Shown here: positions 1 through 64,000 of the stretch, piece by piece | Layout of the letters: every line of letters starts with the position of its first letter | How positions within the stretch are numbered: position 1 is the first letter of the stretch | Sequence record: MH051915 | Direction: 5' to 3' (one strand) | Length of the DNA: 64,000 bases | Origin: Enterobacteria phage vB_EcoM_IME339 | Notes under the pieces: model-generated | The model's database searches: none | Seen by the model: only the letters and a program-made list of their open reading frames with translations | Told to the model about the DNA's origin: nothing | Made by a program: the position numbers and the translations under genes

Positions 1-275
1 TATTGGGTAAAATTATTTGCTTTAGATTATCTTGATAAATTTAACTCAGGTTATGATTATTATATCGTTCCTGATACTCGTCAAGATCATGAAATGGATG
101 CGGCTAGGGCGATGGGTGCTACAGTAATTCATGTAGTTCGTCCTGGTCAAAAATCCAATGATACTCATATTACAGAAGCTGGATTGCCAATTCGTGATGG
201 CGATTTAGTAATTACAAACGATGGTTCTCTTGAAGAACTTTTTTCTAAAATTAAAAATACACTAAAGGTACTATA

Positions 276-276
<1 letters not shown>
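1..276 (+). CDS. 1: dNMP kinase (gp1), C-terminal part; 5' end lies outside window
   Basis: Frame-1 ORF open from window start; ends ...GATVIHVVRPGQKSNDTHITEAGLPIRDGDLVITNDGSLEELFSKIKNTLKVL; matches remembered T4 gp1 C-terminus and gene order 1-57A-57B-ipI. Confidence 0.8.
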
Positions 277-973
<697 letters not shown>

Positions 974-979
974 TTTCAC

Positions 980-1018
980 AAAGTTGTTTACACGTTGATG
1001 AGGTAGTGATACTATTAT
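980..1018 (+). promoter_or_regulatory. T4-type early promoter (GTTTACA -35, TG-extended TACTAT -10)
   Basis: atttcacaaagttGTTTACAcgttgatgaggtagTGaTACTAT upstream of ipI; same architecture recurs about 18 times in window; coordinates approximate. Confidence 0.6.
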
Positions 1019-1045
1019 CTCATCAAAATTAATTAGGAAAATAAA

Positions 1046-1333
1046 ATGAAAACTTTCAAAGAATTTACTACAAAAACTACCCCGGTTTCTACTATTACTG
1101 AAGCTACTCTTACTTCTGAAGTTATTAAAGCAAATAAAGGACGAGAAGGTAAACCAATGATTAGTCTGGTTGATGGCGAAGAAATCAAAGGTACTGTTTA
1201 CCTAGGTGATGGGTGGTCTGCTAAAAAGGATGGTGCTACAATCATTATCTCTCCTGCTGAAGAAACTGCGTTGTTTAAAGCTAAACACATTTCTGCGGCA
1301 CATCTCAAGATTATTGCTAAAAATCTTTTGTAA
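1046..1333 (+). CDS. ipI: internal protein I precursor (capsid-targeted, injected; anti-restriction in T4)
   Basis: 95 aa; N-terminal capsid targeting sequence MKTFKEFTTK... with prohead-protease-type site ...ITE/A; mature part matches remembered IPI*. Confidence 0.75.
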   Translation: MKTFKEFTTKTTPVSTITEATLTSEVIKANKGREGKPMISLVDGEEIKGTVYLGDGWSAKKDGATIIISPAEETALFKAKHISAAHLKIIAKNLL

Positions 1334-1344
1334 TAAATATTTCA

Positions 1345-1383
1345 CAAAGTTGTTTACATAGGGTTTTAGTTGTGATACTATTA
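1345..1383 (+). promoter_or_regulatory. T4-type early promoter
   Basis: tttcacaaagttGTTTACAtagggttttagttgTGaTACTAT; near-duplicate of promoter at 980; coordinates approximate. Confidence 0.6.
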
Positions 1384-1409
1384 CCCTATCAACTACCGAG
1401 GAGAATAAA

Positions 1410-1595
1410 ATGAAACGTTGTGAATTAATTAGAAATGTTGCTATTGCAATTTCTGCTTCTGCTTTTAGTTTTTCAATGTTTGTTGGATTTATATGTGGAT
1501 TATTAACTACAGCAGAAAATGTGTTTTCACTTGTAGTAGCATTTTTAATTGGTTTAATTGCTATCGTTATGGATAAAATTTCTAAAGGTGAATAG
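1410..1595 (+). CDS. small hydrophobic (2-TM) protein
   Basis: 61 aa ORF downstream of early promoter; RBS gaggagaataaaATG; hydrophobic stretches. Confidence 0.5.
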   Translation: MKRCELIRNVAIAISASAFSFSMFVGFICGLLTTAENVFSLVVAFLIGLIAIVMDKISKGE

Positions 1596-1596
1596 A

Positions 1597-1980
1597 ATGT
1601 ATAAAGTGTATGCGGATTATCAGGCTAATCCATCTGAAAAGCCAGGTTGTCAAATTGGATGGGCTCATGATACTTTGCTTGAAGCAGTAGATGCTGCTCA
1701 AAAATTAGGATATAAATATGTAGAGATTGTTCAACTACCATCAGGAAAAGTTATTACTCTTGAAGAGTTCAATAATATTAAACCAAACTTTTTACTTTTT
1801 GCAGGTGATAATTATTATCCTCGCGGTGGATATGCTGATTTAATCGCGAAAGCCGCTACCGAAGATGAACTCCGTGATATTATCAAAGAAAATGAAAACA
1901 AACCGATGTATGGTTCTAATCGCTTTGATTGGTGGCAAATCGTAAATGCCCATACTCATACTATTGTTGATGAAGGTTGA
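1597..1980 (+). CDS. hypothetical protein
   Basis: ORF in track from 1558; internal ATG at 1597 preceded by aaaggtgaatag RBS chosen as start. Confidence 0.5.
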   Translation: MYKVYADYQANPSEKPGCQIGWAHDTLLEAVDAAQKLGYKYVEIVQLPSGKVITLEEFNNIKPNFLLFAGDNYYPRGGYADLIAKAATEDELRDIIKENENKPMYGSNRFDWWQIVNAHTHTIVDEG

Positions 1981-2270
1981 TAATGATTCTTTACGCGAAA
2001 GTATCATCCATTGAAAATGGATATAAATATGATCAAGAAGCAGCTAAATCCTTGATTGATGATTATGGCATTTTAACATATTTTGAAGTTGAAAAGGTTT
2101 ACATTGACCGTTCATCTTCTCAGGTTAAATTAGTAAAGGAAGACCGTAAATTTAACACAGTTAACTTTGATTTCTTTATTGAAACAGAAAAAGGTCCTCT
2201 TGAATATGATATTTTCAAGAATCCTTTGGGTCTTGAATGCATCGTAAATATGTATCACCATAAATGGTAA
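1977..2270 (+). CDS. hypothetical protein
   Basis: 97 aa ORF; ATGA start/stop overlap with upstream gene. Confidence 0.5.
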   Translation: MIMILYAKVSSIENGYKYDQEAAKSLIDDYGILTYFEVEKVYIDRSSSQVKLVKEDRKFNTVNFDFFIETEKGPLEYDIFKNPLGLECIVNMYHHKW

Positions 2271-2367
2271 ATATGCTTTAAGAATTATTTGTTATTATTA
2301 ACTCATACCGCACTGATTAATACCCTCTATCACCAAGGGCTCTTATTTGAGAGCCTTTGTTAATAAT

Positions 2368-2440
2368 TGGGAATTAGCCAAGTTGGTAAGGCACTGGATT
2401 TTGATTCCAGGATGCAAAGGTTCGAGTCCTTTATTCCCAG
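2368..2440 (+). tRNA. tRNA-Gln (anticodon UUG)
   Basis: Cloverleaf: acceptor tgggaat/attccca, anticodon loop tTTGat, T-arm ggttcgagtcc; CCA not encoded. Confidence 0.85.
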
Positions 2441-2441
2441 C

Positions 2442-2528
2442 GCGAGAATGGTCAAATTGGTAAAGGCACAGCACTTAAAATGCTGCGGAATGATTTCCTT
2501 GTGGGTTCGAGTCCCACTTCTCGCACCA
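2442..2528 (+). tRNA. tRNA-Leu (anticodon UAA), long variable arm
   Basis: Acceptor gcgagaa/ttctcgc perfect 7 bp, anticodon loop cTTAAaa, T-arm gggttcgagtccc, encoded CCA. Confidence 0.85.
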
Positions 2529-2533
2529 AATTT

Positions 2534-2607
<74 letters not shown>

Positions 2608-2617
2608 ATTTAATTTA

Positions 2618-2691
2618 CTCCGTGTAGCTCAGTTTGGTAGAGCGCCTGATTTGGGATCAGGAGGTCCAAGGTTCAAATCCTTGTATGGAGA
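2618..2691 (+). tRNA. tRNA-Pro (anticodon UGG)
   Basis: Anticodon stem cctga/tcagg with loop tTTGGGa, T-arm caaggttcaaatccttg; acceptor with two G-U pairs. Confidence 0.8.
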
Positions 2692-2693
2692 CT

Positions 2694-2783
2694 GGAGGCG
2701 TGGCAGAGTGGTTTAATGCACCGGTCTTGAAAACCGGCAGTCGCTCCGGCGACTCATAGGTTCAAATCCTATCGCCTCCGCCA
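2694..2783 (+). tRNA. tRNA-Ser (anticodon UGA), long variable arm
   Basis: Acceptor ggaggcg/cgcctcc, anticodon stem accgg/ccggt loop cTTGAaa, T-arm ataggttcaaatcctat, encoded CCA. Confidence 0.85.
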
Positions 2784-2788
2784 GTTTT

Positions 2789-2864
2789 GCTGATTTAGCT
2801 CAGTAGGTAGAGCAACTCACTTGTAATGAGAAGGTCGGCGGTTCGATTCCGTCAATCAGCACCA
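2789..2864 (+). tRNA. tRNA-Thr (anticodon UGU)
   Basis: Acceptor gctgatt/aatcagc, anticodon loop cTTGTaa, T-arm ggcggttcgattccgtc, encoded CCA. Confidence 0.85.
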
Positions 2865-2865
2865 A

Positions 2866-2940
2866 GGCCCTGTAGCTGGAAGGTTCAAGCAAGCGACTCA
2901 TAATCGCCAGATGGTGGTTCAATTCCACCCAGGGCCACCA
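2866..2940 (+). tRNA. tRNA-Ile (anticodon CAU, T4-type AUA reader; software may call it tRNA-Met)
   Basis: Acceptor ggccctg/cagggcc, anticodon loop cTCATaa, T-arm ggtggttcaattccacc, encoded CCA. Confidence 0.8.
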
Positions 2941-3045
2941 AATTAAGAATTAAGGGGAGTTATCCCGTAGAGGTAGCGGTGTGGACTGTAAATTCATTGT
3001 CATTGCGACTCGGGTGGTTCGACTCCCATCGGTCCCCCCCAATTA
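2941..3045 (+). ncRNA. candidate small stable RNA or degenerate tRNA-like element between tRNA-Ile and tRNA-Arg
   Basis: 105 nt spacer with T-arm-like gggtggttcgactccca and C-run, but no canonical cloverleaf could be drawn. Confidence 0.3.
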
Positions 3046-3121
3046 CGGGGCATAGCTCAGAAGGAAGAGCAAGGACCTTCTAAGTCCTAGGTCGTAGGTT
3101 CGATCCCTACTGCCTCGACCA
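3046..3121 (+). tRNA. tRNA-Arg (anticodon UCU)
   Basis: Acceptor cggggca/tgcctcg, anticodon stem aggac/gtcct loop cTTCTaa, T-arm gtaggttcgatccctac, encoded CCA. Confidence 0.85.
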
Positions 3122-3137
3122 ATTAAGTGAGGAAAAT

Positions 3138-3488
3138 ATGAAAGGTAATGTTTATTTAGTAGTTCATGATTTAACATTTTATTTTAATCACAATGACACT
3201 GTTATTTCTGAACGTGTAATTAATTTGCTTTATCAACATGCGGATTATGTTTATGTCGAAAACGAATATGGTCATTGGCAATTTCTCAAAAATCGTTCAT
3301 TTGGCTTAGATGGTTACGAATACTTTGAACGTAAAGACCTTTTAGATAAAATTTCGTTATCTACGCAATATCAAAATCACAAGTCTTTACACAAATGCCG
3401 ACTAATTCGAAATGCTGAATCTGCGTATGAAGCAATTGATTTATGGCGTAAACGCCGTGAACAGATTGATGCTTTAAAAGAATATTAA
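3138..3488 (+). CDS. hypothetical protein
   Basis: 116 aa ORF with gtgaggaaaatATG RBS immediately after tRNA-Arg. Confidence 0.5.
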   Translation: MKGNVYLVVHDLTFYFNHNDTVISERVINLLYQHADYVYVENEYGHWQFLKNRSFGLDGYEYFERKDLLDKISLSTQYQNHKSLHKCRLIRNAESAYEAIDLWRKRREQIDALKEY

Positions 3489-3489
3489 G

Positions 3490-3800
3490 AAACCGGGTCG
3501 CTACCGGTAAGTCGTCGGACTGATGTTCCCTGGGTAAGGACTGGCATTAACAAATCTTTACGATCTGTTAATGTCCCCTTACATCACAGCAGAAACGGCG
3601 CACAGAATTATCGATTCGAGGAAATATCTTTGCCGTAAGCCGAGTAGCGTTTTTGACGGAACGTTCGGATATGGTCGAGATATGGCCTTTTAAAAATATT
3701 GAGTAGCGTCAACTGCTTAATAACCGGGTTCGAATCCCGGCGTTTCGTACAAACACTTGCCTTAGCAGGTGGAACCCCGACAAGGTTGCCGCAAGGCTTA
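3490..3800 (+). ncRNA. candidate structured small RNA(s), analogous to T4 species 1/2 RNAs of the tRNA region
   Basis: About 310 bp without a credible ORF, relatively GC-rich, repeated gagtagcgt, tRNA-like T-arm aaccgggttcgaatcccgg, followed by terminator. Confidence 0.4.
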
Positions 3801-3829
3801 GCCCCGACCGAAAGGTTGGGGCTTTTTAG
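3800..3829 (+). terminator. intrinsic terminator hairpin
   Basis: agccccgaccgaaaggttggggc followed by ttttt. Confidence 0.6.
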
Positions 3830-3837
3830 TATAAATA
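3830..3837 (+). promoter_or_regulatory. T4 late promoter TATAAATA
   Basis: Exact TATAAATA about 40 bp upstream of the internal-protein-like gene at 3878. Confidence 0.55.
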
Positions 3838-3877
3838 TAGTAGTATATTAAATCCACGAATTAAAACAGGAAATAAG

Positions 3878-4351
3878 ATGAAATCATATGCTCAATTTTT
3901 AAATGAAGCGGTGTTAAATGAAGCATCTAGCACCGAAATTCAAGCTGTCGCAAAAGCAGCCATTGCAGCGGGTAAATATTCCTATAAAGATGCTTCTGAC
4001 GAATCACGATTCCAATTTGCTCGCGACATGAAAGCAGAAGGATTTACGGGAAATGCAGTTAGTATGGCCTGGAAAAGTTTAGTTGCTACTGGCGCTGCTT
4101 TTGCAAAGGCTTCGGGTAAACCTGCTCCTAAAGCAGATCCTAAAGCTGCACAAGAAAAAAATATCGTTAAAGGAATTATCTCTAAATATGAAGCTATCCT
4201 TAAAGAGCTTTTAGTAATCAAAACCGAAGGCCAAAAGCTAGCCCGTGCTTATAGTTTCAAAGATAATCCGCATGTTCACTCTCTTGAGTATGTTGAAGAC
4301 ATCCAAAAAATTATTAAAGACCGCATTTGGTCTGCTAAACAAATCAAATAA
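3878..4351 (+). CDS. internal-protein-like capsid-targeted protein (IP family)
   Basis: 157 aa; N-terminus MKSYAQFLNEAVLNEA resembles T4 capsid targeting sequence with LNE/A-type cleavage sites; Ala/Lys-rich body; late promoter upstream. Confidence 0.65.
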   Translation: MKSYAQFLNEAVLNEASSTEIQAVAKAAIAAGKYSYKDASDESRFQFARDMKAEGFTGNAVSMAWKSLVATGAAFAKASGKPAPKADPKAAQEKNIVKGIISKYEAILKELLVIKTEGQKLARAYSFKDNPHVHSLEYVEDIQKIIKDRIWSAKQIK

Positions 4352-4360
4352 CATTCTTAA

Positions 4361-4386
4361 CCCCAGCCGAAAGGTTGGGGCTTTTT
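4361..4386 (+). terminator. intrinsic terminator hairpin
   Basis: ccccagccgaaaggttgggg + ctttttgg. Confidence 0.65.
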
Positions 4387-4509
4387 GGTATCTAGGCCTT
4401 TCTGGACCTCTCTAGTCATCATTTGGTTTATACCCTTTATAATATATTATCCTATCTTTTAATTGCCCCTCCCTGCCCTAGAATTCCCTAAAACTTTTTA
4501 AAAAATTTT

Positions 4510-4552
4510 TCACAAAACGGTTTACATCTCTGTTCTTCCATGGTACTATACA
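4510..4552 (+). promoter_or_regulatory. T4-type early promoter within a repeated promoter-leader cassette
   Basis: ttttcacaaaacgGTTTACAtctctgttcttccaTGgTACTAT. Confidence 0.6.
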
Positions 4553-4592
4553 ACTATCAACTACTGATACAGAAAACAACTTGGAGAATGAA
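4538..4592 (+). repeat. conserved promoter-leader cassette (PeSL-like), copy 1
   Basis: tggtactatacaactatcaactactgatacag...ttggagaatgaaATG; near-identical copies at about 19695, 21135 and 45905. Confidence 0.6.
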
Positions 4593-4856
4593 ATGGATAA
4601 TTACGGCGAACTGTTCAACTTCTTTATGAAATGCGTTTCAGAAGATTTCGGTCGTACAGTGAATGATATTAAAGTTATCGGTCCTGATCATCCGATGTTT
4701 GAAACTTACGCAGTAATGGGTAATGAAGATGGTCAGTGGTATACTGTAAAGGTTGTGATTAACATGTTTACAGCAGAAGGTTATGTTAAACTGTCTTCTA
4801 AAGTTTACCACGATAACGACGAAATCGCAGAAGAATATTTCAATAATATGAAATAA
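4593..4856 (+). CDS. hypothetical protein
   Basis: ORF track starts at in-frame TTG 4581; ATG 4593 with GGAG RBS 6 nt upstream chosen. Confidence 0.5.
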   Translation: MDNYGELFNFFMKCVSEDFGRTVNDIKVIGPDHPMFETYAVMGNEDGQWYTVKVVINMFTAEGYVKLSSKVYHDNDEIAEEYFNNMK

Positions 4857-4911
4857 GTTTACACAGGCTCATGATTGAGATATTATGAGCCTGTAACTTG
4901 AGGAGAACATA

Positions 4912-5310
4912 ATGAATATTGAAGATAAAGAAATGCGAGAGTTATATAATTCATTAACACCCGAACAACAAAAAGCTGCCAAAGAATTAGAGAAAGCTCT
5001 TAGTTTAAGCTTGACAAAAACTGATTGGGCCGCCGTGTATGAAGAAAAAATGAGGTCTGAAAATGAAGCTATCGAGAGAAATGAATGGATTGTAAACACC
5101 AAGATTAGTTCTGATGGCTGCTCTGTTGAGGTGTCAGCTGTAGTTAAAGGTACTCATGGCGAAGAATCATGGGGCTGGCATAATGAGGCAAACAAATATA
5201 TTGTTCTCTCAACGTCAAAAACTTATGGTCAAAAGGTTCCTGTATCCAAAGCTATTATTAAGCAAGCTCAATGGGAAGCCAATGAAATCTGTCTCGCAAA
5301 AATGAAATAA
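4912..5310 (+). CDS. hypothetical protein
   Basis: 132 aa ORF with gaggagaacataATG RBS. Confidence 0.5.
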   Translation: MNIEDKEMRELYNSLTPEQQKAAKELEKALSLSLTKTDWAAVYEEKMRSENEAIERNEWIVNTKISSDGCSVEVSAVVKGTHGEESWGWHNEANKYIVLSTSKTYGQKVPVSKAIIKQAQWEANEICLAKMK

Positions 5311-5384
5311 CATGTTTACATTTCTCAAATAACAGGATATAATTCTACACGGATTTTAAATCTTAATCAACCTAAGGAAATATT

Positions 5385-5978
5385 ATGAACACACTGAAGA
5401 AAATTGTTGAGTTTATTCGCACTAAACTTGGTTCTGCTATGGCTAAAAATCTATCTGTCGAAGAACAGTATACTGCTGCAGCAGCAAAACTACTTGATAA
5501 AATTAAAGATCTAAAAACTGCTTCTGTTAAATCTATTAATGAAGAAAAACGTATTCGTGAACTTATTGTCGAAAAGAATCGACAGGCTGAATCAAAAGAG
5601 CGTGAAATTCGTAAACTTCTTTCCGAAGGTCAAGATGTAACAATGCACGCTAAACTCGGCTTGCTATATCGTCGAACGGCTGAGCAGTTGACTACTAAGG
5701 CTGACGGTTATGCTGAAATGCGAATTGAAATCGCTAAGAAAGTAGTTGAGTTAGATGATGCTCGTCAAGAACTTGCAGTTAAATTGGAATATATCCGTGA
5801 AACTCGTGCAGCAAATGCCCTTGGAATTAGTACTGCAGATGATGTAGTTGAAATCGCAGCGCTGACTAAGGTTGATATTGAAGATACCCTTGCTCGAGTT
5901 GAAACCTTTAACGGTAATATTTCCGGGGTTGAAACTACCTCTGCCGATGTCCAGGAATATATTAATTCTCTGAAATAA
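5385..5978 (+). CDS. coiled-coil protein with weak PspA/IM30-like character
   Basis: 197 aa; N-terminal amphipathic segment then long heptad-like K/E/R-rich helices; resemblance to PspA is by eye only. Confidence 0.5.
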
Positions 5979-5982
5979 TGAT

Positions 5983-6000
5983 AAGGGGCTTCGGCCCCTA
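5983..6000 (+). terminator. UUCG-tetraloop hairpin (terminator or RNA-stability element)
   Basis: aaggggcttcggcccct; no long T-run. Confidence 0.45.
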
Positions 6001-6019
6001 TTACTTGGAGTAAATAGGA

Positions 6020-6625
6020 ATGAAAATGCAAAGTGATTTCAATTCAATGTTTGAAGAGTTCCAAAGACAGGTTGATGTTCCAGACCAATTACTAAATGCT
6101 CTTAAACGTATGGCAGAAGGACGTAATTATTATTGGGGGTCTTCATATGAAACTGATGAAAGTCTTTCTGGATTTTATAAAGGTAAAAAGTCTTTAATAC
6201 GTCCTGGAATACTTATTAAAAGTATTGAATCAATTCATTCATTGACATGTGATTTTGATGTTGAATTTACTGATTTCATTTCTCCTGAATGGACAGTTTG
6301 TTATTTAAATGACGATTATGATTATCTTGGCGTTTATAGTTTAAGTGACGCATGGTTTAAACGTAATTTACAAAAGTCAAATTTGTTCTATATTGATACT
6401 ACGGTAAAATTTCAGGGAAAGAAATATTTCTTTACTCTTATAGTTGATTCTGAAACAAAGCATGAAAATAAACGTATTCTTAGCAAAAAGAATATCTTAA
6501 CTATTGTTGATGATCTTTTTGATAAATTCGTGGAAAATCCTAATTTTGAAAGCGATTTATTATTAGAAAAATTTGTTAAGGAATGTAGAGAATATGTCAA
6601 AGCCATCACTATACCTTCCAAGTAA
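6020..6625 (+). CDS. hypothetical protein; C-terminus carries ..FVKECREY.. motif shared with next three genes
   Basis: 201 aa ORF; start could alternatively be ATG 6026. Confidence 0.5.
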   Translation: MKMQSDFNSMFEEFQRQVDVPDQLLNALKRMAEGRNYYWGSSYETDESLSGFYKGKKSLIRPGILIKSIESIHSLTCDFDVEFTDFISPEWTVCYLNDDYDYLGVYSLSDAWFKRNLQKSNLFYIDTTVKFQGKKYFFTLIVDSETKHENKRILSKKNILTIVDDLFDKFVENPNFESDLLLEKFVKECREYVKAITIPSK

Positions 6626-6986
6626 ACCTGTGAAGTATGAATTAAAGCGCCAGCTAATTTCTACTGATGTATTAATAGGTCCTGTTATACTCATATCATT
6701 TGTAATTCTATTGATTATTGGAGGTGTTTTAGATGTTATGACTGATATTGATTCTGGCGAAATACTTGTGTTAATGCTAATTCTTCCATTAATAGTTCCA
6801 CTTTTATTAGTACCTGTAAATTGGATAGGATATTGGTATCAAGGAAGACATTATCGTAAACGTGTACGTGATTGGAAAGCACAGTGTAAAAAGATTAAAA
6901 AGGAACACCAGCTTAAACTTGTTGAGTATGAATTTAATGAAATTATGAAATTTGTTAAGGAATCACGATGCAAAAGCCAAAACTAA
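6594..6986 (+). CDS. membrane protein, tandem paralog family member 1
   Basis: ORF track 6573; ATG 6594 chosen; hydrophobic helices; C-terminal ...IMKFVKESRCK. Confidence 0.5.
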   Translation: MSKPSLYLPSKPVKYELKRQLISTDVLIGPVILISFVILLIIGGVLDVMTDIDSGEILVLMLILPLIVPLLLVPVNWIGYWYQGRHYRKRVRDWKAQCKKIKKEHQLKLVEYEFNEIMKFVKESRCKSQN

Positions 6987-7330
6987 ATAAAGTCAAATAT
7001 TCGTTCCCCGAGGCACTATTAATTCTTGCCGTGTCAGTATTTGCAGCTCTTGCTGGTAGTCTTATTGGATTGTTAATTGACTGTATTATTTTAAACATCG
7101 ATGGTTCAGCAATTATAACAGAGGTTTGGAGTGAACTTCGTTTTACTATAGCGATTACATTATTTTCATTCTTTGGTACCATGCTATATTTTCATTATGA
7201 TAATTTTAAAATAAATTGGCAAAGAAAAAAGGATTACAAAATACAATTAAAAGAATATAATAGCTACATGTCTTATATTGAAAATGAATCAATGAAAGAG
7301 TTTGTGAGTGATTGCAGGAAAATCAAATGA
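6968..7330 (+). CDS. membrane protein, tandem paralog family member 2
   Basis: 120 aa; hydrophobic helices; C-terminal ...MKEFVSDCRKIK; start overlaps upstream gene end. Confidence 0.5.
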   Translation: MQKPKLNKVKYSFPEALLILAVSVFAALAGSLIGLLIDCIILNIDGSAIITEVWSELRFTIAITLFSFFGTMLYFHYDNFKINWQRKKDYKIQLKEYNSYMSYIENESMKEFVSDCRKIK

Positions 7331-7815
7331 TTTTAAAAACTCGCTGGTATGATTTAGATGACGGGGATGATGGCATTTCAGTTGATAGAGTTGACTGGAA
7401 TGGCTGTTCCGAAGATATGAAAAATTTGCTGATTAGGGAGTTTAGAATGGGATATCAACCAGTTAAGCCATCTACTGCAACAGATGATAAATTCGTGTGT
7501 ATTCATAATGGTCGCGCTAAATTAACGAACGCTGATTGGTTCACAGATAAGATTATGATTCTGTGGTATATTATTAGTTTTCCTGTGACATCATTTGTAT
7601 TTTGCTTCTTTGGAGAAAGTCCAGTAGGCAGAACGGAAGATTGGATTCTTTTAATTATACTTGTTAATATTTTTACAGCAGCAGTACTATCAGGAATATG
7701 GTGCGTGTTCATTGAAATGCCATGGCGGTTACGTAGGCAGCAAAAGATTTTTGATGAAAAGAAATATACTCAAAATTTAAATAATTTTATCACTGAATGC
7801 AGGAAATTAAAATGA
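7327..7815 (+). CDS. membrane protein, tandem paralog family member 3
   Basis: ORF track 7312; ATG 7327 overlaps upstream stop (ATGA); C-terminal ...NNFITECRKLK. Confidence 0.5.
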   Translation: MILKTRWYDLDDGDDGISVDRVDWNGCSEDMKNLLIREFRMGYQPVKPSTATDDKFVCIHNGRAKLTNADWFTDKIMILWYIISFPVTSFVFCFFGESPVGRTEDWILLIILVNIFTAAVLSGIWCVFIEMPWRLRRQQKIFDEKKYTQNLNNFITECRKLK

Positions 7816-8252
7816 AAACATTATCAGCTGGTATTATCTTTATGACAGAAGATAAAGATTTATTTATGGGACGAGTTACTGGTTCTCGTAAGCCTGGAAT
7901 GATGGCACATCGTTGGGATATTCCAAAGGGGCGTGTAGAAAGTTCTGATTTGAATGCACTGGAAGCTGCAAAAAGAGAATGTTTAGAAGAGACTGGCTTT
8001 AGTAATTATAATCCAGACCTTCTAGAAGACCTAGGTGTATTTAAATATTCTAGTAATAAAGACTTACAGTTGTTTTATTATACGATTCCAGTAGAGCATG
8101 AGATGTTTAGAAATTGCCATTGTGAGTCTTATTTTGAAAATAAAGATGGCGTTATGATTCCAGAGATGGATGCTTTTGCTCTTATTCCTCGTACTCAGTG
8201 GCAATATGTGATGGCTCCTTCACTTTACCGAATAATGAACAGCCTCTTTTAA
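7812..8252 (+). CDS. nudE: Nudix hydrolase NudE
   Basis: Nudix box GRVESSDLNALEAAKRECLEETGF; lies immediately upstream of e as in T4; start ATG 7812 overlapping upstream stop. Confidence 0.8.
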   Translation: MKTLSAGIIFMTEDKDLFMGRVTGSRKPGMMAHRWDIPKGRVESSDLNALEAAKRECLEETGFSNYNPDLLEDLGVFKYSSNKDLQLFYYTIPVEHEMFRNCHCESYFENKDGVMIPEMDAFALIPRTQWQYVMAPSLYRIMNSLF

Positions 8253-8783
<531 letters not shown>

Positions 8784-8784
8784 A

Positions 8785-8818
8785 GTTGTTTACTTTCTCC
8801 TAGAATTGTGATAGTATA
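8785..8818 (+). promoter_or_regulatory. T4-type early promoter upstream of denV
   Basis: aaagttGTTTACtttctcctagaattgtgaTAGTAT. Confidence 0.5.
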
Positions 8819-8842
8819 TTCACAGTTACTTGGAGGGATAAA

Positions 8843-9259
8843 ATGACTCGTATTAATTTGACTTTAGTATCTGAACTTGCTGATCAACATTTAATCGCAG
8901 AATACCGTGAACTGCCGCGTGTTTTTGGTATAGTTCGTAAACATGTTGCAAATGGTAAACGGGTTAAAGATTTTAAAATATCTTCCGAGTTTATTTTAGG
9001 TTCTGGTCATGTTACGTTCTTTTATGATAAGTTAGAATTTTTGCGAAAGCGTCAATCAGACATTATAACGGAATGCTTAAAACGTGGGTTTAGTATAAAA
9101 GATACTGAAGTTCCTGACATCAGCGATATTCCAGCAGAATGGAAAAATGATTATAATCCATGCAAATCAGCTATTAAGTTGAGTCAACAACGACTCGATG
9201 AAAAAATTTTAATGAAGCCACACTGGTATAAATACTACGGTAAAAATATTTACATTTAA
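8843..9259 (+). CDS. denV: endonuclease V (pyrimidine dimer DNA glycosylase/AP lyase)
   Basis: 138 aa [29 protein letters not shown]...; matches remembered T4 endo V. Confidence 0.95.
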
Positions 9260-9268
9260 AGGAAACAC

Positions 9269-9742
9269 ATGAAAACATATCAAGAATTTATCACTGAAGC
9301 AGCTATTAATTCTCAAATTATTGCTGAATCTTTTACTGATCTTTTGAAATTTAAAAAAGGTCAAAAAATCACTGCTGTATTGGATGATGGTACAGAAGTT
9401 GAGATGGATGTACAGGGATATAATTATGCAGTAGATGGAAAACTGTATAATAAATCTCACGCTAAATTTGATTCATTTGACGACTTTGTTAATACAGTTG
9501 AAGATGAAAAAACTCGTAGATCAATTTCAACTGGCGATGCTAAGGTTCTTATGGCGCACGGCCATGAACGTATCCGCGCCAAACAGAATAAAATGGGTGA
9601 AGATAATTTTGCATTAGTTGGTTATCAATCTGGTAAGCAAACTTATGGCTATCAGCGTACTGCTACCATGTATAACAAAAATGGTAAAATCGCTTTCGTG
9701 AATAGCAAAGGCTCTATTCAGTACGTCAAATCATTCAAATAA
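9269..9742 (+). CDS. internal-protein-like capsid-targeted protein (IP family), at the ipII/ipIII position
   Basis: 157 aa; N-terminal MKTYQEFITEAAINSQIIAE capsid targeting sequence; body unlike T4 IPII/IPIII by recall. Confidence 0.65.
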   Translation: MKTYQEFITEAAINSQIIAESFTDLLKFKKGQKITAVLDDGTEVEMDVQGYNYAVDGKLYNKSHAKFDSFDDFVNTVEDEKTRRSISTGDAKVLMAHGHERIRAKQNKMGEDNFALVGYQSGKQTYGYQRTATMYNKNGKIAFVNSKGSIQYVKSFK

Positions 9743-9895
9743 GCAAATAAGAAATATGGGAACAAGCTGGACCTCATGATTCTATGAGGGATTCCCGCCA
9801 ACCTGTAATAAGGTCGAGCCTGAGTGCGGTAATGGGTAAATACAGAAATGGACAATTCATGCGCCATGGAATGGCCCAAATTTAGAGAGAATAAA

Positions 9896-10435
9896 ATGAG
9901 AACATTTTTAACTGGTCCTTATCTATCCCTGATGAATGCTTTTACACACCATTCTGATGCTAGAGTAGAAGAAATTTGTAAAAACGATTATATCCCACCA
10001 TTTGAAGACTTACTCAAACAGTATTGCACACTTCGACTAGATGGTGGACGTCAATCTGGTAAATCAACTGCTGTGACTAACTTTGCTGCTAATTGGCTGT
10101 ATGACGGTGGAACAGTTATTGTTCTTTCTAATACTTCAGCTTACGCTAAAATTTCTGCGGGCCACATTAAAAAAGAATTTTCGCGTTATTCTAATGATGA
10201 TATTCGATTCCGCTTATTTACTGATTCTGTGCGCAGTTTTATTGGCAATAAAGGAAGCAAGTTCAGGGGTTTATTGCTTTCGCGAATTTTGTATATAATT
10301 GATGAGCCTGTTAAAGCTCCCGATATGGATAAAATTTATGATATTCATATTGACACTGTACATTACTGTTGCAATAGCAAGTGTTGCATTGGTGGTATTA
10401 CTCGCCCGCAGTTTTTCGTAATTGGAATGCAATGA
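9896..10435 (+). CDS. P-loop NTPase (terminase-like Walker A)
   Basis: Walker A LDGGRQSGKST and Walker B-like ILYIIDEP; ORF track starts 9848, ATG 9896 with RBS chosen. Confidence 0.5.
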   Translation: MRTFLTGPYLSLMNAFTHHSDARVEEICKNDYIPPFEDLLKQYCTLRLDGGRQSGKSTAVTNFAANWLYDGGTVIVLSNTSAYAKISAGHIKKEFSRYSNDDIRFRLFTDSVRSFIGNKGSKFRGLLLSRILYIIDEPVKAPDMDKIYDIHIDTVHYCCNSKCCIGGITRPQFFVIGMQ

Positions 10436-10761
10436 TGACAGATACGCAACTTTTCGAATATCTTTATTTTTCGCCAAAAACTATTAAAAATAAATTGGTG
10501 AATCATTTTGAAATTTTGGCAAATAACAACGTCTTGAGCGAATTTTATCCTAAGCAATACAAATTACAAAAAGGTGTATTCAAAGGATGCAGAGTTTTGT
10601 GTACTGCTCCTAATGCAAGATTAATGAATAAAATTCCATATTTTACCATGGAATTTATTGATGGACCTTTTAAAGGACTAATCACCCAAAGTTTAATGGC
10701 ATATGATTCTGAGCCATTTTTAATTAAAGAACAATCTTGGATAAATTTATTTTCTAATTGA
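10432..10761 (+). CDS. hypothetical protein
   Basis: ORF track 10381 overlaps upstream gene; internal ATG 10432 at upstream stop chosen. Confidence 0.45.
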
Positions 10762-10769
10762 GAGGTTAT

Positions 10770-11132
10770 ATGAAAGCATATCAAATTCTTGAAGGCACGC
10801 ATAAAGGTACTATTTATTTTGAAGATGGTATTCAAGCGCGAATTATTGTTTCTAAAACCTTTAAAGAGGACTCTTTTGTAGACCCAGAAATTTTCTATGG
10901 TTTGCATGCCCGTGAAATTGAAATTGAAACACAACCTACAGTTAAAATTGAAGGTGGTCAACACCTGAACGTTAACGTTCTGCGTCGTGAAACTCTGGAA
11001 GATGCAGTTAAGCATCCGGAAAAATATCCGCAGCTGACCATCCGTGTATCCGGTTATGCAGTTCGCTTTAACTCTCTGACTCCGGAACAGCAACGCGACG
11101 TTATTGCTCGTACCTTTACTGAGAGTTTGTAA
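10770..11132 (+). CDS. autonomous glycyl-radical cofactor (GrcA/YfiD-like; T4 Y06I equivalent)
   Basis: C-terminal ~60 aa [60 protein letters not shown] matches E. coli GrcA incl. glycyl-radical motif RVSGY. Confidence 0.85.
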
Positions 11133-11353
11133 TGGCAAAGATAATTATTGAAGGTTCTGAAGATGTGTTAAATGCTTTCGCCGAATGGTTTAGTAATTCA
11201 GGCGAACAGCAATTTAATGAAGCGTGGAACATGGGTGATATTAGTGGAATTTATCCTACGACAGAAATTTCTGTTCAAGGATATGGAATTCATGAACCTA
11301 TTCGTTTAGTTGAATATGATTTATGTACTGGTGAGGAAGTCAAATATGATTGA
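11132..11353 (+). CDS. hypothetical protein
   Basis: 73 aa ORF, TAATG junction with GrcA-like gene. Confidence 0.45.
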   Translation: MAKIIIEGSEDVLNAFAEWFSNSGEQQFNEAWNMGDISGIYPTTEISVQGYGIHEPIRLVEYDLCTGEEVKYD

Positions 11354-11612
11354 AGATATTAAGGGTTATAAGCCACATACTGAAGAGAAAATCGGTAAAG
11401 TGAATGCTATCAAAGATGCTGAAGTTCGTTTAGGACTTATCTTTGATGCTTTATATGATGAATTCTGGGAAGCACTAGATAATTGTGAAGACTGTGAATT
11501 CGCGAAGAATTATGCTGAAAGCCTTGATCAGTTAACTATTGCTAAAACTAAACTCAAAGAAGCCAGTATGTGGGCTTGTCGTGCTGTGTTCCAACCAGAG
11601 GAAAAATATTAA
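11346..11612 (+). CDS. small acidic protein at the T4 vs.4 (Acb2 anti-CBASS sponge) position
   Basis: 88 aa from ATG 11346 (ORF track 11310); assignment positional, sequence not verified. Confidence 0.45.
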
Positions 11613-11890
11613 TGGCTCAATTAAGCGCAGGGTTTGGTTATGAGTATTATACTGCCCCTCGTCGTGTATCTGTCGCTCCTAAGAAAATTCAAAGTCTTGA
11701 TGACTTCCAAGAAGTAGTCCGTAAAGCTTTCCAGGACTACGCACGTTATCTTAAAGAAGATTCACAGGACTGTCTCGAAGAAGATGAAATTGCTTACTAT
11801 GAGCAGCGTCTTGAACAGCTTAAAAACCTACATGAGGTTCGTGCAGAAGTTACAAAGTCTATGAATAAATTGATTAGATTTAAAGAATAA
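11612..11890 (+). CDS. hypothetical protein
   Basis: ATG 11612 overlapping upstream stop; 92 aa. Confidence 0.45.
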
Positions 11891-11925
11891 CTGTTTACTT
11901 TTCCTCTTGACTGTGGTATAATTTT
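11890..11925 (+). promoter_or_regulatory. T4-type early promoter upstream of regB
   Basis: ctGTTTACttttcctcttgactgtggTATAAT. Confidence 0.55.
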
Positions 11926-11949
11926 TCTATCAGTTAAGAGGAGAATAAC

Positions 11950-12411
11950 ATGACTATCAACACAGAAGTTTTTATCCGTCGAAATAAGCTCCGTCGTCAC
12001 TTTGAGTCGGAGTTTCGTCAAATTAACAATGAGATTCGTGAGGCATCAAAAGCAGCAGGGGTCTCATCGTTTCATCTAAAATATTCTCAACATCTTCTTG
12101 ATCGTGCAATTCAACGGGAGATTGATGAGACATATGTTTTTGAATTATTCCACAAAATAAAAGACCATGTTTTAGAAGTTAATGAATTCCTGAGTATGCC
12201 TCCACGCCCTGATATTGACGAAGATTTTATTGATGGTGTTGAATATCGTCCTGGGCGTTTAGAAATCACAGATGGAAATCTTTGGCTTGGATTTACAGTT
12301 TGTAAACCTAATGCGAAGTTCAAAGACCCGTCGCTTCAATGCAGGATGGCAATTATCAACAGTCGTCGTTTACCGGGAAAGGCTTCTAAGGCAGTAATTA
12401 AAACTCAATGA
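11950..12411 (+). CDS. regB: RegB-like site-specific endoribonuclease
   Basis: 153 aa, size and position (upstream of vs/tk) as T4 RegB; sequence recall moderate. Confidence 0.7.
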   Translation: MTINTEVFIRRNKLRRHFESEFRQINNEIREASKAAGVSSFHLKYSQHLLDRAIQREIDETYVFELFHKIKDHVLEVNEFLSMPPRPDIDEDFIDGVEYRPGRLEITDGNLWLGFTVCKPNAKFKDPSLQCRMAIINSRRLPGKASKAVIKTQ

Positions 12412-12418
12412 GGTAAGC

Positions 12419-12964
12419 ATGAGAAAAGCACTACTCGCTGGTCTATTGGCCATTTCTATGATGGCACATAGCTCCGAGCATACTTTCAGTAATGTCCAAC
12501 TCGATAACATGCGTTACGCGTATCAATTCGGGGAACAATTTTCTAAGGATGGAAAATATAAAACACACAAAAATATCCACAAGAGCGGATTAGGCCATAT
12601 AATGGCTGCTATTTTATGGCAAGAAAGCTCTGCCGGAGTTAATTTAAAATCTAAACCAAAGCATCACGCTTATGGAATGTTCCAAAATTATTTGCCTACT
12701 ATGCGAGCGAGAGTTAAGGAACTTGGTTATAATATGACCGATGCTGAAATAAAAAGAATGTTGAATAAACGGTCCAATTCAGCTTCCTGGGCGTACATTG
12801 AACTTTCTTATTGGTTAAATATACATAAGGGCGATATAAGAAAGGCAATATCCTCTTATAATTCGGGATGGAATGTTAAAGCAGGTTCTAAATATGCTTC
12901 TGAAGTCCTAGAAAAGGCTAATTACCTTAAAAATAATAAACTTTTGGAAATAGTAAATGACTAA
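12419..12964 (+). CDS. secreted protein with lytic-transglycosylase (SLT)-like motifs
   Basis: N-terminal signal peptide MRKALLAGLLAISMMAHS; motifs WQESSAG...YGMFQN resemble SLT-domain E-S ... GLMQ. Confidence 0.6.
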   Translation: MRKALLAGLLAISMMAHSSEHTFSNVQLDNMRYAYQFGEQFSKDGKYKTHKNIHKSGLGHIMAAILWQESSAGVNLKSKPKHHAYGMFQNYLPTMRARVKELGYNMTDAEIKRMLNKRSNSASWAYIELSYWLNIHKGDIRKAISSYNSGWNVKAGSKYASEVLEKANYLKNNKLLEIVND

Positions 12965-13304
12965 AATTTTGGTTTTATGTATAGGATTAATTTCATTTTC
13001 TGCTTCTGCGTTAGCAAATACATCATATACTGAAATTAGAGAGTATGTAAATCGCACTGCGGCAGATTATTGTGGGAAAAATAAAGCATGCCAAGCTGAA
13101 TTTGCGCAGAAATTAATATATGCATATAAAGACGGAGAAAGAGATAAATCAAGCAGATACAAAAACGATACATTATTAAAACGATATGCTAAAAAGTGGA
13201 ATACCTTAGAATGTTCAGTTGCGGAGGAGAAAGATAAAGCCGCTTGTCATTCAATGGTTGACCGTTTGGTAGATTCTTATAATCGAGGATTGAGTACTAG
13301 ATGA
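12957..13304 (+). CDS. small secreted protein at the T4 vs position
   Basis: 115 aa with signal peptide MTKILVLCIGLISFSASALA; Cys-containing; identity with T4 Vs not verified. Confidence 0.5.
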   Translation: MTKILVLCIGLISFSASALANTSYTEIREYVNRTAADYCGKNKACQAEFAQKLIYAYKDGERDKSSRYKNDTLLKRYAKKWNTLECSVAEEKDKAACHSMVDRLVDSYNRGLSTR

Positions 13305-13768
13305 TTGTAAAATATATCAAGGGCGATATTGTCGCCCTTTTCGCTGAAGGTAAAAATATTGCGCATGGATGCAATTGTTTTCATACTATGGGTTCAGGCG
13401 TAGCGGGTCAATTAACCAAAGCTTTCCCTAAAATTTTGGAAGCTGATAAATTACAGACTGAATGGGGTGATGTAACTAAACTTGGTTCTTACTCAGTCTA
13501 TGAAAAATACTTTAGGACTCATAAAGCGTATTGCTTCAACCTTTATACTCAATTTCAACCAGGGCCAAATTTTGAGTATTCCGCTTTAATGAATTGTATG
13601 TTAGAATTAAATGAGTTTGGTGAAAATAAACTGATTAAACCTACAATCTATATGCCTAGGATTGGTGCAGGCATAGGTAAAGGGAACTGGGATATTATTG
13701 AGGGGATTTTAGATACATATTCCTCTAAATTAGAAATTGTGATTGTTGATTGGGAACCATTATTATGA
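13301..13768 (+). CDS. macro-domain protein (putative ADP-ribose binding/hydrolase)
   Basis: KGDIVALFAEGKNIAHGCNCFHTMGSGVAGQL and IYMPRIGAGIGKGNW resemble macro-domain GDI..VNAAN..GGGV and G-I-Y-G motifs. Confidence 0.6.
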   Translation: MIVKYIKGDIVALFAEGKNIAHGCNCFHTMGSGVAGQLTKAFPKILEADKLQTEWGDVTKLGSYSVYEKYFRTHKAYCFNLYTQFQPGPNFEYSALMNCMLELNEFGENKLIKPTIYMPRIGAGIGKGNWDIIEGILDTYSSKLEIVIVDWEPLL

Positions 13769-13977
13769 ATATACATTATCCACATCCATATGACCCAAAG
13801 AATAAGGCAGTAATTATTCGTCAATGGGAACGCATTTGCCGTACTAAATGCCCAATTAATAGTCCACATGACGTAGATAAAGACTACATTGGAACATTCG
13901 TTGAATATACCTTTATTGATAAGAAAGGTCGTAAACAGCATGTAGAAGAATACTGCTTAAAGGTTACATGGTTATGA
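13765..13977 (+). CDS. hypothetical protein
   Basis: ORF track 13750; ATG 13765 overlapping upstream stop. Confidence 0.45.
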   Translation: MNIHYPHPYDPKNKAVIIRQWERICRTKCPINSPHDVDKDYIGTFVEYTFIDKKGRKQHVEEYCLKVTWL

Positions 13978-14180
13978 GCCAAACTAGTATTCTTAAAAAT
14001 GCCCATTGTGAAAAGTGTAAATGGCCAGTTGTTTTTGCTTTATGCAACGATGAAATGGCTTGTGATTTCGATTATTGGTGCTATTGTTCTAATAAAGGAT
14101 GCATCAATCATAAAGGTGAAGGATTTTATTCGGGATTTTATCCTTATCCAGATTTCGTTAAAGAAGGTAAACCGAAATGA
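13968..14180 (+). CDS. small Cys-rich (probable zinc-binding) protein
   Basis: 70 aa with CEKC...C...C..C..C pattern. Confidence 0.45.
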   Translation: MVMSQTSILKNAHCEKCKWPVVFALCNDEMACDFDYWCYCSNKGCINHKGEGFYSGFYPYPDFVKEGKPK

Positions 14181-14350
14181 ATAGTTCTGAGTTACAGTAT
14201 GAAGTGTTACGTGAGCTTGATAATTTAATTGAACTCGCTGTCAATAAAGGTTTTGCCATTGGAATCGGTCAAAAAGATACTGGTCATTTAACTATGGAAA
14301 TATTTAAGCAAAAGCGAATTATTTTAAAACTCCTGGAAATTAATATATGA
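14177..14350 (+). CDS. small hypothetical protein
   Basis: 57 aa ORF not in track; ATGA overlaps on both sides. Confidence 0.4.
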   Translation: MNSSELQYEVLRELDNLIELAVNKGFAIGIGQKDTGHLTMEIFKQKRIILKLLEINI

Positions 14351-14532
14351 GTCTGAGTAAAGAACAAAAAGATAAATTGTTTGAGCTTATCCATGAACTT
14401 CTAGATGAGCATACAGAAGCAAACACCTTTTATGATGAATACGGCCCGCTATCTCCCGAACAGCAAGAAGAATTTGCTGATCGGTTTGATAAGAAAGAAA
14501 ACGAATTAATAGCTTATGTGAATACGCTTTAA
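14347..14532 (+). CDS. small acidic hypothetical protein
   Basis: 61 aa ORF. Confidence 0.45.
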   Translation: MSLSKEQKDKLFELIHELLDEHTEANTFYDEYGPLSPEQQEEFADRFDKKENELIAYVNTL

Positions 14533-14541
14533 GAAGGTGAT

Positions 14542-15123
14542 ATGGCGAGTTTAATTTTTACTTATGCAGCAATGAATGCTGGAAAATCTGCTTCTCTTTT
14601 GACTGCTGCGCATAATTATAAAGAGCGCGGAATGAGTGTATTAGTTCTTAAGCCTGCTATTGATACTCGCGATTCTGTCTGTGAAGTCGTTTCTCGCATT
14701 GGAATTAAGCAGGAAGCAAATATTATTACAGATGATATGGATATTTTCGAGTTCTATAAATGGGCTGAAGCACAAAAAGATATTCATTGCGTATTTGTAG
14801 ATGAAGCCCAGTTTTTAAAAACTGAACAGGTGCATCAATTGAGCCGAATTGTTGATACATATAATGTTCCTGTTATGGCCTATGGTCTAAGGACTGATTT
14901 CGCCGGAAAATTATTTGAAGGTTCTAAAGAACTTTTGGCGATTGCAGATAAACTTATTGAACTAAAGGCAGTTTGTCATTGTGGTAAAAAAGCTATTATG
15001 ACAGCTCGATTAATGGAAGATGGAACACCCGTTAAAGAAGGTAATCAAATCTGTATTGGTGATGAAATTTATGTTTCTTTGTGTAGAAAACATTGGAATG
15101 AATTAACTAAAAAGCTCGGTTAG
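14542..15123 (+). CDS. tk: thymidine kinase
   Basis: 193 aa; P-loop AAMNAGKSASLL; C-terminal zinc-site cysteines; matches remembered T4 Tk. Confidence 0.9.
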   Translation: MASLIFTYAAMNAGKSASLLTAAHNYKERGMSVLVLKPAIDTRDSVCEVVSRIGIKQEANIITDDMDIFEFYKWAEAQKDIHCVFVDEAQFLKTEQVHQLSRIVDTYNVPVMAYGLRTDFAGKLFEGSKELLAIADKLIELKAVCHCGKKAIMTARLMEDGTPVKEGNQICIGDEIYVSLCRKHWNELTKKLG

Positions 15124-15132
15124 TGCAAAAGT

Positions 15133-15140
15133 TATAAATA
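15133..15140 (+). promoter_or_regulatory. T4 late promoter TATAAATA upstream of rI region
   Basis: gtTATAAATAgg 26 bp before ORF 15166. Confidence 0.5.
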
Positions 15141-15165
15141 GGTTTATCTAACTAAAGGGGTATAT

Positions 15166-15378
15166 ATGCTACAATTAACTGAAAAGCAACTTCGCAATCT
15201 TACTGTTCTTCAATTAGATGAAATTCGTAGGGAAGTTGGAAATATCATTTCAGCTTTGCGTCGAGAAGTATCACTCAACCAATCTCCGGCAGACTATACT
15301 AGATTGCGAAATTTTGAAAAATACCTTGATAAAGTTAAGGCCGTGCATCGGCATAAAGTAAATACAGGACAAAAATGA
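15166..15378 (+). CDS. hypothetical protein (rI.1 position)
   Basis: 70 aa ORF with aaggggtatatATG RBS. Confidence 0.5.
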
Positions 15379-15390
15379 TAGGAGGCCTTT

Positions 15391-15684
15391 ATGGCCTTAA
15401 AAGCAACGGCACTATTTGCCATGCTAGGATTAGCGTTTGCTTTATCTCCACCGATTGAAGCGAATGTCGATCCTCATTTTGATAAATTTATGGAATCTGG
15501 TATTAGACACGTTTATATGCTTTTTGAAAACAAAAGCGTAGAATCATCTGAACAGTTCTATAGTTTTATGCGAACGACTTATAAAAATGACCCGTGCTCT
15601 TCCGATTTTGAATGTATAGAGCGAGGCGCGGAGATGGCACAATCATACGCTAGAATTATGAACATTAAATTGGAGACTGAATGA
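15391..15684 (+). CDS. rI: lysis-inhibition regulator RI (periplasmic antiholin)
   Basis: 97 aa with N-terminal signal-anchor MALKATALFAMLGLAFALS; size and position as T4 RI. Confidence 0.8.
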   Translation: MALKATALFAMLGLAFALSPPIEANVDPHFDKFMESGIRHVYMLFENKSVESSEQFYSFMRTTYKNDPCSSDFECIERGAEMAQSYARIMNIKLETE

Positions 15685-16067
15685 AATTCAGCGACTTTTC
15701 ACAAAGTGGAAAACCTTCAAAGGCAGATGAATACTTAGGTTTATTAATGGCTGCACAAGCTTATTTTCATTCTGCGCATTTTGAAACTAAAAATTATGCT
15801 AGACACAAAGCATACGATTTTATTTTCTCCGAGTTGCCAGATTTGATTGATAAATTTGGTGAGCAATATTTGGGGTATTCTGGTAGAAAATACACGCCGT
15901 CAATTCCGGATGCCAGTAAACTTCCTACCGACACAATTAAAATGATTGATCGTATACTAGACCAATCTGACAGCATTTACAAAGAAATGCCTCCAGCCAT
16001 TCAAAGCACGATAGATGATATTACTGGAATGTTTTACCAGAGTAAGTATCTTCTTTCCCTCGAATAA
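15681..16067 (+). CDS. hypothetical protein (rI.-1 position)
   Basis: 128 aa, ATGA overlap with rI. Confidence 0.55.
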
Positions 16068-16073
16068 CATTAG

Positions 16074-16095
16074 TCTCCTTCGGGAGACTTTTTTC
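16074..16095 (+). terminator. intrinsic terminator
   Basis: gtctccttcgggagac + tttttt. Confidence 0.7.
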
Positions 16096-16102
16096 ATTTT
16101 AC

Positions 16103-16136
16103 CGGTTTACTTTCCATTTGAGCTGTGATACTATAC
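16103..16136 (+). promoter_or_regulatory. T4-type early promoter
   Basis: ccgGTTTACtttccatttgagctgtgaTACTAT. Confidence 0.55.
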
Positions 16137-16162
16137 AACCATCGGATAAAGAGGAGAACATC

Positions 16163-16351
16163 ATGAAAATTGAAGCACTTAATCAAGAAGGAAATATCTA
16201 CGTCATCATTAATGGTGATTTTTTCGTCGACATGGATGAAGTTACTAGTGAAGAACTTGTAGAACTTCTTAAGAAACGCTATGATATGTGTGATGAAGCT
16301 GCAACTCATATGGCGTGTGCAATATTCTCTCTTTCATATGTGGTGGAATAA
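16163..16351 (+). CDS. small acidic hypothetical protein
   Basis: ATG 16163 with aagaggagaacatcATG RBS (ORF track 16118). Confidence 0.45.
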
Positions 16352-16533
16352 TGATTAGTATCGAACAAGCAGATAAAATTAAAGAATTGGTAGCTTTAAT
16401 TCGCAAAGCAGATGAGGAACGCGTTAACTTTGCCTTATCAGGTATTGAAGAATTTGAAGCTAAAGTTGATAATGCTTTAGAAGCTTTAGATATGTTTCTT
16501 GATGAAATTATCGATCATAATACGAGAGTTTAA
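16351..16533 (+). CDS. small helical hypothetical protein
   Basis: ATG 16351 overlapping upstream stop (ORF track 16315). Confidence 0.45.
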   Translation: MISIEQADKIKELVALIRKADEERVNFALSGIEEFEAKVDNALEALDMFLDEIIDHNTRV

Positions 16534-16535
16534 GT

Positions 16536-16730
16536 ATGCTAACACGTGAACAGTTTGAAAAAATCATTAAATTAGCACGTGATATTGAAATAGATTCATA
16601 CCAATTGGCAGTTGAGCATTGTGAAGGATATTCATACGATGGTATAGAAGCAGCTAAAAAGGATTTGGATAAATCCAAAGCTAAGTTAGTTCAATATCTT
16701 GAAATGATTAGGTGGAATAATGAAAACTGA
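16536..16730 (+). CDS. small helical hypothetical protein
   Basis: 64 aa ORF. Confidence 0.45.
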   Translation: MLTREQFEKIIKLARDIEIDSYQLAVEHCEGYSYDGIEAAKKDLDKSKAKLVQYLEMIRWNNEN

Positions 16731-16893
16731 AAAGCAGATGTTTTTAATGAAGCTAATTGAAGAATATGCTAACGCAGTTTCTGACTATGAGTATTCTGCT
16801 CGGGAAAGAGGTACAGCTTTCGCAAAGGAAGAAATGAAAATCATGGTTGATGCTCACACAAAGCTTCAGAATTTTATTGAAAACGTCATTTAA
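16720..16893 (+). CDS. small hypothetical protein
   Basis: 57 aa ORF not in track; overlaps upstream stop. Confidence 0.4.
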   Translation: MKTEKQMFLMKLIEEYANAVSDYEYSARERGTAFAKEEMKIMVDAHTKLQNFIENVI

Positions 16894-16927
16894 TAGTTTA
16901 CAGGTTGGCAAGGTTATGGTATAGTAA
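16894..16927 (+). promoter_or_regulatory. T4-type early promoter
   Basis: tagtttacaggttggcaaggttatggtatagt. Confidence 0.5.
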
Positions 16928-17060
16928 TCTTGTCAACTGTCAAGGAGAAGAGAATGAAAGTTTTGTTTGTTGTGTATGTGATGATTCAATATAATTACCC
17001 AATGTTTACTTATAATCTGGTGAACAACATTATTGATATTATTCAAAGGAGTATGTAATT

Positions 17061-17618
17061 GTGAGTGAGTCGAAGAGAATCAATATGAAACGATTGGTAT
17101 TAGAAGTTAGTCCGCTTTTTGGCGAATTGGCTATAGAAAAAGTAAATAATATGTATCGTTTGACGCAAGAAGACGATATGCTATATTTTACGCCCAGTGA
17201 AATCATTCATTTAACCCAAATTGAAAATCCTTATACTGATAAAATTGTAAGCATTAATGATGAGCATAAAATTCATTTTTATTCTTCATGCCCAGGATTT
17301 AATATTGAAAGCGAGTCAATATGCTTATCAGTTATCCATTGGGACAGTTTTATAGATAAGATTAAATATTTTTATTATTCTAATGAAAGAAAACATAGTT
17401 TAAAATGGTTTAAAAATTGCAATGCTATTATTACTAACGCTTGCAATCAGAATGATGAAACTGTTTTAAACGTATCAAAATGTTATGAAGATGGAGACGT
17501 CTTAACTATTCGTCAAATTGACGATTTTCGATCGCATATTGTCACATTTACCAAAGACGAAGCTATTGCGCTAAAGACTTATCTTGATTCTGTCATTCCA
17601 ACTATGATTTCAAAGTGA
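17061..17618 (+). CDS. hypothetical protein, tandem paralog A
   Basis: 185 aa (GTG start in track); C-terminus FTKDEAIALKTYLDSVIPTMISK parallels next ORF. Confidence 0.5.
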   Translation: MSESKRINMKRLVLEVSPLFGELAIEKVNNMYRLTQEDDMLYFTPSEIIHLTQIENPYTDKIVSINDEHKIHFYSSCPGFNIESESICLSVIHWDSFIDKIKYFYYSNERKHSLKWFKNCNAIITNACNQNDETVLNVSKCYEDGDVLTIRQIDDFRSHIVTFTKDEAIALKTYLDSVIPTMISK

Positions 17619-17624
17619 GGAAAT

Positions 17625-18146
17625 ATGTTTATTTCAAGTGGAAGTGGTTTAATTCGTGTTGAATTTAAAAATGACATCTTCCTTATTCAAGGAGACGATA
17701 TTATTAAAATGAGTTATGATGAAATTAAGAAAATTTGTAATGCTCTTGAAAATCATGGAAAGGTGAATGCTGTCATTGATATTGGCGATTTATGGGTGAC
17801 ACTTTATGAAGTATCCGAAGGATTTAACATTGAAGATGAAAACAACATCTTAGCTATTGATAAAAGAAGCGATTTGTTTGATGTGTTAAAAGTTTATGAA
17901 CAGTCAAACGGTGGAAGAAAAGCTGCATTGATTTATCAAAAACCACATTCATGTGGAACTGCTTCAATTATTTCAGATATTGAAGATGAAACTGATACTT
18001 ATATGTGTATTTTAAAAGCTGGTGGTGACCGTCATCCGGATTTTATTTCTATTCGTCAAAACAATGGAGAAATTTCATTATCAAAATCAGAAGCTGAAGC
18101 TATGATTAAGTATTTAACAACTGTTACACCTTCAATGAAAGGATGA
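17625..18146 (+). CDS. hypothetical protein, tandem paralog B
   Basis: 173 aa; C-terminus LSKSEAEAMIKYLTTVTPSMKG parallels upstream ORF. Confidence 0.5.
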   Translation: MFISSGSGLIRVEFKNDIFLIQGDDIIKMSYDEIKKICNALENHGKVNAVIDIGDLWVTLYEVSEGFNIEDENNILAIDKRSDLFDVLKVYEQSNGGRKAALIYQKPHSCGTASIISDIEDETDTYMCILKAGGDRHPDFISIRQNNGEISLSKSEAEAMIKYLTTVTPSMKG

Positions 18147-18154
18147 TTATAATT

Positions 18155-18616
18155 ATGGTTATTAATGAAAACTCTTGGCATTATAAATTATTCAAAATGT
18201 TTAACGACGAATGGAAACGACCTAAGACACTGTGCGCGTATTTTTGGTCTATTGTTATCCCTACATTTTTCGTTTCTTTATTCGGATGTACTATGCTCGC
18301 AGGTCTAACTATTATCTGCGCAGAAATCATACAGAAATGGCTTATTTTTGGTAGTTTATGGACTCTTATTCCATCAGCATTTATACTTGCCATTTTGCTT
18401 GTTTTACTTATTATTGGTTCATTTGTTATTCCTGCACAACTGCATGAAAAATATAAAGATTATAAATGGAAAAAGGATTATGCTTTACATGTAGAAAATA
18501 TTGATAGGGCGTATAAAGGTTTACCTCCTATTCAACCCAAGAAATCTATTATCGTCGAATTTTTAAAAGCGCGCAAAGCTAAAGTATGTCCTGTTATTGA
18601 ATATAAGGCTGAATGA
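18155..18616 (+). CDS. membrane protein
   Basis: ORF track 18143; several hydrophobic helices. Confidence 0.5.
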   Translation: MVINENSWHYKLFKMFNDEWKRPKTLCAYFWSIVIPTFFVSLFGCTMLAGLTIICAEIIQKWLIFGSLWTLIPSAFILAILLVLLIIGSFVIPAQLHEKYKDYKWKKDYALHVENIDRAYKGLPPIQPKKSIIVEFLKARKAKVCPVIEYKAE

Positions 18617-19626
18617 TGAAAACAGTAATGAAAAGCTATTTTGGTAGTCATCTTTATGGAACTTCTACTCCAGAATCTGATGTAGATTTTAAAGAAATCT
18701 TTGTTCCTCCTGCTCGCGATATTCTTATCGGAAATGTTAAAGAGCATATGAGTAAAAACACTAACAACACATCATCTAAAAACACTAAAGATGATATTGA
18801 CCACGAACTATACAGTCTTAAGTATTTCTTTAAATTAGCAGCAGATGGTGAAACTGTAGCATTGGATATGCTCCACACTCCACCTGAACTTGTAGTTAAA
18901 TCTGATTTGCCTGATGTATGGAAGTTTATTCAAGATAATCGTTCTCGTTTTTATACGACTAACATGAAATCCTATTTAGGGTATGTTCGCAAGCAAGCTT
19001 CTAAATACGGTGTTAAGGGTTCTCGTTTGGCCGCATTACGTGATGTATTGAAAGTAGTTAATCAAATCCCTGAGCAATGGGTTGATTACCAAGAAGACGG
19101 CTCCATTAAGCAGCGTCGCACTAAAGTTGAAGATATTAAGCATCGTCTTCCAGAGAACGAATTCTGTGAATGGGTATTCCATAATCATGAGAAAACAGGT
19201 CCACAAACGTTCTACACTGTGTTGGGTCGTAAATATCAAACAACGCTTTCTCTTATTGAGCTTAAGCAGTCACTGAATAAATTAGATGCTGAATACGGCG
19301 AACGTGCTCGTAAGGCTGAAGCGAATGAGGGCATCGACTGGAAAGCTCTGAGTCATGCTTGTCGTGGTGGACTCCAACTATTGGAAATTTACAAAACTGG
19401 TGACTTAGTCTATCCACTTCAAGACGCTCCATTTATTCTCGACGTGAAGTTGGGTAAACATCCATTTAAAACTGTTCAAGAGTTTTTGGAAGATGTGGTC
19501 GATCAAGTAGAAGCAGCATCCATTGAAGCTTCTAAGAACGGTATGCAGCAAAAAGTAGACATGGGTTTCTGGGATGACTTCCTTGAGAGGGTTTATCTTG
19601 AAAACCATCGAAGTTATTATAAATGA
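18613..19626 (+). CDS. nucleotidyltransferase-fold protein (Pol-beta-like NTase motif), function unknown
   Basis: 337 aa; N-terminal GSHLYGTSTPESDVDF fits minimal NTase G[SG]-x9-13-[DE]x[DE]; ATGA overlap with upstream gene. Confidence 0.6.
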   Translation: MMKTVMKSYFGSHLYGTSTPESDVDFKEIFVPPARDILIGNVKEHMSKNTNNTSSKNTKDDIDHELYSLKYFFKLAADGETVALDMLHTPPELVVKSDLPDVWKFIQDNRSRFYTTNMKSYLGYVRKQASKYGVKGSRLAALRDVLKVVNQIPEQWVDYQEDGSIKQRRTKVEDIKHRLPENEFCEWVFHNHEKTGPQTFYTVLGRKYQTTLSLIELKQSLNKLDAEYGERARKAEANEGIDWKALSHACRGGLQLLEIYKTGDLVYPLQDAPFILDVKLGKHPFKTVQEFLEDVVDQVEAASIEASKNGMQQKVDMGFWDDFLERVYLENHRSYYK

Positions 19627-19651
19627 TAGGGAGCCTTCGGGCTCCCTTTTT
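19627..19651 (+). terminator. intrinsic terminator
   Basis: agggagccttcgggctccc + tttttt. Confidence 0.7.
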
Positions 19652-19669
19652 TATTTCAAAATTTTTTCA

Positions 19670-19708
19670 CAAAACGGTTTACAAGCATAAAGCTTTATGG
19701 TACTATAC
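19670..19708 (+). promoter_or_regulatory. T4-type early promoter in repeated cassette
   Basis: ttttcacaaaacgGTTTACAagcataaagctttaTGgTACTAT. Confidence 0.6.
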
Positions 19709-19740
19709 AACTATCAACTGATACGGATTTGGAGAATAAA
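19695..19740 (+). repeat. conserved promoter-leader cassette (PeSL-like), copy 2
   Basis: tggtactatacaactatcaactgatacggatttggagaataaaATG. Confidence 0.6.
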
Positions 19741-20709
19741 ATGAAAACTGTAACTATCAATAAGGGTATCTACTTCGGTAAAGAAATCTCTGGAACTTTT
19801 GAGCTCTTAGGCGAATGGTTCCCAGATAATGCTCCGGTAGATGCACAAGGAGATGGTAAAGTTTTTGTTGAAATTGACGGTAAACGTCGCGGTGTTTGGG
19901 TTTACAAATCAGATATTTCATATGATGGTGTAAAGGTTGAAGAAGTTAAAGAATCGTATGAAGATATGAAAACCCGCATTAATAAAAGATTTAATGTTAT
20001 GGGAATGATGACGAATGGTATTATTAATGGAAATATTCGTTCATTAATTATCTCTGGCGCAGCAGGTATTGGTAAAACGTATTCTTTAGATAAAGCTTTG
20101 AATAAAGCAAATGATATTGGATACATTGAATATAAAAGCATTAATGGTAAAATCTCTGGTATTGGTCTTTATGAGCAGCTTTGGAATAATCGTGAAGAGA
20201 ATTCTGTCCTTTTGATTGATGATGTGGATGTTTTCTCTGATATGGACATTCTTAATCTTCTAAAAGCCGCTCTGGACACCGGAGAGACCCGTAAAGTCTG
20301 CTGGAGCACTGCGTCTTCTTACTTAGAAGAAAAAGGCATTGAGCGTGAGTTTGAATTTAAAGGAACGATTGTTTTTATCACAAACGTTGACATTGACCGC
20401 GAATTAGACCGTGGTACTAAACTTGCTCCACACTTACAAGCATTAGTGTCCCGCTCGGTTTATTTAGATTTGGGTGTTCACACTAATGAAGAAATTATGG
20501 TCAGGGTTGAAGATGTTATTCTTTCAACTGACATGATGCAAAAGCGCGGTCTTTCTGATGAAGAAACTTATAAAGCATTATCATGGATGAAAGTTAATGT
20601 TAATCGTTTACGCAATGTTTCACTGCGTACTGCTCTTTATCTTGCTGACTTTATTATGACCGATAAAAACGGTTGGGAAGAAATCGCTGAGGTTACTCTT
20701 CTGAAATAA
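19741..20709 (+). CDS. P-loop ATPase (AAA+-like)
   Basis: Walker A SGAAGIGKT, Walker B LLIDDVD, sensor-like FITN; ORF track starts at in-frame TTG 19729. Confidence 0.6.
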   Translation: MKTVTINKGIYFGKEISGTFELLGEWFPDNAPVDAQGDGKVFVEIDGKRRGVWVYKSDISYDGVKVEEVKESYEDMKTRINKRFNVMGMMTNGIINGNIRSLIISGAAGIGKTYSLDKALNKANDIGYIEYKSINGKISGIGLYEQLWNNREENSVLLIDDVDVFSDMDILNLLKAALDTGETRKVCWSTASSYLEEKGIEREFEFKGTIVFITNVDIDRELDRGTKLAPHLQALVSRSVYLDLGVHTNEEIMVRVEDVILSTDMMQKRGLSDEETYKALSWMKVNVNRLRNVSLRTALYLADFIMTDKNGWEEIAEVTLLK

Positions 20710-20810
20710 TTCATAAGAGGACTTCTATGACAAAAAGGCAGTTCAGAAATAGATTATATGGACTGCCATTAAAAAGATGACTAGAATTAAACTGGTGAAT
20801 GGAGGTAGTG

Positions 20811-21113
20811 ATGTTATACTCAAAGGCTCGTGAAATTTACGAAACTAAAATTAAAGAAGCAGTATTTCAGTTCGCAACGACAATGCGATGGACAAATGAC
20901 TGGGAGTATTCAAAAAATCATAAGAAGCCCATGGTGACAAGAAAGGCTCATATGTTAGTGTTAATAGACCGTGAGCAGATTAAAGCCCGAGAAGCCCTCC
21001 AGAATCATAAAAAGGCTGCCTTTGAATGGTTTATGGATAACACTGCTCCTGAGACCAAGAAAGCGGTAAGTGCATGGTTCAGTGGAAAAAATTGTGAAAG
21101 AAGTTTCTTTTAG
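20811..21113 (+). CDS. hypothetical protein
   Basis: ATG 20811 with ggaggtagtgATG RBS (ORF track 20799). Confidence 0.5.
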   Translation: MLYSKAREIYETKIKEAVFQFATTMRWTNDWEYSKNHKKPMVTRKAHMLVLIDREQIKAREALQNHKKAAFEWFMDNTAPETKKAVSAWFSGKNCERSFF

Positions 21114-21147
21114 TGGTTTACAAGACTGTTCCTCTGTGGTACTATAC
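21114..21147 (+). promoter_or_regulatory. T4-type early promoter in repeated cassette
   Basis: gGTTTACAagactgttcctctgTGgTACTAT; overlaps 3' end of upstream ORF. Confidence 0.55.
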
Positions 21148-21173
21148 AACTATCAACTACGGAGGAACACAAA
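21135..21173 (+). repeat. conserved promoter-leader cassette (PeSL-like), copy 3
   Basis: tggtactatacaactatcaactacggaggaacacaaaATG. Confidence 0.55.
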
Positions 21174-21701
21174 ATGAACGCTAAAGATATTTTCAACTTG
21201 GTAAATTACAACGATGGTAAATTTAAATCTGAAGCGCAAAGCAAGTTCTTTAACGACATCTCAATCGGAGGTGAAATCACTGTTGATGGAGGACAAATTT
21301 ACAAATCCCGTTGGAATTGGATCGTTATTATTGATGAGATCGGTATTGTAGAAATTTACAAAAATACGAATAAAAATCGTACATTGCACTGGTCTCGTGA
21401 TACTAACGAACAGTACAAAAAGGATAAAGCATCTAAATTATCTCGTGTAACTCAAGAAGATATTGAGTTCATCAAGAAAGATATTTTAATGTATGATAAT
21501 TTAATTGCTGAAGAGCAAGCTGTTATTGATAAATTTGACGAGATTAAAGCTTCTCGTGAAATTCCTGATTTTATGAAAGAATCGGTAAATGAACGATACA
21601 CTCTCATTTCAGAGCGTATTGAAACTTACAAAAAGCAAAGAGCTGAACGCCAAAATACTCTTCGGAAGTTTGAAGAACGGTTAAAGACGGTACTCGCATA
21701 A
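21174..21701 (+). CDS. hypothetical protein
   Basis: 175 aa ORF following cassette. Confidence 0.55.
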   Translation: MNAKDIFNLVNYNDGKFKSEAQSKFFNDISIGGEITVDGGQIYKSRWNWIVIIDEIGIVEIYKNTNKNRTLHWSRDTNEQYKKDKASKLSRVTQEDIEFIKKDILMYDNLIAEEQAVIDKFDEIKASREIPDFMKESVNERYTLISERIETYKKQRAERQNTLRKFEERLKTVLA

Positions 21702-21756
21702 CCGCTTTATACCAAGGATGGTATAATGGTTCTAAGCCCTTTTAATTGAGATTATT

Positions 21757-22164
21757 ATGAAACAGTTGATAATTAAAAGATTGAATTTATTGATATGTTG
21801 TTTATGTGTAGTAGTTGCATATGGTTATTACGCAATTAATGATTATATGCATTATAAAGATTATGATGTTACTGTAGTTAATACCATTACAGGAACACAA
21901 GGAAAAGGGTCTAGTTTATCGTTTATTGCCGTATATGAACTCAAAGATGGTTATAGATTTGGTGAATATATTTCCCCAGAGATGTATTCTTCAATAGAAA
22001 AAGGTGATAATATTACTGTAAGTTTACGTCCTTTCGACGTAAAACAGACATGGTTTGATAATATTGTTTGGTTCTTTGGAATGGTATTAGTTCAATCTGT
22101 GTGTGGTGCTTATATAGTCTGTTCCATCTTATTCTGTATATTTAGTAAAATTGAAATTGAGTGA
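21757..22164 (+). CDS. membrane protein
   Basis: 135 aa with N- and C-terminal hydrophobic helices. Confidence 0.5.
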   Translation: MKQLIIKRLNLLICCLCVVVAYGYYAINDYMHYKDYDVTVVNTITGTQGKGSSLSFIAVYELKDGYRFGEYISPEMYSSIEKGDNITVSLRPFDVKQTWFDNIVWFFGMVLVQSVCGAYIVCSILFCIFSKIEIE

Positions 22165-22229
22165 GGAAAATATGTCAGTAGTAATTAATAATGTCAATGC
22201 AGTAATTAAATCTTTAGTTAATAAAAAAA

Positions 22230-23063
22230 ATGATGAATGAATGGACTGTATTTCGTCGTGGAGAGCCAGATAAATTTTTTCATAGATTTAACCCAACTTT
22301 GGATTTGAATGTTATCGACAGAGATGTTCATGCTGAAATTTTAGATAAGTTTAAAGTTGATATTGGATTTGGATTAGAAAAACATTTACAGCGAACAAAT
22401 GGATCTGGAATGAGTTTATCTAATCGCATTATGAAAGCCCTTAATAAAATTGGAGCGTTGTCTCGTATTAACGCGAGTGAAATTCTTCGTAATTATAATA
22501 AAGGATATGACCTTTATGGTCGACTAATGCCGAAGTTATCATTTGACCAAATGATTGCAGATTTGTGGGAAAATCAAAGACGATTATTAGCATTAGGCGC
22601 TCGATTAGCTAAAGGTCTAGATAAACAAATGATTTTTAAGACCAATAATACAGAAGACCTTAAATGCTTTAAATTTAGTATTCGTGGAGATGATTATTAC
22701 ATCAGAGCTCACTCTACAGATTATGTTAATATGGGTCATCATCTCTGTTTAGCTTTTGAAGTTTTAAAAGAAGCTGGAACATTAGAATATTCATCTGGGG
22801 CAAAATGTCCTATTGGTTCAAGTTGTATTTTAATTTATCGCCCGGATGAATCCAGTTCAACTACATTGCCTACGAAACCTGTACCAGTTCGTAGTAACGA
22901 AAAACATTCTGAACAAATTGATTATTTTAATAAACAGATTGAAGAGCTGAATATTTCTATTCAACAATATGACGATGAAATTTTCAGACTATCTGGATTG
23001 AGTAGTAAAGCTAAATCTGAGCGTGAAAAGTTAATTAAAATCGTTGATTTACTTAAATCTTAA
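22230..23063 (+). CDS. coiled-coil-tailed protein, tandem paralog family member 1
   Basis: 277 aa; internal LWENQRRLLALGARLAKGL box and C-terminal coiled coil. Confidence 0.55.
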   Translation: MMNEWTVFRRGEPDKFFHRFNPTLDLNVIDRDVHAEILDKFKVDIGFGLEKHLQRTNGSGMSLSNRIMKALNKIGALSRINASEILRNYNKGYDLYGRLMPKLSFDQMIADLWENQRRLLALGARLAKGLDKQMIFKTNNTEDLKCFKFSIRGDDYYIRAHSTDYVNMGHHLCLAFEVLKEAGTLEYSSGAKCPIGSSCILIYRPDESSSTTLPTKPVPVRSNEKHSEQIDYFNKQIEELNISIQQYDDEIFRLSGLSSKAKSEREKLIKIVDLLKS

Positions 23064-23071
23064 GGAATACC

Positions 23072-24100
23072 ATGAAAACTCGTTCTCAAATTGAAGATAT
23101 GGTTCGTAATGCCAGCTATACTCGTGATGTTATGACATTTTTGTGTGAAAATAATTTAGACCCTGATAAAGTTAATCATGTTATTCATCACTTTAAGTAT
23201 ACAAATAGCAGTGAATGGATACGTAATTTTAGTAAAGCAGGGTATATTACACAAATGACGGCTCGTGAGCAGCTCACAGATTTCTGTAAAACTATTGATT
23301 ATAAAAATCCTCTATTTGTTCAAGGCGTTGGTCAAAGTAAGGTCGATTTATCATCTGGATTTTTCAATCCAAATCATTATCGTATTGAATGGAGATTTAT
23401 TGCTCTGTTCCGTAGACAATTAAAGCAAATTTTATCAACTGCGAGTCGATTGAAAGGTTCTGATATTAACTTAAAGAACCTGAAATTTGATGGTTATACT
23501 CTTCAGATGGAAGTAAGACCATTAAAAGAAAATAACAGAACTGCACGAATTAGCTTTAAACCTAATACAAAAAATTCTCTTTCAATTTGCGAATGCCTTA
23601 AATCGCAGTTGACAGAAGCATTTAAGTATATGGATGTTGTTGCTGCAGTTCATTCTAAGATTTTACCTCGTTTTGAGCGAAATTGGGAACATACAACAAC
23701 GTATGAACTTGATATGATCGTTTCATTTAAATATGAATTTTTGAGAAAGGACGAAGTTACACAAGAGAAAAAGCAAGAAGTGCAAGATAACTTAAATTTA
23801 AATTTATCCAATTACTCATCAAACGATCCTAAATGTTGGATGTACAGTTCAAGTAGTACAGATGCATGGAAACTTAATAAAGTGAGTTTTCTTCCTACTG
23901 AAAATTCAAATTTTAAACCTGTAGAAAAATGGCACGCCGATGCGATTGAGAAGTCTCTTAAAGCAGTAGATGATGAACTTGTTAAAGCAACTAATGAAAT
24001 GTTAGAAGCTGAAAAGGTGTTAGAACAAGCACAATCAAGAGTTCAAAATCTGACAAAGCAACGTTCTAAACTGAACAATGCACTAAATGCACTGAACTAG
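23072..24100 (+). CDS. coiled-coil-tailed protein, tandem paralog family member 2
   Basis: 342 aa; MKTR N-terminus; box WRFIALFRRQLKQILSTASRLKG; C-terminal coiled coil. Confidence 0.6.
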   Translation: MKTRSQIEDMVRNASYTRDVMTFLCENNLDPDKVNHVIHHFKYTNSSEWIRNFSKAGYITQMTAREQLTDFCKTIDYKNPLFVQGVGQSKVDLSSGFFNPNHYRIEWRFIALFRRQLKQILSTASRLKGSDINLKNLKFDGYTLQMEVRPLKENNRTARISFKPNTKNSLSICECLKSQLTEAFKYMDVVAAVHSKILPRFERNWEHTTTYELDMIVSFKYEFLRKDEVTQEKKQEVQDNLNLNLSNYSSNDPKCWMYSSSSTDAWKLNKVSFLPTENSNFKPVEKWHADAIEKSLKAVDDELVKATNEMLEAEKVLEQAQSRVQNLTKQRSKLNNALNALN

Positions 24101-24131
24101 TTTACTTTGCCACAAGGATGTGGTATAATGT
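24098..24131 (+). promoter_or_regulatory. T4-type early promoter
   Basis: taGTTTACtttgccacaaggatgtggTATAAT. Confidence 0.55.
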
Positions 24132-24157
24132 TCTTACTTTCTACTGAGGAGATTATT

Positions 24158-25159
24158 ATGACTCGTAACGAATATATCAAATCATTCAATAGCGTTATTG
24201 ATGATAAAGTTAAACCCATGTCTAGTCAGAATGCTGTTCTTTCTATTATCAATCAATGGCTCAGCAGTATTGATGCAAGTATTGTTTCTTCCAGTAAATT
24301 TATTCATGAAGTTCGTGAAATTTCTAGCCGCGTAGATAAAGATGATATTAAGATAACCTTTAAAGGGTCTCGTCTTCTTTCATATTTGGTTAATCGGGAT
24401 ATTCTTGGTAATTTTGGGAAAGAAATTAAACGAACTAAAGGTGTAATAGGATACAATTGGTTCGGTGATGTTAATTCTTATCATCTTAATATTAAAGAAG
24501 ACCCTAAGAATATTTTTACTCGTCGTTGGATTAGTAATTTCAGACTTTTCAAGAAGCAACTTTTAAAATCAGCTTCTAAATTATGTTATGGTGATTATCG
24601 TCAAATTCATCCTTTGGCTTCTGATATGATTATCGTAAAAGAATATGAGCTTGATAAAAATAAAGTAGCTATTTTTGTGAATTATGAATTTTTTACACCA
24701 GAAGCTAACCAAAAGAATATTAATAAATTTTTCTCAATTGCTAGCACTATAACTCATCAATTAGAAACGGCTTTGGATTGTATGGAAACTGTAAAAAGTA
24801 TTCATACATATCCTTTCAAAAATATGGGTGGTTGGGAAGGATATAAAATTGTAATTAGTCTTCGTGAAGTGAAATGTGCGTACTCACCGACTGATAAAGA
24901 AATTTACCAACAAAAATGTGAAGAAATTGTGAATACTCCTAAAGAAGAAACTACCCTTGAGGAACTAATGGAATGTCTTGACGATTCACCTGAACCGGTA
25001 GAAATTCGTCCAGAAGTTATTGCACTAGAAAAAGCTTATAAAGAAGTTCTAGAAATTTCTAATAAAGCGCAGAAAGAATATGAGCAGGCTAAAAGGATTT
25101 GGGAAGAATCTGTTAATCGCCTGGATCGTCTTGAACAAGCTTTACAGTTAATTAAGTAA
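24158..25159 (+). CDS. coiled-coil-tailed protein, tandem paralog family member 3
   Basis: ATG 24158 downstream of promoter (ORF track 24107); box WISNFRLFKKQLLKSASKLCYG; C-terminal coiled coil. Confidence 0.6.
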   Translation: MTRNEYIKSFNSVIDDKVKPMSSQNAVLSIINQWLSSIDASIVSSSKFIHEVREISSRVDKDDIKITFKGSRLLSYLVNRDILGNFGKEIKRTKGVIGYNWFGDVNSYHLNIKEDPKNIFTRRWISNFRLFKKQLLKSASKLCYGDYRQIHPLASDMIIVKEYELDKNKVAIFVNYEFFTPEANQKNINKFFSIASTITHQLETALDCMETVKSIHTYPFKNMGGWEGYKIVISLREVKCAYSPTDKEIYQQKCEEIVNTPKEETTLEELMECLDDSPEPVEIRPEVIALEKAYKEVLEISNKAQKEYEQAKRIWEESVNRLDRLEQALQLIK

Positions 25160-25211
25160 TTTAAAGCCAAGGATGGCTCGGAGTATAAATCATTAACCAA
25201 GTGAGAAGAAC

Positions 25212-26141
25212 ATGAAAACTCGTAAACATTATATTGATTATTTTGACAGTCTTATTACTAAACACCGTAATTATCAGATCGGACACAGAGCAGTAATCAA
25301 TAATATTCTTCGTGATTTCCTTCAATATGTTGGCCAGGAAAATCATATCTGTAAAGATACTCAAAACGCTTATTCTCATTCGTTAGGCAATTTGCTTGAA
25401 TGGTTTAAACGTTCTCGTATGTTATCTTCTACTGTAGCTCGCGATAACATTAAAAACTTTATGAAGCCAAGCTTCATTAAATCTGCGACATCTATAACCG
25501 ATTTGGTTGAATTTACTATTGTTAACGATGTTAAAAAGACCCATTTAGCCGATTGGTTATCTACCATTCCTGAAACTAAATTTGCTGATAAATTTGCTTG
25601 TCAGTTCAATGACCAAGTGAATATGCTTTTTAAGCATGCTCGCAAACTATTTACCGCAGGCGATGACCGTACAAATACAGTTCATGTTAAGGATTGGGTT
25701 ATTGCTGATGAAGTAACACACAAGCCAGGTGGTTCATCAGTGGTAATTAATATCCAAGTTCCTTATTATTACTCACGTAATCTTGGCACCATGAACTCTA
25801 AAGAAATTAATAAGCACAACAAAACTATTCGTTCGTTGTCTTATAAACTCCGCATGATGTTAAAAATCATGGACGTAGTAGAAATGTATGACGAAATCGA
25901 AGATAATGGTTCAATGTTATACAGTTCACGTATTCTAATTAAACTGAAGAACCCTAATACATATAAGACAGTTGTAAAAGAGCCTAAAGTAGAAAAAATT
26001 GATAACTTGAGCGAAGAACGTGAATATCTCAATGCTCGTTTGATTGAAGTTGAAGCCCAGATTGCCGAACACACCAAATTGTTAAAAGCTCTTAATGCAA
26101 AAGCAAATGGTTTACGTAATGCTATTGAGGTATTGAAATGA
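25212..26141 (+). CDS. coiled-coil-tailed protein, tandem paralog family member 4
   Basis: 309 aa; MKTR N-terminus; C-terminal coiled coil [37 protein letters not shown]. Confidence 0.6.
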   Translation: MKTRKHYIDYFDSLITKHRNYQIGHRAVINNILRDFLQYVGQENHICKDTQNAYSHSLGNLLEWFKRSRMLSSTVARDNIKNFMKPSFIKSATSITDLVEFTIVNDVKKTHLADWLSTIPETKFADKFACQFNDQVNMLFKHARKLFTAGDDRTNTVHVKDWVIADEVTHKPGGSSVVINIQVPYYYSRNLGTMNSKEINKHNKTIRSLSYKLRMMLKIMDVVEMYDEIEDNGSMLYSSRILIKLKNPNTYKTVVKEPKVEKIDNLSEEREYLNARLIEVEAQIAEHTKLLKALNAKANGLRNAIEVLK

Positions 26142-26506
26142 AAAAGCGTCTATTAGAAGATATTGCCGAAGCTTCAGATTTTCCTGAATGGACTCCATGC
26201 GCTGGGTTTGATAAAGGACTGTTAGTTACTGACGATTTAGATTTTAAACCTCCAGCCTGGGATGCTATTATGGCTATGGTTGAACGTCGCGAAAGGGCTT
26301 CTAAAAACGTTCCTAATTGTCCTGAATGCGGTACTGAACAGGTTCAATTGATTAACTGGCGTAAACCGGAACTTGAATATAAATGCCGTCATTGTAAACA
26401 CAAATTTAGCAAGCATGCTCCGGAAATGGTTAAATTACCTGACTCTACTGAGTTCTTTAAAGAACTTGCGAGTGTTCAACCAATGCCTAATAATATTTTG
26501 GATTAA
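26138..26506 (+). CDS. zinc-ribbon protein
   Basis: 122 aa with CPECG...CRHCKHKF pattern. Confidence 0.5.
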
Positions 26507-26507
26507 A

Positions 26508-26750
26508 ATGACCAAGCGTAAAGAATATATGGAGACTGCTGAAAAAGCAGTCCGTGAATTAGCAATAGCGTATTATAATGAACATGGTAAATTTCCTGAT
26601 AGATACAGCGTGCTTAAATCTGCTTTAACTCGTTCATATAAAAATATGCTATCAGAAGTAAGTGATATTATATACAAACATAAAGAACAAACGGGCCAAA
26701 GTCTTGATTACGACGAGACTTTTAAACAAGTACTAGGAATTAAGGAATAA
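26508..26750 (+). CDS. hypothetical protein
   Basis: ATG 26508 (ORF track 26373 overlaps upstream gene). Confidence 0.45.
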
Positions 26751-26751
26751 T

Positions 26752-27015
26752 ATGTTTAAAGTATATGGTTATGATAGCAACATCCATAAATGTGTGTATT
26801 GCGATAATGCAAAACGTCTTTTGACCGTGAAGAAACAGCCGTTTGAATTTATCAACATTATGCCGGAAAAAGGTGTTTTTGATGATGAGAAAATCGCTGA
26901 GCTTCTGACGAAACTGGGTCGTGATACTCAAATTGGACTGACGATGCCACAAGTATTTGCTCCTGATGGAAGTCATATTGGTGGATTTGACCAATTGCGG
27001 GAATACTTTAAATGA
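26752..27015 (+). CDS. nrdC: glutaredoxin/thioredoxin NrdC
   Basis: 87 aa with VYCDNAKRLL active-site CxxC-type motif (CVYC); matches remembered T4 NrdC. Confidence 0.85.
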   Translation: MFKVYGYDSNIHKCVYCDNAKRLLTVKKQPFEFINIMPEKGVFDDEKIAELLTKLGRDTQIGLTMPQVFAPDGSHIGGFDQLREYFK

Positions 27016-27227
27016 TGCTCGAAGGAACTGATTATATCCATGACTACCGCGGAAGCGCGGTATATGTAGGTGATGAGGTTGCAGTTTACTATGGGTATGG
27101 AACTTTGATGACAGCCAAGGTTATTCAAATTAAAAATAATCGTGCTAAACTCGAAGTTTATTATTCTAACGGTGAAAAGTCTATTTCTAAATGGAAATAT
27201 GGCGATTGTATGGTCAAACTGGGGTAA
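27012..27227 (+). CDS. hypothetical protein
   Basis: 71 aa ORF, ATGA overlap with nrdC. Confidence 0.45.
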   Translation: MMLEGTDYIHDYRGSAVYVGDEVAVYYGYGTLMTAKVIQIKNNRAKLEVYYSNGEKSISKWKYGDCMVKLG

Positions 27228-27229
27228 AT

Positions 27230-27400
27230 ATGATTTACGATATTAATGTATCAAGAACTCCGTCAATGGTTACTATTCCTGCTGAAGAATTAGATCGTCT
27301 TCAGAAAATTGAAGAACTTCTTTGGGAAATTGAATCTGATTTGCCATCAGGATTAGAATCCTGGATTGATTATGAAGAACTTAATAAATTGCGAAATTAA
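27230..27400 (+). CDS. small acidic hypothetical protein
   Basis: ATG 27230 (ORF track 27191). Confidence 0.4.
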   Translation: MIYDINVSRTPSMVTIPAEELDRLQKIEELLWEIESDLPSGLESWIDYEELNKLRN

Positions 27401-27410
27401 TTGGTGAAAA

Positions 27411-27731
27411 ATGAATATTGAAAATAAATTAGATGTTGATGCAGTTCTGAGTGAAATCATCGAAGACCATGATGCATTTTCAGAAAATTATGATTTCGAT
27501 TTTTCGGATTATCTTAAACCTATCGAAATAGAAGACTGGGTGCAAGATGGTAAATGCCAATATCGCCAGTGTGTTTATTTTAGTCCAAAACACAATGTAC
27601 ATGTTTCCGTAAATGAAACTCGCTCAGGTTCTTATCATTCTGACTGGTATTATGCAGTTCCGACTGTTGAACTAGTCGAGCCCCGTGAACGTGTAGTAAC
27701 TCAGACAGTACGAGAATGGATTACGCTATAA
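27411..27731 (+). CDS. hypothetical protein
   Basis: 106 aa ORF. Confidence 0.5.
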   Translation: MNIENKLDVDAVLSEIIEDHDAFSENYDFDFSDYLKPIEIEDWVQDGKCQYRQCVYFSPKHNVHVSVNETRSGSYHSDWYYAVPTVELVEPRERVVTQTVREWITL

Positions 27732-27854
27732 AACCTTGGTGGGCGGCTAGATGGGAAACTGTAGAGCCAGAGCCGGAAGAACCGGTTTACACTGATGAAG
27801 AAACAGTATATAATGAACCGACGATAAATGACATAATTGATATGGAGATGGGAC

Positions 27855-28301
27855 ATGATTACAGTAGATAAGTGGTTTAGAATTAATCGTGCTGATAAAG
27901 GGTTGTGTAATTACTGGCCTGAACTTAGTGCAGGTACTGTCTTTAAAGTTCGTGAACTTGCAAAAGAATGTGAAGATGACATAGAACCTGATACTGGAAT
28001 TATTGAAATTGAACTTTCTGATGGAAAGATTATTAACATCTATGATAAGCCAATTACGTATTGGTGCTTGTGGAATACTGAATCCGCAGAAAATGGCGAA
28101 ATTGAAGAAGTTGTAGAACGAATTGATCAAGTTATTCGGAAGCCTGAAGCCGCTTTTCAAGGTGAACGTATTTCATACGCATTATCTAAATTAGCTGCAC
28201 AAGAAAATAACGATGGCTATGAAGGAAATTTAATGCAAGCCGCGGCAGAATATATTGAATGGCTTGAAACCCAAATTTCTTTTTCTGACCGAGCGTTTTA
28301 A
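27855..28301 (+). CDS. hypothetical acidic protein
   Basis: ATG 27855 (ORF track 27837). Confidence 0.5.
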   Translation: MITVDKWFRINRADKGLCNYWPELSAGTVFKVRELAKECEDDIEPDTGIIEIELSDGKIINIYDKPITYWCLWNTESAENGEIEEVVERIDQVIRKPEAAFQGERISYALSKLAAQENNDGYEGNLMQAAAEYIEWLETQISFSDRAF

Positions 28302-28349
28302 TACTTGAAATAATAAATACCCTTATCTATTTAAGGTAAGGGTTTTATT

Positions 28350-28823
28350 ATGTTATTGACTGGCAAATTATACAAAGAAGAAAAACAGAAATTTTATAAT
28401 GCACAAAACGGTAAATGCTTAATTTGCCAACGAGAACTAAATCCTGATGTTCAAGCTAATCACCTCGACCATGACCACGAATTAAATGGACCAAAAGCAG
28501 GAAAGGTGCGTGGATTGCTCTGTAATCTTTGCAATGCAGCGGAAGGTCAAATGAAGCATAAATTTAATCGTTCTGGCTTAAAGGGACAAGGTGTTGATTA
28601 TCTTGAATGGTTAGAAAATTTACTTACTTATTTAAAATCCGATTACACCCAAAATAATATTCACCCTAACTTCGTTGGAGATAAATCAAAGGAATTTTCT
28701 CGTTTAGGAAAAGAGGAAATGATGGCTGAGATGCTTCAAAGAGGATTTGAATATAATGAATCTGACACTAAAACACAATTAATAGCTTCATTTAAGAAGC
28801 AGCTTAGAAAGAGTTTAAAATGA
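28350..28823 (+). CDS. 49: endonuclease VII (Holliday junction resolvase, gp49)
   Basis: 157 aa; zinc-site CLICQ...C..C; HNH-like LDHDHELNG; matches remembered T4 endo VII. Confidence 0.92.
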   Translation: MLLTGKLYKEEKQKFYNAQNGKCLICQRELNPDVQANHLDHDHELNGPKAGKVRGLLCNLCNAAEGQMKHKFNRSGLKGQGVDYLEWLENLLTYLKSDYTQNNIHPNFVGDKSKEFSRLGKEEMMAEMLQRGFEYNESDTKTQLIASFKKQLRKSLK

Positions 28824-30637
28824 CAATTGAAAAAGAAATTGAAGGATTGATTCATAAAACTAATAAAGACCTTTTGAACGAGAATGCTAATAAAGATTCT
28901 CGTGTTTTTCCAACTCAACGGGACCTTATGGCTGGTATTGTGTCTAAACACATTGCCAAAAATATGGTCCCGTCTTTTATTATGAAAGCGCATGAAAGCG
29001 GAATTATCCATTTCCATGATATTGATTATTCCCCTGCTCTTCCATTTACTAATTGCTGTTTAGTAGATTTAAAAGGAATGCTTGAAAACGGATTTAAGCT
29101 CGGTAATGCGCAGATTGAAACTCCTAAATCAATCGGCGTTGCTACTGCAATTATGGCACAAATTACTGCACAGGTTGCTTCCCATCAATATGGCGGAACG
29201 ACTTTTGCGAATGTAGATAAAGTACTTTCTCCTTATGTTAAACGCACCTATGCAAAACATATTGAGGATGCAGAAAAATGGCAAATCGCTGATGCGTTGA
29301 ATTATGCCCAATCTAAAACAGAAAAAGACGTATACGATGCATTCCAAGCTTATGAATATGAAGTAAATACTCTCTTTAGTTCAAATGGACAAACGCCTTT
29401 TGTAACAATTACATTTGGTACGGGAACTGACTGGACTGAACGAATGATTCAGAAAGCAATTCTGAAAAATCGTATTAAAGGCCTTGGCCGTGATGGAATA
29501 ACTCCTATTTTCCCTAAGCTTGTTATGTTCGTTGAAGAGGGTGTCAATCTTTATAAAGATGATCCGAACTATGATATTAAGCAGCTTGCGTTAGAATGTG
29601 CAAGCAAAAGAATGTATCCTGATATTATTTCAGCTAAGAACAATAAAGCTATCACCGGTTCATCTATTCCTGTTTCTCCAATGGGTTGCCGTAGTTTCTT
29701 AAGCGTATGGAAAGATTCGACTGGTAATGAAATTCTTGATGGACGTAATAATCTCGGTGTTGTAACACTGAATCTTCCTCGCATTGCGTTAGATTCTTAT
29801 ATTGGAACACAATTCAATGAACAGAAATTTGCCGAATTGTTCAATGAACGAATGGATTTGTGTTTTGAAGCTTTGATGTGTAGAATTAGTTCCTTAAAAG
29901 GAGTTAAAGCGACCGTTGCTCCTATTCTTTACCAAGAAGGTGCATTCGGGGTTCGTCTTAAACCTGATGACGACATAATTGAGTTATTTAAAAACGGTAG
30001 AAGTTCAGTGTCCCTAGGATACATTGGTATTCACGAATTGAATATTCTTGTCGGTCGTGATATTGGACAGGAAATTTTGACTAAAATGAATGCTCGTCTT
30101 AAACGGTGGACTGAAAGAACCGGTTTTGCTTTTAGCTTGTATTCTACTCCTGCTGAAAACCTGTGCTATCGCTTCTGTAAACTTGATACTGAAAAATATG
30201 GAAGTGTAAAAGATGTTACTGATAAAGGCTGGTACACTAATAGTTTCCATGTTTCAGTAGAAGAAAATATTACTCCGTTTGAAAAGATTTCTCGCGAAGC
30301 CCCATATCATTTCATTGCGACAGGTGGTCACATTTCTTATGTTGAACTTCCTGATATGAAAAATAACTTAAAAGGTCTTGAGGCTGTATGGGATTATGCT
30401 GCACAACATTTAGATTATTTTGGTGTTAACATGCCAGTAGATAAATGTTTTACATGTGGAAGTACCCATGAAATGACTCCTACTGAAAACGGATTTGTTT
30501 GTTCTATTTGTGGAGAAACTGATCCTAAAAAGATGAATACGATAAGAAGAACTTGTGGTTATTTGGGAAATCCGAACGAACGCGGATTTAATCTCGGCAA
30601 AAATAAAGAAATCATGCATAGGGTTAAACACCAATGA
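28820..30637 (+). CDS. nrdD: anaerobic ribonucleoside-triphosphate reductase NrdD (intron-free)
   Basis: 605 aa contiguous ORF; C-terminal zinc ribbon CFTCGS...CSICG and glycyl-radical motif RRTCGYLGN. Confidence 0.95.
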   Translation: MTIEKEIEGLIHKTNKDLLNENANKDSRVFPTQRDLMAGIVSKHIAKNMVPSFIMKAHESGIIHFHDIDYSPALPFTNCCLVDLKGMLENGFKLGNAQIETPKSIGVATAIMAQITAQVASHQYGGTTFANVDKVLSPYVKRTYAKHIEDAEKWQIADALNYAQSKTEKDVYDAFQAYEYEVNTLFSSNGQTPFVTITFGTGTDWTERMIQKAILKNRIKGLGRDGITPIFPKLVMFVEEGVNLYKDDPNYDIKQLALECASKRMYPDIISAKNNKAITGSSIPVSPMGCRSFLSVWKDSTGNEILDGRNNLGVVTLNLPRIALDSYIGTQFNEQKFAELFNERMDLCFEALMCRISSLKGVKATVAPILYQEGAFGVRLKPDDDIIELFKNGRSSVSLGYIGIHELNILVGRDIGQEILTKMNARLKRWTERTGFAFSLYSTPAENLCYRFCKLDTEKYGSVKDVTDKGWYTNSFHVSVEENITPFEKISREAPYHFIATGGHISYVELPDMKNNLKGLEAVWDYAAQHLDYFGVNMPVDKCFTCGSTHEMTPTENGFVCSICGETDPKKMNTIRRTCGYLGNPNERGFNLGKNKEIMHRVKHQ

Positions 30638-31104
30638 ATTATGATAGATTTTATCCTTGCGATTTTGTGAATGGCCCTGGATGCAGGGTCGTTCTTTTCG
30701 TTACAGGTTGTTTGCATAAATGCGAAGGGTGTTATAATAAATCAACATGGAATGCTAGAAATGGCGTTCCATTCACTGGTGAAACACTGGAACAATTAAT
30801 TGAATGTTTGAATAATGATTATATAGAAGGATTAACTATAACTGGAGGAGACCCTCTCTATCCTGATAACCGAGATGTTATTCACTCTGTGGTTCAAACA
30901 GTAAAAAATCTTTATCCAAATAAAAGCATTTGGTTGTGGACAGGATATAAATTTGAAGATATTAAACAACTAGAAATGCTTAAATATGTTGATGTTATTA
31001 TTGATGGGAAGTATGAGAAAAATCTTCCTACCAAAAAGCTGTGGCGAGGATCAGATAATCAGCGACTTTGGTCAAATACCGATGGGGTGTGGAAACATGA
31101 TTAA
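30634..31104 (+). CDS. nrdG: anaerobic RNR activating enzyme NrdG (radical SAM)
   Basis: 156 aa; radical-SAM-like CLHKCEGCYN cluster; ATGA overlap with nrdD. Confidence 0.9.
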   Translation: MNYDRFYPCDFVNGPGCRVVLFVTGCLHKCEGCYNKSTWNARNGVPFTGETLEQLIECLNNDYIEGLTITGGDPLYPDNRDVIHSVVQTVKNLYPNKSIWLWTGYKFEDIKQLEMLKYVDVIIDGKYEKNLPTKKLWRGSDNQRLWSNTDGVWKHD

Positions 31105-31219
31105 ATTGAATTATATTATGGACACTATAAATGATATGATTTTTCATTTTGGTCCAGAATTTTATTCGCAATATAGTTTAGTGCTTATCAATGCTTGGTT
31201 AATCAATTAAGGGTAAAAT

Positions 31220-31432
31220 ATGTATAAATTTCGTAAAGGTTTAGCTGATTTTCTTACAACCGTAACATTCTTTTTGTTTATGGCAGTTGGAGCTATTTTC
31301 CTTATTCCTTTTATTGTTATATTTTTCGTGATTAGTTTGATTTCTCCAGAAAAAGGACTGTCTTCTAGCGAGTTCAATGAGCGTTTGGATAAAATTACTA
31401 ATAAGCTGAATGCTGCTCTTAGTAAGGAATAG
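31220..31432 (+). CDS. small membrane protein
   Basis: 70 aa, central hydrophobic helix. Confidence 0.45.
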   Translation: MYKFRKGLADFLTTVTFFLFMAVGAIFLIPFIVIFFVISLISPEKGLSSSEFNERLDKITNKLNAALSKE

Positions 31433-31434
31433 TT

Positions 31435-31743
31435 GTGAAACAAAACAAGATTGAAGTCTATGGAATTCCAGATGAAGTAGGTCGTTGTCCTGGATGTCAA
31501 TCAGTTACAAAACTTCTAAAGGAGCTCAATGCTCCTTTTACTTTCTATAAAGTTCTTACAAATAATGGTAAGATCGAGTATGATCGTCCACTGATTGTAT
31601 CTCTTGCTAAACGCGCTGGATTCACATCTCTTAACATTCGTTATCCAGTCATTTTCATCAATGATTCTAGACAAAAGAACATTAAACACTTCAAAGAAAC
31701 TCTCATTTCACTTGGATATGATAGAGATATCATAGAAGACTAA
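31435..31743 (+). CDS. nrdH: glutaredoxin-like protein NrdH
   Basis: 102 aa (GTG start in track) with CPGC redox motif. Confidence 0.7.
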   Translation: MKQNKIEVYGIPDEVGRCPGCQSVTKLLKELNAPFTFYKVLTNNGKIEYDRPLIVSLAKRAGFTSLNIRYPVIFINDSRQKNIKHFKETLISLGYDRDIIED

Positions 31744-31745
31744 GA

Positions 31746-31770
31746 CGGGCCCTCTGGGCCTTTCTTTCTA
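31746..31770 (+). terminator. terminator-like hairpin
   Basis: gggccctctgggcc followed by T-rich tttctttc. Confidence 0.4.
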
Positions 31771-31839
31771 ACATTCTGTATATTACCATTCTAAGCTATC
31801 GTTCCCTTCTTATCATTCCCTAAAATAATTTTCACAAAG

Positions 31840-31873
31840 TTGTTTACAACAAGTTCAAACTGTGGTATTATTA
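31840..31873 (+). promoter_or_regulatory. T4-type early promoter
   Basis: ttttcacaaagttGTTTACAacaagttcaaactgtggTATTAT. Confidence 0.55.
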
Positions 31874-32069
31874 ACATATGAATTGCCTTTGAGGAATTGA
31901 TATGGTTGATAAAGAGATTAAAAAGATCAGTATTATCGTGTTAACGGACATATTGTTATTGTTACAGCAGTAGATGATTTTGAGGTTCACTATACTTTAC
32001 TTAAATGGAATAAACGCTTGATTTGTGATCGTGCTGTATTTAGTTCAGTTGCTAAGGAAATTAAACTCC

Positions 32070-32363
32070 ATGGGTAAAACGTATCGTCGTAAAGACTTGA
32101 AAGTTTGTGATTATGACTATTTTGGAAAGCGTAAAGCTCCTGATGGTGTAAGTCATAAAGATATGGTCGAAAACATTTTTCGCTCTGATAAATGGCGTAG
32201 AATGAAAGGCATTGATTCAGAAGTTAAAGATGAGCTAAATCGCCAATTACGTGGTGAAGTAAGAAAGTTGAAAAAATCAGTTTACATTGACGATGATTTT
32301 GATTACAATACTTCTCAACGAGTTGCTAAGCGTAAATCAAACGAGTGTTATCGTTATAACTGA
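32070..32363 (+). CDS. basic hypothetical protein
   Basis: ATG 32070 (ORF track 32025); Lys/Arg-rich. Confidence 0.45.
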   Translation: MGKTYRRKDLKVCDYDYFGKRKAPDGVSHKDMVENIFRSDKWRRMKGIDSEVKDELNRQLRGEVRKLKKSVYIDDDFDYNTSQRVAKRKSNECYRYN

Positions 32364-32502
32364 GGAAAATATGAATATCAAACGCATGCTTTTTAAACAA
32401 GGATTATACACTTTAAATGTTGCTCCAAAAGGCGATACGACCAAGTGGTCAGTAAATGACTGGATTAAATTTATTGATGAAAATGGTAACTGGAAAATTT
32501 AA

Positions 32503-32703
32503 ATGAATCCTGAATCTAAATTATCGCAACGAATTGCTGAAGCTCGTCGTCAGTTCTTTGAAAATATGATAGCCCAAGGTATTGATGACGAAGTTTTTCT
32601 AAACTGGTTTTGGAATCACAAATATTCAAAATGCGCAGGAGCAATATTAATATCAGCTGCAATGATGTACGAAGGCTGGAAGGGTGCCAAAAAAATTAGC
32701 TAA
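32503..32703 (+). CDS. hypothetical protein
   Basis: 66 aa ORF. Confidence 0.45.
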   Translation: MNPESKLSQRIAEARRQFFENMIAQGIDDEVFLNWFWNHKYSKCAGAILISAAMMYEGWKGAKKIS

Positions 32704-32720
32704 GGGCTTCGGCCCTTTTG
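32701..32720 (+). terminator. intrinsic terminator
   Basis: aagggcttcggccc + ttttgg. Confidence 0.65.
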
Positions 32721-32754
32721 GATAATAAAATTTTAATGTAATTGAGGATAATGT

Positions 32755-33081
32755 ATGACTATTCAAATTAAAAACGCCATCAATTCTTATGCATATGATA
32801 AAGTAGTTTCTTTGCTAGAAAAAGGTGATATTGTAACTCCTCAAATTTTGGATAAATGGGAAAAAGAGCTTCATCAGACGATGAAACAGAATGATCAGAA
32901 GATTGGGCGCAATACTGTCCGTGAATTGTTGGTTCAATATATCTTGTCAGAATTTGATGTTAAAGCTTTTGGCGTAGAATCTAAAGCTTATCAAAAGCAT
33001 GAAATTTCCGATAAAACTATTCGTCGTATGAAAAATCAACGCAAGAAAAAATTTGCTGACCTGAAAATTGCTAAGGTATGA
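32755..33081 (+). CDS. hypothetical protein
   Basis: 108 aa ORF with gaggataatgtATG RBS. Confidence 0.5.
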   Translation: MTIQIKNAINSYAYDKVVSLLEKGDIVTPQILDKWEKELHQTMKQNDQKIGRNTVRELLVQYILSEFDVKAFGVESKAYQKHEISDKTIRRMKNQRKKKFADLKIAKV

Positions 33082-33299
33082 ATATGAACGAAGCTCTTAT
33101 TAACGATTTGCGTCTTGCCGGATATGAAGTAAATACAAATGGCATTGGTTTAACTCAAATTGAAGGAAATGGATTCATCCTTGAGTATGAATTTAGCCAA
33201 TGGTGGTTATACGCTAATTATGGCGAATTGATTGAATACGTTGACCAGTTTGATTCACTAGATGCAGCTCTTGAAGCGGCTAAGTTGATGAATGTATGA
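33078..33299 (+). CDS. hypothetical protein
   Basis: 73 aa, ATGA overlap. Confidence 0.45.
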   Translation: MNMNEALINDLRLAGYEVNTNGIGLTQIEGNGFILEYEFSQWWLYANYGELIEYVDQFDSLDAALEAAKLMNV

Positions 33300-33565
33300 A
33301 ATTAATTAATATTTCTATTACTATTGAAAATTATGGAATTTTCTACGTTGATCAATACATGAAAATTTCATTTTTCCCAAATAAGACTGGTGTTGGATAT
33401 TGGGAAAGCCATGTTTCTGAATTAAATGAAAGTGAATATGCTAGCACACATGAAAAGTTTTTAGACTTTTTATATCATGCTGATTTAACTAGTCATTACA
33501 TAGATATTCATGAATTTAAAAAGATGATGGAAAAAGTGTTCCAAGCATACTGCTTACTTAGATAA
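33296..33565 (+). CDS. hypothetical protein
   Basis: 89 aa, ATGA overlap. Confidence 0.45.
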   Translation: MKLINISITIENYGIFYVDQYMKISFFPNKTGVGYWESHVSELNESEYASTHEKFLDFLYHADLTSHYIDIHEFKKMMEKVFQAYCLLR

Positions 33566-33643
33566 CTGATATCCTCTATGCTTTAAGATAGATCTTCAAA
33601 TATTATGATATAATAGATCTATGAATTGAGCTAAGAGGTGAAA

Positions 33644-34201
33644 ATGTCAGAAACTAAGCCTAAATATAATTACGTAAACAATAAAGAGCTTTTACAAGCT
33701 ATTATTGATTGGAAAACAGAATTAGCAAATAATAAAGACCCAAATAAAGTAGTTCGTCAGAATGATACTATCGGATTAGCCATTATGCTTATCGCAGAAG
33801 GCTTATCTAAACGTTTCAACTTTTCAGGATACACCCAATCCTGGAAACAAGAAATGATTGCAGATGGTATAGAAGCTTCTATTAAGGGGCTTCATAATTT
33901 TGATGAAACGAAATATAAAAACCCACATGCATATATAACTCAAGCTTGTTTTAATGCATTCGTCCAACGTATTAAAAAAGAACGTAAGGAAGTTGCAAAG
34001 AAATACAGTTACTTCGTTCACAATGTCTATGACAGTCGTGACGACGATATGGTTGCGTTAGTAGATGAAACTTTTATTCAAGACATCTACGATAAAATGA
34101 CGCATTACGAAGAATCAACCTATAGAACACCGGGGGCTGAAAAGAAAAGTGTTGTAGACGATTCTCCTAGTTTGGATTTTTTATATGAGGCTAACGATTA
34201 A
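33644..34201 (+). CDS. 55: late-transcription sigma factor gp55
   Basis: 185 aa from ATG 33644: [26 protein letters not shown]...; matches remembered T4 gp55. Confidence 0.9.
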
Positions 34202-34403
34202 CCTCTCCGGATTCTTGGAAGAAATACCTGAAGTTGAAGCTATTCCCTATTTACTTAAAATGTATCTCAGGGAAGTTTTAGCTCTTGACATTGATATTGA
34301 TCCAGAAAATCCGTATGATACCGCTTTTAAATCTAATGGTGTAGAATTAAACTATCGGTATCATTTAACAGATGATGATTTTTATTTTATATTAGAGAAA
34401 TAA
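34185..34403 (+). CDS. small acidic hypothetical protein
   Basis: 72 aa ORF overlapping 3' end of gene 55 by 17 nt. Confidence 0.4.
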
Positions 34404-34404
34404 T

Positions 34405-34722
34405 ATGACTGATAAACCCGAAATTAATGATGAAGTGGAAAAGCTTATTTCTTCTATTGAAGAAAAGAACCGTCTTGAAGCAGAAAGAAAAGCAAATAAG
34501 TTATTGTCTAAAAACAAACGCGAACTGAACCGTCTTTATAAGCACGCTCAGATTGCAGCTGAAAACAATAATTTTGCTCAATACGAATATGCTATCAAGA
34601 AAAGTCGGGATATTCTAAAACAGCCATATAACGATGAACTCATTAGTATTCTTTGGAAGACTACTAGATCGCAGATTGAGGATATGATTGATGCTTACAC
34701 GCGTAAAATTCAAGCGTCTTAA
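34405..34722 (+). CDS. coiled-coil hypothetical protein
   Basis: 105 aa ORF. Confidence 0.5.
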   Translation: MTDKPEINDEVEKLISSIEEKNRLEAERKANKLLSKNKRELNRLYKHAQIAAENNNFAQYEYAIKKSRDILKQPYNDELISILWKTTRSQIEDMIDAYTRKIQAS

Positions 34723-34894
34723 AATTAATGCAGGATTTACTGAATCTTTGAACGGTCATCTTTGTGTGAAAATTTCTGAAAAAGAATACCATGATAGTTC
34801 AATTAAAGAAGTTAATCCTCCTATTGTAAGAGCAGACCCTAATATGAAAGTGTGGGTTGATTCCTATCAAGTCAAAAAATGGTGGCAGCTGTGA
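34688..34894 (+). CDS. small hypothetical protein
   Basis: 68 aa ORF; start uncertain (34688 or 34691). Confidence 0.4.
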   Translation: MMLTRVKFKRLKINAGFTESLNGHLCVKISEKEYHDSSIKEVNPPIVRADPNMKVWVDSYQVKKWWQL

Positions 34895-34897
34895 AAG

Positions 34898-35071
34898 ATG
34901 AACGCCCAGACTTGTGAAATAGATTATAATAAAATTCGTTCCTCTAAAGTAGAAATGATGAGGCGCTTTAAAGAGTCTCATGATAAAGCTAAAGCAGAAG
35001 GAACTATAACACATAAACGTATAAAATTTAGAAGCTCTAATGAGCCTCTGTATGGTGTATTATGCGGATAG
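34898..35071 (+). CDS. small basic hypothetical protein
   Basis: 57 aa ORF not in track. Confidence 0.35.
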   Translation: MNAQTCEIDYNKIRSSKVEMMRRFKESHDKAKAEGTITHKRIKFRSSNEPLYGVLCG

Positions 35072-35087
35072 GAGCTTTGGCTCCTAT

Positions 35088-35113
35088 ATTGCTTTATAAA
35101 TTTTTGGTAAAAT
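35088..35113 (+). promoter_or_regulatory. T4 middle promoter (MotA box + -10) for a-gt
   Basis: atTGCTTTAtaaatttttggTAAAAT; MotA box TGCTTTA, 11 bp spacing to -10. Confidence 0.55.
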
Positions 35114-35137
35114 AAACCAAAACAATGAGGATATTAA

Positions 35138-36340
35138 ATGAAAGTATGTATTTTTATGGCTCGAGGTCTTGAAGGTTGCGGTGTAACTAAATTTTCTCTT
35201 GAGCAACGTGATTGGTTTATTAAAAATGGTCATGAAGTAACTTTGGTTTATGCTAAAGATAAATCATTTACACGTAATTGCGCGCATGATTATAAATCAT
35301 TTTCAATTCCGGTTTTATTGGCAAAAGAATACGATAAAACACTTAAGCTGGTAAATGATTGTGATATTCTAATTATCAATTCAGTTCCTGCTACTTCAGT
35401 CGAAGAAGACACTATTAATAACTATAAAAAAATTATTGATAACATTAAACCTTCAGTTCGTGTTGTAGTTTATCAACATGACCATTCTTCTCTTTCTTTG
35501 CGCCGAAATTTGGGATTAGAAGAAACTGTTCGTCGAGCTGATGTTATTTTTAGTCATTCTGATAATGGTGATTTTAATAAAGTTCTGATGAAAGAATGGT
35601 ATCCAGAAACAGTTTCTCTGTTTGATGATATTGAAGAAGCACCGACTGTATACAACTTTCAGCCTCCTATGGATATTGCGAAGGTTCGATCAACCTACTG
35701 GAAAGATGTTTCTGAAATTAACATGAATGTCAACCGTTGGATTGGTCGTACGACTACATGGAAAGGTTTTTATCAGATGTTTGATTTTCACGAAAAACAT
35801 CTTAAACCTGCTGGACTAAGTACTATTATGGAAGGTCTGGAACGTTCTCCAGCGTTCATTCCTATTAAAGAAAAAGGAATTCCATACGAGTATTATCGTC
35901 TTCATCAAGTAGACCAAATTAAAATTGCTCCTAATTTGCCAACGCAAATTCTCGACCGTTATGTAAATAGCGAAATGCTTGAACGCATGAGTAAATCCGG
36001 ATTTGGTTATCAGTTGAGTAAGTTGGACAAAAAATATCTACAACGTTCTTTAGAATATACTCATCTCGAGCTTGGCGCGTGCGGAACAATTCCAGTATTT
36101 TGGAAATCTACTGGCGAAAATTTAAAATTCCGTGTTGATAATACTCCGTTAATTTCTCATGATAGTGGTATCGTTTGGTTTGATGAAAATGACATGGAAT
36201 CAACATTTGAGCGTATTAAAGAACTGTCATCTGACCGAGCTCTTTATGACTGTGAACGCGAAAAAGCTTATGAATTTTTGTATCAGCATCAAGATTCAAG
36301 CTTCTGCTTTAAAGAACAGTTTGACATTATTACAAAATAA
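35138..36340 (+). CDS. a-gt: DNA alpha-glucosyltransferase
   Basis: 400 aa MKVCIFMARGLEGCGVTKFSLEQRDWFIKNGHEVTLVYAKDKS...; matches remembered T4 alpha-gt. Confidence 0.92.
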   Translation: MKVCIFMARGLEGCGVTKFSLEQRDWFIKNGHEVTLVYAKDKSFTRNCAHDYKSFSIPVLLAKEYDKTLKLVNDCDILIINSVPATSVEEDTINNYKKIIDNIKPSVRVVVYQHDHSSLSLRRNLGLEETVRRADVIFSHSDNGDFNKVLMKEWYPETVSLFDDIEEAPTVYNFQPPMDIAKVRSTYWKDVSEINMNVNRWIGRTTTWKGFYQMFDFHEKHLKPAGLSTIMEGLERSPAFIPIKEKGIPYEYYRLHQVDQIKIAPNLPTQILDRYVNSEMLERMSKSGFGYQLSKLDKKYLQRSLEYTHLELGACGTIPVFWKSTGENLKFRVDNTPLISHDSGIVWFDENDMESTFERIKELSSDRALYDCEREKAYEFLYQHQDSSFCFKEQFDIITK

Positions 36341-36358
36341 AGGGCTTCGGCCCTTTAG
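36341..36358 (+). terminator. UUCG-tetraloop hairpin terminator
   Basis: aagggcttcggccc + ttt. Confidence 0.55.
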
Positions 36359-36382
36359 CTTTATACGGAGTTTGATATAATG
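36355..36382 (+). promoter_or_regulatory. candidate T4 middle promoter for gene 47
   Basis: aGCTTTAtacggagtttgaTATAAT; MotA-like box with 12 bp spacing. Confidence 0.45.
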
Positions 36383-36520
36383 ATATTTCTTGGATATGTG
36401 ATACTTTTTCTCGCATTTTATCTATTCACTAGAGCATGTTGGATTGGGTTCTTTAGCACTCCAGATGGATTTATTTCAATAATTTTATTTTGCATTTCAA
36501 TGACGGTTCTTGATATATGA
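36380..36520 (+). CDS. small hydrophobic peptide
   Basis: 46 aa ORF not in track; stop overlaps gene 47 start. Confidence 0.35.
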   Translation: MIFLGYVILFLAFYLFTRACWIGFFSTPDGFISIILFCISMTVLDI

Positions 36521-37536
36521 AAATTTTAAATTTAGGTGATTGGCATTTAGGTGTTAAAGCCGATGATGAGTGGGTTCAATCCATTCAGTTGGATGGAATT
36601 AAACAAGCAATAGAATATTCTAAGAAAAACGGAATTACTACATGGATTCAATACGGCGATATTTTTGATGTGCGAAAAGCCATCACGCATAAAACTATGG
36701 AGTTCGCTCGTGAAATAGTTCAAATGCTTGATGATGCTGGTATTACCCTACATACTGTCGTAGGAAACCATGATATGCACTTTAAAAATACTTTAACTCC
36801 AAATGCTTCTACCGAGCTTTTGGCTAAATATCCTAATGTTAAAGTATATGATAAGCCTACTACAGTAGATTTTGACGGATGTTTGATTGATTTAATTCCT
36901 TGGATGTGCGAAGAAAATACTGGTGAAATTCTTGAACATATTAAAACTTCATCTGCTTCTTTTTGTGTTGGTCACTGGGAACTGAATGGATTTTATTTTT
37001 ATAAAGGAATGAAATCTCACGGTCTTGAACCTGATTTCCTTAAGACTTATAAAGAGGTATGGTCTGGTCACTTCCATACTATCTCTGAGGCTGCTAACGT
37101 CAGATATATTGGGACACCATGGACACTAACTGCAGGTGACGAGAATGACCCTCGCGGGTTCTGGATGTTTGATACAGAAACAGAACGAATGGAATTTATT
37201 CCAAACAACACTACCTGGCATCGTCGAATTCAATATCCATTTAAGGGAAAAATTGACTATAAAGATTTTACAAATCTATCAGTGCGTGTTATAGTAACTG
37301 AAGTAGACAAAAATCTAACGAAGTTCGAATCTGAACTAGAAAAAGTTGTGCATTCATTACGAGTTGTGTCAAAGATTGATAACTCAGTCGAGTCAGATGA
37401 TAGTGAAGAAGTTGAAGTTCAATCTCTTCAGACGTTGATGGAAGAATACATTAATGCAATTCCAGACATCACTGATTCTGACCGCGAAGCACTTATTCAA
37501 TATGCAAATCAGTTATATGTAGAGGCAACACAATGA
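36517..37536 (+). CDS. 47: recombination nuclease subunit gp47 (Mre11/SbcD-like)
   Basis: 339 aa; phosphoesterase motifs LGDWHLG, GNHD; matches remembered T4 gp47. Confidence 0.92.
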   Translation: MKILNLGDWHLGVKADDEWVQSIQLDGIKQAIEYSKKNGITTWIQYGDIFDVRKAITHKTMEFAREIVQMLDDAGITLHTVVGNHDMHFKNTLTPNASTELLAKYPNVKVYDKPTTVDFDGCLIDLIPWMCEENTGEILEHIKTSSASFCVGHWELNGFYFYKGMKSHGLEPDFLKTYKEVWSGHFHTISEAANVRYIGTPWTLTAGDENDPRGFWMFDTETERMEFIPNNTTWHRRIQYPFKGKIDYKDFTNLSVRVIVTEVDKNLTKFESELEKVVHSLRVVSKIDNSVESDDSEEVEVQSLQTLMEEYINAIPDITDSDREALIQYANQLYVEATQ

Positions 37537-37796
37537 CTTTTGATGAATTTAAAAATGTTATGATGAGTCAGCATTTTGAATGCGAAGTAAAAGATGATAT
37601 TGGGCATAAAGAAATTATTGAATACTGGTTTGAACCGCTAGAGGTTGAAGATGATTGTATTAAAAAGGTTACGGTCTGCACTGACTGGGCTGTATCTTTT
37701 AACTTCAACATTTTAGATAATGACACACCTAAATCATTACAAGATATGGCTGTATCTTGTATTAAGGATGCATACTGTGAAGTTTTCGACATTTGA
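37533..37796 (+). CDS. hypothetical protein (46.2 position)
   Basis: 87 aa, ATGA overlap with 47. Confidence 0.5.
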   Translation: MTFDEFKNVMMSQHFECEVKDDIGHKEIIEYWFEPLEVEDDCIKKVTVCTDWAVSFNFNILDNDTPKSLQDMAVSCIKDAYCEVFDI

Positions 37797-37983
37797 CATT
37801 AACGATGAATTCGTAGCAAATATTGATTACACCGAAGAAGATTCTAGATATGTTGGAATAATTTATATCACATCAAAAGCAGCGCAAGGTGTTGTTTGCA
37901 TGGCTGAATTTGATGAATACTTTTTAGATTATGATGATATGATAGAATGGTCTAAAAGATACATTAAAAGGAATCTTTTGTGA
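37720..37983 (+). CDS. hypothetical protein (46.1 position); start uncertain
   Basis: ORF track 37720 overlaps upstream gene; true start probably internal. Confidence 0.4.
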   Translation: MTHLNHYKIWLYLVLRMHTVKFSTFDINDEFVANIDYTEEDSRYVGIIYITSKAAQGVVCMAEFDEYFLDYDDMIEWSKRYIKRNLL

Positions 37984-39662
37984 AGAATTTTAAACTAAAC
38001 CGAGTTAGGTATCAAAATATAATGTCAGTAGGTGGAAATCCTATTGACATTCAACTAGATAAGGTTCAAAAAACTCTTATTACCGGGCGAAATGGCGGTG
38101 GTAAGTCTACTATGTTAGAAGCCATCACATTTGGGCTTTTTGGCAAGCCATTCCGTGATGTAAAGAAAGGTCAATTAATAAACAGCACGAATAAGAAAGA
38201 ACTTTTAGTTGAACTGTGGATGGAATATGATGAGAAAAAGTACTATATCAAAAGAGGACAAAAACCAAACGTTTTCGAAATCACCGTTAACGGTACACGT
38301 CTTAATGAATCTGCCAGCAGTAAAGATTTCCAAGCAGAATTTGAACAGCTTATCGGAATGTCATATGCCAGTTTCAAGCAGATTGTTGTACTTGGTACAG
38401 CAGGGTATACCCCTTTCATGGGTTTGTCGACCCCTGCACGAAGAAAGCTTGTGGAAGACCTGCTCGAGGTAGGAACATTAGCTGAAATGGATAAGCTTAA
38501 TAAAGCACTAATACGTGAATTAAATTCACAAAACCAAGTGCTTGATGTTAAAAAAGATAGTATTATCCAGCAAATTAAAATATATAATGATAACGTTGAA
38601 CGCCAGAAAAAATTAACTGGTGATAACCTTACTCGTCTACAGAATATGTATGATGATTTGGCAAAAGAAGCTAGAACGTTAAAATCGGAAATAGAAGAAG
38701 CTAATGAAAGATTAGTTAATATTGTTTTGGATGAAGACCCGACTGATGCATTTAATAAAATCGGTCAAGAAGCATTTTTAATTAAATCAAAAATTGACTC
38801 GTATAATAAAGTCATTAATATGTATCACGAAGGTGGATTATGTCCAACCTGTTTGTCACAATTAAGTTCCGGTGATAAAGTTGTTTCTAAAATTAAAGAT
38901 AAAGTTTCTGAATGCACGCATTCGTTTGAACAGCTTTCAACACATCGTGATAATTTAAAAGTTCTCGTTGATGAATACCGAGATAATATTAAAACCCAGC
39001 AGACGTTGGCGAATGATATTCGCAATAAAAAGCAATCTCTAATCACGACTGTAGATAAAGCTAAAAAAGTTAAAGCGGCTATAGAAAAAGCATCATCCGA
39101 GTTTATTGACCATGCTGATGAAATAGCACTGCTTCAAGAAGAACTTGATAAAATTGTTAAGACAAAAACTAATTTAGTAATGGAAAAATACCACAGAGGA
39201 ATTTTGACTGATATGCTCAAAGATTCTGGTATTAAAGGTGCTATTATTAAAAAGTACATTCCATTATTTAATAAGCAGATTAACCATTATCTTAAAATAA
39301 TGGAAGCGGATTATGTGTTTACATTAGATGAAGAATTTAATGAGACAATTAAATCCCGTGGTCGTGAAGATTTTAGTTATGCTTCATTTAGTGAAGGTGA
39401 AAAAGCACGAATTGATATTGCTCTTTTATTTACTTGGCGTGATATTGCTTCTATTGTATCTGGTGTTAGTATTAGTACATTAATACTCGATGAAGTGTTT
39501 GATGGGTCATTTGATGCCGAAGGTATTAAAGGTGTAGCTAATATTATAAATTCAATGAAAAATACTAATGTTTTTATAATTTCACATAAAGACCATGACC
39601 CACAAGAATATGGTCAGCATCTTCAAATGAAGAAAGTTGGTCGATTTACTGTAATGGTTTAA
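37980..39662 (+). CDS. 46: recombination ATPase gp46 (Rad50/SbcC-like)
   Basis: 560 aa; Walker A GRNGGGKST, zinc hook CPTC, ABC signature SEGE, Walker B LILDEVF. Confidence 0.92.
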   Translation: MKNFKLNRVRYQNIMSVGGNPIDIQLDKVQKTLITGRNGGGKSTMLEAITFGLFGKPFRDVKKGQLINSTNKKELLVELWMEYDEKKYYIKRGQKPNVFEITVNGTRLNESASSKDFQAEFEQLIGMSYASFKQIVVLGTAGYTPFMGLSTPARRKLVEDLLEVGTLAEMDKLNKALIRELNSQNQVLDVKKDSIIQQIKIYNDNVERQKKLTGDNLTRLQNMYDDLAKEARTLKSEIEEANERLVNIVLDEDPTDAFNKIGQEAFLIKSKIDSYNKVINMYHEGGLCPTCLSQLSSGDKVVSKIKDKVSECTHSFEQLSTHRDNLKVLVDEYRDNIKTQQTLANDIRNKKQSLITTVDKAKKVKAAIEKASSEFIDHADEIALLQEELDKIVKTKTNLVMEKYHRGILTDMLKDSGIKGAIIKKYIPLFNKQINHYLKIMEADYVFTLDEEFNETIKSRGREDFSYASFSEGEKARIDIALLFTWRDIASIVSGVSISTLILDEVFDGSFDAEGIKGVANIINSMKNTNVFIISHKDHDPQEYGQHLQMKKVGRFTVMV

Positions 39663-39717
39663 TTTATAAGAGATTATGCTTTAATTTATTAGAGTATAAT
39701 CTCTATGGAGGAAAAAT

Positions 39718-39906
39718 ATGGAATATTCAACTGGACAGCATCTATTAACTATTCCTGAAATAAAACGATATATTCTGAGAAATAATTTTTCTAATGAAGA
39801 GCATATAGTTACTGAATCTATGCTTAAGAATGCATTTAAAGCAGAATATACGAAAATAATGTCCAACAGAAATGAAGCTTGGACTGTTACTGATTATTAT
39901 GACTAA
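39718..39906 (+). CDS. hypothetical protein (45.2 position)
   Basis: 62 aa ORF with ggaggaaaaatATG RBS. Confidence 0.5.
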   Translation: MEYSTGQHLLTIPEIKRYILRNNFSNEEHIVTESMLKNAFKAEYTKIMSNRNEAWTVTDYYD

Positions 39907-39915
39907 AGGTGTATT

Positions 39916-40305
39916 ATGACTAAAATTACTGTGAATTATACTGTTGATGTAAAAGATATTCAGCCAAAACACGTGCGTTCTGATTCAAATCCACAAAACC
40001 AAAATAAAATTCGTCGAGCATGGGTTTTGTCTCTTTCTGATAACGCGATGGAAGTTATTCAGAGCAAAATTAAATCTGCACCTGCTCGTCATGCGTATTA
40101 TGAAGCTATCGATCGTGAAGTAAGTAATAAATGGATTGAACTAATGCGCAAACATACGACAGAATCTCTAAATGCCGGTGCTAAATTTATTATGACTTCA
40201 TGTGGTGAACGTCTTGAAGATGATTATTGTGGTAATGCAGATGAACGTCTAATTGTTGCTGCTCAAATTGTTGCAGAAACAATTGCTGCTGATTTTAATC
40301 GTTAA
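39916..40305 (+). CDS. rpbA: RNA polymerase binding protein RpbA
   Basis: 129 aa, size and position between 46 and 45 as in T4. Confidence 0.7.
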
Positions 40306-40330
40306 TTGCTTTATTAAATTAGTTATAAAA
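40305..40330 (+). promoter_or_regulatory. T4 middle promoter (MotA box + -10) for gene 45
   Basis: aatTGCTTTAttaaattagtTATAAA. Confidence 0.5.
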
Positions 40331-40360
40331 TTAAATCTCATTTGAATTGAAGGAAATTAC

Positions 40361-41047
40361 ATGAAACTGTCTAAAGATACTACTGCTCTGCTTAAAAATT
40401 TCGCTACTATTAACTCTGGTATTATGCTTAAATCCGGTCAATTTATTATGACTCGCGCGGTTAATGGTACAACTTATGCAGAAGCAAATATTTCTGACAC
40501 TATTGATTTTGATGTAGCAATTTACGATTTGAACGGTTTTCTCGGTATTCTGTCTCTAGTTAATGACGATGCAGAAATTTCCCAATCAGAAGATGGAAAT
40601 ATTAAAATTGCTGATGCCCGTTCAACAATTTTTTGGCCAGCAGCTGATCCGAGTACAGTAGTTGCTCCTAATAAACCAATTCCATTCCCGGTAGCATCTG
40701 TTGTTACTGAAATTAAAGCTGAAGACCTTCAACAACTGTTGCGTGTATCTCGTGGTCTGCAGATTGATACAATTGCTATCACAGTAAAAGAAGGTAAAAT
40801 CGTAATTAACGGTTTTAATAAAGTAGAAGATTCTGCTTTGACTCGTGTTAAATATTCTTTGACTCTTGGTGATTATGATGGTGAAAATACATTTAATTTC
40901 ATTATCAATATGGCAAATATGAAAATGCAACCAGGAAATTATAAACTTCTACTCTGGGCAAAAGGTAAACAAGGCGCTGCTAAATTTGAAGGTGAACACG
41001 CGAATTATGTAGTAGCTCTTGAAGCTGATTCTACCCACGATTTTTAA
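40361..41047 (+). CDS. 45: sliding clamp gp45
   Basis: 228 aa MKLSKDTTALLKNFATINSGIMLKSGQFIMTRAVNGTTYAEANISDTIDF...; matches remembered T4 gp45. Confidence 0.95.
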   Translation: MKLSKDTTALLKNFATINSGIMLKSGQFIMTRAVNGTTYAEANISDTIDFDVAIYDLNGFLGILSLVNDDAEISQSEDGNIKIADARSTIFWPAADPSTVVAPNKPIPFPVASVVTEIKAEDLQQLLRVSRGLQIDTIAITVKEGKIVINGFNKVEDSALTRVKYSLTLGDYDGENTFNFIINMANMKMQPGNYKLLLWAKGKQGAAKFEGEHANYVVALEADSTHDF

Positions 41048-41049
41048 TA

Positions 41050-41067
41050 AAGGGCTTCGGCCCTTTA
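41050..41067 (+). terminator. UUCG-tetraloop hairpin terminator
   Basis: aagggcttcggccc + ttt. Confidence 0.55.
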
Positions 41068-41098
41068 TAATTTACACTAAAACTTGAATGAGGAAATT

Positions 41099-42058
41099 AT
41101 GATTACTGTAAATGAAAAAGAACACATTCTTGAACAGAAATATCGTCCATCTACTATCGATGAATGTATTCTTCCCGCCTTTGATAAAGAAACCTTTAAA
41201 TCTATTACAAGTAAAGGTAAGATTCCACATATTATTCTTCATTCTCCTTCTCCAGGAACAGGTAAAACAACTGTAGCAAAAGCATTGTGTCATGATGTAA
41301 ATGCTGATATGATGTTTGTGAATGGATCAGATTGTAAAATTGATTTCGTTCGTGGTCCTTTGACTAATTTTGCCAGTGCAGCTTCATTTGATGGTCGTCA
41401 AAAAGTAATCGTTATTGATGAATTTGACCGTTCAGGGTTAGCAGAGTCTCAGCGACATCTTCGTTCCTTTATGGAAGCTTATAGTTCAAACTGCAGCATT
41501 ATTATTACTGCTAACAATATTGATGGTATTATTAAACCGCTTCAGTCACGCTGCCGAGTTATTACGTTCGGTCAACCGACTGATGAAGATAAAATTGAAA
41601 TGATGAAGCAGATGATTCGTCGATTGACTGAAATCTGTAAGCATGAAGGAATTGCTATAGCTGATATGAAAGTTGTAGCAGCTTTGGTTAAAAAGAATTT
41701 TCCTGATTTTCGTAAAACTATTGGTGAGCTCGATAGTTATTCATCTAAAGGTGTTTTGGATGCTGGTATTTTATCACTGGTTACTAATGATCGTGGTGCT
41801 ATTGATGATGTTCTTGAATCTCTCAAAAATAAAGATGTTAAACAGCTCAGAGCTTTAGCGCCAAAATACGCAGCTGATTATTCGTGGTTCGTAGGTAAAC
41901 TTGCCGAAGAAATTTATACACGCGTAACTCCGCAAAGTATTATTCGTATGTATGAAATTGTTGGTGAAAATAACCAGTATCATGGAATTGCGGCTAATAC
42001 GGAATTACATTTAGCATATCTTTTCATTCAATTAGCATGCGAAATGCAGTGGAAGTGA
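41099..42058 (+). CDS. 44: clamp loader large subunit gp44 (AAA+)
   Basis: 319 aa from ATG 41099: [17 protein letters not shown]...; Walker [11 protein letters not shown], Walker B VIVIDEFD. Confidence 0.93.
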
Positions 42059-42059
42059 T

Positions 42060-42623
42060 ATGAGCTTATTTGAAGATGATATTCAATTAAACGAGCATCA
42101 AGTTGCTTGGTATTCAAAAGATTGGACAGCTGTCCAATCTGCTGCTGATTCTTTTAAGGAAAAAGCTGAAAATGAATTTTTTGAAATAATTGGAGCTATT
42201 AATAATAAAACTAAATGCTCTATTGCTCAAAAAGATTATTCAAAATACATGGTTGAGAATGCATTATCACAATTTCCTGAATGCATGCCAGCTGTATATG
42301 CGATGAATTTAATTGGATCAGGTTTAAGCGATGAAGCCCATTTTAATTATCTGATGGCTGCTGTTCCTCGGGGTAAAAGATATGGTAAATGGGCAAAACT
42401 GGTCGAAGATTCTACTGAAGTATTGATTATTAAGTTACTTGCTAAGCGGTATCAAGTTAATACAAATGATGCAATTAACTATAAATCAATTCTTACTAAA
42501 AATGGAAAACTTCCTTTAGTATTAAAAGAACTAAAAGGTTTAGTCACGGATGATTTTTTGAAAGAAGTGACTAAGAATGTAAAAGAACAGAAACAACTCA
42601 AAAAACTAGCATTGGAATGGTAA
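42060..42623 (+). CDS. 62: clamp loader small subunit gp62
   Basis: 187 aa immediately after 44. Confidence 0.9.
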
Positions 42624-42624
42624 A

Positions 42625-42993
42625 ATGATTGAAATTACTCTTAAAAAACCTGAAGATTTTCTGAAAGTAAAAGAAACTTTGACTCGTATGGGAATTGCTA
42701 ATAATAAAGATAAAGTTCTATATCAGTCCTGCCACATTCTTCAGAAAAAAGGACTATACTATATCGTTCATTTTAAAGAAATGCTTCGTATGGATGGCCG
42801 TCAGGTTGAAATGACAGAAGAAGATGAAGTTCGTCGTGATTCGATTGCGTGGCTGTTAGAAGATTGGGGATTGATTGAAATCGTTCCTGGTCAAAGAACT
42901 TTTATGAAAGATTTGACCAATAACTTCCGAGTTATTTCTTTTAAACAAAAACACGAATGGAAACTCGTTCCTAAATATACGATTGGTAATTAA
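42625..42993 (+). CDS. regA: translational repressor RegA
   Basis: 122 aa MIEITLKKPEDFLKVKETLTRMGIANNKDKVLYQSCHILQKKGLYYIVHFKEM...; position after 62. Confidence 0.9.
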   Translation: MIEITLKKPEDFLKVKETLTRMGIANNKDKVLYQSCHILQKKGLYYIVHFKEMLRMDGRQVEMTEEDEVRRDSIAWLLEDWGLIEIVPGQRTFMKDLTNNFRVISFKQKHEWKLVPKYTIGN

Positions 42994-42995
42994 GC

Positions 42996-43016
42996 AAGGG
43001 GCTTCGGCCCCTTATT
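42996..43016 (+). terminator. UUCG-tetraloop hairpin terminator
   Basis: aaggggcttcggcccctt + atttgg. Confidence 0.55.
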
Positions 43017-43029
43017 TGGAGTATAATAT

Positions 43030-43071
43030 ATCAAGAGCCTAATAACTCGGGCTATAAACTAAGGAATATCT
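43030..43071 (+). promoter_or_regulatory. candidate gp43 translational operator (hairpin next to Shine-Dalgarno)
   Basis: gagcctaataactcgggctataaactaaggaatatctATG; short stem with 8-10 nt loop just 5' of the RBS. Confidence 0.4.
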
Positions 43072-45768
43072 ATGAAAGAATTTTATATCTCTATCGAAAC
43101 AGTCGGAAATAACATTGTTGAGCGTTATATTGATGAAAATGGAAAGGAACGTACTCGTGAAGTAGAATATCTTCCAACTATGTTTAGGCATTGTAAGGAA
43201 GAGTCAAAATACAAAGACATTTATGGTAAAAATTGTGCTCCTCAAAAATTTCCATCAATGAAAGATGCACGAGATTGGATGAAACGAATGGAAGACATCG
43301 GTCTCGAAGCTCTCGGTATGAACGATTTTAAACTCGCTTATATCAGTGATACATATGGTTCAGAAATTGTTTATGACCGAAAATTTGTTCGTGTAGCTAA
43401 CTGTGACATTGAGGTTACTGGTGATAAATTTCCTGACCCAATGAAAGCAGAATATGAAATTGATGCTATCACTCATTATGATTCAATTGACGACCGTTTT
43501 TACGTCTTTGACTTGTTGAATTCAATGTACGGTTCAGTATCAAAATGGGATGCAAAGTTAGCTGCTAAGCTTGACTGTGAAGGTGGTGATGAAGTTCCTC
43601 AAGAAATTCTTGACCGAGTAATTTATATGCCATTCGATAATGAGCGTGATATGCTTATGGAATATATTAATCTCTGGGAACAGAAACGACCGGCTATTTT
43701 TACCGGTTGGAATATTGAGGGATTTGACGTTCCGTATATCATGAATCGCGTTAAAATGGTTCTGGGTGAACGTAGTATGAAACGCTTCTCTCCAATCGGT
43801 CGAGTAAAATCTAAACTAATTCAAAATATGTACGGTAGCAAAGAAATTTATTCTATTGATGGCGTATCTATTCTTGATTATTTAGATTTGTACAAGAAAT
43901 TCGCATTTACTAATTTGCCATCGTTCTCTTTGGAATCAGTTGCTCAACATGAAACCAAAAAAGGTAAATTGCCGTACGATGGTCCTATTAATAAACTTCG
44001 TGAGACTAATCATCAACGATACATTAGTTATAACATTATTGACGTAGAATCAGTTCAAGCAATTGATAAAATTCGTGGGTTTATCGATCTAGTTTTAAGT
44101 ATGTCTTATTACGCTAAAATGCCTTTTTCTGGTGTAATGAGCCCTATTAAAACTTGGGATGCTATTATTTTTAACTCACTGAAAGGTGAACATAAGGTTA
44201 TTCCTCAACAAGGTTCGCACGTTAAACAGAGTTTTCCAGGTGCATTTGTGTTTGAACCTAAACCGATTGCTCGTCGATACATTATGAGTTTTGACTTGAC
44301 GTCTCTGTATCCTAGCATTATTCGTCAGGTTAACATTAGTCCTGAAACTATTCGTGGACAGTTTAAAGTTCATCCAATTCATGAATATATCGCAGGAACA
44401 GCTCCTAAGCCAAGTGATGAATATTCTTGCTCTCCGAATGGATGGATGTATGATAAGCACCAAGAAGGTATCATTCCAAAGGAAATCGCTAAAGTATTTT
44501 TCCAGCGTAAAGATTGGAAAAAGAAAATGTTCGCGGAAGAAATGAATGCCGAAGCTATTAAAAAGATTATTATGAAAGGTGCAGGGTCTTGCTCAACTAA
44601 ACCAGAAGTTGAACGATATGTTAAGTTCAATGATGATTTCTTAAACGAATTATCGAATTACACCGAATCTGTTCTTAATAGTCTGATTGAAGAATGTGAA
44701 AAAGCTGCTACACTTGCTAACACAAATCAGCTGAACCGTAAAATTCTTATTAACAGTCTTTATGGTGCTCTTGGTAATATTCATTTCCGCTACTATGATT
44801 TGCGAAATGCTACTGCTATCACAATTTTCGGTCAAGTTGGTATTCAGTGGATTGCTCGCAAAATTAATGAATATCTAAATAAAGTGTGTGGAACTAATGG
44901 TGAAGATTTCATCGCAGCAGGTGATACTGATTCGGTATATGTTTGTGTAGATAAAGTTATTGAAAAAGTAGGTCTTGATCGCTTTAAAGAACAAAATGAT
45001 TTAGTTGAATTTATGAATCAGTTTGGTAAGAAAAAGATGGAACCTATGATTGATGTTGCATATCGTGAGTTATGTGATTATATGAATAACCGCGAGCATC
45101 TGATGCATATGGACCGTGAAGCTATTTCTTGCCCTCCGCTTGGTTCAAAGGGTGTCGGTGGATTTTGGAAAGCGAAAAAACGTTATGCTCTGAACGTTTA
45201 TGACATGGAAGATAAGCGATTTGCCGAACCGCATCTAAAAATTATGGGTATGGAAACTCAACAGAGTTCAACACCAAAAGCAGTACAAGAAGCTCTCGAA
45301 GAAAGTATTCGTCGTATTCTTCAGGAAGGTGAAGAGTCTGTCCAAGAATATTACAAGAACTTTGAGAAAGAATATCGTCAACTTGATTATAAAGTTATTG
45401 CTGAAGTAAAAACTGCGAACGATATAGCGAAATATGATGATAAAGGTTGGCCAGGATTTAAATGCCCGTTCCACATTCGTGGGGTGCTAACTTATCGTCG
45501 AGCTGTTAGTGGTTTAGGTGTAGCTCCAATTTTGGATGGAAATAAGGTAATGGTTCTTCCATTACGTGAGGGAAATCCATTTGGTGACAAGTGTATTGCT
45601 TGGCCGTCGGGTACGGAACTTCCAAAAGAAATTCGTTCTGATGTACTGTCTTGGATTGACTACTCAACTTTGTTCCAAAAATCGTTTGTTAAACCGCTTG
45701 CGGGTATGTGTGAATCGGCAGGTATGGACTATGAGGAAAAAGCTTCGTTAGACTTCCTGTTTGGCTGA
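43072..45768 (+). CDS. 43: DNA polymerase gp43 (family B)
   Basis: 898 aa; exonuclease and polymerase motifs incl. SLYPS, KILINSLYG, GDTDS. Confidence 0.97.
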   Translation: MKEFYISIETVGNNIVERYIDENGKERTREVEYLPTMFRHCKEESKYKDIYGKNCAPQKFPSMKDARDWMKRMEDIGLEALGMNDFKLAYISDTYGSEIVYDRKFVRVANCDIEVTGDKFPDPMKAEYEIDAITHYDSIDDRFYVFDLLNSMYGSVSKWDAKLAAKLDCEGGDEVPQEILDRVIYMPFDNERDMLMEYINLWEQKRPAIFTGWNIEGFDVPYIMNRVKMVLGERSMKRFSPIGRVKSKLIQNMYGSKEIYSIDGVSILDYLDLYKKFAFTNLPSFSLESVAQHETKKGKLPYDGPINKLRETNHQRYISYNIIDVESVQAIDKIRGFIDLVLSMSYYAKMPFSGVMSPIKTWDAIIFNSLKGEHKVIPQQGSHVKQSFPGAFVFEPKPIARRYIMSFDLTSLYPSIIRQVNISPETIRGQFKVHPIHEYIAGTAPKPSDEYSCSPNGWMYDKHQEGIIPKEIAKVFFQRKDWKKKMFAEEMNAEAIKKIIMKGAGSCSTKPEVERYVKFNDDFLNELSNYTESVLNSLIEECEKAATLANTNQLNRKILINSLYGALGNIHFRYYDLRNATAITIFGQVGIQWIARKINEYLNKVCGTNGEDFIAAGDTDSVYVCVDKVIEKVGLDRFKEQNDLVEFMNQFGKKKMEPMIDVAYRELCDYMNNREHLMHMDREAISCPPLGSKGVGGFWKAKKRYALNVYDMEDKRFAEPHLKIMGMETQQSSTPKAVQEALEESIRRILQEGEESVQEYYKNFEKEYRQLDYKVIAEVKTANDIAKYDDKGWPGFKCPFHIRGVLTYRRAVSGLGVAPILDGNKVMVLPLREGNPFGDKCIAWPSGTELPKEIRSDVLSWIDYSTLFQKSFVKPLAGMCESAGMDYEEKASLDFLFG

Positions 45769-45780
45769 TAGAATAAATCT

Positions 45781-45803
45781 AGGGACCTCCGGGTCCCTTT
45801 TTC
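45781..45803 (+). terminator. intrinsic terminator
   Basis: gggacctccgggtccc + tttttc. Confidence 0.7.
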
Positions 45804-45884
45804 ATACAAGTAATATAAATCTATACTTAGGAAAAATAGATGATTCTGGACCTCTGGAATTCATTAAAAATTTTTTTCACAAAA

Positions 45885-45918
45885 TGGTTTACATCCCGGT
45901 TCCTTTGTGGTACTATAC
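45885..45918 (+). promoter_or_regulatory. T4-type early promoter in repeated cassette
   Basis: tttttcacaaaatgGTTTACAtcccggttcctttgTGgTACTAT. Confidence 0.6.
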
Positions 45919-45953
45919 AACTATCAACTACTGATACAGATTTGGAGAATGAA
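45905..45953 (+). repeat. conserved promoter-leader cassette (PeSL-like), copy 4
   Basis: tggtactatacaactatcaactactgatacagatttggagaatgaaATG. Confidence 0.6.
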
Positions 45954-46334
45954 ATGAAAATCGCTATTTTGGTTATTGCATTGGGTCTTACTGGTTGTGT
46001 AGCTCAAGGACCAGTAGTAAATCAGTCTGATGCAGGAAAAATTGTAAACTGTTCAAGCAAATTTTATAATCCTAACGTCAAGTGTTATAAAGAAGCTCCA
46101 AAACAGACAGTAGAACAAATGCAGGCGAATTTTGACGAAGCTATTCGTTCAGATGAATCTGCCCAAGCATATCGTAATTCAGATGTAATTACACGCGAAG
46201 AAAAAATTGAAAATTACTGCGCCGTTCTTTGGGCAAATTGGGCTAATAATTACCAATGGCGTACAGGTAAAAACGCTCCGATGGAGTATGTAGTGAATTC
46301 TTATAATTCATGTGTAAAAAATTTGACTAAGTGA
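45954..46334 (+). CDS. predicted lipoprotein
   Basis: ATG 45954 after cassette (ORF track 45840 runs through promoter); signal peptide with lipobox LTGC. Confidence 0.55.
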   Translation: MKIAILVIALGLTGCVAQGPVVNQSDAGKIVNCSSKFYNPNVKCYKEAPKQTVEQMQANFDEAIRSDESAQAYRNSDVITREEKIENYCAVLWANWANNYQWRTGKNAPMEYVVNSYNSCVKNLTK

Positions 46335-46341
46335 GGAAAAC

Positions 46342-46593
46342 ATGGAAACTTTAGTAGCAGGTTCAATTTTTATGGTTTTAGTTTCAGGCGTGTTGGCTAT
46401 TATTATATACATGCTTCCGTGGTTCATCGCCTTGATGCGTGGGTCAAAATCGACAGTAGGAATCTTTTTCACATCTTTACTGTTTAACTGGTCAATCATT
46501 GGTTGGTTTATTACATTTATTTGGTCAATTGCGGGTGAAACTAAAAAATCTGTACAGCAAAATCAAGTAATTATCATCAGAGAGAAGGAATGA
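46342..46593 (+). CDS. imm: immunity (superinfection exclusion) membrane protein Imm
   Basis: 83 aa two-TM protein, size and position between 43 and 42 as T4 Imm. Confidence 0.8.
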   Translation: METLVAGSIFMVLVSGVLAIIIYMLPWFIALMRGSKSTVGIFFTSLLFNWSIIGWFITFIWSIAGETKKSVQQNQVIIIREKE

Positions 46594-46739
46594 AAAGCAA
46601 AATTTTAGCAGTATTGCTTTTAATCTTGATGATTATAATAAGTATATACTATAGCGTAACGGTTCCTTGCATGATTCCGACACTTATTATAGGTTGGGGT
46701 TTATTACTGTTACAAGTTAAATATGAATGTATCAATTGA
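46590..46739 (+). CDS. small membrane peptide
   Basis: 49 aa hydrophobic ORF not in track; ATGA overlap with imm. Confidence 0.4.
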   Translation: MKSKILAVLLLILMIIISIYYSVTVPCMIPTLIIGWGLLLLQVKYECIN

Positions 46740-46746
46740 GGTTTAA

Positions 46747-47487
46747 ATGATTAATGACTCTATGACAGTTGAAGAAATCCGTCTTCATTTGGGAATTGCA
46801 TTAAAGGAAAAAGATTTCGTAGTTGATAAAACTGGTGTTAAAACTATTGAAATTATTGGTGCATCATTTGTAGCAGATGAACCTTTTATTTTTGGCGCTC
46901 TTAATGATGAATACATTCAGCGTGAACTTGAATGGTATAAGTCTCAAAGTTTGTTTGTTAAAGATATTCCAGGTGAAACACCAAAGATTTGGCAGCAGGT
47001 AGCATCTTCTAAAGGCGAAATTAACTCGAATTATGGTTGGGCTATCTGGTCAGAAGATAACTATGCTCAGTATGATATGTGTTTAGCTGAACTTGGTCAA
47101 AATCCTGATTCTCGGCGTGGTATCATGATTTATACTCGTCCATCCATGCAGTTTGACTACAACAAAGATGGTATGTCAGATTTCATGTGTACGAATACAG
47201 TACAGTACCTGATTCGTGATAAGAAAGTCAATGCAGTAGTAAGCATGCGTTCAAATGACGTGGTCTTCGGATTCCGTAATGATTATGCATGGCAAAAATA
47301 CGTACTAGATAAATTAGTATCTGATTTGAATGCAGGTGATTCAACTCGCCAGTATAAAGCAGGTTCCATTATATGGAATGTCGGGAGCCTTCATGTGTAT
47401 TCTCGTCATTTTTATTTGGTTGACCATTGGTGGAAAACCGGCGAAACTCATATTGCGAAAAAAGATTATAATGGTGAGTGGAAATGA
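46747..47487 (+). CDS. 42: dCMP hydroxymethylase gp42
   Basis: 246 aa thymidylate-synthase-like protein; matches remembered T4 gp42. Confidence 0.93.
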   Translation: MINDSMTVEEIRLHLGIALKEKDFVVDKTGVKTIEIIGASFVADEPFIFGALNDEYIQRELEWYKSQSLFVKDIPGETPKIWQQVASSKGEINSNYGWAIWSEDNYAQYDMCLAELGQNPDSRRGIMIYTRPSMQFDYNKDGMSDFMCTNTVQYLIRDKKVNAVVSMRSNDVVFGFRNDYAWQKYVLDKLVSDLNAGDSTRQYKAGSIIWNVGSLHVYSRHFYLVDHWWKTGETHIAKKDYNGEWK

Positions 47488-48326
47488 TTCAATTTGTAAT
47501 TCCAAGCTATCAACGCGTAGGGGCAGTTTCTGCCCTTGATATGTTTCCGACTGATTATGAACCTCATATTGTAGTACGTGAACATGAAGAAAAAGCTTAT
47601 TATGACGCTTACGGGTCTAGAGCTAAAATTATAACTATTCCTGATGATGTTAATGGAATTGCTGGAACTCGTAAAGCAATTACTGATATGTATGCAGGTC
47701 AACGAATTTGGATGATTGATGATGATACTACTATTCGTATGAGTTCAATGCGAAAGAAAGATGATCGTCGCTGCGTAGATAAAATTAATCAATTAACTCG
47801 TGAACAGTTCTATGAATTGATTCAATACGTGGAAGATGCCATGGATTGCGGGTATTATCACGGTCATGCTCGTCTACCTATTTTTAAAATTACTTCATCT
47901 TGGGGTAATTATCGTGAAAATTCATATGGATTCACGAATACATGGTATGACCTCGGAAAACTTACTACAGAACAAATTGGGTATGGAAAAATTGATTTAT
48001 GCGAAGATATGTATGCATTTCTCAATTTAATTAACCAAGGTTATCCGCATTTGGCTTTGTTCAAATATCTGGTTGTGTCTGGAAAAGCGCAGGCTCCTGG
48101 CGGATGTAGTTCAATTCGTAGTAATTCAAAACATAATAGAGCTCTTGAGCAAATCAATAGAGAGTTTCCAGAGCAAGCTCGTTGGAAAACTTCTAATATT
48201 GAAAAACGAAAATCATTAGGTGAAGAAGACGAGCCATTAAAGGTTCTTCGTATGTGTGTTTCGCGCAAAGAAAAATCAGAAGCGTTTCATAAGTTTAATG
48301 CTATTCATCCAATAGCAGTCGATTAA
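47478..48326 (+). CDS. GT-A-like glycosyltransferase in the beta-gt slot (possibly beta-alpha-glucosyl-HMC transferase as in T2/T6)
   Basis: 282 aa; DxD-type motif IWMIDDDTTIRM; unlike remembered T4 beta-gt (GT-B, 351 aa). Confidence 0.65.
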   Translation: MEMIQFVIPSYQRVGAVSALDMFPTDYEPHIVVREHEEKAYYDAYGSRAKIITIPDDVNGIAGTRKAITDMYAGQRIWMIDDDTTIRMSSMRKKDDRRCVDKINQLTREQFYELIQYVEDAMDCGYYHGHARLPIFKITSSWGNYRENSYGFTNTWYDLGKLTTEQIGYGKIDLCEDMYAFLNLINQGYPHLALFKYLVVSGKAQAPGGCSSIRSNSKHNRALEQINREFPEQARWKTSNIEKRKSLGEEDEPLKVLRMCVSRKEKSEAFHKFNAIHPIAVD

Positions 48327-48403
48327 TGCCTAAATTTATTGTGTTATAATTACCCTATCTTTAACCAGTGAGGAAAATATAATGATGCCTATGGAAAAAA
48401 TGA

Positions 48404-49585
48404 ATGTCTATTGCAGATTTAAAATCCCGTTTGATTAAAGCTTCCACTTCTAAAATGACTGCTGAACTGACTACATCTAAATTCTTTAATGAAAAGGATG
48501 TAATCCGTACAAAAATTCCAATGCTTAATATCGCTATTTCCGGCGCGATTGATGGTGGTATGCAGTCTGGTTTAACTATTTTTGCAGGTCCTTCTAAACA
48601 CTTTAAATCAAATATGTCTTTGACTATGGTTGCGGCGTATTTGAACAAATATCCTGATGCGGTTTGTCTATTTTATGATAGCGAATTTGGTATTACTCCA
48701 GCTTATTTGCGATCCATGGGAGTTGACCCGGAACGAGTAATTCATACACCAATCCAGTCAGTTGAACAACTGAAAATTGATATGGTGAATCAGCTTGAAG
48801 CTATTGAGCGCGGTGAAAAAGTTATTGTATTCATCGACTCAATCGGTAATATGGCTTCTAAGAAAGAAACGGAAGATGCCTTGAATGAAAAATCTGTGGC
48901 AGATATGACTCGTGCTAAATCACTGAAGTCATTATTCCGTATTGTTACTCCTTATTTTAGTATTAAAAACATTCCGTGCGTTGCGGTTAACCATACAATT
49001 GAAACAATTGAAATGTTTAGTAAAACCGTGATGACAGGTGGTACAGGCGTAATGTATTCGGCTGATACTGTATTCATTATCGGTAAGCGTCAGATTAAAG
49101 ATGGTTCTGATCTTCAGGGGTATCAATTTGTTCTAAATGTAGAAAAATCTCGTACCGTTAAAGAAAAAAGTAAATTCTTTATTGATGTTAAATTTGACGG
49201 TGGTATCGATCCTTATTCTGGATTGTTAGATATGGCTCTTGAATTAGGATTTGTAGTAAAACCTAAAAATGGCTGGTATGCTCGTGAATTTCTTGATGAA
49301 GAAACCGGCGAGATGATTCGCGAAGAAAAATCTTGGCGTGCAAAAGATACCAACTGTACTACATTCTGGGGTCCTTTATTTAAGCATCAACCATTCCGAG
49401 ATGCTATTAAACGCGCTTATCAGTTGGGTGCTATTGATAGTAATGAAATTGTTGAAGCTGAAGTTGATGAATTGATTAACTCAAAGGTTGAAAAATTTAA
49501 ATCTCCAGAAAGTAAAAGTAAATCAGCAGCTGATTTAGAAACTGACCTAGATCAGTTAAGTGATATGGAAGAATTTAATGAATAA
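48404..49585 (+). CDS. uvsX: recombinase UvsX (RecA-like)
   Basis: 393 aa MSIADLKSRLIKASTSKMTAELTTSKFFNEKDVIRTKIPMLNIAISGAIDGG...; Walker A GPSKHFKSN. Confidence 0.95.
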   Translation: MSIADLKSRLIKASTSKMTAELTTSKFFNEKDVIRTKIPMLNIAISGAIDGGMQSGLTIFAGPSKHFKSNMSLTMVAAYLNKYPDAVCLFYDSEFGITPAYLRSMGVDPERVIHTPIQSVEQLKIDMVNQLEAIERGEKVIVFIDSIGNMASKKETEDALNEKSVADMTRAKSLKSLFRIVTPYFSIKNIPCVAVNHTIETIEMFSKTVMTGGTGVMYSADTVFIIGKRQIKDGSDLQGYQFVLNVEKSRTVKEKSKFFIDVKFDGGIDPYSGLLDMALELGFVVKPKNGWYAREFLDEETGEMIREEKSWRAKDTNCTTFWGPLFKHQPFRDAIKRAYQLGAIDSNEIVEAEVDELINSKVEKFKSPESKSKSAADLETDLDQLSDMEEFNE

Positions 49586-49916
49586 AGATGATTTAGATCT
49601 AGAAATTATCGATGAATCCCCCTCTTCGGAGGGGGAAGAAGAAAGAAAAGAACGTCTTTTTAATGAATCTCTTAAGATAATTAAATCTGCCATGGAAAAT
49701 GTTATCCAGGAGATTGTCATTAAACTAGAAGATGGTTCTACACACATTGTGTATGTGACAAAATTAGATTGGGTTGATGGAAAAGTCGTAATGGACTTTG
49801 CTGTTCTTGACCAAGAAAGAAAAGCTGAGTTAGCTCCTCATGTAGAAAAATGTATTACAATGCAACTACAAGATGCATTTAATAAAAGGTCAAAGAAAAA
49901 ATTTAAATTCTTTTAA
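49560..49916 (+). CDS. 40: gp40 (head vertex assembly chaperone)
   Basis: 118 aa ORF between uvsX and 41; start overlaps uvsX 3' end. Confidence 0.65.
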   Translation: MIWKNLMNKDDLDLEIIDESPSSEGEEERKERLFNESLKIIKSAMENVIQEIVIKLEDGSTHIVYVTKLDWVDGKVVMDFAVLDQERKAELAPHVEKCITMQLQDAFNKRSKKKFKFF

Positions 49917-49925
49917 GGAGTAAGT

Positions 49926-51353
49926 GTGGTAGAAATTATTCTTTCTCATCTCATATTTGATCAAGCTTATTTTTCAAAAGTTTGGCCATATATGGATTCA
50001 GAATATTTTGAAAGTGGTCCAGCTAAAAATACATTCAAATTAATTAAATCTCATGTCAATGAGTACCATAGCGTTCCATCTATTAATGCGTTAAATGTTG
50101 CATTAGAAAATAGTTCATTTACTGAAACAGAATATTCTGGTGTAAAAACACTTATTTCAAAACTGGCTGATTCTCCGGAAGACCATAGCTGGTTAGTAAA
50201 AGAAACAGAAAAATATGTTCAGCAAAGGGCGATGTTTAATGCTACGTCTAAAATAATTGAAATTCAAACTAATGCTGAGCTTCCTCCGGAAAAACGAAAT
50301 AAGAAAATGCCAGATGTAGGTGCTATTCCTGACATCATGCGTCAAGCATTATCAATTTCATTTGATAGTTACGTTGGTCATGATTGGATGGATGACTACG
50401 AAGCGCGTTGGCTATCTTATATGAATAAAGCTCGTAAGGTTCCATTTAAACTCAAAATTCTAAATAAAATTACTAAAGGCGGAGCTGAAACTGGAACACT
50501 GAACGTTTTAATGGCTGGTGTTAACGTTGGTAAGTCATTAGGTCTGTGTTCATTGGCAGCAGATTATTTACAGCTCGGTCATAATGTTCTTTACATTTCA
50601 ATGGAAATGGCAGAAGAAGTCTGTGCTAAGCGTATTGACGCTAATATGCTCGATGTTTCTCTTGATGACATTGATGATGGGCATATTTCTTACGCTGAAT
50701 ATAAAGGAAAAATGGAAAAATGGCGTGAGAAATCTACTCTTGGACGTTTAATCGTTAAACAGTATCCTACTGGTGGAGCAGACGCTAATACATTTCGATC
50801 GCTTTTAAATGAATTAAAGCTCAAGAAGAATTTTGTTCCAACAATCATTATTGTTGACTATCTGGGTATTTGTAAATCTTGCCGCATTAGAGTTTATTCA
50901 GAAAATAGTTACACAACTGTTAAAGCCATCGCAGAAGAATTGCGTGCTCTGGCTGTTGAAACCGAAACTGTTCTTTGGACTGCAGCACAGGTTGGTAAGC
51001 AAGCTTGGGATTCTTCTGATGTTAACATGAGCGATATTGCAGAATCTGCCGGTCTTCCAGCAACAGCCGATTTTATGCTTGCGGTCATTGAAACCGAGGA
51101 GTTAGCAGCTGCTGAACAACAACTAATTAAGCAAATCAAATCACGATATGGTGATAAGAATAAATGGAATAAGTTTTTGATGGGTGTTCAAAAAGGAAAT
51201 CAGAAATGGGTAGAAATTGAACAAGATTCTACTCCAACTGAAGTGAACGAAGTGGCAGGTTCACAGCAGATTCAAGCTGAGCAGAATCGCTATCAAAGAA
51301 ATGAATCGGCTCGAGCTCAGTTAGATGCTTTGGCAAATGAATTAAAATTTTAG
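49926..51353 (+). CDS. 41: replicative DNA helicase gp41 (DnaB-like)
   Basis: 475 aa MVEIILSHLIFDQAYFSKVWPYMDSEYFESGPAKNTF...; Walker A GVNVGKS; GTG start in track. Confidence 0.95.
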   Translation: MVEIILSHLIFDQAYFSKVWPYMDSEYFESGPAKNTFKLIKSHVNEYHSVPSINALNVALENSSFTETEYSGVKTLISKLADSPEDHSWLVKETEKYVQQRAMFNATSKIIEIQTNAELPPEKRNKKMPDVGAIPDIMRQALSISFDSYVGHDWMDDYEARWLSYMNKARKVPFKLKILNKITKGGAETGTLNVLMAGVNVGKSLGLCSLAADYLQLGHNVLYISMEMAEEVCAKRIDANMLDVSLDDIDDGHISYAEYKGKMEKWREKSTLGRLIVKQYPTGGADANTFRSLLNELKLKKNFVPTIIIVDYLGICKSCRIRVYSENSYTTVKAIAEELRALAVETETVLWTAAQVGKQAWDSSDVNMSDIAESAGLPATADFMLAVIETEELAAAEQQLIKQIKSRYGDKNKWNKFLMGVQKGNQKWVEIEQDSTPTEVNEVAGSQQIQAEQNRYQRNESARAQLDALANELKF

Positions 51354-51384
51354 TTTACAAGCTGACAAGACTATGGTATAGTAG
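51351..51384 (+). promoter_or_regulatory. T4-type early promoter upstream of dmd
   Basis: taGTTTACAagctgacaagactatggTATAGT. Confidence 0.55.
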
Positions 51385-51411
51385 TCTTGTTGGTTAAATG
51401 GGGAGATTGTT

Positions 51412-51594
51412 ATGGAATTGGTAAAGGTAGTTTTTATGGGGTGGTTTAAGAATGAAAGCATGTTTACTAAAGAAATCACAATGATGAAAGATGACGTTCA
51501 ATGGGCTACTACTCAATATGCTGAAGTTAATAAAGCATTAGTTAAAGCTTTCATTGATGACAAGAAAGTATGTGAAGTTGATTGTCGAGGATAA
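51412..51594 (+). CDS. dmd: Dmd-like antitoxin (inhibitor of RnlA/LsoA toxins)
   Basis: 60 aa ORF immediately downstream of 41, the T4 dmd position; size matches. Confidence 0.65.
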   Translation: MELVKVVFMGWFKNESMFTKEITMMKDDVQWATTQYAEVNKALVKAFIDDKKVCEVDCRG

Positions 51595-51595
51595 T

Positions 51596-51838
51596 ATGCA
51601 TATTGTTTTATTTAAACCTACTCCGTATAATGTCAGGAAAAATACTCAATTCAAAGCACTTGTTGCAGATACGTGGGAATTGGTGTTAGATATTCCAGCA
51701 GAAGAAAGTCCTCCATTTGGTCGAGTGGAATTTATTAAGTTTGCTGTGCGCCCTACGAAGCGACAGATTCGCCAATGCAAAAGATACTTTCGTAAAATCG
51801 TCAAGTTAGAGAAACAGTTATTGATGCTAGTAAAATAG
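51596..51838 (+). CDS. basic hypothetical protein
   Basis: ATG 51596 (ORF track 51554). Confidence 0.5.
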   Translation: MHIVLFKPTPYNVRKNTQFKALVADTWELVLDIPAEESPPFGRVEFIKFAVRPTKRQIRQCKRYFRKIVKLEKQLLMLVK

Positions 51839-51872
51839 TAGTTTACAAGCTGATAGAGTTGTGTTATAGTAA
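51839..51872 (+). promoter_or_regulatory. T4-type early promoter
   Basis: aGTTTACAagctgatagagttgtgtTATAGT. Confidence 0.55.
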
Positions 51873-51901
51873 TTCTATCAGCTAATCGCGGAGAAAAGAA
51901 A

Positions 51902-52156
51902 ATGATGCTAGTTAATAGAGAATATCAGTTTAAATCAGAAGAAGATTTGGAAAAATTCGCGAGTGGTTGTGAACTGAATAGACGCACAGCTAAAGTCATA
52001 GGATTAAAACCCTTTACAGTTCTAGATTGTGAAGTTTCTAAATTCCGCAGAGGGTGTTCTATTAGCGGTCATGCTCTGGTTGATGGGAACACATTTTTCT
52101 TTGTTTTTAGCGTCAGAGAACTTTTATTGATTAACGAACTTGAGGAAATAAAATAG
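51902..52156 (+). CDS. hypothetical protein
   Basis: 84 aa ORF after early promoter. Confidence 0.5.
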   Translation: MMLVNREYQFKSEEDLEKFASGCELNRRTAKVIGLKPFTVLDCEVSKFRRGCSISGHALVDGNTFFFVFSVRELLLINELEEIK

Positions 52157-52208
52157 TTTACTTTTATTTTAAACATGTTATTATAGACCTATCAAAACAA
52201 ACGAGTAA

Positions 52209-52403
52209 ATGGAGAACAAAATGTCTAAAGTATCAGGTTATCAATTATTAACACAAGAACAACGTTCAGAGATGGATTCTTTACAAGAACGGTGTCAGCA
52301 TAGAAATAACGCACTTGATTCATTTTTATTAGTTGAATATGAAAACTTGTGCTCTAGACTTGAAAAAGAATATGTTCATCAACATGAAGGAGGAGAAGAA
52401 TGA
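52209..52403 (+). CDS. hypothetical protein
   Basis: 64 aa ORF. Confidence 0.45.
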   Translation: MENKMSKVSGYQLLTQEQRSEMDSLQERCQHRNNALDSFLLVEYENLCSRLEKEYVHQHEGGEE

Positions 52404-52506
52404 AACTGAAATCACCAATTATTGCAATTTGTCTGTTTGCTTCTACTAGTGTTTACTTTTGTTGAAAATTGAGATACTATAAACATAAACTACTGAGGAG
52501 ATTATC

Positions 52507-52800
52507 ATGAAAAAATTTATCTTTGCTGCAATTTTTGCTTTATCTTCTTGCGCTGCTCAGCCTGCTATGGCGGGTTATGACAAAGATTTGTGTGAATGGT
52601 CTATGACTGCAGATCAGACTGAAGTTGAAACTCAAATTGAAGCAGATATTATGAATATCGTTGAGCGTGATCGTCCTGAAATGAAAGCTGAAGTGCAAAA
52701 ACAGCTTAAGTCTGGTGGTGTAATGCAGTATAATTATGTTCTATATTGCGATAAAAACTTTAATAATAAAAATATCATCGCTGAAGTGGTAGGTGAGTAA
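52507..52800 (+). CDS. sp: periplasmic spackle-like protein (lysozyme inhibitor / superinfection exclusion)
   Basis: 97 aa with signal peptide MKKFIFAAIFALSSCAAQPAMA; size and position as T4 Sp. Confidence 0.6.
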   Translation: MKKFIFAAIFALSSCAAQPAMAGYDKDLCEWSMTADQTEVETQIEADIMNIVERDRPEMKAEVQKQLKSGGVMQYNYVLYCDKNFNNKNIIAEVVGE

Positions 52801-52812
52801 TTAGAGGTTAGT

Positions 52813-53169
52813 ATGTATAGTTCTGAATTTTCATATTTAAAAATGGAAAAAATTTCATACGATTTTATAGATGAAAAGGTTTATTACAGTTTCCATGAAC
52901 CATGTTTTAATAGTGAGGTCGGGTTTATTGTAGTAAAAGACAATTTCATTTTAAAAATATATTCGGCATTAAAGGATTTTCACTACGAAAATATTAACCT
53001 AAAATTTGACAAAGAAAACGTTCGTAATTGCGCAGTAACAATTACAGGAAATAAAGGTACATGCGTTATGCTATCTGATGAAATTAATGATTTGTTAAAT
53101 GATGCCGAAAAGGTTGCTATTCCATCGATTGATGACCAAATTTTTAATGCTTTTATGAATAGAGGTTAA
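52813..53169 (+). CDS. hypothetical protein (61.2 position)
   Basis: 118 aa ORF. Confidence 0.5.
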   Translation: MYSSEFSYLKMEKISYDFIDEKVYYSFHEPCFNSEVGFIVVKDNFILKIYSALKDFHYENINLKFDKENVRNCAVTITGNKGTCVMLSDEINDLLNDAEKVAIPSIDDQIFNAFMNRG

Positions 53170-53170
53170 T

Positions 53171-53335
53171 GTGAAAACATATAAAGAATTTATCAAAGAA
53201 GATATGGTAGCTGGAGATTCGGGTGGTAATCCTGAAAATATCTCCACTGGAACAACATCAGGCGCTGTAGTAAATAAAGGTCCTGAACAGATTCCTAAAA
53301 AGAAAAAAGAGGAATCTAAAGAAAAAGAAGAGTAA
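53171..53335 (+). CDS. small protein with capsid-targeting-like N-terminus
   Basis: GTG-start ORF VKTYKEFIKEDMVAGDSGG...; 54 aa; Lys/Glu-rich tail; start codon uncertain. Confidence 0.3.
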   Translation: MKTYKEFIKEDMVAGDSGGNPENISTGTTSGAVVNKGPEQIPKKKKEESKEKEE

Positions 53336-53337
53336 AA

Positions 53338-54366
53338 ATGTCATCAATACCTTGGATTGATAATGAGTTTGCATATCGTGCATTAGCTCATTTACCTAAA
53401 TTCACACAAGTAAATAATAGTTCAACTTTTAAATTACGGTTTAGATGCCCCGTTTGCGGAGATTCAAAAACCGACCAAAATAAAGCCCGTGGATGGTATT
53501 ACGGCGATAATAATGAAGGAAATATTCATTGTTATAACTGTAACTATCATGCACCAATCGGAATATATTTAAAGGAGTTTGAACCCGATTTATATCGTGA
53601 GTATATCTTTGAAATAAGAAAAGAAAAAGGTAAAAGTCGTCCAGTAGAAAAACTTAAAGAACTTCCTAAACAACCTGAGAAGAAAATAATTAAATCTCTT
53701 CCGTCATGCGTTAGATTAGATAAACTGGCGGAAGACCATCCAATTATAAAATATGTAAAAGCTCGCTGTATTCCAAAGGATAAATGGAAATATCTTTGGT
53801 TTACAACCGAATGGCCTAAATTAGTTAATAGCATAGCACCAGGAACATACAAAAAGGAAATACCTGAGCCTCGTCTTGTTATTCCAATTTATAATGCTAA
53901 TGGAAAAGCTGAGTCTTTTCAAGGACGTGCATTAAAGAAAGATGCTCCTCAAAAATATATCACCATCAAAGCTTATCCTGAGGCAACAAAAATTTATGGA
54001 GTTGAACGAGTCAAAGATGGTGATGTATATGTTCTAGAAGGACCCATAGATTCACTTTTTATTGAAAATGGTATAGCTATTACGGGTGGTCAATTAGACC
54101 TAGAAATTGTTCCATTTAAAGATAGACGTGTGTGGGTTTTAGATAATGAACCTCGTCATCCTGACACTATTAAACGAATGACTAAATTAGTTGATGCAGG
54201 AGAAAGGGTTATGTTTTGGGACAAATCTCCCTGGAAATCAAAAGATGTTAATGATATGATTAGAAAGGAAGGTGCAACCCCTGAACAAATTATGGAATAT
54301 ATGAAAAATAATATTGCTCAAGGGTTGATGGCTAAAATGCGGCTATCTAAATATGCTAAGATTTAA
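53338..54366 (+). CDS. 61: DNA primase gp61
   Basis: 342 aa; zinc ribbon CPVCGDSK...CYNCNYH; TOPRIM-like region. Confidence 0.93.
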   Translation: MSSIPWIDNEFAYRALAHLPKFTQVNNSSTFKLRFRCPVCGDSKTDQNKARGWYYGDNNEGNIHCYNCNYHAPIGIYLKEFEPDLYREYIFEIRKEKGKSRPVEKLKELPKQPEKKIIKSLPSCVRLDKLAEDHPIIKYVKARCIPKDKWKYLWFTTEWPKLVNSIAPGTYKKEIPEPRLVIPIYNANGKAESFQGRALKKDAPQKYITIKAYPEATKIYGVERVKDGDVYVLEGPIDSLFIENGIAITGGQLDLEIVPFKDRRVWVLDNEPRHPDTIKRMTKLVDAGERVMFWDKSPWKSKDVNDMIRKEGATPEQIMEYMKNNIAQGLMAKMRLSKYAKI

Positions 54367-54563
54367 ATTAACCCAACCAAAGCAAATGCTAAATCTACGA
54401 ATGTATCAAGAGTAATTACTGGAATACTAACGCCATGAGCAATAGCAACTGGCGATAAAACAAAATTCCAAAGTAAAATTCCTATCATAGCAGAAATAGT
54501 AAAAGCTATACGTTTTTTATTACCTTTTATGGCATTAACAAGTGCCATTAATTTTTGTACCAT
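54363..54563 (-). CDS. small membrane protein encoded antisense in the 61-56 gap
   Basis: 66 aa minus-strand ORF, two hydrophobic helices, in an otherwise non-coding spacer. Confidence 0.35.
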   Translation of the reverse strand: MVQKLMALVNAIKGNKKRIAFTISAMIGILLWNFVLSPVAIAHGVSIPVITLDTFVDLAFALVGLI

Positions 54564-54574
54564 ATATCCTCCTT

Positions 54575-54600
54575 ATTGCTTTATATATTTATTGTATAAT
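54575..54600 (+). promoter_or_regulatory. T4 middle promoter (MotA box + -10) for gene 56
   Basis: atTGCTTTAtatatttattgTATAAT. Confidence 0.55.
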
Positions 54601-54634
54601 TAATCTACTAATCCATGAATTGAAAGGAAAAATA

Positions 54635-55153
54635 ATGGCATACTTTAATGAATGCGCTCATTTGATCGAAGGTGTTGATAAAGCAAATCGTGCATATGCT
54701 GAGAATATTATGCACAATATTGACCCGCTGCAGGTTATGCTTGATATGCAGCGGCATTTACAAATTCGTTTGGCTAACGATAAACCAGAAACAAATCGTC
54801 ATCCCGATTCACTTGAAACTGCGGGAGAAGTTCTTGCTTGGCTGCGAAACCAAGACGATTATATCGCAGACGAAACTCGCGAGCTATATACTTCTCTTGG
54901 TGGTATGAGCAATGGCGAAAAAGAAGCTTCTGCTGTATGGAAACCTTGGAAGAAACGTTATTCTGAAATGCAATCCAAGAAAATTCAAGATTTATCTCCT
55001 GAAGATCAACTTGAAATTAAATTTGAATTGATTGATCAATTTCACTTTTTCATGAATAAATTCATTGCTCTTGGAATGTCAGCTGAAGAAATCTTTAAAC
55101 TTTATTATTTGAAAAATGCTGAAAACTTCGCTCGTCAAGATCGAGGTTATTAA
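54635..55153 (+). CDS. 56: dCTPase/dUTPase gp56 (MazG-like)
   Basis: 172 aa from ATG 54635: MAYFNECAHLIEGVDKANRAYAENIMH...; ORF track start 54542 runs through promoter. Confidence 0.85.
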   Translation: MAYFNECAHLIEGVDKANRAYAENIMHNIDPLQVMLDMQRHLQIRLANDKPETNRHPDSLETAGEVLAWLRNQDDYIADETRELYTSLGGMSNGEKEASAVWKPWKKRYSEMQSKKIQDLSPEDQLEIKFELIDQFHFFMNKFIALGMSAEEIFKLYYLKNAENFARQDRGY

Positions 55154-55353
55154 TGGCTCGTTTAAATAAACGCCAGCTTAAGAAAGCCCACAAGAAACGT
55201 ATTGACCAGCTATTTAAAAATTATGACAAAGAGCTCGTGTGTGAGCTCTTATCTAATCAGCTTCGTGCGGTTGATTGGGTTGTAGAAGAAGGTCCTGATG
55301 AAATTTTTGTCAGCGAAGAAGCCTTAAAATTAATTATAGAGCATTCAAAATGA
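55153..55353 (+). CDS. basic hypothetical protein
   Basis: 66 aa ORF, TAATG junction with 56. Confidence 0.5.
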   Translation: MARLNKRQLKKAHKKRIDQLFKNYDKELVCELLSNQLRAVDWVVEEGPDEIFVSEEALKLIIEHSK

Positions 55354-55523
55354 AAATATCCAAAGAAGAATTTATTAGACGACAAAAAGCTTTAATTAAT
55401 TTACACGAGTGGTATGCTTACCAGCTTAAAGTAGATAGCTCTAATATAAATGCTGTAATGGCTTTATATAAACAAATTCAAGATGAACACGAATTCCTGG
55501 CACAAGTTTTCATTGAAGACTGA
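55350..55523 (+). CDS. small hypothetical protein
   Basis: 57 aa ORF not in track. Confidence 0.4.
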   Translation: MKISKEEFIRRQKALINLHEWYAYQLKVDSSNINAVMALYKQIQDEHEFLAQVFIED

Positions 55524-55531
55524 TATAAATA
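55524..55531 (+). promoter_or_regulatory. T4 late promoter TATAAATA for soc
   Basis: tgaTATAAATAcacc 30 bp upstream of soc ATG. Confidence 0.6.
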
Positions 55532-55562
55532 CACCTGTAATTAAACAATAAAGGAGTTTATT

Positions 55563-55799
55563 ATGGGTGGTTTCGTTAACATCAAGACCTTTACTCATCC
55601 AGCGGGTGAAGGCAAAGAAGTTAAAGGTATGGAAGTTTCTGTTCCGTTTGAAATTTATTCTAACGAGCATCGTATCGCAGATTCTCATTATCAGATCTTT
55701 CCGTCAGAAAAGGCAGCATATTCTACTGTAGTTTCTGATGCAGCTGATTGGAAAACTAAGAATGCTGCAATGTTTACGCCTACACAAATAGGTGGTTAA
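55563..55799 (+). CDS. soc: small outer capsid protein Soc
   Basis: 78 aa; ...VNIKTF...YQIFPSEKAAYSTV... clearly related to remembered T4 Soc, diverged. Confidence 0.8.
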   Translation: MGGFVNIKTFTHPAGEGKEVKGMEVSVPFEIYSNEHRIADSHYQIFPSEKAAYSTVVSDAADWKTKNAAMFTPTQIGG

Positions 55800-55807
55800 T
55801 AATTCAA

Positions 55808-55832
55808 GGACTCCTCCGGGAGTCCTTTTTTC
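55808..55832 (+). terminator. intrinsic terminator
   Basis: ggactcctccgggagtcc + tttttt. Confidence 0.7.
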
Positions 55833-55839
55833 ATTTTAC

Positions 55840-55873
55840 TGGTTTACTTTCCAAAATGAGTATGGTATAATAA
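55840..55873 (+). promoter_or_regulatory. T4-type early promoter
   Basis: ctgGTTTACtttccaaaatgagtatggTATAAT. Confidence 0.55.
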
Positions 55874-55897
55874 AATTATCTTATAGAGGAGAGCACT

Positions 55898-56104
55898 ATG
55901 TTAAATCGTTGGATTAAACCAAATGAAGATTTAGATATTATCATTTCACGGCATGTAATGAAGAAATATGAACTGCAGCCATGGTCTACAGAAGTTGTTG
56001 TGCATTCATTTATGATGTACGCAGATGGTTCTGTCGAATTTAATGCAGAAATTCGATATGATTATGGCGAGAAGCAAGTCGAATTCAAGAGAGGCTTTTT
56101 GTAA
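55898..56104 (+). CDS. hypothetical protein
   Basis: 68 aa ORF. Confidence 0.5.
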   Translation: MLNRWIKPNEDLDIIISRHVMKKYELQPWSTEVVVHSFMMYADGSVEFNAEIRYDYGEKQVEFKRGFL

Positions 56105-56445
56105 TGTTTATCTTTAATTGGTTTAAAAGCTTCTTTACAGATTTTTTCTCTACAACTCCTGGAGAAGGTGTAGTTCCTATTTCAAATGACTACCTTCCTT
56201 TAACTGTAGTTGAATATGTTTATATGGGAGATGGAACAGTAGAAGCAGTTACTATGACTTATGAAGAAGCCCAAGAATATTATAAAAATCCTTGGCGCTG
56301 GTCAACACCTATTACATCATCTAATACACAGAATACACAGTCTAGTTCTGATTCATATGACACTAATGTTCCTGTTCATGTATGGACGGGCGATTCGTGT
56401 GGAAGTTCTTGTGATTCTAGTTGTTCATCTACATCTTGTGATTGA
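56104..56445 (+). CDS. hypothetical protein with Cys/Ser-rich C-terminus
   Basis: 113 aa; tail [19 protein letters not shown]. Confidence 0.5.
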
Positions 56446-56453
56446 GGAAAATT

Positions 56454-56939
56454 ATGGAAGCGATTTTGTTTGAAATGTATATTAGCAGTAAAAGTATGTC
56501 GTTTGCTAAAGACGTTCCAATTACCGTAGCAGTAATGATTGATAAGGGTTATTGTGACCCAATGTATCTCGTAGAAAATTTCGTTTCAATGCCAGTTCCA
56601 GAAGATGCTGAAATAAAACTTAAAAAGATTGGTATTATTGAAACTGTACCAAATATTCCGTTTAGAGCAATTGAAGCATTTACTAAATCCGAATACATTA
56701 ATGTTAGCGCAGAACAATATAATGATAATCCTCTATCTTTCTATTCGTATGATTCAGTATATAGCTGGAAAATAGATAAAGGAAATAAATTTATAATTGT
56801 GAGTGAAGATGCTTTATCATACTTTATTTCTTCTGTATGGAATAGTTTACATCCAAATTTGCTAAAAATTCATGAATTTGATGATGCTCCTACTGTTGTT
56901 TTAGGTAAAACAAATGAAAGTTCTGAAGAAAATGCTTGA
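56454..56939 (+). CDS. hypothetical protein
   Basis: ATG 56454 (ORF track 56442). Confidence 0.5.
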
Positions 56940-57117
56940 ATGGTTCAGTAGACCAAACCCAATGTACATTGACGATGGTTGGGTTGAACAAGCAAATAAA
57001 GAAATGCAGAACGAATCAGAAGAATGGATGAAATCAATGATTAGCATTGAGAAAGAAAAGAAATTAGAACGCTCAGCGCTTAAATTGATGAGAGACATCT
57101 ATGGGGATAAATCATGA
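56914..57117 (+). CDS. hypothetical protein; start uncertain
   Basis: 67 aa ORF overlapping upstream 3' end. Confidence 0.4.
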
Positions 57118-57278
57118 ACAAAGATATGACGTTAGAAGAGGCCAAGGCTAAAGCAAATGAAGCTTTAGATTTGCTTCTTAAAATTGGCAGTAAAATGATG
57201 GAAGAAAATGAGAAATATATCCAGGAAAACAAAATTCCTGATGGTCCATTAGTAGGCAAAAGGAAATCGCATGATTGA
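57114..57278 (+). CDS. small hypothetical protein
   Basis: 54 aa ORF not in track. Confidence 0.35.
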
Positions 57279-57753
57279 AGTAGCAAAACATTATTCAATA
57301 GAATTTATGTCTAAAGAAGGTAAATCAGTAAATACACTTGATAAAAAGTGCTCATTAATTATTCCTTTAGCAGAAAATCCGGATATTTTAATTAAAGATA
57401 TAAAAGAAAGAAAATATCCAGAAAATGTTATTCTAATTATAAAGCATACTGAAGATATTTTGCAGAATACTGATTCACCGTTTTCTTCTTCTGAAGCTTT
57501 AACTATTAAAGGCTATAAAAGAGCTCATGAATATGGTCTTTTTGACCTGTTTGAAGACGATAAAGTTAAATTAGCACTTAATTTAGCAGGTCAATCTTCT
57601 AAAAGTAAAACATTCATTATTGAAGATATTAAAGATATAAATGCATTTGTTAAGATGGTCTGGGCTCATTTTGACGTTGGACTACGCTGGAGAATGTCCG
57701 AAGAAGAAAGAAAAATTATTGAAGCTAATCGTTATTTTGGTTTTTATCGCTAG
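57271..57753 (+). CDS. hypothetical protein
   Basis: 160 aa ORF. Confidence 0.5.
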
Positions 57754-57761
57754 GAATTAAT

Positions 57762-57944
57762 ATGGATTTATTTGAGATGTTAGAAGATAATCATTCTACG
57801 AATATCCAGAATGATTCTAGTGATTATAAGAAAGAGTACCGTATAGTATTACAGAATTATGGAATTGAAGCCCCAGATGCTCTTCTAGAAGAACTAGCTT
57901 CATACCATCTTGACCCTCCGCCCTGGGCTCCCTGGGCAAAATAA
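57762..57944 (+). CDS. small acidic hypothetical protein
   Basis: 60 aa ORF. Confidence 0.45.
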   Translation: MDLFEMLEDNHSTNIQNDSSDYKKEYRIVLQNYGIEAPDALLEELASYHLDPPPWAPWAK

Positions 57945-57953
57945 TTCAAAAAG

Positions 57954-57987
57954 TTGTTTACTTTCCTTCCTAACAATGATATGATAG
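57954..57987 (+). promoter_or_regulatory. T4-type early promoter upstream of modB-like gene
   Basis: aaagttGTTTACtttccttcctaacaatgaTATGAT. Confidence 0.5.
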
Positions 57988-58011
57988 CTTCTGAAGTATA
58001 TGGAGGCTATC

Positions 58012-58635
58012 ATGATTATTAATCTTGCAGATGTTGAACAGTTATCTATAAAAGCTGAAAGCGTTGATTTTCAATATGATATGTATAAAAAGGTCTGTGA
58101 AAAATTTACTGACTTTGAACAGTCAGTTCTTTGGCAATGTATGGAAGCCAAAAAGAATGAAGCTCTTCATCGGCAGTTGAATAAAATCATTAAAAAGCAT
58201 TTAACTAAATCACCTTATCAGCTATATCGTGGTATATCAAAATCGACAAAAGAACTCATTAAAGATTTACAAGTTGGAGAAGTGTTTTCAACGAATAGAG
58301 TAGATTCATTTACTACTAGTTTGCACACAGCGTGCGGTTTTTCTTATGTTGAGTATTTCACTGAAATAATATTTCGCTTAAAAACTGATAAAGCTTTTAA
58401 TTATTCTGACCATATCAGCGATATTATACTTTCTTCTCCTAATACTGAGTTTAAGTATACATATGAAGATACTGACGGATTAGATTCAGAACGTACTGAT
58501 AACTTAATGATGATTGTGCGTGAACAAGAATGGATGATTCCAATTGGAAAGTATAAAATAACTTCTATTTCAAAAGAAAAATTACACGATTCATTTGGAA
58601 CATTTAAAGTGTATGATATTGAGGTAGTTGAATGA
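58012..58635 (+). CDS. modB: ADP-ribosyltransferase ModB-like
   Basis: 207 aa from ATG 58012; R-S-E ART motifs: LYRG, STN, EQEWMIP. Confidence 0.7.
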   Translation: MIINLADVEQLSIKAESVDFQYDMYKKVCEKFTDFEQSVLWQCMEAKKNEALHRQLNKIIKKHLTKSPYQLYRGISKSTKELIKDLQVGEVFSTNRVDSFTTSLHTACGFSYVEYFTEIIFRLKTDKAFNYSDHISDIILSSPNTEFKYTYEDTDGLDSERTDNLMMIVREQEWMIPIGKYKITSISKEKLHDSFGTFKVYDIEVVE

Positions 58636-59234
58636 AATATTCAGCAATGCAATTAAAAGATTTTAAAATCAAATCAATGGATGCATCGGTGCGTGCTTCT
58701 ATTCGTGAAGAATTACTTTCTGAAGGATTTAATTTATCTGAAATTGAACTTTTAATTCATTGTATTACTAATAAGCCAGACGATCATTCTTGGTTAAATG
58801 AAATAATCAAATCTCGTTTGGTTCCAAACGATAAACCTCTTTGGAGAGGTGTTCCAGTTGAGACTAAGCAGGTGTTAAATCAAGGAATTGATATTATTAC
58901 ATTTGATAAAGTAGTATCAGCTTCATATGATAAAAATATAGCTCTACATTTTGCTTCTGGATTAGAATACAACACGCAAGTTATTTTTGAATTCAAAGCT
59001 CCTATGGTATTTAATTTCCAGGAGTATGCTATAAAAGCTCTACGTTGTAAAGAATATAGTCCGAGTTTTAAGTTTCCAGATAGCCATCGTTATCGTAATA
59101 TGGAATTAGTTTCAGATGAACAAGAAGTAATGATACCAGCTGGAAGTGTATTTAGAATTGCGGATAGATACGAGTATAAAAAGCATTCAACATACACTAT
59201 CTATACTCTTGACTTTGAAGGATTTAATCTATAA
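58632..59234 (+). CDS. modA: ADP-ribosyltransferase ModA-like
   Basis: 200 aa paralog of upstream gene; motifs LWRG, SAS, EQEVMIP. Confidence 0.7.
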   Translation: MKYSAMQLKDFKIKSMDASVRASIREELLSEGFNLSEIELLIHCITNKPDDHSWLNEIIKSRLVPNDKPLWRGVPVETKQVLNQGIDIITFDKVVSASYDKNIALHFASGLEYNTQVIFEFKAPMVFNFQEYAIKALRCKEYSPSFKFPDSHRYRNMELVSDEQEVMIPAGSVFRIADRYEYKKHSTYTIYTLDFEGFNL

Positions 59235-59288
59235 TGGAAGGACTTAGATTCATTATACCATGAAAGTTTTAAAGCATTTTTCATAAAG

Positions 59289-59322
59289 TTGTTTACAAGC
59301 TGAAGTAAAAATGTTATAGTAT
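59289..59322 (+). promoter_or_regulatory. T4-type early promoter
   Basis: aaagttGTTTACAagctgaagtaaaaatgtTATAGT. Confidence 0.55.
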
Positions 59323-59350
59323 AAGTAGTTAACCCGTCCGTGAGAAAAAT

Positions 59351-60097
59351 ATGAAACTGTCTAATAATCAAATTCGTAAAATTACACGTCGCTTAGAGCA
59401 TACTCAGGCATCTGCCAAAAGACGTTCTAAAGATTTTAACTTAGACTTCAATTACATTAAGAACATTTTAGATCAGAAAGTTTGCGCTTACTCGGGAGAA
59501 CCTTTTGATAATCGTATTGAAGGAGAGAAATTATCATTAGAACGTTTTGATAATAACGTTGGATACATTAAAGGGAATGTTATTGCAGTAAAGAAAAAGT
59601 ATAATACATTTCGTTCTGATTATACTTTAGAAGAGTTGATTGAAAAGCGTGATTTATTTGCTTTGCGAATTGGTCGTTCATCTGCGAAAAAAGTTCATAA
59701 ACTAAATTTAGATGAAAAGAAATGGGCTAAAATCAAAAAGACTTATAATCAAATTAAAGCTATACAGAAAAAACGTGAAAACCGAATTGAGCACATTTCT
59801 CAGCTTTCTAAATCAAAACAAACTTCTGACGTTAAGCTAACGATTATAGCACTTAAAGCTCGTATTGATGGTTCTCGTATAGCAGAAGGCGCTGAAGTTG
59901 TTAAATTGAACGTTCTTCTTAAAGGCTCGGATTGGAAAACTGTGAAAAAGCTGTCAGAAGCAGAAATGCAATATGATATGTGTGATAAAATTATTCAAGG
60001 TGTAGAGCGGTATCAAAACTTGTCTTTTATTGATAAACTTAAACTGAAAAGAGGATACCCGCTAAATTGTTCAATTTTTAAACTTATCCGAGGATAA
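59351..60097 (+). CDS. srd: Srd-like protein (position of T4 srd)
   Basis: 248 aa basic protein between modA and dda.1; assignment positional. Confidence 0.55.
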   Translation: MKLSNNQIRKITRRLEHTQASAKRRSKDFNLDFNYIKNILDQKVCAYSGEPFDNRIEGEKLSLERFDNNVGYIKGNVIAVKKKYNTFRSDYTLEELIEKRDLFALRIGRSSAKKVHKLNLDEKKWAKIKKTYNQIKAIQKKRENRIEHISQLSKSKQTSDVKLTIIALKARIDGSRIAEGAEVVKLNVLLKGSDWKTVKKLSEAEMQYDMCDKIIQGVERYQNLSFIDKLKLKRGYPLNCSIFKLIRG

Positions 60098-60098
60098 T

Positions 60099-60410
60099 AT
60101 GTTTTATGTATATGCGATAGTGTATAGAGATAAAGATGGATTTGCGGTGCCTGTTCCTCTTGATGAACATCGCCCTGCTGTATTTTTTGAAAGGGAGATT
60201 GCTGATAAAGTATTTACAACTCTTAAAGAGCAGTATCAACTAGCTTTAGGTATGGGAATTCCGAGATTAGTTGAGACTCCACGCAAGTTTTGGTTTAATA
60301 AAATAGAAGTTAAACATGTTAAGCCTGATGTAGACACGCAAAGATTATATCGGCGAATTTTAGATACTGGGCGTATTGTTAGTATACCAATTGCAGGGAA
60401 TTTACGATGA
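60099..60410 (+). CDS. hypothetical protein (dda.1 position)
   Basis: 103 aa ORF. Confidence 0.5.
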   Translation: MFYVYAIVYRDKDGFAVPVPLDEHRPAVFFEREIADKVFTTLKEQYQLALGMGIPRLVETPRKFWFNKIEVKHVKPDVDTQRLYRRILDTGRIVSIPIAGNLR

Positions 60411-61726
60411 CATTTGATGATTTGACAGAAGGCCAGAAAAATGCCTTTAACATCGTTATGAGGGCTATCAAAGAAAAGAAACATCATGTAACTATTAATG
60501 GACCTGCCGGTACTGGTAAAACTACTCTTACTAAGTTCATCATTGAAGCTTTAATATCTACGGGCGAAACTGGCATTATTTTAGCAGCTCCTACACATGC
60601 AGCTAAAAAGATTCTTTCAAAACTGTCAGGGAAAGAAGCGAGTACTATTCATAGTATTCTTAAAATTAACCCCGTAACATACGAAGAAAACGTTCTTTTT
60701 GAACAAAAAGAAGTACCGGATTTAGCCAAATGTAGAGTATTAATCTGCGACGAAGTGTCAATGTATGATAGAAAGCTATTTAAAATTCTGCTTTCAACTA
60801 TCCCGCCATGGTGTACTATAATTGGAATAGGCGATAATAAGCAAATTAGACCTGTTGACCCAGGGGAAAACACTGCTTATATCAGTCCATTCTTTACACA
60901 TAAAGATTTTTATCAGTGTGAACTCACTGAAGTTAAACGCAGTAATGCTCCTATTATTGATGTAGCTACTGATGTTCGCAACGGTAAGTGGATTTATGAT
61001 AAAGTTGTTGACGGACATGGAGTACGTGGATTTACTGGTGATACCGCTTTACGCGATTTTATGGTAAATTATTTTTCAATCGTTAAATCACTAGATGATT
61101 TGTTTGAAAATCGCGTAATGGCATTTACGAATAAATCTGTTGATAAGTTAAATAGCATTATTCGTAAAAAGATTTTTGAAACTGATAAAGATTTTATTGT
61201 CGGTGAAATTATTGTAATGCAGGAACCGTTAATTAAAACATATAAAATTGATGGAAAGCCTGTGTCAGAAATTATTTTTAATAACGGACAATTAGTTCGT
61301 ATTATAGAAGCAGAATATACATCAACATTTGTTAAAGCTCGTGGCGTTCCTGGAGAATATCTAATTCGTCATTGGGATTTAACAGTAGAAACTTACGGTG
61401 ATGATGAATATTATCGTGAAAAGATTAAAATAATTTCATCTGATGAAGAGCTGTATAAGTTTAACTTATTTTTAGGTAAAACTGCAGAAACTTACAAAAA
61501 TTGGAATAAAGGTGGAAAAGCTCCATGGAGCGATTTTTGGGATGCTAAATCACAGTTTAGTAAAGTGAAAGCACTTCCTGCATCAACATTCCATAAAGCT
61601 CAGGGCATGTCTGTAGACCGTGCTTTTATCTATACGCCTTGTATCCATTATGCAGATGCTGAACTAGCTCAGCAGCTTCTTTATGTTGGTGTAACACGTG
61701 GTCGTTATGATGTATTTTATGTATGA
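60407..61726 (+). CDS. dda: DNA helicase Dda (SF1B)
   Basis: 439 aa; Walker A GPAGTGKTT, Walker B LICDEVSM. Confidence 0.93.
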   Translation: MTFDDLTEGQKNAFNIVMRAIKEKKHHVTINGPAGTGKTTLTKFIIEALISTGETGIILAAPTHAAKKILSKLSGKEASTIHSILKINPVTYEENVLFEQKEVPDLAKCRVLICDEVSMYDRKLFKILLSTIPPWCTIIGIGDNKQIRPVDPGENTAYISPFFTHKDFYQCELTEVKRSNAPIIDVATDVRNGKWIYDKVVDGHGVRGFTGDTALRDFMVNYFSIVKSLDDLFENRVMAFTNKSVDKLNSIIRKKIFETDKDFIVGEIIVMQEPLIKTYKIDGKPVSEIIFNNGQLVRIIEAEYTSTFVKARGVPGEYLIRHWDLTVETYGDDEYYREKIKIISSDEELYKFNLFLGKTAETYKNWNKGGKAPWSDFWDAKSQFSKVKALPASTFHKAQGMSVDRAFIYTPCIHYADAELAQQLLYVGVTRGRYDVFYV

Positions 61727-61747
61727 TTAAATTTGAGGAAGCTATTC

Positions 61748-61993
61748 GTGGAAATAACTAAAGACCAGTTTTATCTACTTCAAGATAAAGTGAGCGAAAT
61801 TTATGAAATAGCTTATAGTAAAAATCGCAGAAATGTAAAAATTGAATCAGGCAAGTTAATGCTTCAATTGGAAGAAATTGAACGAGATTTGATTGCGTTA
61901 GAATTCTTTTGTGGTGAAGTGAAAACTGTTACAATTAGTGATTATGTTTTAGGTGAAATTAGCCATCTTTATAAGGCGGTTATTAATGATTGA
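61748..61993 (+). CDS. hypothetical protein (dexA.2 position), tandem paralog
   Basis: GTG 61748 after gaggaag RBS (ORF track starts TTG 61733). Confidence 0.45.
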   Translation: MEITKDQFYLLQDKVSEIYEIAYSKNRRNVKIESGKLMLQLEEIERDLIALEFFCGEVKTVTISDYVLGEISHLYKAVIND

Positions 61994-62228
61994 ATTAAGT
62001 TTGCATCAGTTTAAATCTCTTATGACAAATGTTAAAGCTGTCATTGAGGAAAATCAAGGACCTGATAATGTTACTATTCGCGAAAAAGCTTCAAAGATAG
62101 TATACAGTCTTGAAGAGATACAAAAAGATATTGAATCTATGGCAAAATTTATTGATGAGCCTATTAATAAAGTTTATATCCAAGATTATACTGTAGGTCA
62201 AATTCGCGATTTAGCGAGGAAAATTTAA
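61986..62228 (+). CDS. hypothetical protein (dexA.1 position), tandem paralog
   Basis: ATG 61986 (ORF track 61953); pattern L.LEEI..D...V.I.DY..G.I similar to upstream ORF. Confidence 0.45.
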   Translation: MIELSLHQFKSLMTNVKAVIEENQGPDNVTIREKASKIVYSLEEIQKDIESMAKFIDEPINKVYIQDYTVGQIRDLARKI

Positions 62229-62911
62229 TGTTTGATTTTATTATAGATTTTGAAACAATGGGAAGCGGTGAAAAGGCAGCTGTTATTGATTTGGCTGTTA
62301 TTGCCTTTGACCCTAATCCAGAAGTAGTTGAAACGTTTGATGAATTAGTTTCACGTGGCATCAAAATCAAATTTGATTTAAAAAGCCAAAAAGGACATCG
62401 TCTTTTTACTAAAAGCACTATCGAATGGTGGAAAAATCAGTCTCCTGAAGCTCGAAAAAATATTGCACCATCAGATGAAGATGTAAGCACTATCGATGGT
62501 ATTGTAAAATTTAATGATTACATCAATGCGCATAACATCGATCCTTGGAAATCTCAAGGCTGGTGCCGTGGAATGTCGTTTGATTTTCCAATTTTAGTCG
62601 ATCTCATTCGCGATATTCAACGTCTTAATGGCGTTTCTGAGAATGAACTTGACACATTTAAGTTAGAACCATGTAAATTCTGGAATCAGCGTGATATTCG
62701 TACCAGAATTGAAGCACTTCTCCTTGTTCGTGATATGACCACGTGTCCTCTTCCAAAAGGAACTTTGGATGGATTCGTTGCACATGATTCTATTCATGAC
62801 TGTGCGAAAGACATCCTGATGATGAAGTATGCTTTGCGATATGCTATGGGTCTTGAAGATGCCCCGTCAGAGGAAGAGTGCGATCCTCTGTCTCTTCCAA
62901 CAAAACGATAA
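62228..62911 (+). CDS. dexA: exonuclease A (DEDD-type 3'-5' exonuclease)
   Basis: 227 aa; N-terminal DFETMG motif typical of DnaQ-like exonucleases. Confidence 0.85.
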   Translation: MFDFIIDFETMGSGEKAAVIDLAVIAFDPNPEVVETFDELVSRGIKIKFDLKSQKGHRLFTKSTIEWWKNQSPEARKNIAPSDEDVSTIDGIVKFNDYINAHNIDPWKSQGWCRGMSFDFPILVDLIRDIQRLNGVSENELDTFKLEPCKFWNQRDIRTRIEALLLVRDMTTCPLPKGTLDGFVAHDSIHDCAKDILMMKYALRYAMGLEDAPSEEECDPLSLPTKR

Positions 62912-62915
62912 AAAG

Positions 62916-62950
62916 TTGTTTACTTCCTCGGTTAGTTGTGGTATTATAAC
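62916..62950 (+). promoter_or_regulatory. T4-type early promoter
   Basis: aaagttGTTTACttcctcggttagttgtggTATTAT. Confidence 0.55.
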
Positions 62951-62974
62951 ACCATAGCTGCTGAGGATAATAAA

Positions 62975-63478
62975 ATGAAAATTTATCGTGTTGAATCATC
63001 ATTTAGTATTCTTAATTGTGAAGATGCTATAACAATACGTCGAAATCTTTGTGTTCAAATAACGCCGTACAGGAGTATAATAGATTCATGGAGCGAAGAG
63101 TGGTTATTACACGTAGGTTATGATAGACCTAATTTTACGCATCATAGTAATGATAACAAAAGAATTCCTCTTCCGCGCGAAGACAAATTATTAGTTAAAA
63201 ATGCTAATATAGCAATTAATACTAACTTTGAGAAAGAAGAATATGTAGGCGTAGATCATTATATTCCCGGATGGTTTATAGCTCTTTATCATTTTGCTTT
63301 CGCTAGTGAATATGATATGATGAGATGGTTCACACGAGAAGAGCGTGAAGAATTATCTTCTAAAGGATTTTATCTTGCTGTATACGAAGTGCCAGATGAC
63401 CAAGTTATCATTGGCGGGCACCAAGTAATGTTCCGCAAATCCCATGCTGAACTTGTAGATTTTATTGAAATGAGATAA
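62975..63478 (+). CDS. hypothetical protein (possibly MotB position)
   Basis: ATG 62975 after ctgaggataataaaATG RBS (ORF track 62936). Confidence 0.5.
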   Translation: MKIYRVESSFSILNCEDAITIRRNLCVQITPYRSIIDSWSEEWLLHVGYDRPNFTHHSNDNKRIPLPREDKLLVKNANIAINTNFEKEEYVGVDHYIPGWFIALYHFAFASEYDMMRWFTREEREELSSKGFYLAVYEVPDDQVIIGGHQVMFRKSHAELVDFIEMR

Positions 63479-63480
63479 TT

Positions 63481-64000
63481 ATGAAATTTAATTATAATCC
63501 TGAATACACCCCAAATCCTATAGATAAAATATTTGATATGGATATAGCAAGCATGTACGGCACTCTTGTTAAACCATTAGAAATTAAGGAAACTTTTATG
63601 ACTGCTCGGACCATCGAAATTGGCAAAATCTACAAACTGGTTGAAACTGAAATTAAAACTACTGAACTAAGTTTGGGTTATAAAGCATTGACTAGTGTTT
63701 TTGGTGAAGGCGAGTTTGTGGTTAAAAGTTTTTCAAAAAGTAACTGGCACGATAAGAATAAAGCTTACGTGATTCGAGCACAACGCTTAGATAATGATGA
63801 AGTAATTAAAACTATAGTCTTTGAAGCAGAGCTTATCCTCTTTCAAGAATGCGATCCTACTGACCTTCTAACTCGTGCAGTAGCTATTAAGACCCCATTT
63901 ATTTCGGTCTGTGGTTGGGTAACAGACCAGTGGATTGAAGATGGTGTTGAACTTCTGAATGTTGTTCATGCAGGTGATTTTAGTGTAGTACCTCGTAGTG
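63481..64000 (+). CDS. hypothetical protein, 3' end outside window
   Basis: ORF starting ATG 63481, open to window end. Confidence 0.5.
   Translation, partial: MKFNYNPEYTPNPIDKIFDMDIASMYGTLVKPLEIKETFMTARTIEIGKIYKLVETEIKTTELSLGYKALTSVFGEGEFVVKSFSKSNWHDKNKAYVIRAQRLDNDEVIKTIVFEAELILFQECDPTDLLTRAVAIKTPFISVCGWVTDQWIEDGVELLNVVHAGDFSVVPRS

Follow-up and report, generated by a model that had tools for sequence, protein, structure and literature searches.

In this study, we report that the distal end of the tRNA operon of phage vB_EcoM_IME339 appears to carry a dead hybrid tRNA gene, formed from tRNA-Tyr and tRNA-His, together with counterparts of the two small stable RNA genes of phage T4, rnaD and rnaC, for which folds supported by covariation are presented. 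Comparison across phages shows that rnaC and rnaD are conserved, structurally constrained RNA families inside phage tRNA clusters. The joint claims of identity and structure for the hybrid remnant, rnaD and rnaC are made with high confidence.

The distal end of the tRNA operon

The window (the whole 64,000-nt stretch of MH051915 that was analysed) belongs to a Tequatrovirus and has 99% identity to Escherichia phage UGKSEcP1. The region 2941-3800 is the distal end of a T4-type tRNA operon on the + strand, and its features are listed in Table 1. With the flanking tRNAs placed by ARAGORN, the spacer between tRNA-Ile and tRNA-Arg was exactly 105 nt long (2941-3045), and it contained, as claimed in the original prediction, no canonical cloverleaf; no call was made there by ARAGORN with default settings or by Rfam at its gathering score. 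The second stretch of interest (3490-3800), described beforehand as ORF-free and GC-enriched, had a G+C content of 47.6% against 34.7% for the whole window, a level reached by just 0.7% of 311-nt windows, and held only short, unconserved ORFs (40 and 50 aa). The T-arm-like string AACCGGGTTCGAATCCCGG noted there lies at 3722-3740 and is a genuine T arm, part of rnaC. The repeat GAGTAGCGT occurs twice as described (3642-3650 and 3701-3709), its two copies sitting in separate rnaC helices, and is not conserved in distant homologues.

A terminator had also been expected, and an intrinsic terminator was found at 3800-3823, followed by TTTTT, which probably closes the tRNA/stable-RNA transcription unit. 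The trailer preceding it is kept even by phages without rnaC. The phrog_3355 ORF is absent at the matching position in T4 and RB33, and its stop codon (3486-3488) overlaps the rnaD start as defined in T4. Window positions 3489-3830 matched 804 phage records, in some of which rnaC and rnaD are annotated.

Table 1. Features at the distal end of the tRNA operon (window coordinates)
Feature	Position	Strand	Evidence or description
tRNA, anticodon CAU	2866..2940	+	ARAGORN (Met/Ile); Rfam tRNA 59.9 bits; T4 homologue annotated tRNA-Ile; 5' boundary of spacer
Putative chimeric tRNA remnant	2954..3041	+	Alignment to UGKSEcP1 (intact Tyr and His genes) and to Shigella phage CM8 (same hybrid)
tRNA-Arg(UCU)	3046..3121	+	ARAGORN, Rfam
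116-aa ORF, phrog_3355	3138..3488	+	Between tRNA-Arg and rnaD
Putative rnaD (T4 'species 2' stable RNA)	3485..3605	+	Homology to annotated RB33 and T4 rnaD; covariance model R2, 144 bits; covariation
rnaD P1 hairpin (predicted)	3492-3496/3504-3508	+	Loop GUCGCUA
rnaD P2 (predicted)	3511-3517 with 3596-3603	+	
rnaD P3 (predicted)	3524-3527 with 3588-3591	+	
rnaD UUCCCUG, invariant	3526-3532	+	
rnaD P4, variable hairpin (predicted)	3531-3586	+	
Putative rnaC (T4 'species 1' stable RNA)	3611..3749	+	137/139 identical to T4; model R1, 168 bits; covariation; T4 Northern probe match
rnaC acceptor stem (predicted)	3612-3618/3741-3747	+	7 bp; mature 5' end paired with 3' end
rnaC D-position arm (predicted)	3620-3628/3679-3687	+	Encloses domain 3632-3675
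rnaC kissing loops (predicted)	3653-3658 and 3707-3712	+	UUGACG with CGUCAA
rnaC anticodon-position hairpin (predicted)	3697-3722	+	6-nt loop
rnaC T arm (predicted)	3724-3740	+	5 bp, UUCGAAU loop; abuts acceptor stem directly, as in tRNA
Conserved 3' trailer	3750..3799	+	50 nt, between rnaC and terminator; hairpin CACUUGC-CUUA-GCAGGUG
Intrinsic terminator (predicted)	3800..3828	+	10-bp stem, GAAA loop, U run; annotated terminator in Kha5h

The spacer between tRNA-Ile and tRNA-Arg

The original prediction had offered two explanations for both stretches, counterparts of the T4 stable RNAs or degenerate tRNA genes. The first held for the second stretch, as homology to the genes annotated in T4 and RB33 shows, and failed for the spacer, both RNAs sitting in the second stretch; the second applied to the spacer, identified by alignment as a Tyr/His chimera, and not to the rnaC/rnaD stretch. 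In the alignment, 2954-3024 corresponds to the 5' part of tRNA-Tyr(GUA) and 3025-3041 to the 3' part of tRNA-His, with the crossover within the T-loop GGTTCGAC (3016-3023) that is common to both genes, and the hybrid in CM8 has an identical Tyr-to-His junction. The gene order of relatives at this site is Tyr-Asn-spacer-His-Arg. A deletion of ~267 bp with its ends in the T-loops of tRNA-Tyr and tRNA-His, which are nearly identical, would have fused the 5' part of the former to the 3' end of the latter, taking tRNA-Asn and a spacer along. Judged from its sequence, the segment thus appears to be a dead hybrid, that is a degenerate tRNA gene, which resembles class II tRNA-Tyr through its derivation from tRNA-Tyr(GUA) and tRNA-His genes and differs from a canonical tRNA in its 8-nt T loop, its acceptor and T-stem mismatches and C73.

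Compared with the cloverleaf of a functional tRNA (7-bp acceptor, 5-bp T stem, 7-nt T loop, detector score), the hybrid falls short. Its best Rfam match, to the tRNA-Sec model, reached 22.9 bits, where the gathering score is 47 and the intact tRNA-Tyr obtains 34.4 bits; RF00005 gave no match. The suggestion that the spacer is a structured RNA in its own right was not upheld, its fold being no more stable than those of shuffled sequences (z = +0.25).

It is improbable that the hybrid still works as a tRNA-Tyr, repaired after the deletion by an A-to-CC change. This change yields GGUCCCC-C-CCA facing the 5' strand GGGGAGU, so that, relative to the plain recombinant of CM8, the window hybrid acquires both a G3-C70 pair and a proper N73-CCA end. 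The anticodon stem-loop is intact (GUGGA/UUCAU stem, loop CUGUAAA, anticodon GUA), and ARAGORN, at relaxed threshold alone, calls a tRNA-Tyr of 88 nt, whose T loop has 8 nt and which contains a G.G mismatch. However, that T loop, the G6.G67 mismatch and the C at position 73 are defects, bacterial tRNA-Tyr carrying A73 as an identity element; the default programs make no call, and the minimum-energy fold lacks the acceptor stem, so that the cloverleaf is gone. Moreover, only two changes separate the hybrid from the plain recombinant, and one of them, which lengthens a homopolymer, could reflect slippage or an error in sequencing. CM8 was the sole other carrier of the hybrid in the phage collection, and none was found among the IMG/VR contigs. 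A degenerate gene remains the preferred reading of the spacer.

Identity and folds of rnaD and rnaC

The segment 3485-3605 is most probably the counterpart of T4 rnaD (119 nt, AF158101 71053-71171), with which it shares full-length homology in sequence (86% identity) and in structure (R2, 144 bits), the same helices being kept. The core segments, namely the P1 hairpin, AAGUCGUCGGACUGA, UUCCCUG and UCACAGCAGAAACGGCGCAC, are identical to those of T4, the differences falling mostly in the variable hairpin P4, and the 3' flank reads CACAG here and CACCA in T4. Its fold (-39.9 kcal/mol, z = -3.91 against shuffles) is modelled as four helices around the invariant UUCCCUG. Pairing was retained in 95.7% of alignment cells against 30-44% when the partners were slid, and 13 of the 23 pairs showed compensatory change; P3, for example, takes the forms UGUU/AGCA, UUUAAU/AUUAAA and AGAAUU/AAUU(U)CU across genera. 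The rnaD gene starts 0-3 nt past a tRNA in T4 (one nucleotide past tRNA-Arg), Karamvirus and Vequintavirinae. In the present phage, the 351-nt phrog_3355 ORF was inserted between tRNA-Arg and rnaD, so the 5' end cannot arise as it does in T4 and must be made differently; its position in this phage is uncertain.

Two other readings of rnaD elements were discarded. A helix UGAUG/CAUCA, the first choice, was dropped as P3 (UGUU/AGCA) alone survives in the Karamvirus and Jiaodavirus versions. A likeness to a hammerhead ribozyme (CUGAUG...GAAAC) had no Rfam match at E up to 10; the 'core' concerned varies (CUGAAG, CUGAGA or CACUUU) and is in part taken up by pairing in helix P3. UUCCCUG was also considered for a role like that of an anti-Shine-Dalgarno sequence; its complement CAGGGAAC had no other occurrence in the window, which speaks neither for nor against such a role.

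The second RNA, at 3611-3749, is very probably the counterpart of T4 rnaC (139 nt, AF158101 70908-71046), with the same length, strand and neighbours, rnaD upstream and the trailer and terminator downstream. Homology is full-length (137/139 = 98.6%; R1, 168 bits), the gene lies distally in the tRNA operon, past rnaD, before the terminator and on the tRNA strand, and the published sequence of the T4 RNAC Northern probe (PMC9697503) matches window positions 3612-3669. Two substitutions separate it from T4 rnaC, C3676 for U and G3715 for A; the latter keeps its pair as U.G in place of U-A, and the two RNAs do not differ in structure.

The rnaC fold (-50.2 kcal/mol, z = -4.55 against shuffles) is best modelled as an expanded tRNA-like cloverleaf, and the minimum-energy fold reproduces the covariation model. 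A canonical tRNA (RF00005) is matched in the four-way junction, the 7-bp acceptor stem continuous with a 5-bp T arm and the UUCGAAU T loop. Unlike a tRNA, rnaC lacks a CCA, keeps its 6-nt 'anticodon' loop sequestered and shows two U.U mismatches within the acceptor stem, and where a tRNA would have its D arm there is a long domain of three helices (~65 nt). The apical loop of this domain and the anticodon-position loop form a 6-bp kissing interaction, which locks the latter so that the hairpin cannot decode. With this 6-nt loop in a covarying kissing pair and the 65-nt domain at the D position, rnaC does not conform to a functional tRNA, and its best Rfam match (16.6 bits) was below the gathering threshold. 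The many G.U pairs place the RNA on the + strand.

The rnaC alignment comprised 20 homologues from at least seven genera, found with model R1. Pairing was retained in 94.7% of cells against 34-44% with the partners slid; both-sided change occurred in 38 of 51 pairs, which none of 500 shuffles reached. The acceptor stem is CGAUUCG/CGUUUCG in T4-like phages, CGGUAUG/CAUACCG in KpV477 and AGGUUCG/CGAAUCU in PM2, and the kissing loops UUGACG/CGUCAA are replaced by UUGCAG/CUGCAA in KpV477 and by UUGGCG/CGCCAA in R3_1, each variant being one sequence in the alignment. The T loop is UGCAUGC in CIP9-like phages; UUCGAAU is therefore not universal, and T-loop-specific recognition cannot be essential everywhere. 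The larger alignments had been fitted to the model, which works in its favour, yet the key pairs can be seen by eye. Folding and covariation, proposed as a check with the original prediction, support both the rnaC and the rnaD fold through compensatory change across phages.

As a separate observation, CGCUAC of rnaD could pair between molecules with the repeated GUAGCG of rnaC, over 6 nt only and without covariation.

Both RNAs are widespread in the tRNA clusters of Straboviridae, and rnaD also occurs in Vequintavirinae. In Karamvirus, rnaC lies 5 nt away from both tRNA-Trp and tRNA-Gly, a spacing like that of a tRNA unit. Rfam 15 gave no family for rnaC or rnaD, either at the gathering score or with E values up to 10, and no similarity to either, as would point to host origin or mimicry, was found in 5,426 E. 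coli genomes. A search of bacterial genome contigs for true rnaD returned no match with a first pattern, and with a loose pattern none of the 80 loci listed, of at least 120, scored with R2.

It is very improbable that 3490-3800 consists of decaying tRNA pseudogenes without a function of their own, the T-arm-like piece being a fossil. Relaxed ARAGORN does call a class-II tRNA in the last 95 nt of rnaC, homologues are annotated elsewhere as tRNA-Met, tRNA-Phe or tRNA-Lys, and the R1 model weakly matches real tRNAs. However, the internal acceptor of that reading (CGGAACG, 3657-3663) mispairs as A.C in Karamvirus, is without a counterpart in both KpV477 and PM2, and was ruled out; it is the stem joining the 5' and 3' ends that covaries. 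The 'anticodon' called in rnaC homologues is different in each record, rnaD has no tRNA features at all, and T4 produces stable RNAs from both genes (PMC9697503). All 139 nt of rnaC, the non-tRNA domains included, are maintained by compensatory change across genera, and this covariation largely refutes the pseudogene explanation.

The chance that the stretch serves to encode small peptides is slighter still. ORFs of 40 and 50 aa exist (3571-3693 and 3699-3851), but the first bridges the rnaD/rnaC boundary, is nonexistent where the two RNAs lie apart and is truncated in T4 by a C-to-T change, and the substitutions track base-pairing, not codon patterns.

That rnaC is tmRNA-like, or otherwise an aminoacylatable tRNA mimic, is likewise highly improbable. 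The acceptor/T-arm module would suit such a role, and the string GCUUAAUAACC in this region is similar to the terminal part of the tag frame of E. coli tmRNA; that likeness was rejected, having no model support and lying in sequence that varies. Neither ARAGORN nor Rfam detected a tmRNA, position 3:70 is A-U or G-C and not G.U, no CCA is encoded (the 3' end being ...CGUUUCG-UA-CAAA), and the 'UAAUAA' region varies freely and sits in a covarying helix. The expanded tRNA-like cloverleaf with a sequestered loop is thus retained for rnaC.

Biogenesis, function and annotation

Excision of rnaC from a polycistronic precursor would proceed in the manner of a tRNA, with RNase P cleaving 5' to the acceptor stem and the 3' end being trimmed back to that stem by exonucleases; the 3' end of rnaD would be trimmed back to helix P2. 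Biogenesis of both RNAs by tRNA-processing enzymes is probable, and in T4 RNase P reportedly processes the precursor of species 2 and species 1. A tRNA-shaped module lets host tRNA enzymes process non-decoding RNA in the MHV68 TMER units, in the tRNA-like domain of tmRNA and in bacterial YrlA. To such processing handles and mimics rnaC may be compared by analogy; neither rnaC nor rnaD has a sequence or model match to them, the partners Ro/Rsr and SmpB are not implicated, and E. coli is not known to possess Rsr. With the YrlA model (RF02553), weak matches were obtained over real tRNAs only, and none on rnaC or rnaD.

The tRNA region of T4 is dispensable in laboratory hosts. In T4 infection, both rnaC and rnaD give rise to stable RNAs, reported with a Northern blot and late kinetics, that of rnaC being a discrete species of ~140 nt (PMC9697503), and the roles of the small stable RNAs have been stated to be unknown (PMC3014915). 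A convergent rnaD SNP has been reported from an experiment on adaptation to a semi-permissive host (PMC12685909), which hints at a host-specific role; the SNP could predate the experiment, being present in the phage stock.

As a conjecture, put forward tentatively, the mature RNAs may work in trans by mimicking tRNA or serving as decoys, the target being a host factor that binds tRNA, for example a defence nuclease directed at tRNAs or an enzyme of tRNA processing. A little more doubtful is its specific form, in which rnaC, tRNA-shaped and with its anticodon-equivalent loop hidden by kissing, would show only the acceptor/T-arm face and so serve as a trans decoy or regulator of a defence nuclease, processing enzyme or modification enzyme, with rnaD in the same pathway. 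About equally doubtful is a purely cis-acting role, in which the two RNAs are structured spacers for tRNA-operon processing or termination, or for 3'-end protection, and their stability is a by-product. Both are invariably located within tRNA clusters or at their end, adjoining tRNAs, the acceptor/T-arm module is just what tRNA-processing enzymes recognise, and no trans target was found. Nevertheless, a processing handle would need neither ~45 nt of near-invariant D-domain sequence nor a covarying kissing loop, and late accumulation of both RNAs also speaks against it. Their position in the cluster varies between genera, and certain phages carry just one of the two, as dhaeg does with rnaD, which suggests independent modules.

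The identification of rnaC and rnaD is a rediscovery, as the T4 map has included both since the 1970s, and gain and loss of tRNA genes by recombination is ordinary in T-even tRNA clusters; what is added here is the covariation-supported folds and their phylogenetic spread. In most of the ~800 related genomes rnaC and rnaD are left blank, or rnaC is miscalled as a 95-nt tRNA-Met, tRNA-Phe or tRNA-Lys. We recommend annotating the 105-nt gap as a tRNA pseudogene (Tyr/His chimera) and 3485-3749 as rnaD and rnaC. The function of these RNAs is a 50-year-old question, for which the tRNA-like architecture and kissing loop of rnaC, the rnaD core with its invariant UUCCCUG and the phylogenetic spread of both give handles for mutate-and-rescue experiments, pull-downs and a curated family model.

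Identity of the operon and its stable RNAs

The segment at 2300-3900 shares 99% identity with Tequatrovirus genomes (e.g. Escherichia phage UGKSEcP1, Shigella phage ESh26 and ime09) and is matched by more than 1,000 phage records. Its eight tRNA genes, identified using ARAGORN and Rfam, are the T4 tRNA operon, the CAU tRNA being annotated as tRNA-Ile in T4. The original prediction had offered two interpretations, T4 stable RNA counterparts or degenerate tRNA genes, for a spacer before tRNA-Arg and for a second stretch at 3490-3800. The observation was confirmed, and each interpretation fits one region: the second stretch contains the stable RNAs, and the spacer contains a degenerate tRNA.

The second stretch is GC-enriched as described (47.6% G+C versus 34.7% for the window; top 0.7% among 311-nt windows) and, having been called ORF-free, is crossed by short ORFs only (40 and 50 aa). 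The T-arm-like string AACCGGGTTCGAATCCCGG (3722-3740), the repeat GAGTAGCGT (at 3642 and 3701) and the closing intrinsic terminator were all located. The query 3489-3830 matched 804 phage records, 678 of which cover at least 80% of it. The aligned bases are annotated as rnaD ("species II RNA") and rnaC in RB33, as rnaC ("small stable RNA; species 1 RNA") and a terminator in Kha5h, and correspond to rnaD and rnaC in T4 (AF158101). Each RNA is present once in the window; rnaC is identical to that of T4 at 137 of 139 positions, and rnaD shows 86% identity with the differences concentrated in one hairpin. The oligonucleotide used as Northern probe for T4 RNAC (PMC9697503) corresponds to 3612-3669. 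No Rfam 15 family matched either RNA, whether at gathering score or with E values up to 10, nor did any of 5,426 E. coli genomes, and rnaD, the subject of a further screen by pattern and covariance model, was not found among the bacterial genome loci covered (80 of at least 120 loose-pattern loci).

Features of the region and of related loci (window positions unless a relative's locus, L, is named)
Feature	Position	Strand	Description
tRNA genes	2368-3121	+	Gln, Leu, Gly, Pro, Ser, Thr, CAU, Arg
Tyr/His remnant	2954-3041		within spacer 2941-3045
116-aa ORF	3138-3488		phrog_3355; no Pfam match
rnaD	3485-3605	+	transferred from T4/RB33 annotation
rnaD P1			5' hairpin ACCGG-GUCGCUA-CCGGU; other phages GCAGG/CCUGC, GCCGG/CCGGC, UCAGA/UCUGA
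rnaD P2			GUCGUCG with CGGCG(C)AC near 3' end
rnaD P3			UGUU/AGCA (T4-likes); UUUAAU/AUUAAA (Karamvirus); AGAAUU/AAUU(U)CU (KpV477)
rnaD P4			hairpin, variable in length and sequence
rnaC	3611-3749	+	transferred from T4/RB33 annotation
rnaC acceptor stem	3612-3618/3741-3747		CGAUUCG (mature 5' end) with CGUUUCG
rnaC D-position arm	3620-3628/3679-3687		GG-AA-AUAUC/GAUAU-GG-CC; encloses three stacked helices, 3632-3675
rnaC linker			A/U-rich; between D-position arm and anticodon-position hairpin
rnaC anticodon-position hairpin	3697-3722		10-bp
rnaC unpaired A			single; between anticodon-position hairpin and T arm
rnaC T arm	3724-3740		CCGGG-UUCGAAU-CCCGG; continues directly into acceptor 3' strand
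Trailer	3750-3799		50 nt, rnaC to terminator; hairpin CACUUGC-CUUA-GCAGGUG, 56% G+C
Terminator	3800-3823		intrinsic, followed by U run
TATAAATA	3830-3837		directly after terminator
ORF	3878-4351		phrog_2280
CCCCAGCCGAAAGGTTGGGG	4361-4380		near-identical terminator hairpin
Conserved non-coding element, ~140 nt	L006 534-673; L007 634-775; L040 1577-1718; L042 ~1577-1706		Karamvirus/Jiaodavirus clusters

Conserved structures of rnaC and rnaD

Comparative folding across phages, proposed as a check, recovered a conserved fold for each RNA, and rnaC possesses a tRNA-like acceptor/T-arm module. Our first guess for rnaC, an internal class-II tRNA from CGGAACG (3657), was rejected on an A.C pair in Karamvirus. 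The same reading is made by ARAGORN, which explains the names tRNA-Met, tRNA-Phe or tRNA-Lys given to about 95 nt at the 3' end of rnaC homologues in SonariX (L028 2546-2640), KKP_3262 (L040 2950-3045) and G4507 (MK327946.1). Judged by sequence comparison these calls are mis-annotations, because the 'anticodon' varies from one record to the next and conservation of the implied acceptor stem is lacking.

The acceptor stem pairs the two ends of rnaC, and its variable position covaries (A-U in T4-likes, G-C elsewhere). R1, a covariance model based on this structure, detected more distant homologues, scoring 64-84 bits, in Jiaodavirus (KpV477), Mosugukvirus (PM2), Marfavirus (R3_1) and Kanagawavirus (KLB31, Kosakonia 305). 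In these, Watson-Crick pairs replace the two U.U mismatches at the centre of the stem (CGGUAUG/CAUACCG in KpV477; AGGUUCG/CGAAUCU in PM2). Across 20 sequences, 94.7% of cells pair versus 34-44% with partners slid, and both partners change in 38 of the 51 pairs, a figure that no shuffle attains; these alignments were fitted to the model, with the decisive pairs still readable directly in the sequences. Single-sequence folding with RNAfold reproduced the nested part of the model (-50.2 kcal/mol, z = -4.55), and the strand is fixed as plus by the abundance of G.U pairs. The anticodon-equivalent 6-nt loop CGUCAA (3707-3712) is the complement of UUGACG (3653-3658), located at the D-domain tip, and the pair covaries (UUGCAG/CUGCAA in KpV477, UUGGCG/CGCCAA in R3_1), which indicates a kissing interaction that would sequester this loop.

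The rnaD consensus was derived using RNAalifold from 26 copies (T4-like, Dhakavirus, Vequintavirinae), and its covariance model, R2, extended coverage to Karamvirus, Marfavirus, Mosugukvirus and others. Both gave four helices, P1-P4, with an invariant UUCCCUG bridging P3 and P4; 95.7% of cells pair versus 30-44% slid, and compensatory changes occur in 13 of 23 pairs. The complement of CGCUAC in rnaD (3499-3504, P1 loop and stem), GUAGCG, occurs twice in rnaC (3643-3648, 3702-3707) as part of the repeated GAGTAGCGT. A contact between the two RNAs through these motifs, which span only 6 nt and show no covariation, is possible.

The chimeric tRNA in the spacer

The CAU tRNA ends at 2940 and tRNA-Arg starts at 3046, leaving exactly the 105 nt claimed, and nothing was called there by default ARAGORN or Rfam, in agreement with the reported lack of a canonical cloverleaf. 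In the closest relative, UGKSEcP1, the corresponding interval contains tRNA-Tyr, tRNA-Asn, a 113-nt spacer and tRNA-His. By alignment, the window follows UGKSEcP1 tRNA-Tyr(GUA) over 2954-3024, which takes in the T-loop GGTTCGACT, and thereafter tracks the tRNA-His 3' end and its downstream spacer; this order would be explained by a ~267 bp deletion between the near-identical Tyr and His T-loops. The 113-nt non-tRNA spacer between tRNA-Asn and tRNA-His in relatives (L001 2321-2433), deleted in the window, carries a promoter-like TTGACG...TATAGG.

The plain recombinant occurs in Shigella phage CM8 (97.4% identity), and besides CM8 no phage-collection record was found to have the junction, nor was any IMG/VR contig. 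Relative to CM8, the window has a C-to-T change in the anticodon stem (G-C to G.U) and an A-to-CC change in the 3' strand, placing GGUCCCC-C-CCA opposite GGGGAGU. At the 80% threshold ARAGORN reads a tRNA-Tyr of 88 nt whose T loop has 8 nt and which carries C73 and a G.G mismatch. Because the A-to-CC change resembles repair, a small chance is kept for a crippled yet working tRNA-Tyr; however, the acceptor stem is absent from the folds of both hybrids, whereas the intact Tyr fold has acceptor, anticodon and T stems, and the window hybrid is as stable as its shuffles (z = +0.25). We class the element as a tRNA pseudogene, a chimeric Tyr/His remnant. Its Rfam score is 22.9 bits, whereas the intact phage Tyr reaches 34.4 bits. 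The latter (L001 2155-2241) is itself below the Rfam tRNA gathering threshold, with tRNA-Sec as best match, and is unannotated or 'pseudo' in several T4-like records, although ARAGORN accepts it.

Gene neighbourhood, probable processing and possible function

In T4-likes rnaC lies at the operon end; in Karamvirus it is placed exactly as a tRNA unit would be, 5 nt from tRNA-Trp on one side and 5 nt from tRNA-Gly on the other. The distance from a tRNA to the rnaD start behind it is 0-3 nt in T4 (Arg), in both Karamvirus and Jiaodavirus (Asn), and in Escherichia phage A5-4 (Met, Tyr). Some phages carry one RNA without the other, dhaeg having rnaD only. In the window, the phrog_3355 ORF separates tRNA-Arg from rnaD, its stop codon overlapping the T4-defined rnaD start. 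This layout is shared with UGKSEcP1, ime09, Kha5h and CM8, whereas T4 has no ORF at this position and carries segB between Ile and Arg. The family also adjoins tRNAs in Karamvirus clusters (VIPECLOM01).

A5-4, of an unrelated myovirus lineage (Vequintavirinae), carries two rnaD-like copies (L008 603-704 and 1497-1617; R2 99 and 116 bits), each directly 3' of a tRNA unannotated in its record; the short copy has the P4 loop AGUUCCCUCAACGAUAAC in common with Karamvirus versions. In Karamvirus and Jiaodavirus clusters, the rnaD-like element lies between tRNA-Asn and tRNA-Asp and is followed by a conserved, unannotated non-coding element that includes a GAAAGUUUACUUUC hairpin, CCGGAAGG and more, and may be a further structured RNA. 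The trailer is conserved and kept even in Dhakavirus phages without rnaC, there directly 3' of rnaD. Beyond the terminator, TATAAATA, which we take to be the T4 late-promoter consensus, lies upstream of the phrog_2280 ORF, with CCCCAGCCGAAAGGTTGGGG downstream of it.

The mature 3' ends lie 1-2 nt past P2 in rnaD and 2 nt past the acceptor stem in rnaC, as would be expected from exonucleolytic trimming to a stable helix. Biogenesis probably involves read-through of the whole operon (tRNAs, ORF, rnaD, rnaC) as far as the terminator, after which RNase P would cut at the 5' side of the rnaC acceptor stem, since this stem and the T arm mimic tRNA, and exonucleases would trim rnaD to P2 and rnaC to the acceptor stem. 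In T4, a dimer precursor of species 2 and species 1 accumulates in processing mutants.

The functions of rnaC and rnaD were stated to be unknown in papers of 2010, 2022 and 2025. The sole functional hint is a single rnaD SNP common to three lines in which a T4-like phage was adapting to semi-permissive E. coli (PMC12685909), a SNP that may reflect standing variation. We conjecture, with low confidence, that mature rnaC and rnaD serve as non-decoding mimics of tRNA, occupying or diverting a host tRNA-binding factor. The main rival, by which the RNAs would act purely in cis as processing or termination spacers, is considered unlikely and gives a poor explanation of why the D-domain is near-invariant and why the kissing loop is maintained. 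Of the features described, rnaC and rnaD were known from T4, and a tRNA pseudogene formed by recombination is ordinary; the gain here is the right annotation and covariation-backed structural models of the two RNAs.

Follow-up and report, generated by a model that had tools for sequence, protein, structure and literature searches.

The window analyzed here, a stretch of 64,000 nucleotides of Enterobacteria phage vB_EcoM_IME339 (MH051915), is a segment of a Tequatrovirus (T4-like) genome in which early transcription runs along the + strand. It has a G+C content of 34.7%, is 93–97% identical to Tequatrovirus genomes and is colinear with T4 from ~74.9 kb to 7.7 kb. Direct reading and alignment bore out the claim of a sequence-only reading that one unit recurs at four sites, all on the + strand. 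The four copies are near-identical, each consisting of a presumably strong T4-type early promoter, a short mRNA leader and a ribosome-binding site. From 5′ to 3′ they contain an A/T-rich UP-like tract, the −35 element GTTTACA and, after a spacer of 17 nt, the TGn-extended −10 element TACTAT; then come the leader, with a GGAG Shine-Dalgarno (SD) sequence 6 nt ahead of the start codon, and the ATG.

Cassette 1 (4488–4595) lies 5′ of an e.8-like ORF (4593–4856, 87 aa). It contains a UP-like tract with TTTCACAAAA at ~4497–4518, the −35 element at 4520–4526, TGG at 4541–4543, the −10 element at 4544–4549, a predicted +1 at A4556, a leader at 4556–4592 with GGAGAATGAAA at 4583–4593, and the ATG at 4593–4595. 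Cassette 2 (19629–19743) starts with a UUCG terminator hairpin (19629–19646) and T-run, followed by a UP-like tract, the −35 (19677–19683) and −10 (19701–19706) elements, a predicted +1 at 19713 and the ATG (19741–19743) of an nrdC.10-like AAA/NTPase ORF (19741–20709). Cassette 3 (21116–21176) begins immediately after the stop codon of an nrdC.9-like gene and comprises the −35 (21116–21122) and −10 (21140–21145) elements, a predicted +1 at 21152, the SD GGAGG at 21161–21165 and the ATG (21174–21176) of an nrdC.8-like ORF (21174–21701). Cassette 4 (45843–45956) has a UP-like tract, the −35 (45887–45893) and −10 (45911–45916) elements, a predicted +1 at 45923, GGAGAATGAAA at 45944–45954 and the ATG (45954–45956) of an imm.1-like lipoprotein ORF (45954–46334, DUF5481). 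The copies at 19677 and 21116 are the only pair of cassettes that looks dispensable.

Several details of the sequence-only reading needed revision. Copy 3 lacks the TTTCACAAAA tract and the leader ending in TTGGAGAAT, and has its own leader, ACGGAGGAACACAAAATG. The cassettes do precede genes, although two of these are not small (nrdC.10-like, 322 aa; nrdC.8-like, 175 aa), and they stand ahead of genes rather than flanking them as pairs. A UUCG-hairpin terminator, said to come often before the unit, precedes only the 19677 copy: the 45887 copy lies ~90 nt 3′ of the gene 43 terminator with a UCCG loop (45782–45797 plus T-run), the 4520 copy ~140 nt 3′ of a GAAA-loop terminator (4361–4380), and the 21116 copy directly follows the nrdC.9 stop.

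Related promoters and T4 counterparts

Self-alignment of the window, proposed in the sequence-only reading, revealed extended similarity, with the four copies giving the top self-BLAST matches. Seven of the 11 matches connect the four copies, and the best one joins copies 1 and 4 (4506–4573 vs. 45873–45940, 89.7% over 68 bp). Exact identity between copies reaches 33 nt in the longest case and 22–24 nt in the remaining pairs. The 21-mer TGGTACTATACAACTATCAAC occurs exactly four times in the window, always on the + strand and once per cassette, while 100 shuffles contained no match to it even with three mismatches allowed. Among 23 + strand sites of the form GTTTAC[A/T]-N17-TAnnnT, the five most alike pairs all come from the four copies, which have on average 42.5 of 64 non-hexamer positions in common, compared with 23.3 ± 5.4 for other pairs. 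The similarity thus extends beyond the promoter hexamers.

All seven sites previously listed as shorter versions look early-promoter-like, but not all resemble the cassettes equally. Exact matches to TTTCACAAANNNGTTTACA lie at 974, 1340 and 31830 and in three of the four main copies, and inexact ones at 59279, with one mismatch, and at 57944, with three (13 matches vs. 2.3 expected); sites 8788 and 62918 have only aaagttGTTTACT in common with the cassettes. The related promoter at 974–1015 (+) reads TTTCACAAAGTT-GTTTACA (986)-N17-TACTAT, with a hairpin around its −10 element. Other early-promoter-like sites outside the family are found on the + strand at 1352, 4857, 5314, 8788, 11893, 16105, 16896 and 24100, and at 31842, 51353, 51841, 52451, 55842, 57956, 59291 and 62918. 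A separate terminator and promoter repeat at 16078–16165 (+), in which a UUCG hairpin is followed by TTTTTTCATTTTACCG and GTTTACT (16105), has a twin at 55810–55870 with its promoter at 55842 (16088–16116 vs. 55825–55853, 96.6%), and this pair has the classic layout of promoter-early stem-loop (PeSL) cassettes. The pattern a..c.TAT.A after the −10 element is common to 19 non-family promoters of the window and 30 of T4, at the same positions as in the family; judged from these alignments, the cassette core is the general T4 early-promoter consensus.

T4 carries the exact core ahead of e.8, nrdC.10, nrdC.8, imm.1, motA and ndd.6, and near copies ahead of motB, frd.3 and ndd.4. Cassettes 1–4 occupy the positions of the T4 e.8 (70675), nrdC.10 (55363), nrdC.8 (53922) and imm.1 (27059) promoters, respectively, and record X75802 lists the copies in the T4 ndd region as promoters, marking their −35 and −10 signals. 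The T4 early-promoter architecture, the T4 promoter positions and this annotation together uphold the earlier promoter-leader interpretation. The likeness to T4 Pe promoters (UP/−35 GTTTAC/TGn/−10) includes the same positions, an identical 21-nt core and almost identical leaders, and the cassettes fit the "uber" UP/−35/TGn/−10 promoters with extra consensus regions (PMC2988021). Differences from T4 are at strain level only: the spacer of the window imm.1 copy differs at 8 of 14 positions and resembles the e.8 type, and the upstream context of cassette 1 is altered by an ORF inserted in the window (3878–4351). Over the four loci, none of the 84 core positions but 11 of the 56 spacer positions distinguish the window from T4; the core is probably under selection. 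A database search matched ~549 phage records at ~8 places each (E < 1e-3). In Salmonella phage STML-198, of another genus (Gelderlandvirus), a copy without the −35 element (45/47 identity) stands ahead of an unrelated 59-aa ORF.

Leaders and RegB sites

The published target of the RegB endoribonuclease (PMC3014915), acting with ribosomal protein S1, is GGAGAAUAAAA/GGAGRAYARAA (Durand et al., 2006, PMC1702504). The window encodes regB (11950–12411, +; PF10715, E 1.4e-68), a gene with an early promoter of its own at 11893 and a RegB site of its own, GGAGAATAACA, at 11940. Three cassettes score 11/11, 10/11 and 10/11 against the RegB/S1 consensus, the full match being GGAGAATAAAA of cassette 2 (19731–19741); like GGAGAATGAAA at 4583 and 45944, it overlaps the SD within unstructured RNA. 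The predicted cleavage targets of RegB in the cassettes are the GGAG(A-rich) sequences at their 3′ ends. The T4 motB leader, the model substrate of Durand et al. (2006), is the twin of the cassette 1 leader. motB and motA are good substrates, while nrdC.8, the T4 orthologue of the gene behind cassette 3, is only moderately cut (PMC1702504); cassette 3 carries the GGAGG variant GGAGGAACACA.

The cassette leaders (22–37 nt) are unstructured, with minimum free energies of 0 to −2.6 kcal/mol and z-scores of −0.4 to +1.0 relative to shuffles. Cassette 3 contains an inverted repeat (21127–21140 with 21156–21169) around the −10 element and +1, through which the promoter spacer can pair with the SD. 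Read-through RNA is predicted to form a −27 kcal/mol hairpin hiding the SD, while RNA initiated at the internal promoter is without the 5′ arm and should stay open. A similar translation control by promoters inside hairpins is known for T4 genes e, soc, 49 and I-TevI (reviewed in PMC3014915); the published cases involve late promoters, whereas the internal promoter of cassette 3 is early and the control a candidate function.

Gene exchange and the origin of the repeats

PeSLs are cassettes of T4-like phages (Arbiol et al., 2010, PMC2839356; Comeau et al., 2014, PMC4122927) with a T4/PST consensus of TTTACW-N17-TAYWAT (Comeau et al., 2014). Comparing the window with them, as suggested in the sequence-only reading, was apt: all four copies fit this consensus. 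Like PeSLs, the cassettes combine an AT-rich tract with an early promoter and end in an SD and ATG. They are located in hyperplastic regions (e.x, nrdC.x and downstream of gene 43) and, in related phages, mark the points where indels and gene swaps start. The T4/PST example in the literature (ndd.4/.5) comes from the ndd region, in which family copies precede ndd.6 and ndd.4 in T4. Unlike PeSLs, not all copies have an evident stem-loop in or directly next to the element: those at 19677 and 21116 do, whereas the nearest hairpins of the 4520 and 45887 copies are 90–140 nt upstream.

We consider it probable that the four units belong to a single sub-family of T4-type early (sigma-70) promoters, each joined to a short 5′ leader with a translation start, in agreement with the published PeSL picture. 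Going by sequence and the T4 literature, host RNA polymerase would bind the UP-like tract, the −35 GTTTACA and the TGn-extended −10 TACTAT 17 nt downstream, and would start transcription ~7 nt past the −10 element, at the A of ATCAAC. The open leader and the GGAG 6 nt before the ATG would then permit strong translation immediately after infection. The GGAG and A-rich tail would be the RegB/S1 target; given this match and the presence of regB in the window, the messages should be inactivated within minutes. The copies are probably alike partly through selection, the invariant core matching the general early-promoter consensus and the 3′ end the RegB/SD consensus, and partly through common ancestry accompanied by recombination or gene conversion between copies, since paralogues have arbitrary spacers and leaders in common, in mosaic combinations.

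That selection toward an optimal early promoter, start region and RegB/SD site acted alone, with no part for recombination, is unlikely. Part of the common sequence indeed needs no mobility, because the promoter consensus accounts for the core, and the RegB/S1 site together with the SD for the 3′ end; GGAGAAT(A/G)AAATG, with fixed spacing, is also found in at least six non-family leaders. All four copies are colinear with T4, no break in window/T4 synteny being found at any of them, and are thus stable on that time-scale. Moreover, the 19677 × 21116 deletion junction predicted from recombination is absent in all 498 matching records. Convergence does not, however, account for spacers and leader interiors that are under no known constraint and yet match among paralogues (at least 12/14 in some pairs), such as the spacer agcataaagcttta common to nrdC.10 and frd.3; nrdC.8 and ndd.4 also have the same spacer and leader. 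At the imm.1 locus, 10 phages show every combination of spacer type, leader type and downstream gene within ~60 bp, and the T4 ndd.6 copy includes the first 12 nt of imm.1. Homology with other phages stops inside the cassette at three loci, imm.1, nrdC.10 and ndd.6. Extra ORFs start directly 3′ of the imm.1 cassette in PP01, HY03 and several IMG/VR contigs, and directly after the CTATCAA core at nrdC.10 in L023 and EH2, while at ndd.6 the same upstream half is followed by a different leader and gene. It should be noted that the loci of the mosaic comparison were fetched with the core as bait, so that the core invariance in this set is circular. Other early promoters of the window also bound window/T4 replacements, 6 of 38 homology edges falling within promoter spans vs. 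1.8 expected if edges were spread uniformly, a null that takes no account of the general tendency of indels to lie in intergenic DNA. The earlier claim that the repeats are recombination substrates is therefore supported by the breaks in related phages at imm.1, nrdC.10 and ndd.6, but not by the T4-colinear window copies, the absent deletion or the short tracts of exact identity between window copies.

The analogies with integron attC/attI cassettes and lambdoid "morons" were drawn by Arbiol et al. (2010), who left open an integron-like possibility. In both, as here, small accessory genes come and go as units carrying, or landing beside, expression signals. It is very unlikely that the invariant 21–24 nt core is the recognition site of a dedicated recombinase or nuclease, even though the nrdC.10 and ndd.6 junctions fall in or right after it, another genus has core and leader between unrelated flanks, and the identity tracts between window copies (≤33 nt) are shorter than the ~50 bp cited as sufficient for T4 recombination (Arbiol et al., 2010). 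Unlike integrons, the cassettes have no associated integrase or other recombinase and no defined att site; junctions vary in position (after CTATCAA, after ATGAAAAT or inside the spacer), the promoter consensus accounts for the core, and the copies hold the same positions in T4 and the window. The description of the units as mobile, in the sense of self-moving cassettes, is not supported. Unlike morons, the conserved regulatory sequence is itself the likely exchange site.

Also very unlikely is a leader acting as a structured or trans-acting regulatory RNA (riboswitch, sRNA target or protein operator). A leader stretch of ~13 nt, ACTACTGATACAG, is common to two window copies, and several T4 copies have it in full or almost in full (ACTACTGATAC[A/G]G), but the leaders fold no better than shuffles, a small TATCA/TGATA stem is missing from copies 2 and 3, and an Rfam search gave no match anywhere in the cassettes. 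Chance or low-complexity similarity, conceivable for A/T tracts in an AT-rich genome, is refuted by the four exact 21-mers, none being expected in shuffles, and by the retention of the same units in ~549 genomes.

The preferred reading, sub-family promoters within the PeSL picture, assigns the repeat to an already-known kind of element, T4 early promoters and PeSLs, and is well founded and ordinary. The promoter, terminator and leader blocks would serve as homology patches for the general recombination system of the phage, by which small early genes may be gained, lost or swapped with their expression signals already attached.

Four related early promoters in the window

The sequence-only reading had placed four copies of a repeated early promoter-leader unit in the window, and four units are indeed found there, with -35 elements starting at 4520, 19677, 21116 and 45887 (i.e., copies 1, 2, 3 and 4, respectively). 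They can be aligned over ~100 columns and share an exact 21-mer (TGGTACTATACAACTATCAAC, hereafter the core), which occurs exactly four times in the whole window, always on the + strand; shuffled sequence is expected to contain no copy, even when three mismatches are allowed. In self-BLAST of the window, 7 of the 11 non-trivial matches connect copies 1-4, and the top match joins copies 1 and 4 (4506-4573 vs. 45873-45940; 89.7% over 68 bp). We also listed every + strand GTTTAC[A/T]-N17-TAnnnT site in the window (n = 23) and scored all pairs of these promoters over 64 positions, leaving out both hexamers. Copies 1-4 supplied the five best pairs, with a mean of 42.5 identities compared to 23.3 ± 5.4 for the remaining pairs. 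Together with the self-BLAST matches, these scores demonstrate that the likeness extends well past the promoter hexamers, to which the sequence-only reading had said it would be confined if the repeat were not real. This likeness is the upper end of a continuum, with the promoter at 1352 close behind.

The unit had been described as nearly identical in all four places, but in copy 3 the TTTCACAAAA tract is missing and the leader is another, shorter one. A UUCG hairpin directly before the unit is found only at copy 2, where it occupies 19629-19646 (-18.9 kcal/mol) and adjoins the element. Copies 1 and 4 contain no significant fold, and their nearest terminators lie 140 nt (GAAA loop) and 90 nt (UCCG loop) upstream, respectively. 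Copy 3 directly follows the upstream stop codon, and a hairpin of -20 to -27 kcal/mol (z about -5) spans its -10 element. All seven proposed shorter versions are early-promoter-like, but their match to TTTCACAAANNNGTTTACA is unequal: it is exact at 974, 1340 and 31830, has 1 mismatch at 59279 and 3 at 57944, and the sites at 8788 and 62918 have nothing beyond aaagttGTTTACT in common with the upstream motif of the family (i.e., the promoters that carry the core or near-copies of it, including those of T4). A longer repeat for copies 1 and 4 was also considered, as both have TTCTGGACC...GAATTC upstream, with an indel of ~70-80 nt between; it was not used as evidence because a match of this length could have arisen by chance.

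Each unit consists of GTTTACA-N17-TACTAT with TGG (i.e., the extended -10 motif TGn) right before the -10 hexamer, as in T4-type early sigma-70 promoters. Upstream, at about -59 to -38, copies 1, 2 and 4 carry an UP-like A/T tract (AAAAA(A)TTTTTTCACAAAA or AAAAATTTTTTCACAAAA), which probably acts as an UP element, while the corresponding sequence of copy 3 is merely the moderately A/T-rich tail of a coding region. The TCACA within the tract was considered as a CRP half-site; since no second half-site is present, it is counted as part of the UP-like tract. The -10 element is followed in each unit by ACAACT and then ATCAAC, and at the usual distance of 7 nt the predicted transcription start is the A of ATCAAC (4556, 19713, 21152 and 45923). 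The leaders of copies 1, 2, 3 and 4 are 37, 28, 22 and 31 nt long, and the units end with GGAG, six bases and ATG. The genes that follow encode an e.8-like protein of 87 aa (copy 1), an nrdC.10-like protein of 322 aa with weak AAA/STAND NTPase matches (copy 2), an nrdC.8-like protein of 175 aa (copy 3) and an imm.1-like lipoprotein of 126 aa (copy 4; DUF5481, E 4.5e-69).

Counterparts in T4 and the nature of the core

Three segments of the window were compared by BLAST with a phage collection, in which hundreds of Tequatrovirus genomes match them at 93-98% identity. By local BLAST, window positions 1 to 63466 are colinear with T4 (NC_000866) from 74.9 kb to 7.7 kb, with an overall divergence of 5-7% and with 19 indels or replacements breaking the colinearity. 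Thus, the + strand of the window corresponds to the T4 minus strand and to the direction of early transcription. The gene order is 57A/ipI, tRNA cluster, e, denV, regB, tk, nrdC, 49, nrdD, 55, 47-46, 45-44-62, regA, 43, imm, 42, uvsX, 41, 61, dam, 56, soc, mrh, modA/B, srd, dda, dexA, motB.2. One of the breaks in synteny is the tRNA/segB region (2885-3488); eight tRNA genes are found at 2368-3118 (Rfam), the same number as in T4, and eleven are annotated in the related phage SA21RB. A 157-aa ORF at 3878-4351, which has no counterpart in T4, is preceded by a late-promoter-like TATAAATA (3832-3839) and lies between two copies of the T4 rnaC terminator hairpin (3808-3832 and 4367-4391, 96% identical). 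It resembles an insertion of the moron type, placed between terminators that were duplicated; SA21RB has this ORF and one extra ORF. Elsewhere, a perfect 22-nt palindrome (AGATTGGACAGCTGTCCAATCT) lies within a coding region at 42119-42140, probably in the gene 62/44 area as judged from the T4 colinearity, and an exact direct repeat of 22 nt, which has no relation to the promoter family, is found at 36336-36357 and 41046-41067, 4.7 kb apart.

The core is identical at the orthologous T4 sites before e.8 (70675), nrdC.10 (55363), nrdC.8 (53922) and imm.1 (27059). T4 has further copies of the 21-mer before motA (163652) and ndd.6 (167065), and copies with 2-4 mismatches before motB, frd.3, ndd.4, rI.-1 and denV. 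Two family members are annotated as promoters with -35/-10 signals in X75802, an old GenBank entry for the ndd region of T4, and the e.8 copy is marked as a T4-type early promoter in the record of one related phage. With a 90-nt cassette as query, 549 phage records were matched, nearly all of them of Tequatrovirus, at ~8 places per genome.

T4 early promoters consist of UP, -35, TGn and -10 elements with "additional regions of consensus" (PMC2988021, a review of prereplicative transcription). With the family members removed, 19 window promoters and 30 T4 promoters still have the pattern a..c.TAT.A past the -10 element, in register with ACAACTATCA. Given that promoters outside the family carry this pattern in register, the invariant core represents the consensus early promoter and its start region. 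Between the window and T4, the cores of the four loci have 0 differences in 84 positions compared to 11 in 56 for the spacers, which is consistent with selection on the core. Copies 1-4 are putative promoters that would be used right after infection by the unmodified host RNA polymerase, and they belong to an element class that is already known, of which T4 has the same copies in the same places.

Leaders, hairpins and the RegB/S1 site

When folded from the predicted +1, the leaders yield 0 to -2.6 kcal/mol, which is the same as their shuffles, and such unstructured leaders would suit ribosome loading and RegB/S1 alike. Neither these folds nor Rfam supports the leader as a structured RNA: a scan of the whole window found the 8 tRNAs only and no family within the cassettes. 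RegB, together with the ribosomal protein S1, cuts early T4 mRNAs within a single-stranded 11-nt site with the consensus GGAGAAUAAAA, or GGAGRAYARAA in degenerate form (Durand et al., PMC1702504). The match to this site is exact in cassette 2 (11/11; 19731) and 10/11 in cassettes 1 and 4 (GGAGAATGAAA; 4583 and 45944), and cassette 3 has the GGAGG variant GGAGGAACACA at 21161. The leader of T4 motB is nearly identical to that of cassette 1 and is the model substrate in Durand et al. (PMC1702504), where RegB cuts motB and motA well, while nrdC.8 is described as "moderately cleaved." The window also contains regB itself (11950-12411; PF10715, E 1.4e-68), which likewise has an early promoter and a RegB/S1 site upstream. 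The transcripts of the cassettes are likely RegB targets. It should be noted that the same layout (GGAG, A-rich stretch, ATG) is found in the leaders of at least six promoters outside the family, so the 3' end of the repeat is a signal that early genes have in general, rather than a peculiarity of copies 1-4.

Strong inverted repeats around the -10 element and start site are present at 21127-21169 and also at the promoters 8788, 11893, 55842, 57956 and 62918 (z -4 to -6.6), and in ~6 of the 23 promoters the gene that follows has a Shine-Dalgarno sequence with which the promoter spacer pairs. With such pairing, read-through RNA would hide the ribosome site and promoter-started RNA would leave it open; the predicted values for nrdC.8 are -27 and 0 kcal/mol, respectively. 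Promoters within hairpins are known among late promoters, i.e., those of e, soc, 49 and I-TevI (PMC3014915), and we found no published description of early promoters inside such hairpins. A second repeat pair at 16078-16165 and 55810-55870, before rI.-1-like and mrh.2-like genes, is composed of a UUCG/UCCG terminator hairpin, TTTTTTCATTTTAC(C/T)G and GTTTACTTTCC, which is the textbook terminator-then-promoter layout of the promoter-early stem-loop (PeSL) cassettes of T4-like phages.

Comparison with PeSLs and exchange among related phages

PeSLs are composed of an AT-rich tract, an early promoter, a stem-loop, a Shine-Dalgarno sequence and a start codon (Arbiol et al., 2010, PMC2839356; Comeau et al., 2014, PMC4122927). 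They cluster in hyperplastic regions, adjoin indels and recombine into mini-circles in RB49 and phi1 (PMC2839356; PMC4122927). For T4/PST, the PeSL consensus is TTTACW-N17-TAYWAT and the example is ndd.4/.5 in the ndd region (PMC4122927), where T4 has family copies before ndd.6 and ndd.4. Copies 1-4 resemble PeSLs in having an AT tract (weaker in copy 3), a sigma-70-like promoter, a Shine-Dalgarno sequence and a start codon within ~100 bp, and in being intergenic, with copy 3 abutting the upstream stop codon. The stem-loop is clear in copies 2 and 3 but doubtful in copies 1 and 4. Association with indels is found at the imm.1, nrdC.10 and ndd.6 loci of other phages but not at copies 1-4 when the window is compared to T4, where it is other early promoters of the window that bound replacements. 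The likeness to PeSLs proposed from the sequence is therefore borne out for promoter, Shine-Dalgarno sequence and indels, and given this fit and the T4 orthologues, it amounts to the correct recognition of a known element class.

For the analysis of mosaicism, ~35 cassettes were fetched with the core as bait, a number limited by IMG/VR, which has only 21 stretches with the core. Different loci share sequences beyond the core: the 14-nt spacer agcataaagcttta is common to nrdC.10 and frd.3, ~60 nt of spacer and leader to nrdC.8 and ndd.4 (in one phage), and the leader ACTACTGATACAG to e.8, imm.1, motB and motA, while the T4 ndd.6 copy continues with ATGAAAATCGCT, which is how imm.1 starts (12 nt), and then with a remnant of 8 codons. 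These sequences have no known constraint, and their presence at different loci speaks for common descent and exchange. Ten phages were compared at the imm.1 locus. The spacer (aga.../tcc...), the leader (tactgata.../tgata...) and the gene that follows (imm.1 itself or an additional 78-aa ORF) are found there in all pairwise combinations within ~60 bp, which requires recombination or conversion within the cassette. At several loci, the cassette is also where homology to other phages stops. In PP01, HY03 and four IMG/VR contigs, an extra ORF begins at the cassette's ATGAAAAT and is followed by imm.1. In one contig (L023), the nrdC.10 cassette has an insert of ~720 bp with small ORFs immediately behind CTATCAA, and this insert is closed by a second promoter-with-hairpin with terminal CTATCAAatcaaaGGAGAATAAAATG; EH2 carries a third allele at the nrdC.10 locus. 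At ndd.6, the upstream half of the cassette is constant, but T4 has another leader and another gene than four other contigs.

Beyond the genus, Salmonella phage STML-198 (Gelderlandvirus) keeps 45 of 47 nt of core and leader (TGATACTATACAACTATCAACTGATACGGATTCGGAGAATAAAATATG) at 1497-1550, with no -35 element. This copy is similar to what Comeau et al. (2014; PMC4122927) call "degraded half PeSLs." An ADP-ribosyltransferase gene ends right in front of it, an unrelated ORF of 59 aa follows it, and the DNA around it is otherwise dissimilar to that of Tequatrovirus.

Between the window and T4, 6 of the 38 homology edges fall inside early-promoter spans compared to 1.8 expected (P about 0.008, under a uniform null that ignores intergenic indel bias). 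These edges bound three events, i.e., replacement of e.7, absence of ipIII/ipII and a replacement at 51819-52450. In the position of e.7, an unrelated 132-aa ORF is found (replacement 4916-5368; window 4912-5310), with promoters at 4857 and 5314 on either side. T4 homology stops at the start codon (4916) and restarts at 5368, past the -10 element of promoter 5314, so that the swapped module is bounded by two promoter cassettes. The genes ipIII/ipII (1.1 kb in T4) are missing after promoter 8788, which leads straight into denV. The denV gene is 78% identical to that of T4 over its first 294 nt and is followed by 620 bp with no T4 match (window 8780-9760).

None of copies 1-4 lies at a window/T4 breakpoint. 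All are direct repeats, so that recombination between two of them would remove between 1.4 and 41 kb; the genes in between look dispensable for one pair alone, copies 2 and 3. The deletion junction of this pair was sought in the database, a proxy that may miss rare events, and none of the 498 matching records covers ≥80% of the query. The two best partial matches are ordinary nrdC.8 cassettes; the third allele of EH2 came to light on checking one partial match. Nothing in these data shows autonomous mobility. The data support the cassettes as promoter-leaders and as exchange points across the genus, while "mobile" and "flanking," as the sequence-only reading had them, were overstated.

A less conventional reading would make the invariant core of 21-24 nt something beyond an optimal promoter: crossovers would preferentially take place in it, through a process of exchange that is either dedicated or directed by microhomology. 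Concerted evolution would in this way homogenize the ~8 dispersed cassettes per genome, and gene cassettes could hop between loci and even genera. We consider this improbable; it keeps a small chance because junctions fall right after CTATCAA, because 45 of 47 nt of core and leader have unrelated flanks in Gelderlandvirus, and because the tracts of identity are shorter than the ~50 bp cited for general T4 recombination (Arbiol et al., 2010, PMC2839356), with exact identity between the window copies of only 22-33 nt.

As early promoters of a known class, the cassettes would drive the first minute of infection and help the phage to out-compete host promoters, and together with RegB they would make the synthesis of early proteins a sharp pulse. 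Gain and loss of small host-takeover and defence-related genes in T4-like phages is also accepted to proceed, as one route, through such cassettes. In the window they are chiefly of use for annotation, as markers of early transcription units, of probable RegB targets and of probable borders between modules. No new principle is involved; the published biology of T4 and the PeSLs is confirmed in another Tequatrovirus genome.

Follow-up and report, generated by a model that had tools for sequence, protein, structure and literature searches.

T4 is the best-studied phage, and approximately half of its genes, e.2–e.8 among them, have no known function. The internal proteins of T4 carry an N-terminal capsid targeting sequence, MKTYQEFI(A/T)E, which the gp21 protease cuts after I/L-x-E. 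In the hyperplastic regions of T4-type phages, accessory ORFs are flanked by short conserved sequences, the PeSLs (Arbiol et al. 2010, PMC2839356; PMC4122927). PeSLs are intergenic elements of approximately 100 bp with an early promoter and a stem-loop; when two of them recombine, a single ORF is excised or inserted, and the chimeric element that remains retains the expression signals (PMC2839356; PMC4122927). T4 survives the deletion of e.2–e.8, as reported in a genome-reduction study (PMC9825161); beyond this paper, our literature searches on e.2–e.5 returned only noise.

We analyzed a window of 64,000 nucleotides from Enterobacteria phage vB_EcoM_IME339 (MH051915). DNA comparison placed the window in Tequatrovirus, with approximately 93% identity to T4. 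The first-pass annotation, which was made from the sequence alone, had suggested a comparison of four ORFs in this window with T4 e.2–e.8 and relatives. In this comparison, the ORFs are the orthologues of e.5, e.4, e.3, and e.2, each with a PHROG profile match spanning the whole protein length, and the gene order e.6-e.5-e.4-e.3-e.2-nudE-e is identical to that of T4 (MT984581). T4 e.2 itself encodes 102 residues and is shortened by a frameshift; the full 162 residues are present in IME339. The genes are as follows.

6020–6625, + strand: e.5 orthologue, 201 aa, soluble, no TM segment; phrog_2607, E = 4e-108; annotated as e.5 in T4; tail ...LLLEKFVKECREYVKAITIPSK
6594–6986, + strand: e.4 orthologue, 130 aa, predicted two-TM hairpin (hydropathy and charge); phrog_2604, E = 5.5e-70; tail ...IMKFVKESRCKSQN
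6968–7330, + strand: e.3 orthologue, 120 aa, predicted two-TM hairpin; phrog_2330, E about 3e-57; tail ...MKEFVSDCRKIK
7327–7815, + strand: e.2 orthologue, 162 aa; phrog_2203, E = 1.5e-79, and family alignment; tail ...NLNNFITECRKLK
7812–8252, + strand: nudE (T4 e.1), Nudix hydrolase, which closes the overlapping series; Pfam NUDIX, E = 3e-13, and T4 annotation

The four downstream genes start at ATG 6594, 6968, 7327, and 7812; each overlaps the gene before it, by 32, 19, 4, and 4 nt, respectively. The five overlapping genes from e.5 to nudE are probably translationally coupled. In T-even phages, e.5, e.4, e.3, and e.2 are accessory and dispensable, and databases treat them as four separate families without an assigned function; precomputed Pfam families cover the e.4-type (PF26873) and e.2-type (PF26896) proteins. 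Searches of the four proteins against Pfam, NCBIfam, and PDB sequences gave nothing above threshold and no functional lead. Some public records name e.3 and e.4 "sulfurtransferase", and one names e.3 "DNA primase". A rhodanese or sulfurtransferase identity for e.3 and e.4 was rejected, as neither Pfam nor NCBIfam gave a match at E ≤ 1, and the rhodanese active site CRK was set aside as the meaning of the tail described below, the domain being absent. These misleading names can be corrected.

The products of e.4, e.3, and e.2 were expected to be small multi-TM proteins, and topology prediction agreed, giving two TM segments for each. All three contain two hydrophobic segments, termini rich in K/R, and an acidic loop (hydropathy and charge); no hydrophobic segment was found in e.5 (maximum KD19 0.85). 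By the positive-inside charge distribution, e.4, e.3, and e.2 are predicted to be two-helix membrane hairpins with an N-in/C-in topology, and their tails would therefore be cytoplasmic. In e.4, the TM segments occupy approximately residues 28–49 and 57–80 and are followed by a basic C-terminal region of 55 aa. In e.2, an N-terminal soluble domain with invariant W7, D11, G16, and W24 precedes a pair of TM helices, and a long helix follows. Modeled with AF2 (pLDDT 80), e.2 contains helices at 74–95 and 103–160, the latter combining the second TM segment and the tail in one helix, and Foldseek found no match to this model in the PDB with E < 1. The model of e.5 from a single sequence (pLDDT 41) was unusable. 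In e.4, e.3, e.2, and approximately 20 relatives, the architecture is the same: a pair of TM helices leads into a basic cytoplasmic helix that carries the terminal motif; the e.5-type proteins and a 95-aa protein of Moonvirus CF1 are soluble and lack the two-TM part.

The predicted products of all four genes are united by a C-terminal peptide with the consensus hydrophobic-x-x-(F/W)-(I/V)-x-x-C-R-(K). The first-pass annotation had stated that the four ORFs finish with a common motif. The motif is present near all four ends, at a frequency above that in shuffled sequences, but 11 residues follow it in e.5 and 5 in e.4. The motif codons and the repeats that contain them are as follows.

6572–6589, + strand: e.5 motif codons FVKECR (ttt gtt aag gaa tgt aga); AAGGA at 6578–6582 is the Shine-Dalgarno sequence for e.4 (ATG 6594)
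6951–6968, + strand: e.4 motif codons FVKESR; AAGGA at 6957–6961 is the Shine-Dalgarno sequence for e.3, and the Arg codon is overlapped by the e.3 ATG (6968–6970)
6569–6584, + strand: exact 16-nt direct repeat AAATTTGTTAAGGAAT (repeat family D12), copy 1; copy 2 at 6948–6963
7301–7330, + strand: e.3/e.2 junction, left copy of the e.2-flanking repeat; e.3 tail codons FVSDCR 7301–7318, core TGCAGGAAA 7313–7321, AGGA 7316–7319, ATGA stop/start overlap 7327–7330
7786–7815, + strand: e.2/nudE junction, right copy of the e.2-flanking repeat; e.2 tail codons FITECR 7786–7803, TGCAGGAAA 7798–7806, AGGA 7801–7804, ATGA overlap 7812–7815

A chance likeness of four AT-rich gene ends was considered, as the motif was defined post hoc from the sequence and one exact 16-nt repeat would not by itself be unusual in 64 kb. 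The six-frame translation of the 64 kb contains 5 matches to the pattern [FI][VI]x[ED][CS]R, compared with 0.95 ± 0.95 in shuffled sequences, and four of the five are the consecutive ends of e.5, e.4, e.3, and e.2. The stricter pattern [FW][IV]xxC[RK] matched only three times in the 184 window ORFs of ≥50 aa, once each in the e.5, e.3, and e.2 tails. Furthermore, the same motif is C-terminal in 27 genes, orthologous and paralogous, from nine genera of T4-like phages, where arrays of 1–5 such genes stand upstream of nudE in the equivalent region. This recurrence refutes chance, to which we assign a negligible probability.

An exhaustive profile search returned only 27 representatives at E ≤ 1e-3; the 20 of these that were examined were all e.2-, e.3-, or e.4-type, and nothing pointed to members of the family beyond T4-like phages. 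A word-indexed search with e.3 alone recovered only Tequatrovirus relatives, and the Mosigvirus orthologues of e.3 and e.4 were recovered via synteny. The same e.4 C-terminal 14-mer is shared by 74 of the 75 cluster representatives, and in Tequatrovirus the tails are constant while the TM segments vary. Neither the Glu at position 4 nor the Cys is universal: S, I, or V occurs in e.4-type tails, and I or M in the group of KP182_108, CC31_136, and EcS1_142 (108–120 aa proteins starting MIKT).

That the motif codons supply the ribosome-binding site and the adjoining or overlapping ATG of the next gene, nudE included, had also been proposed, and it holds at all four junctions: AAGGA or AGGA lies within the motif codons, 6–11 nt upstream of each next ATG. 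The source is the K-E codons at the e.5/e.4 and e.4/e.3 junctions and the R-K codons at the e.3/e.2 and e.2/nudE junctions. This doubling is partly trivial, since in any gene pair with an ATGA overlap the Shine-Dalgarno sequence has to fall within the final codons of the first gene. With its many K, E, G, and R codons and its place at the gene end, the tail also carries in its DNA the Shine-Dalgarno sequence of the next cistron.

The overlap raises the question of whether the motif is functionless in itself, a by-product of the nucleotide constraints that a Shine-Dalgarno sequence, a start codon, and dual-frame coding impose on overlapping junctions. The Shine-Dalgarno sequence begins within the motif codons in 20 of the 27 cases, the rare Arg codon AGG appears precisely where AGGA results, and the Tequatrovirus e.5/e.4 and e.4/e.3 junctions are invariant (0 of 66 positions variable, against 16.8% overall, in 7 genomes). 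However, the residues that are conserved best, F, I/V, and C, have no part in forming the Shine-Dalgarno sequence, which follows the motif in the other 7 cases. Arg is maintained through five codons (AGA 8, AGG 6, CGA 5, CGT 4, and CGC 2 in the 27 genes), of which CGT and CGC yield no AGGA. Cys is encoded by TGT 8 and TGC 12 times and Phe by TTT 15 and TTC 8 times in the same genes. In the e.2 family, I155, C158, and R159 are invariant at 20–35% identity (family alignment), and Moonvirus CF1 gp135 keeps the motif with a spacer of 84 nt before the next start. We therefore regard a pure nucleotide constraint as improbable. These comparisons indicate that the motif is real and not a chance product, and that it is conserved mainly at the protein level with free codon choice; accordingly, its role as a DNA junction element is not the primary one.

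The position of the conserved residues in the last 6–17 codons, beside the downstream ATG, is also what would be expected of a nascent peptide that slows termination or elongation and tunes re-initiation at the overlapping start. The spacing from the Arg codon to the ATG clusters at 2 nt (8 of 27 cases) and 8 nt (another 8), in agreement with such a role. Over the whole set, however, the distance from motif to stop ranges from 0 to 11 codons, and the Arg-to-ATG spacing varies between −1 and 84 nt, which differs from the fixed distance of arrest peptides, and conservation in the e.5-type proteins with their long extensions speaks against a fixed stall site. We consider this explanation very unlikely.

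The first-pass annotation had further described one repeated DNA element at all four junctions. Nucleotide alignment contradicted this: only two pairs align, the four cross-pair alignments scored at chance level, and a single DNA repeat for all junctions was rejected. The e.5/e.4 and e.4/e.3 junctions share the exact 16-nt repeat AAATTTGTTAAGGAAT, a score reached in 0 of 2000 shuffles, and the repeat is invariant in 7 Tequatrovirus genomes. The e.3/e.2 and e.2/nudE junctions align over 30 nt at 80%, with the exact core TGCAGGAAA and a spacing of 485 nt (repeat family D2; 1 of 2000 shuffles). The junction RNAs fold with −2.7 to −10.4 kcal/mol and z-scores of −0.7 to +1.5, the same as shuffles, so an RNA-structure explanation was dropped; Rfam covariance models gave no match at E ≤ 1 in 5800–8400. 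A promoter-like site was found at none of the four junctions, all of which are coding, with overlapping genes. The RegA operator-like AAAUUUGUUAA was set aside, as its nucleotides vary between genera. A colinear 20-nt likeness between 7343–7362 and 7827–7846 lies in different reading frames, in two independently conserved N-termini, and is probably due to chance.

We then compared the presence of e.2 among approximately 505 Tequatrovirus records. The e.2 body is present in 441, and approximately 63 genomes (approximately 12%), T2 included, lack e.2 exactly and retain a hybrid TGCAGGAAA junction. The JE01 junction, ...gattgcaggaaattaaaATGaaaaca, is a hybrid of the e.3/e.2 and e.2/nudE junctions, and a hybrid-junction query gave single-piece matches in T2, PP01, PST, UFV-AREG1, and others. 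The gene is absent precisely between the two junction repeats; gene and junction behave as a unit. Because e.2 occurs in other genera, deletion is the likely origin of the e.2-less genomes. Neighbouring tails would offer the T4 recombination system short in-frame homologies, and a crossover between two tails would remove, or could insert, exactly one gene; the resulting tail would be hybrid but functional, and the ribosome-binding site would stay intact. The loss of e.2 in T2-like Tequatroviruses would be such a crossover. The exact core of the repeat is only 9 nt, very short for homologous recombination, and the deletion could be one ancestral event spread by recombination, not a recurrent process. 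We rate the protein-level motif, its overlap with the ribosome-binding site, and the cassette deletion of e.2 as highly probable.

The arrangement had been ascribed to serial duplication of a gene-plus-junction module. The homology of e.4 and e.3, the shared architecture, the arrays, and the loss of e.2 as a unit sustain a part of this proposal; the tail-only likeness of e.5, the control-level score of e.4/e.2, and the predominance of the motif in e.3/e.2 do not. The full-length e.4/e.3 alignment had an hhalign probability of 91% (P = 1e-6), and P without the motif was 2.6e-4, compared with 0.07 for the reversed control. These two genes are probably old tandem paralogues. For e.3/e.2 without the motif, P was 3e-4 against a control of 1.7e-3, so that paralogy is weakly indicated, the similarity being mostly motif. 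The pair e.4/e.2 scored no better than the control without the motif, and homology beyond the motif is weak in most pairs. Likeness of e.5 to the membrane members is confined to the tail, and by these alignments paralogy of e.5 with them appears absent.

Members other than e.4 and e.3 may have acquired or exchanged the tail alone. In its general form, this explanation takes the tail as a mobile module at the C-terminus, which recombination or gene conversion has carried among unrelated genes; these would not be paralogues, the array being kept by tail exchange and not by duplication. The soluble e.5-type proteins and the 95-aa CF1 protein resemble the membrane proteins in the tail only, most subfamily pairs without the motif score as reversed controls, and a natural e.4::e.2 chimera is known (P0057). 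Only in Tequatrovirus do the e.5 and e.4 tails share the identical 16 nt; in Mosigvirus, the tail of e.5 is QFIMECR and is encoded by different codons. The identity looks like local gene conversion rather than an inherited duplication. In contrast, e.4 and e.3 align over 96–117 columns, the N-terminus included, the e.2 core aligns with the CC31_137/CF1_135 subfamily without the motif (P = 5e-5), and all membrane members have one architecture. We hold the mobile tail to be a minority possibility; it is compatible with duplication, and both can apply together.

Our overall explanation, in which the tail is at once a protein tag, a ribosome-binding site, and a crossover point, is favored with somewhat better than even confidence. 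In the membrane members, the peptide would close the long cytoplasmic helix that extends from the second TM helix; in the e.5-type, it would terminate a soluble protein. On a helix, L(−3), F(0), I(+1), and C(+4) would lie on one face, followed by R/K, and we therefore infer a docking or oligomerization helix, by which these proteins would bind one another or a partner common to all, a suggestion that is plausible but still rather doubtful. A more specific proposal is that the tail is a shared address tag by which T-even early proteins with no other relationship, the soluble e.5-type and several membrane hairpin families, would bind one host or phage target or co-assemble at the inner membrane, with the coding DNA serving as an in-frame linker with a ribosome-binding site; we offer this proposal only tentatively, as roughly a one-in-four prospect. 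If it is true, T4 recombination could add, drop, or swap tagged genes with the operon unbroken, in a coding counterpart of PeSL and integron cassettes.

The annotations and searchable papers on e.2–e.5 mention neither the shared tail, nor the cross-genus motif, nor the cassette behavior. A tag on four adjacent T4 genes, and on at least 27 genes in nine genera, provides a testable handle on orphan genes, and suggests that the products of e.2–e.5 act together or on one target. The locus would also provide natural examples of a short coding repeat with three jobs, as protein motif, ribosome-binding site, and recombination linker, which allows in-frame loss or exchange of whole genes.

We compared the locus with the known systems. 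The closest is T4 itself, in which e.5, e.4, e.3, and e.2 are the direct orthologues of the window genes, with 93% identical DNA and equal order. The tail motif has a local pattern, (E/N)-F-I-x-E, like that of the capsid targeting sequence, which is N-terminal and lacks C-R. A capsid targeting or gp21 cleavage site was set aside: the motif is at the wrong protein end, and its Glu is dispensable (FIKGCRK, FIKMCR), C and R being conserved instead. Since membrane hairpins are unlikely capsid cargo and the Glu is dispensable, we treat the likeness as coincidental. Within the window, the internal-protein-like ORF at 9269–9742 begins with MKTYQEFITE. As in translationally coupled cistrons with ATGA overlaps, which are common in phage operons, the Shine-Dalgarno sequence lies inside the upstream ORF across the 32/19/4/4-nt overlaps; unlike in generic coupled cistrons, the upstream codons also encode a cross-family peptide motif, which coupling does not require. 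In contrast to the PeSLs, the e.5–nudE repeats are 16–30 nt long, lie within coding sequence, and encode a conserved peptide; the junctions carry a ribosome-binding site in place of a promoter, with no −35/−10 early promoter boxes and no stable GC-rich stem-loop. Like the PeSLs, the locus exhibits presence or absence of an ORF with a chimeric flank, the hybrid e.3/nudE junction of the e.2-less genomes, and it would extend the PeSL model of how T4-like phages shuffle their accessory genes by a second route, an intragenic one.

We compared positions 5900-8300 with public sequences by megablast; the 505 phage records matched, nearly all of them Tequatrovirus, were 90–97% identical (92.9% for T4). 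The genes were identified by the T4 annotation; the four upstream of nudE end in a tail of the form F-(I/V)-x-x-C-R-(K).

Genes of the locus and their C-terminal tails
e.5, 6020-6625; tail ...EKFVKECREYVKAITIPSK
e.4, 6594-6986; tail ...MKFVKESRCKSQN
e.3, 6968-7330; tail ...KEFVSDCRKIK
e.2, 7327-7815; tail ...NNFITECRKLK
nudE (e.1), 7812-8252
e (lysozyme), 8289-8783

The first-pass annotation had claimed that four gene ends carry a common C-terminal motif. A six-frame translation of the window contained its pattern, [FI][VI]x[ED][CS]R, 5 times (shuffles, 0.95), and four of these sites were the ends of e.5, e.4, e.3 and e.2. A stricter pattern, [FW][IV]xxC[RK], occurred only three times among 184 ORFs of ≥50 aa, each time in one of these tails. 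These results indicate that the shared motif is real and non-random. The four proteins belonged to four separate, function-less PHROGs families (E-values 1e-57 to 1e-108) and matched nothing in NCBIfam or in a Pfam library lacking PF26873 and PF26896, the accessions assigned to the e.4 and e.2 types, respectively, in the precomputed data of a large protein collection. Genes e.2–e.8 are deletable in T4 genome reduction (PMC9825161). Public records call some e.3 and e.4 homologues "sulfurtransferase" and one e.3 homologue "DNA primase", names supported by none of our profile searches; e.6 is called "host specificity protein", and a light check by NCBIfam scan gave nothing above the family cut-off.

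Upstream of e.6 (5385-5978), at 5315-5343, there is a strong sigma-70-like promoter (11/12 matches), and a GGGGC-UUCG-GCCCC tetraloop hairpin, with only a short T stretch behind it, lies at 5984-5999 between e.6 and e.5; it may be an attenuator or RNA-stability element heading the e.5–nudE series. On the other side, denV (8843-9259) is directly 3' of e and is followed by an ORF (9269-9742) whose start, MKTYQEFITE, looks like an internal-protein capsid-targeting leader. T4 (MT984581, 5476-6952; window 8843-9742) has ipIII and ipII between e and denV, so the internal-protein set and order differ from those of T4.

The nudE neighbourhoods of other genera were fetched and searched for the tail, which was carried both by small proteins with two TM segments and by soluble proteins of the e.5 kind.

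Tails in other genera
Gaprivervirus: FIEECRK
Mosigvirus: FIMECRE.., FVKEIRCK.., FIKECRK, FIKECRGK, FITECRNLR
Jiaodavirus: FIKYCRE.., FVKEVRRK, WIRSCRK, WIKEMK
Karamvirus: FINDCRKARK, FITECRGK.., FISRCRIKR, FIQGIRGTR
Marfavirus: WIKGCRK, WVKGCRK
Kagamiyamavirus: FVKMCRT.., FIKECKVK, FIQGCRGSK, FIKGIRS
Moonvirus: FIMQCRM.., FINSCRIKR
Roskildevirus: FIAMCRE.., FIEDCRK, FVKQVRNSK, FVNSLRK

The tail was not found among the genes adjoining nudE in Slopekvirus and Bragavirus. Codons varied across 27 instances of the motif for Arg (AGA 8, AGG 6, CGA 5, CGT 4, CGC 2), Cys (TGT 8, TGC 12) and Phe (TTT 15, TTC 8), which shows that selection acts on the amino acids, not the nucleotides. Judged from these sequences, the tail is conserved at protein level well outside this phage. 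When 1.84 billion representatives were searched exhaustively by profile, only 27 matched at E≤1e-3, and all 20 of these whose sequences were read were of e.2, e.3 or e.4 type. The invariant columns of the e.2 family (20–35% identity) were five residues of the N-terminal domain and I155, C158 and R159 of the tail. Variation within Tequatrovirus was highest in the TM segments and lowest in the tails; the final 14 residues of e.4 were the same in 74 of 75 cluster representatives. Another tandem set, of three small genes in a row (101, 90 and 65 aa) in Mosigvirus SHSML-52-1 (3790-4584; also 220-417 of the fetched phage locus L016), shares a different C-terminus (...GAWVSSSALC*, ...GGWVASSHTC*, ...QGWVSSSYSC*).

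The proposal of one repeated DNA element at all four junctions held only within pairs. Junctions e5/e4 and e4/e3 had 16 exact nt in common, and e3/e2 and e2/nudE matched at 80% over 30 nt, with TGCAGGAAA as an exact core; the comparisons across pairs, four in all, did not exceed chance. The 16-nt identity of the e.5 and e.4 tails was limited to Tequatrovirus (Mosigvirus e.5 has QFIMECR in different codons), which suggests a local gene-conversion patch. A 20-nt similarity (16/20) between 7343-7362 and 7827-7846, spaced by 484 nt and colinear with the e.2-flanking repeat (485 nt), would lengthen the e.2 flank similarity to ~62 nt; the frames differ in e.2 and nudE, and it is probably due to chance.

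The genes overlap by 32, 19, 4 and 4 nt, and the next start codon is close behind the motif at all four junctions. A Shine-Dalgarno-like AAGGA (K-E codons) or AGGA (R-K codons) lies inside the motif, in agreement with the earlier claim that motif DNA supplies the ribosome-binding site and overlapping ATG of the next gene. In 20 of 27 junctions, the start of the downstream Shine-Dalgarno fell inside the six motif codons. The ATG followed the Arg codon at 2 nt in 8 junctions and at 8 nt in another 8. To some extent gene overlap forces the Shine-Dalgarno into the motif codons, and this cannot account for the F, I/V or C of the motif; CF1 gp135 kept the motif even with 84 nt to the next start. The junction RNAs were unstructured and matched no Rfam family. 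Across seven Tequatrovirus genomes, none of the 66 positions in the e5/e4 and e4/e3 junctions varied, versus 16.8% overall; dual-frame coding together with a ribosome-binding site would account for this. We infer that the overlapping genes are translationally coupled. The motif DNA gaATGcaggaaattaaaATG (7797-7815) has an ATG in frame with nudE, at which T4 records start the gene (151 aa, MQEIKMKT...); relatives start it at a second ATG (MKTLSAG/MKELSAG), and since this has AGGA 7 nt upstream, the 146-aa form appears more likely.

The e.4, e.3 and e.2 proteins each contained two hydrophobic segments, as expected of the small multi-TM proteins originally described, with K/R-rich termini and an acidic loop poor in K/R; e.5 had no hydrophobic segment. 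Under the positive-inside rule, this charge pattern points to an N-in/C-in hairpin, which would place the three tails in the cytoplasm. In the AF2 model of e.2 (mean pLDDT 80), TM2 and the tail formed one continuous helix (residues 103-160), and L(-3), F(0), I(+1) and C(+4) share one face of a helix. The tail might, speculatively, serve as a docking or oligomerisation helix. Foldseek found nothing, AF2 gave no usable model of e.5, and none of the tools used, nor the literature searched, offered a functional lead.

Serial gene duplication, also proposed initially, was supported for part of the array. The full-length comparison of e.4 and e.3 by hhalign gave a probability of 91% and P=1e-6 over 117 columns; with the motif removed, P was 2.6e-4 over 96 columns (reversed control, 0.07), and the N-termini also matched (M-x-K-P-x-L...V-K-Y). 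For e.3 and the e.2 core, the values were P=2e-7 at full length and P=3e-4 over 33 columns without the motif (reversed control, 1.7e-3), and e.4 and e.2 were not above the control in either comparison. The e.2 core aligned without the motif with the CC31_137/CF1_135 subfamily (P=5e-5), and e.5 resembled the others in the tail only. By these alignments, e.4 and e.3 probably arose by an old tandem duplication, the wider set of hairpins possibly did so too, and e.5 is better read as having acquired the tail alone. The e.4 gene also contains an in-frame internal repeat (6623-6646 vs 6914-6937; 20/24 nt identical, KPVKYELK vs KLVEYEFN), whose first copy is close to the N-terminus and whose second directly precedes the tail; it may have arisen by chance or be left over from an early rearrangement.

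Phage JE01 lacked precisely e.2: its e.3 ended in ...gattgcaggaaattaaaATGaaaaca, and the left half of e.3/e.2 was joined to the right half of e.2/nudE within TGCAGGAAA. The e.2 body was found in 441 of ~505 records, and T2, PP01, PST, UFV-AREG1 and many others gave single-piece matches (98–100% identity) to the hybrid junction. Because e.2 orthologues occur in several other genera, loss appears more likely than gain. The exact indel would have arisen by recombination, with the tails as recombination points in a short-repeat cassette deletion. Among the protein representatives, that of Escherichia phage vB_EcoM-UFV05 (P0057) was an e.4(1-31)::e.2(85-162) chimera joined inside TM1, with e.3 removed, and P0211 was an e.4 of 69 aa that had lost its two TM helices through an in-frame deletion; both kept the tail. 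T4 e.2 (MT984581, ~4215-4240; window 7610-7640) is annotated as 102 aa and reads ...FFIKIQWTE* versus ...FFIKNPMDRIEDW... in relatives, a difference that fits one A fewer in an A-run; T4 DNA still has the intact downstream part, TM2 and the FITECRKLK tail.

The closest described mechanism to tail recombination is cassette shuffling mediated by PeSLs, the intergenic promoter-plus-stem-loop elements of T4-type phages (PMC2839356), but the e.5–nudE junctions lack both defining PeSL features. The genes are known, as are the mechanisms, namely coupled overlapping cistrons, short-repeat cassette deletion and accessory paralogue arrays. Our searches found no earlier description of the way in which they are combined here.
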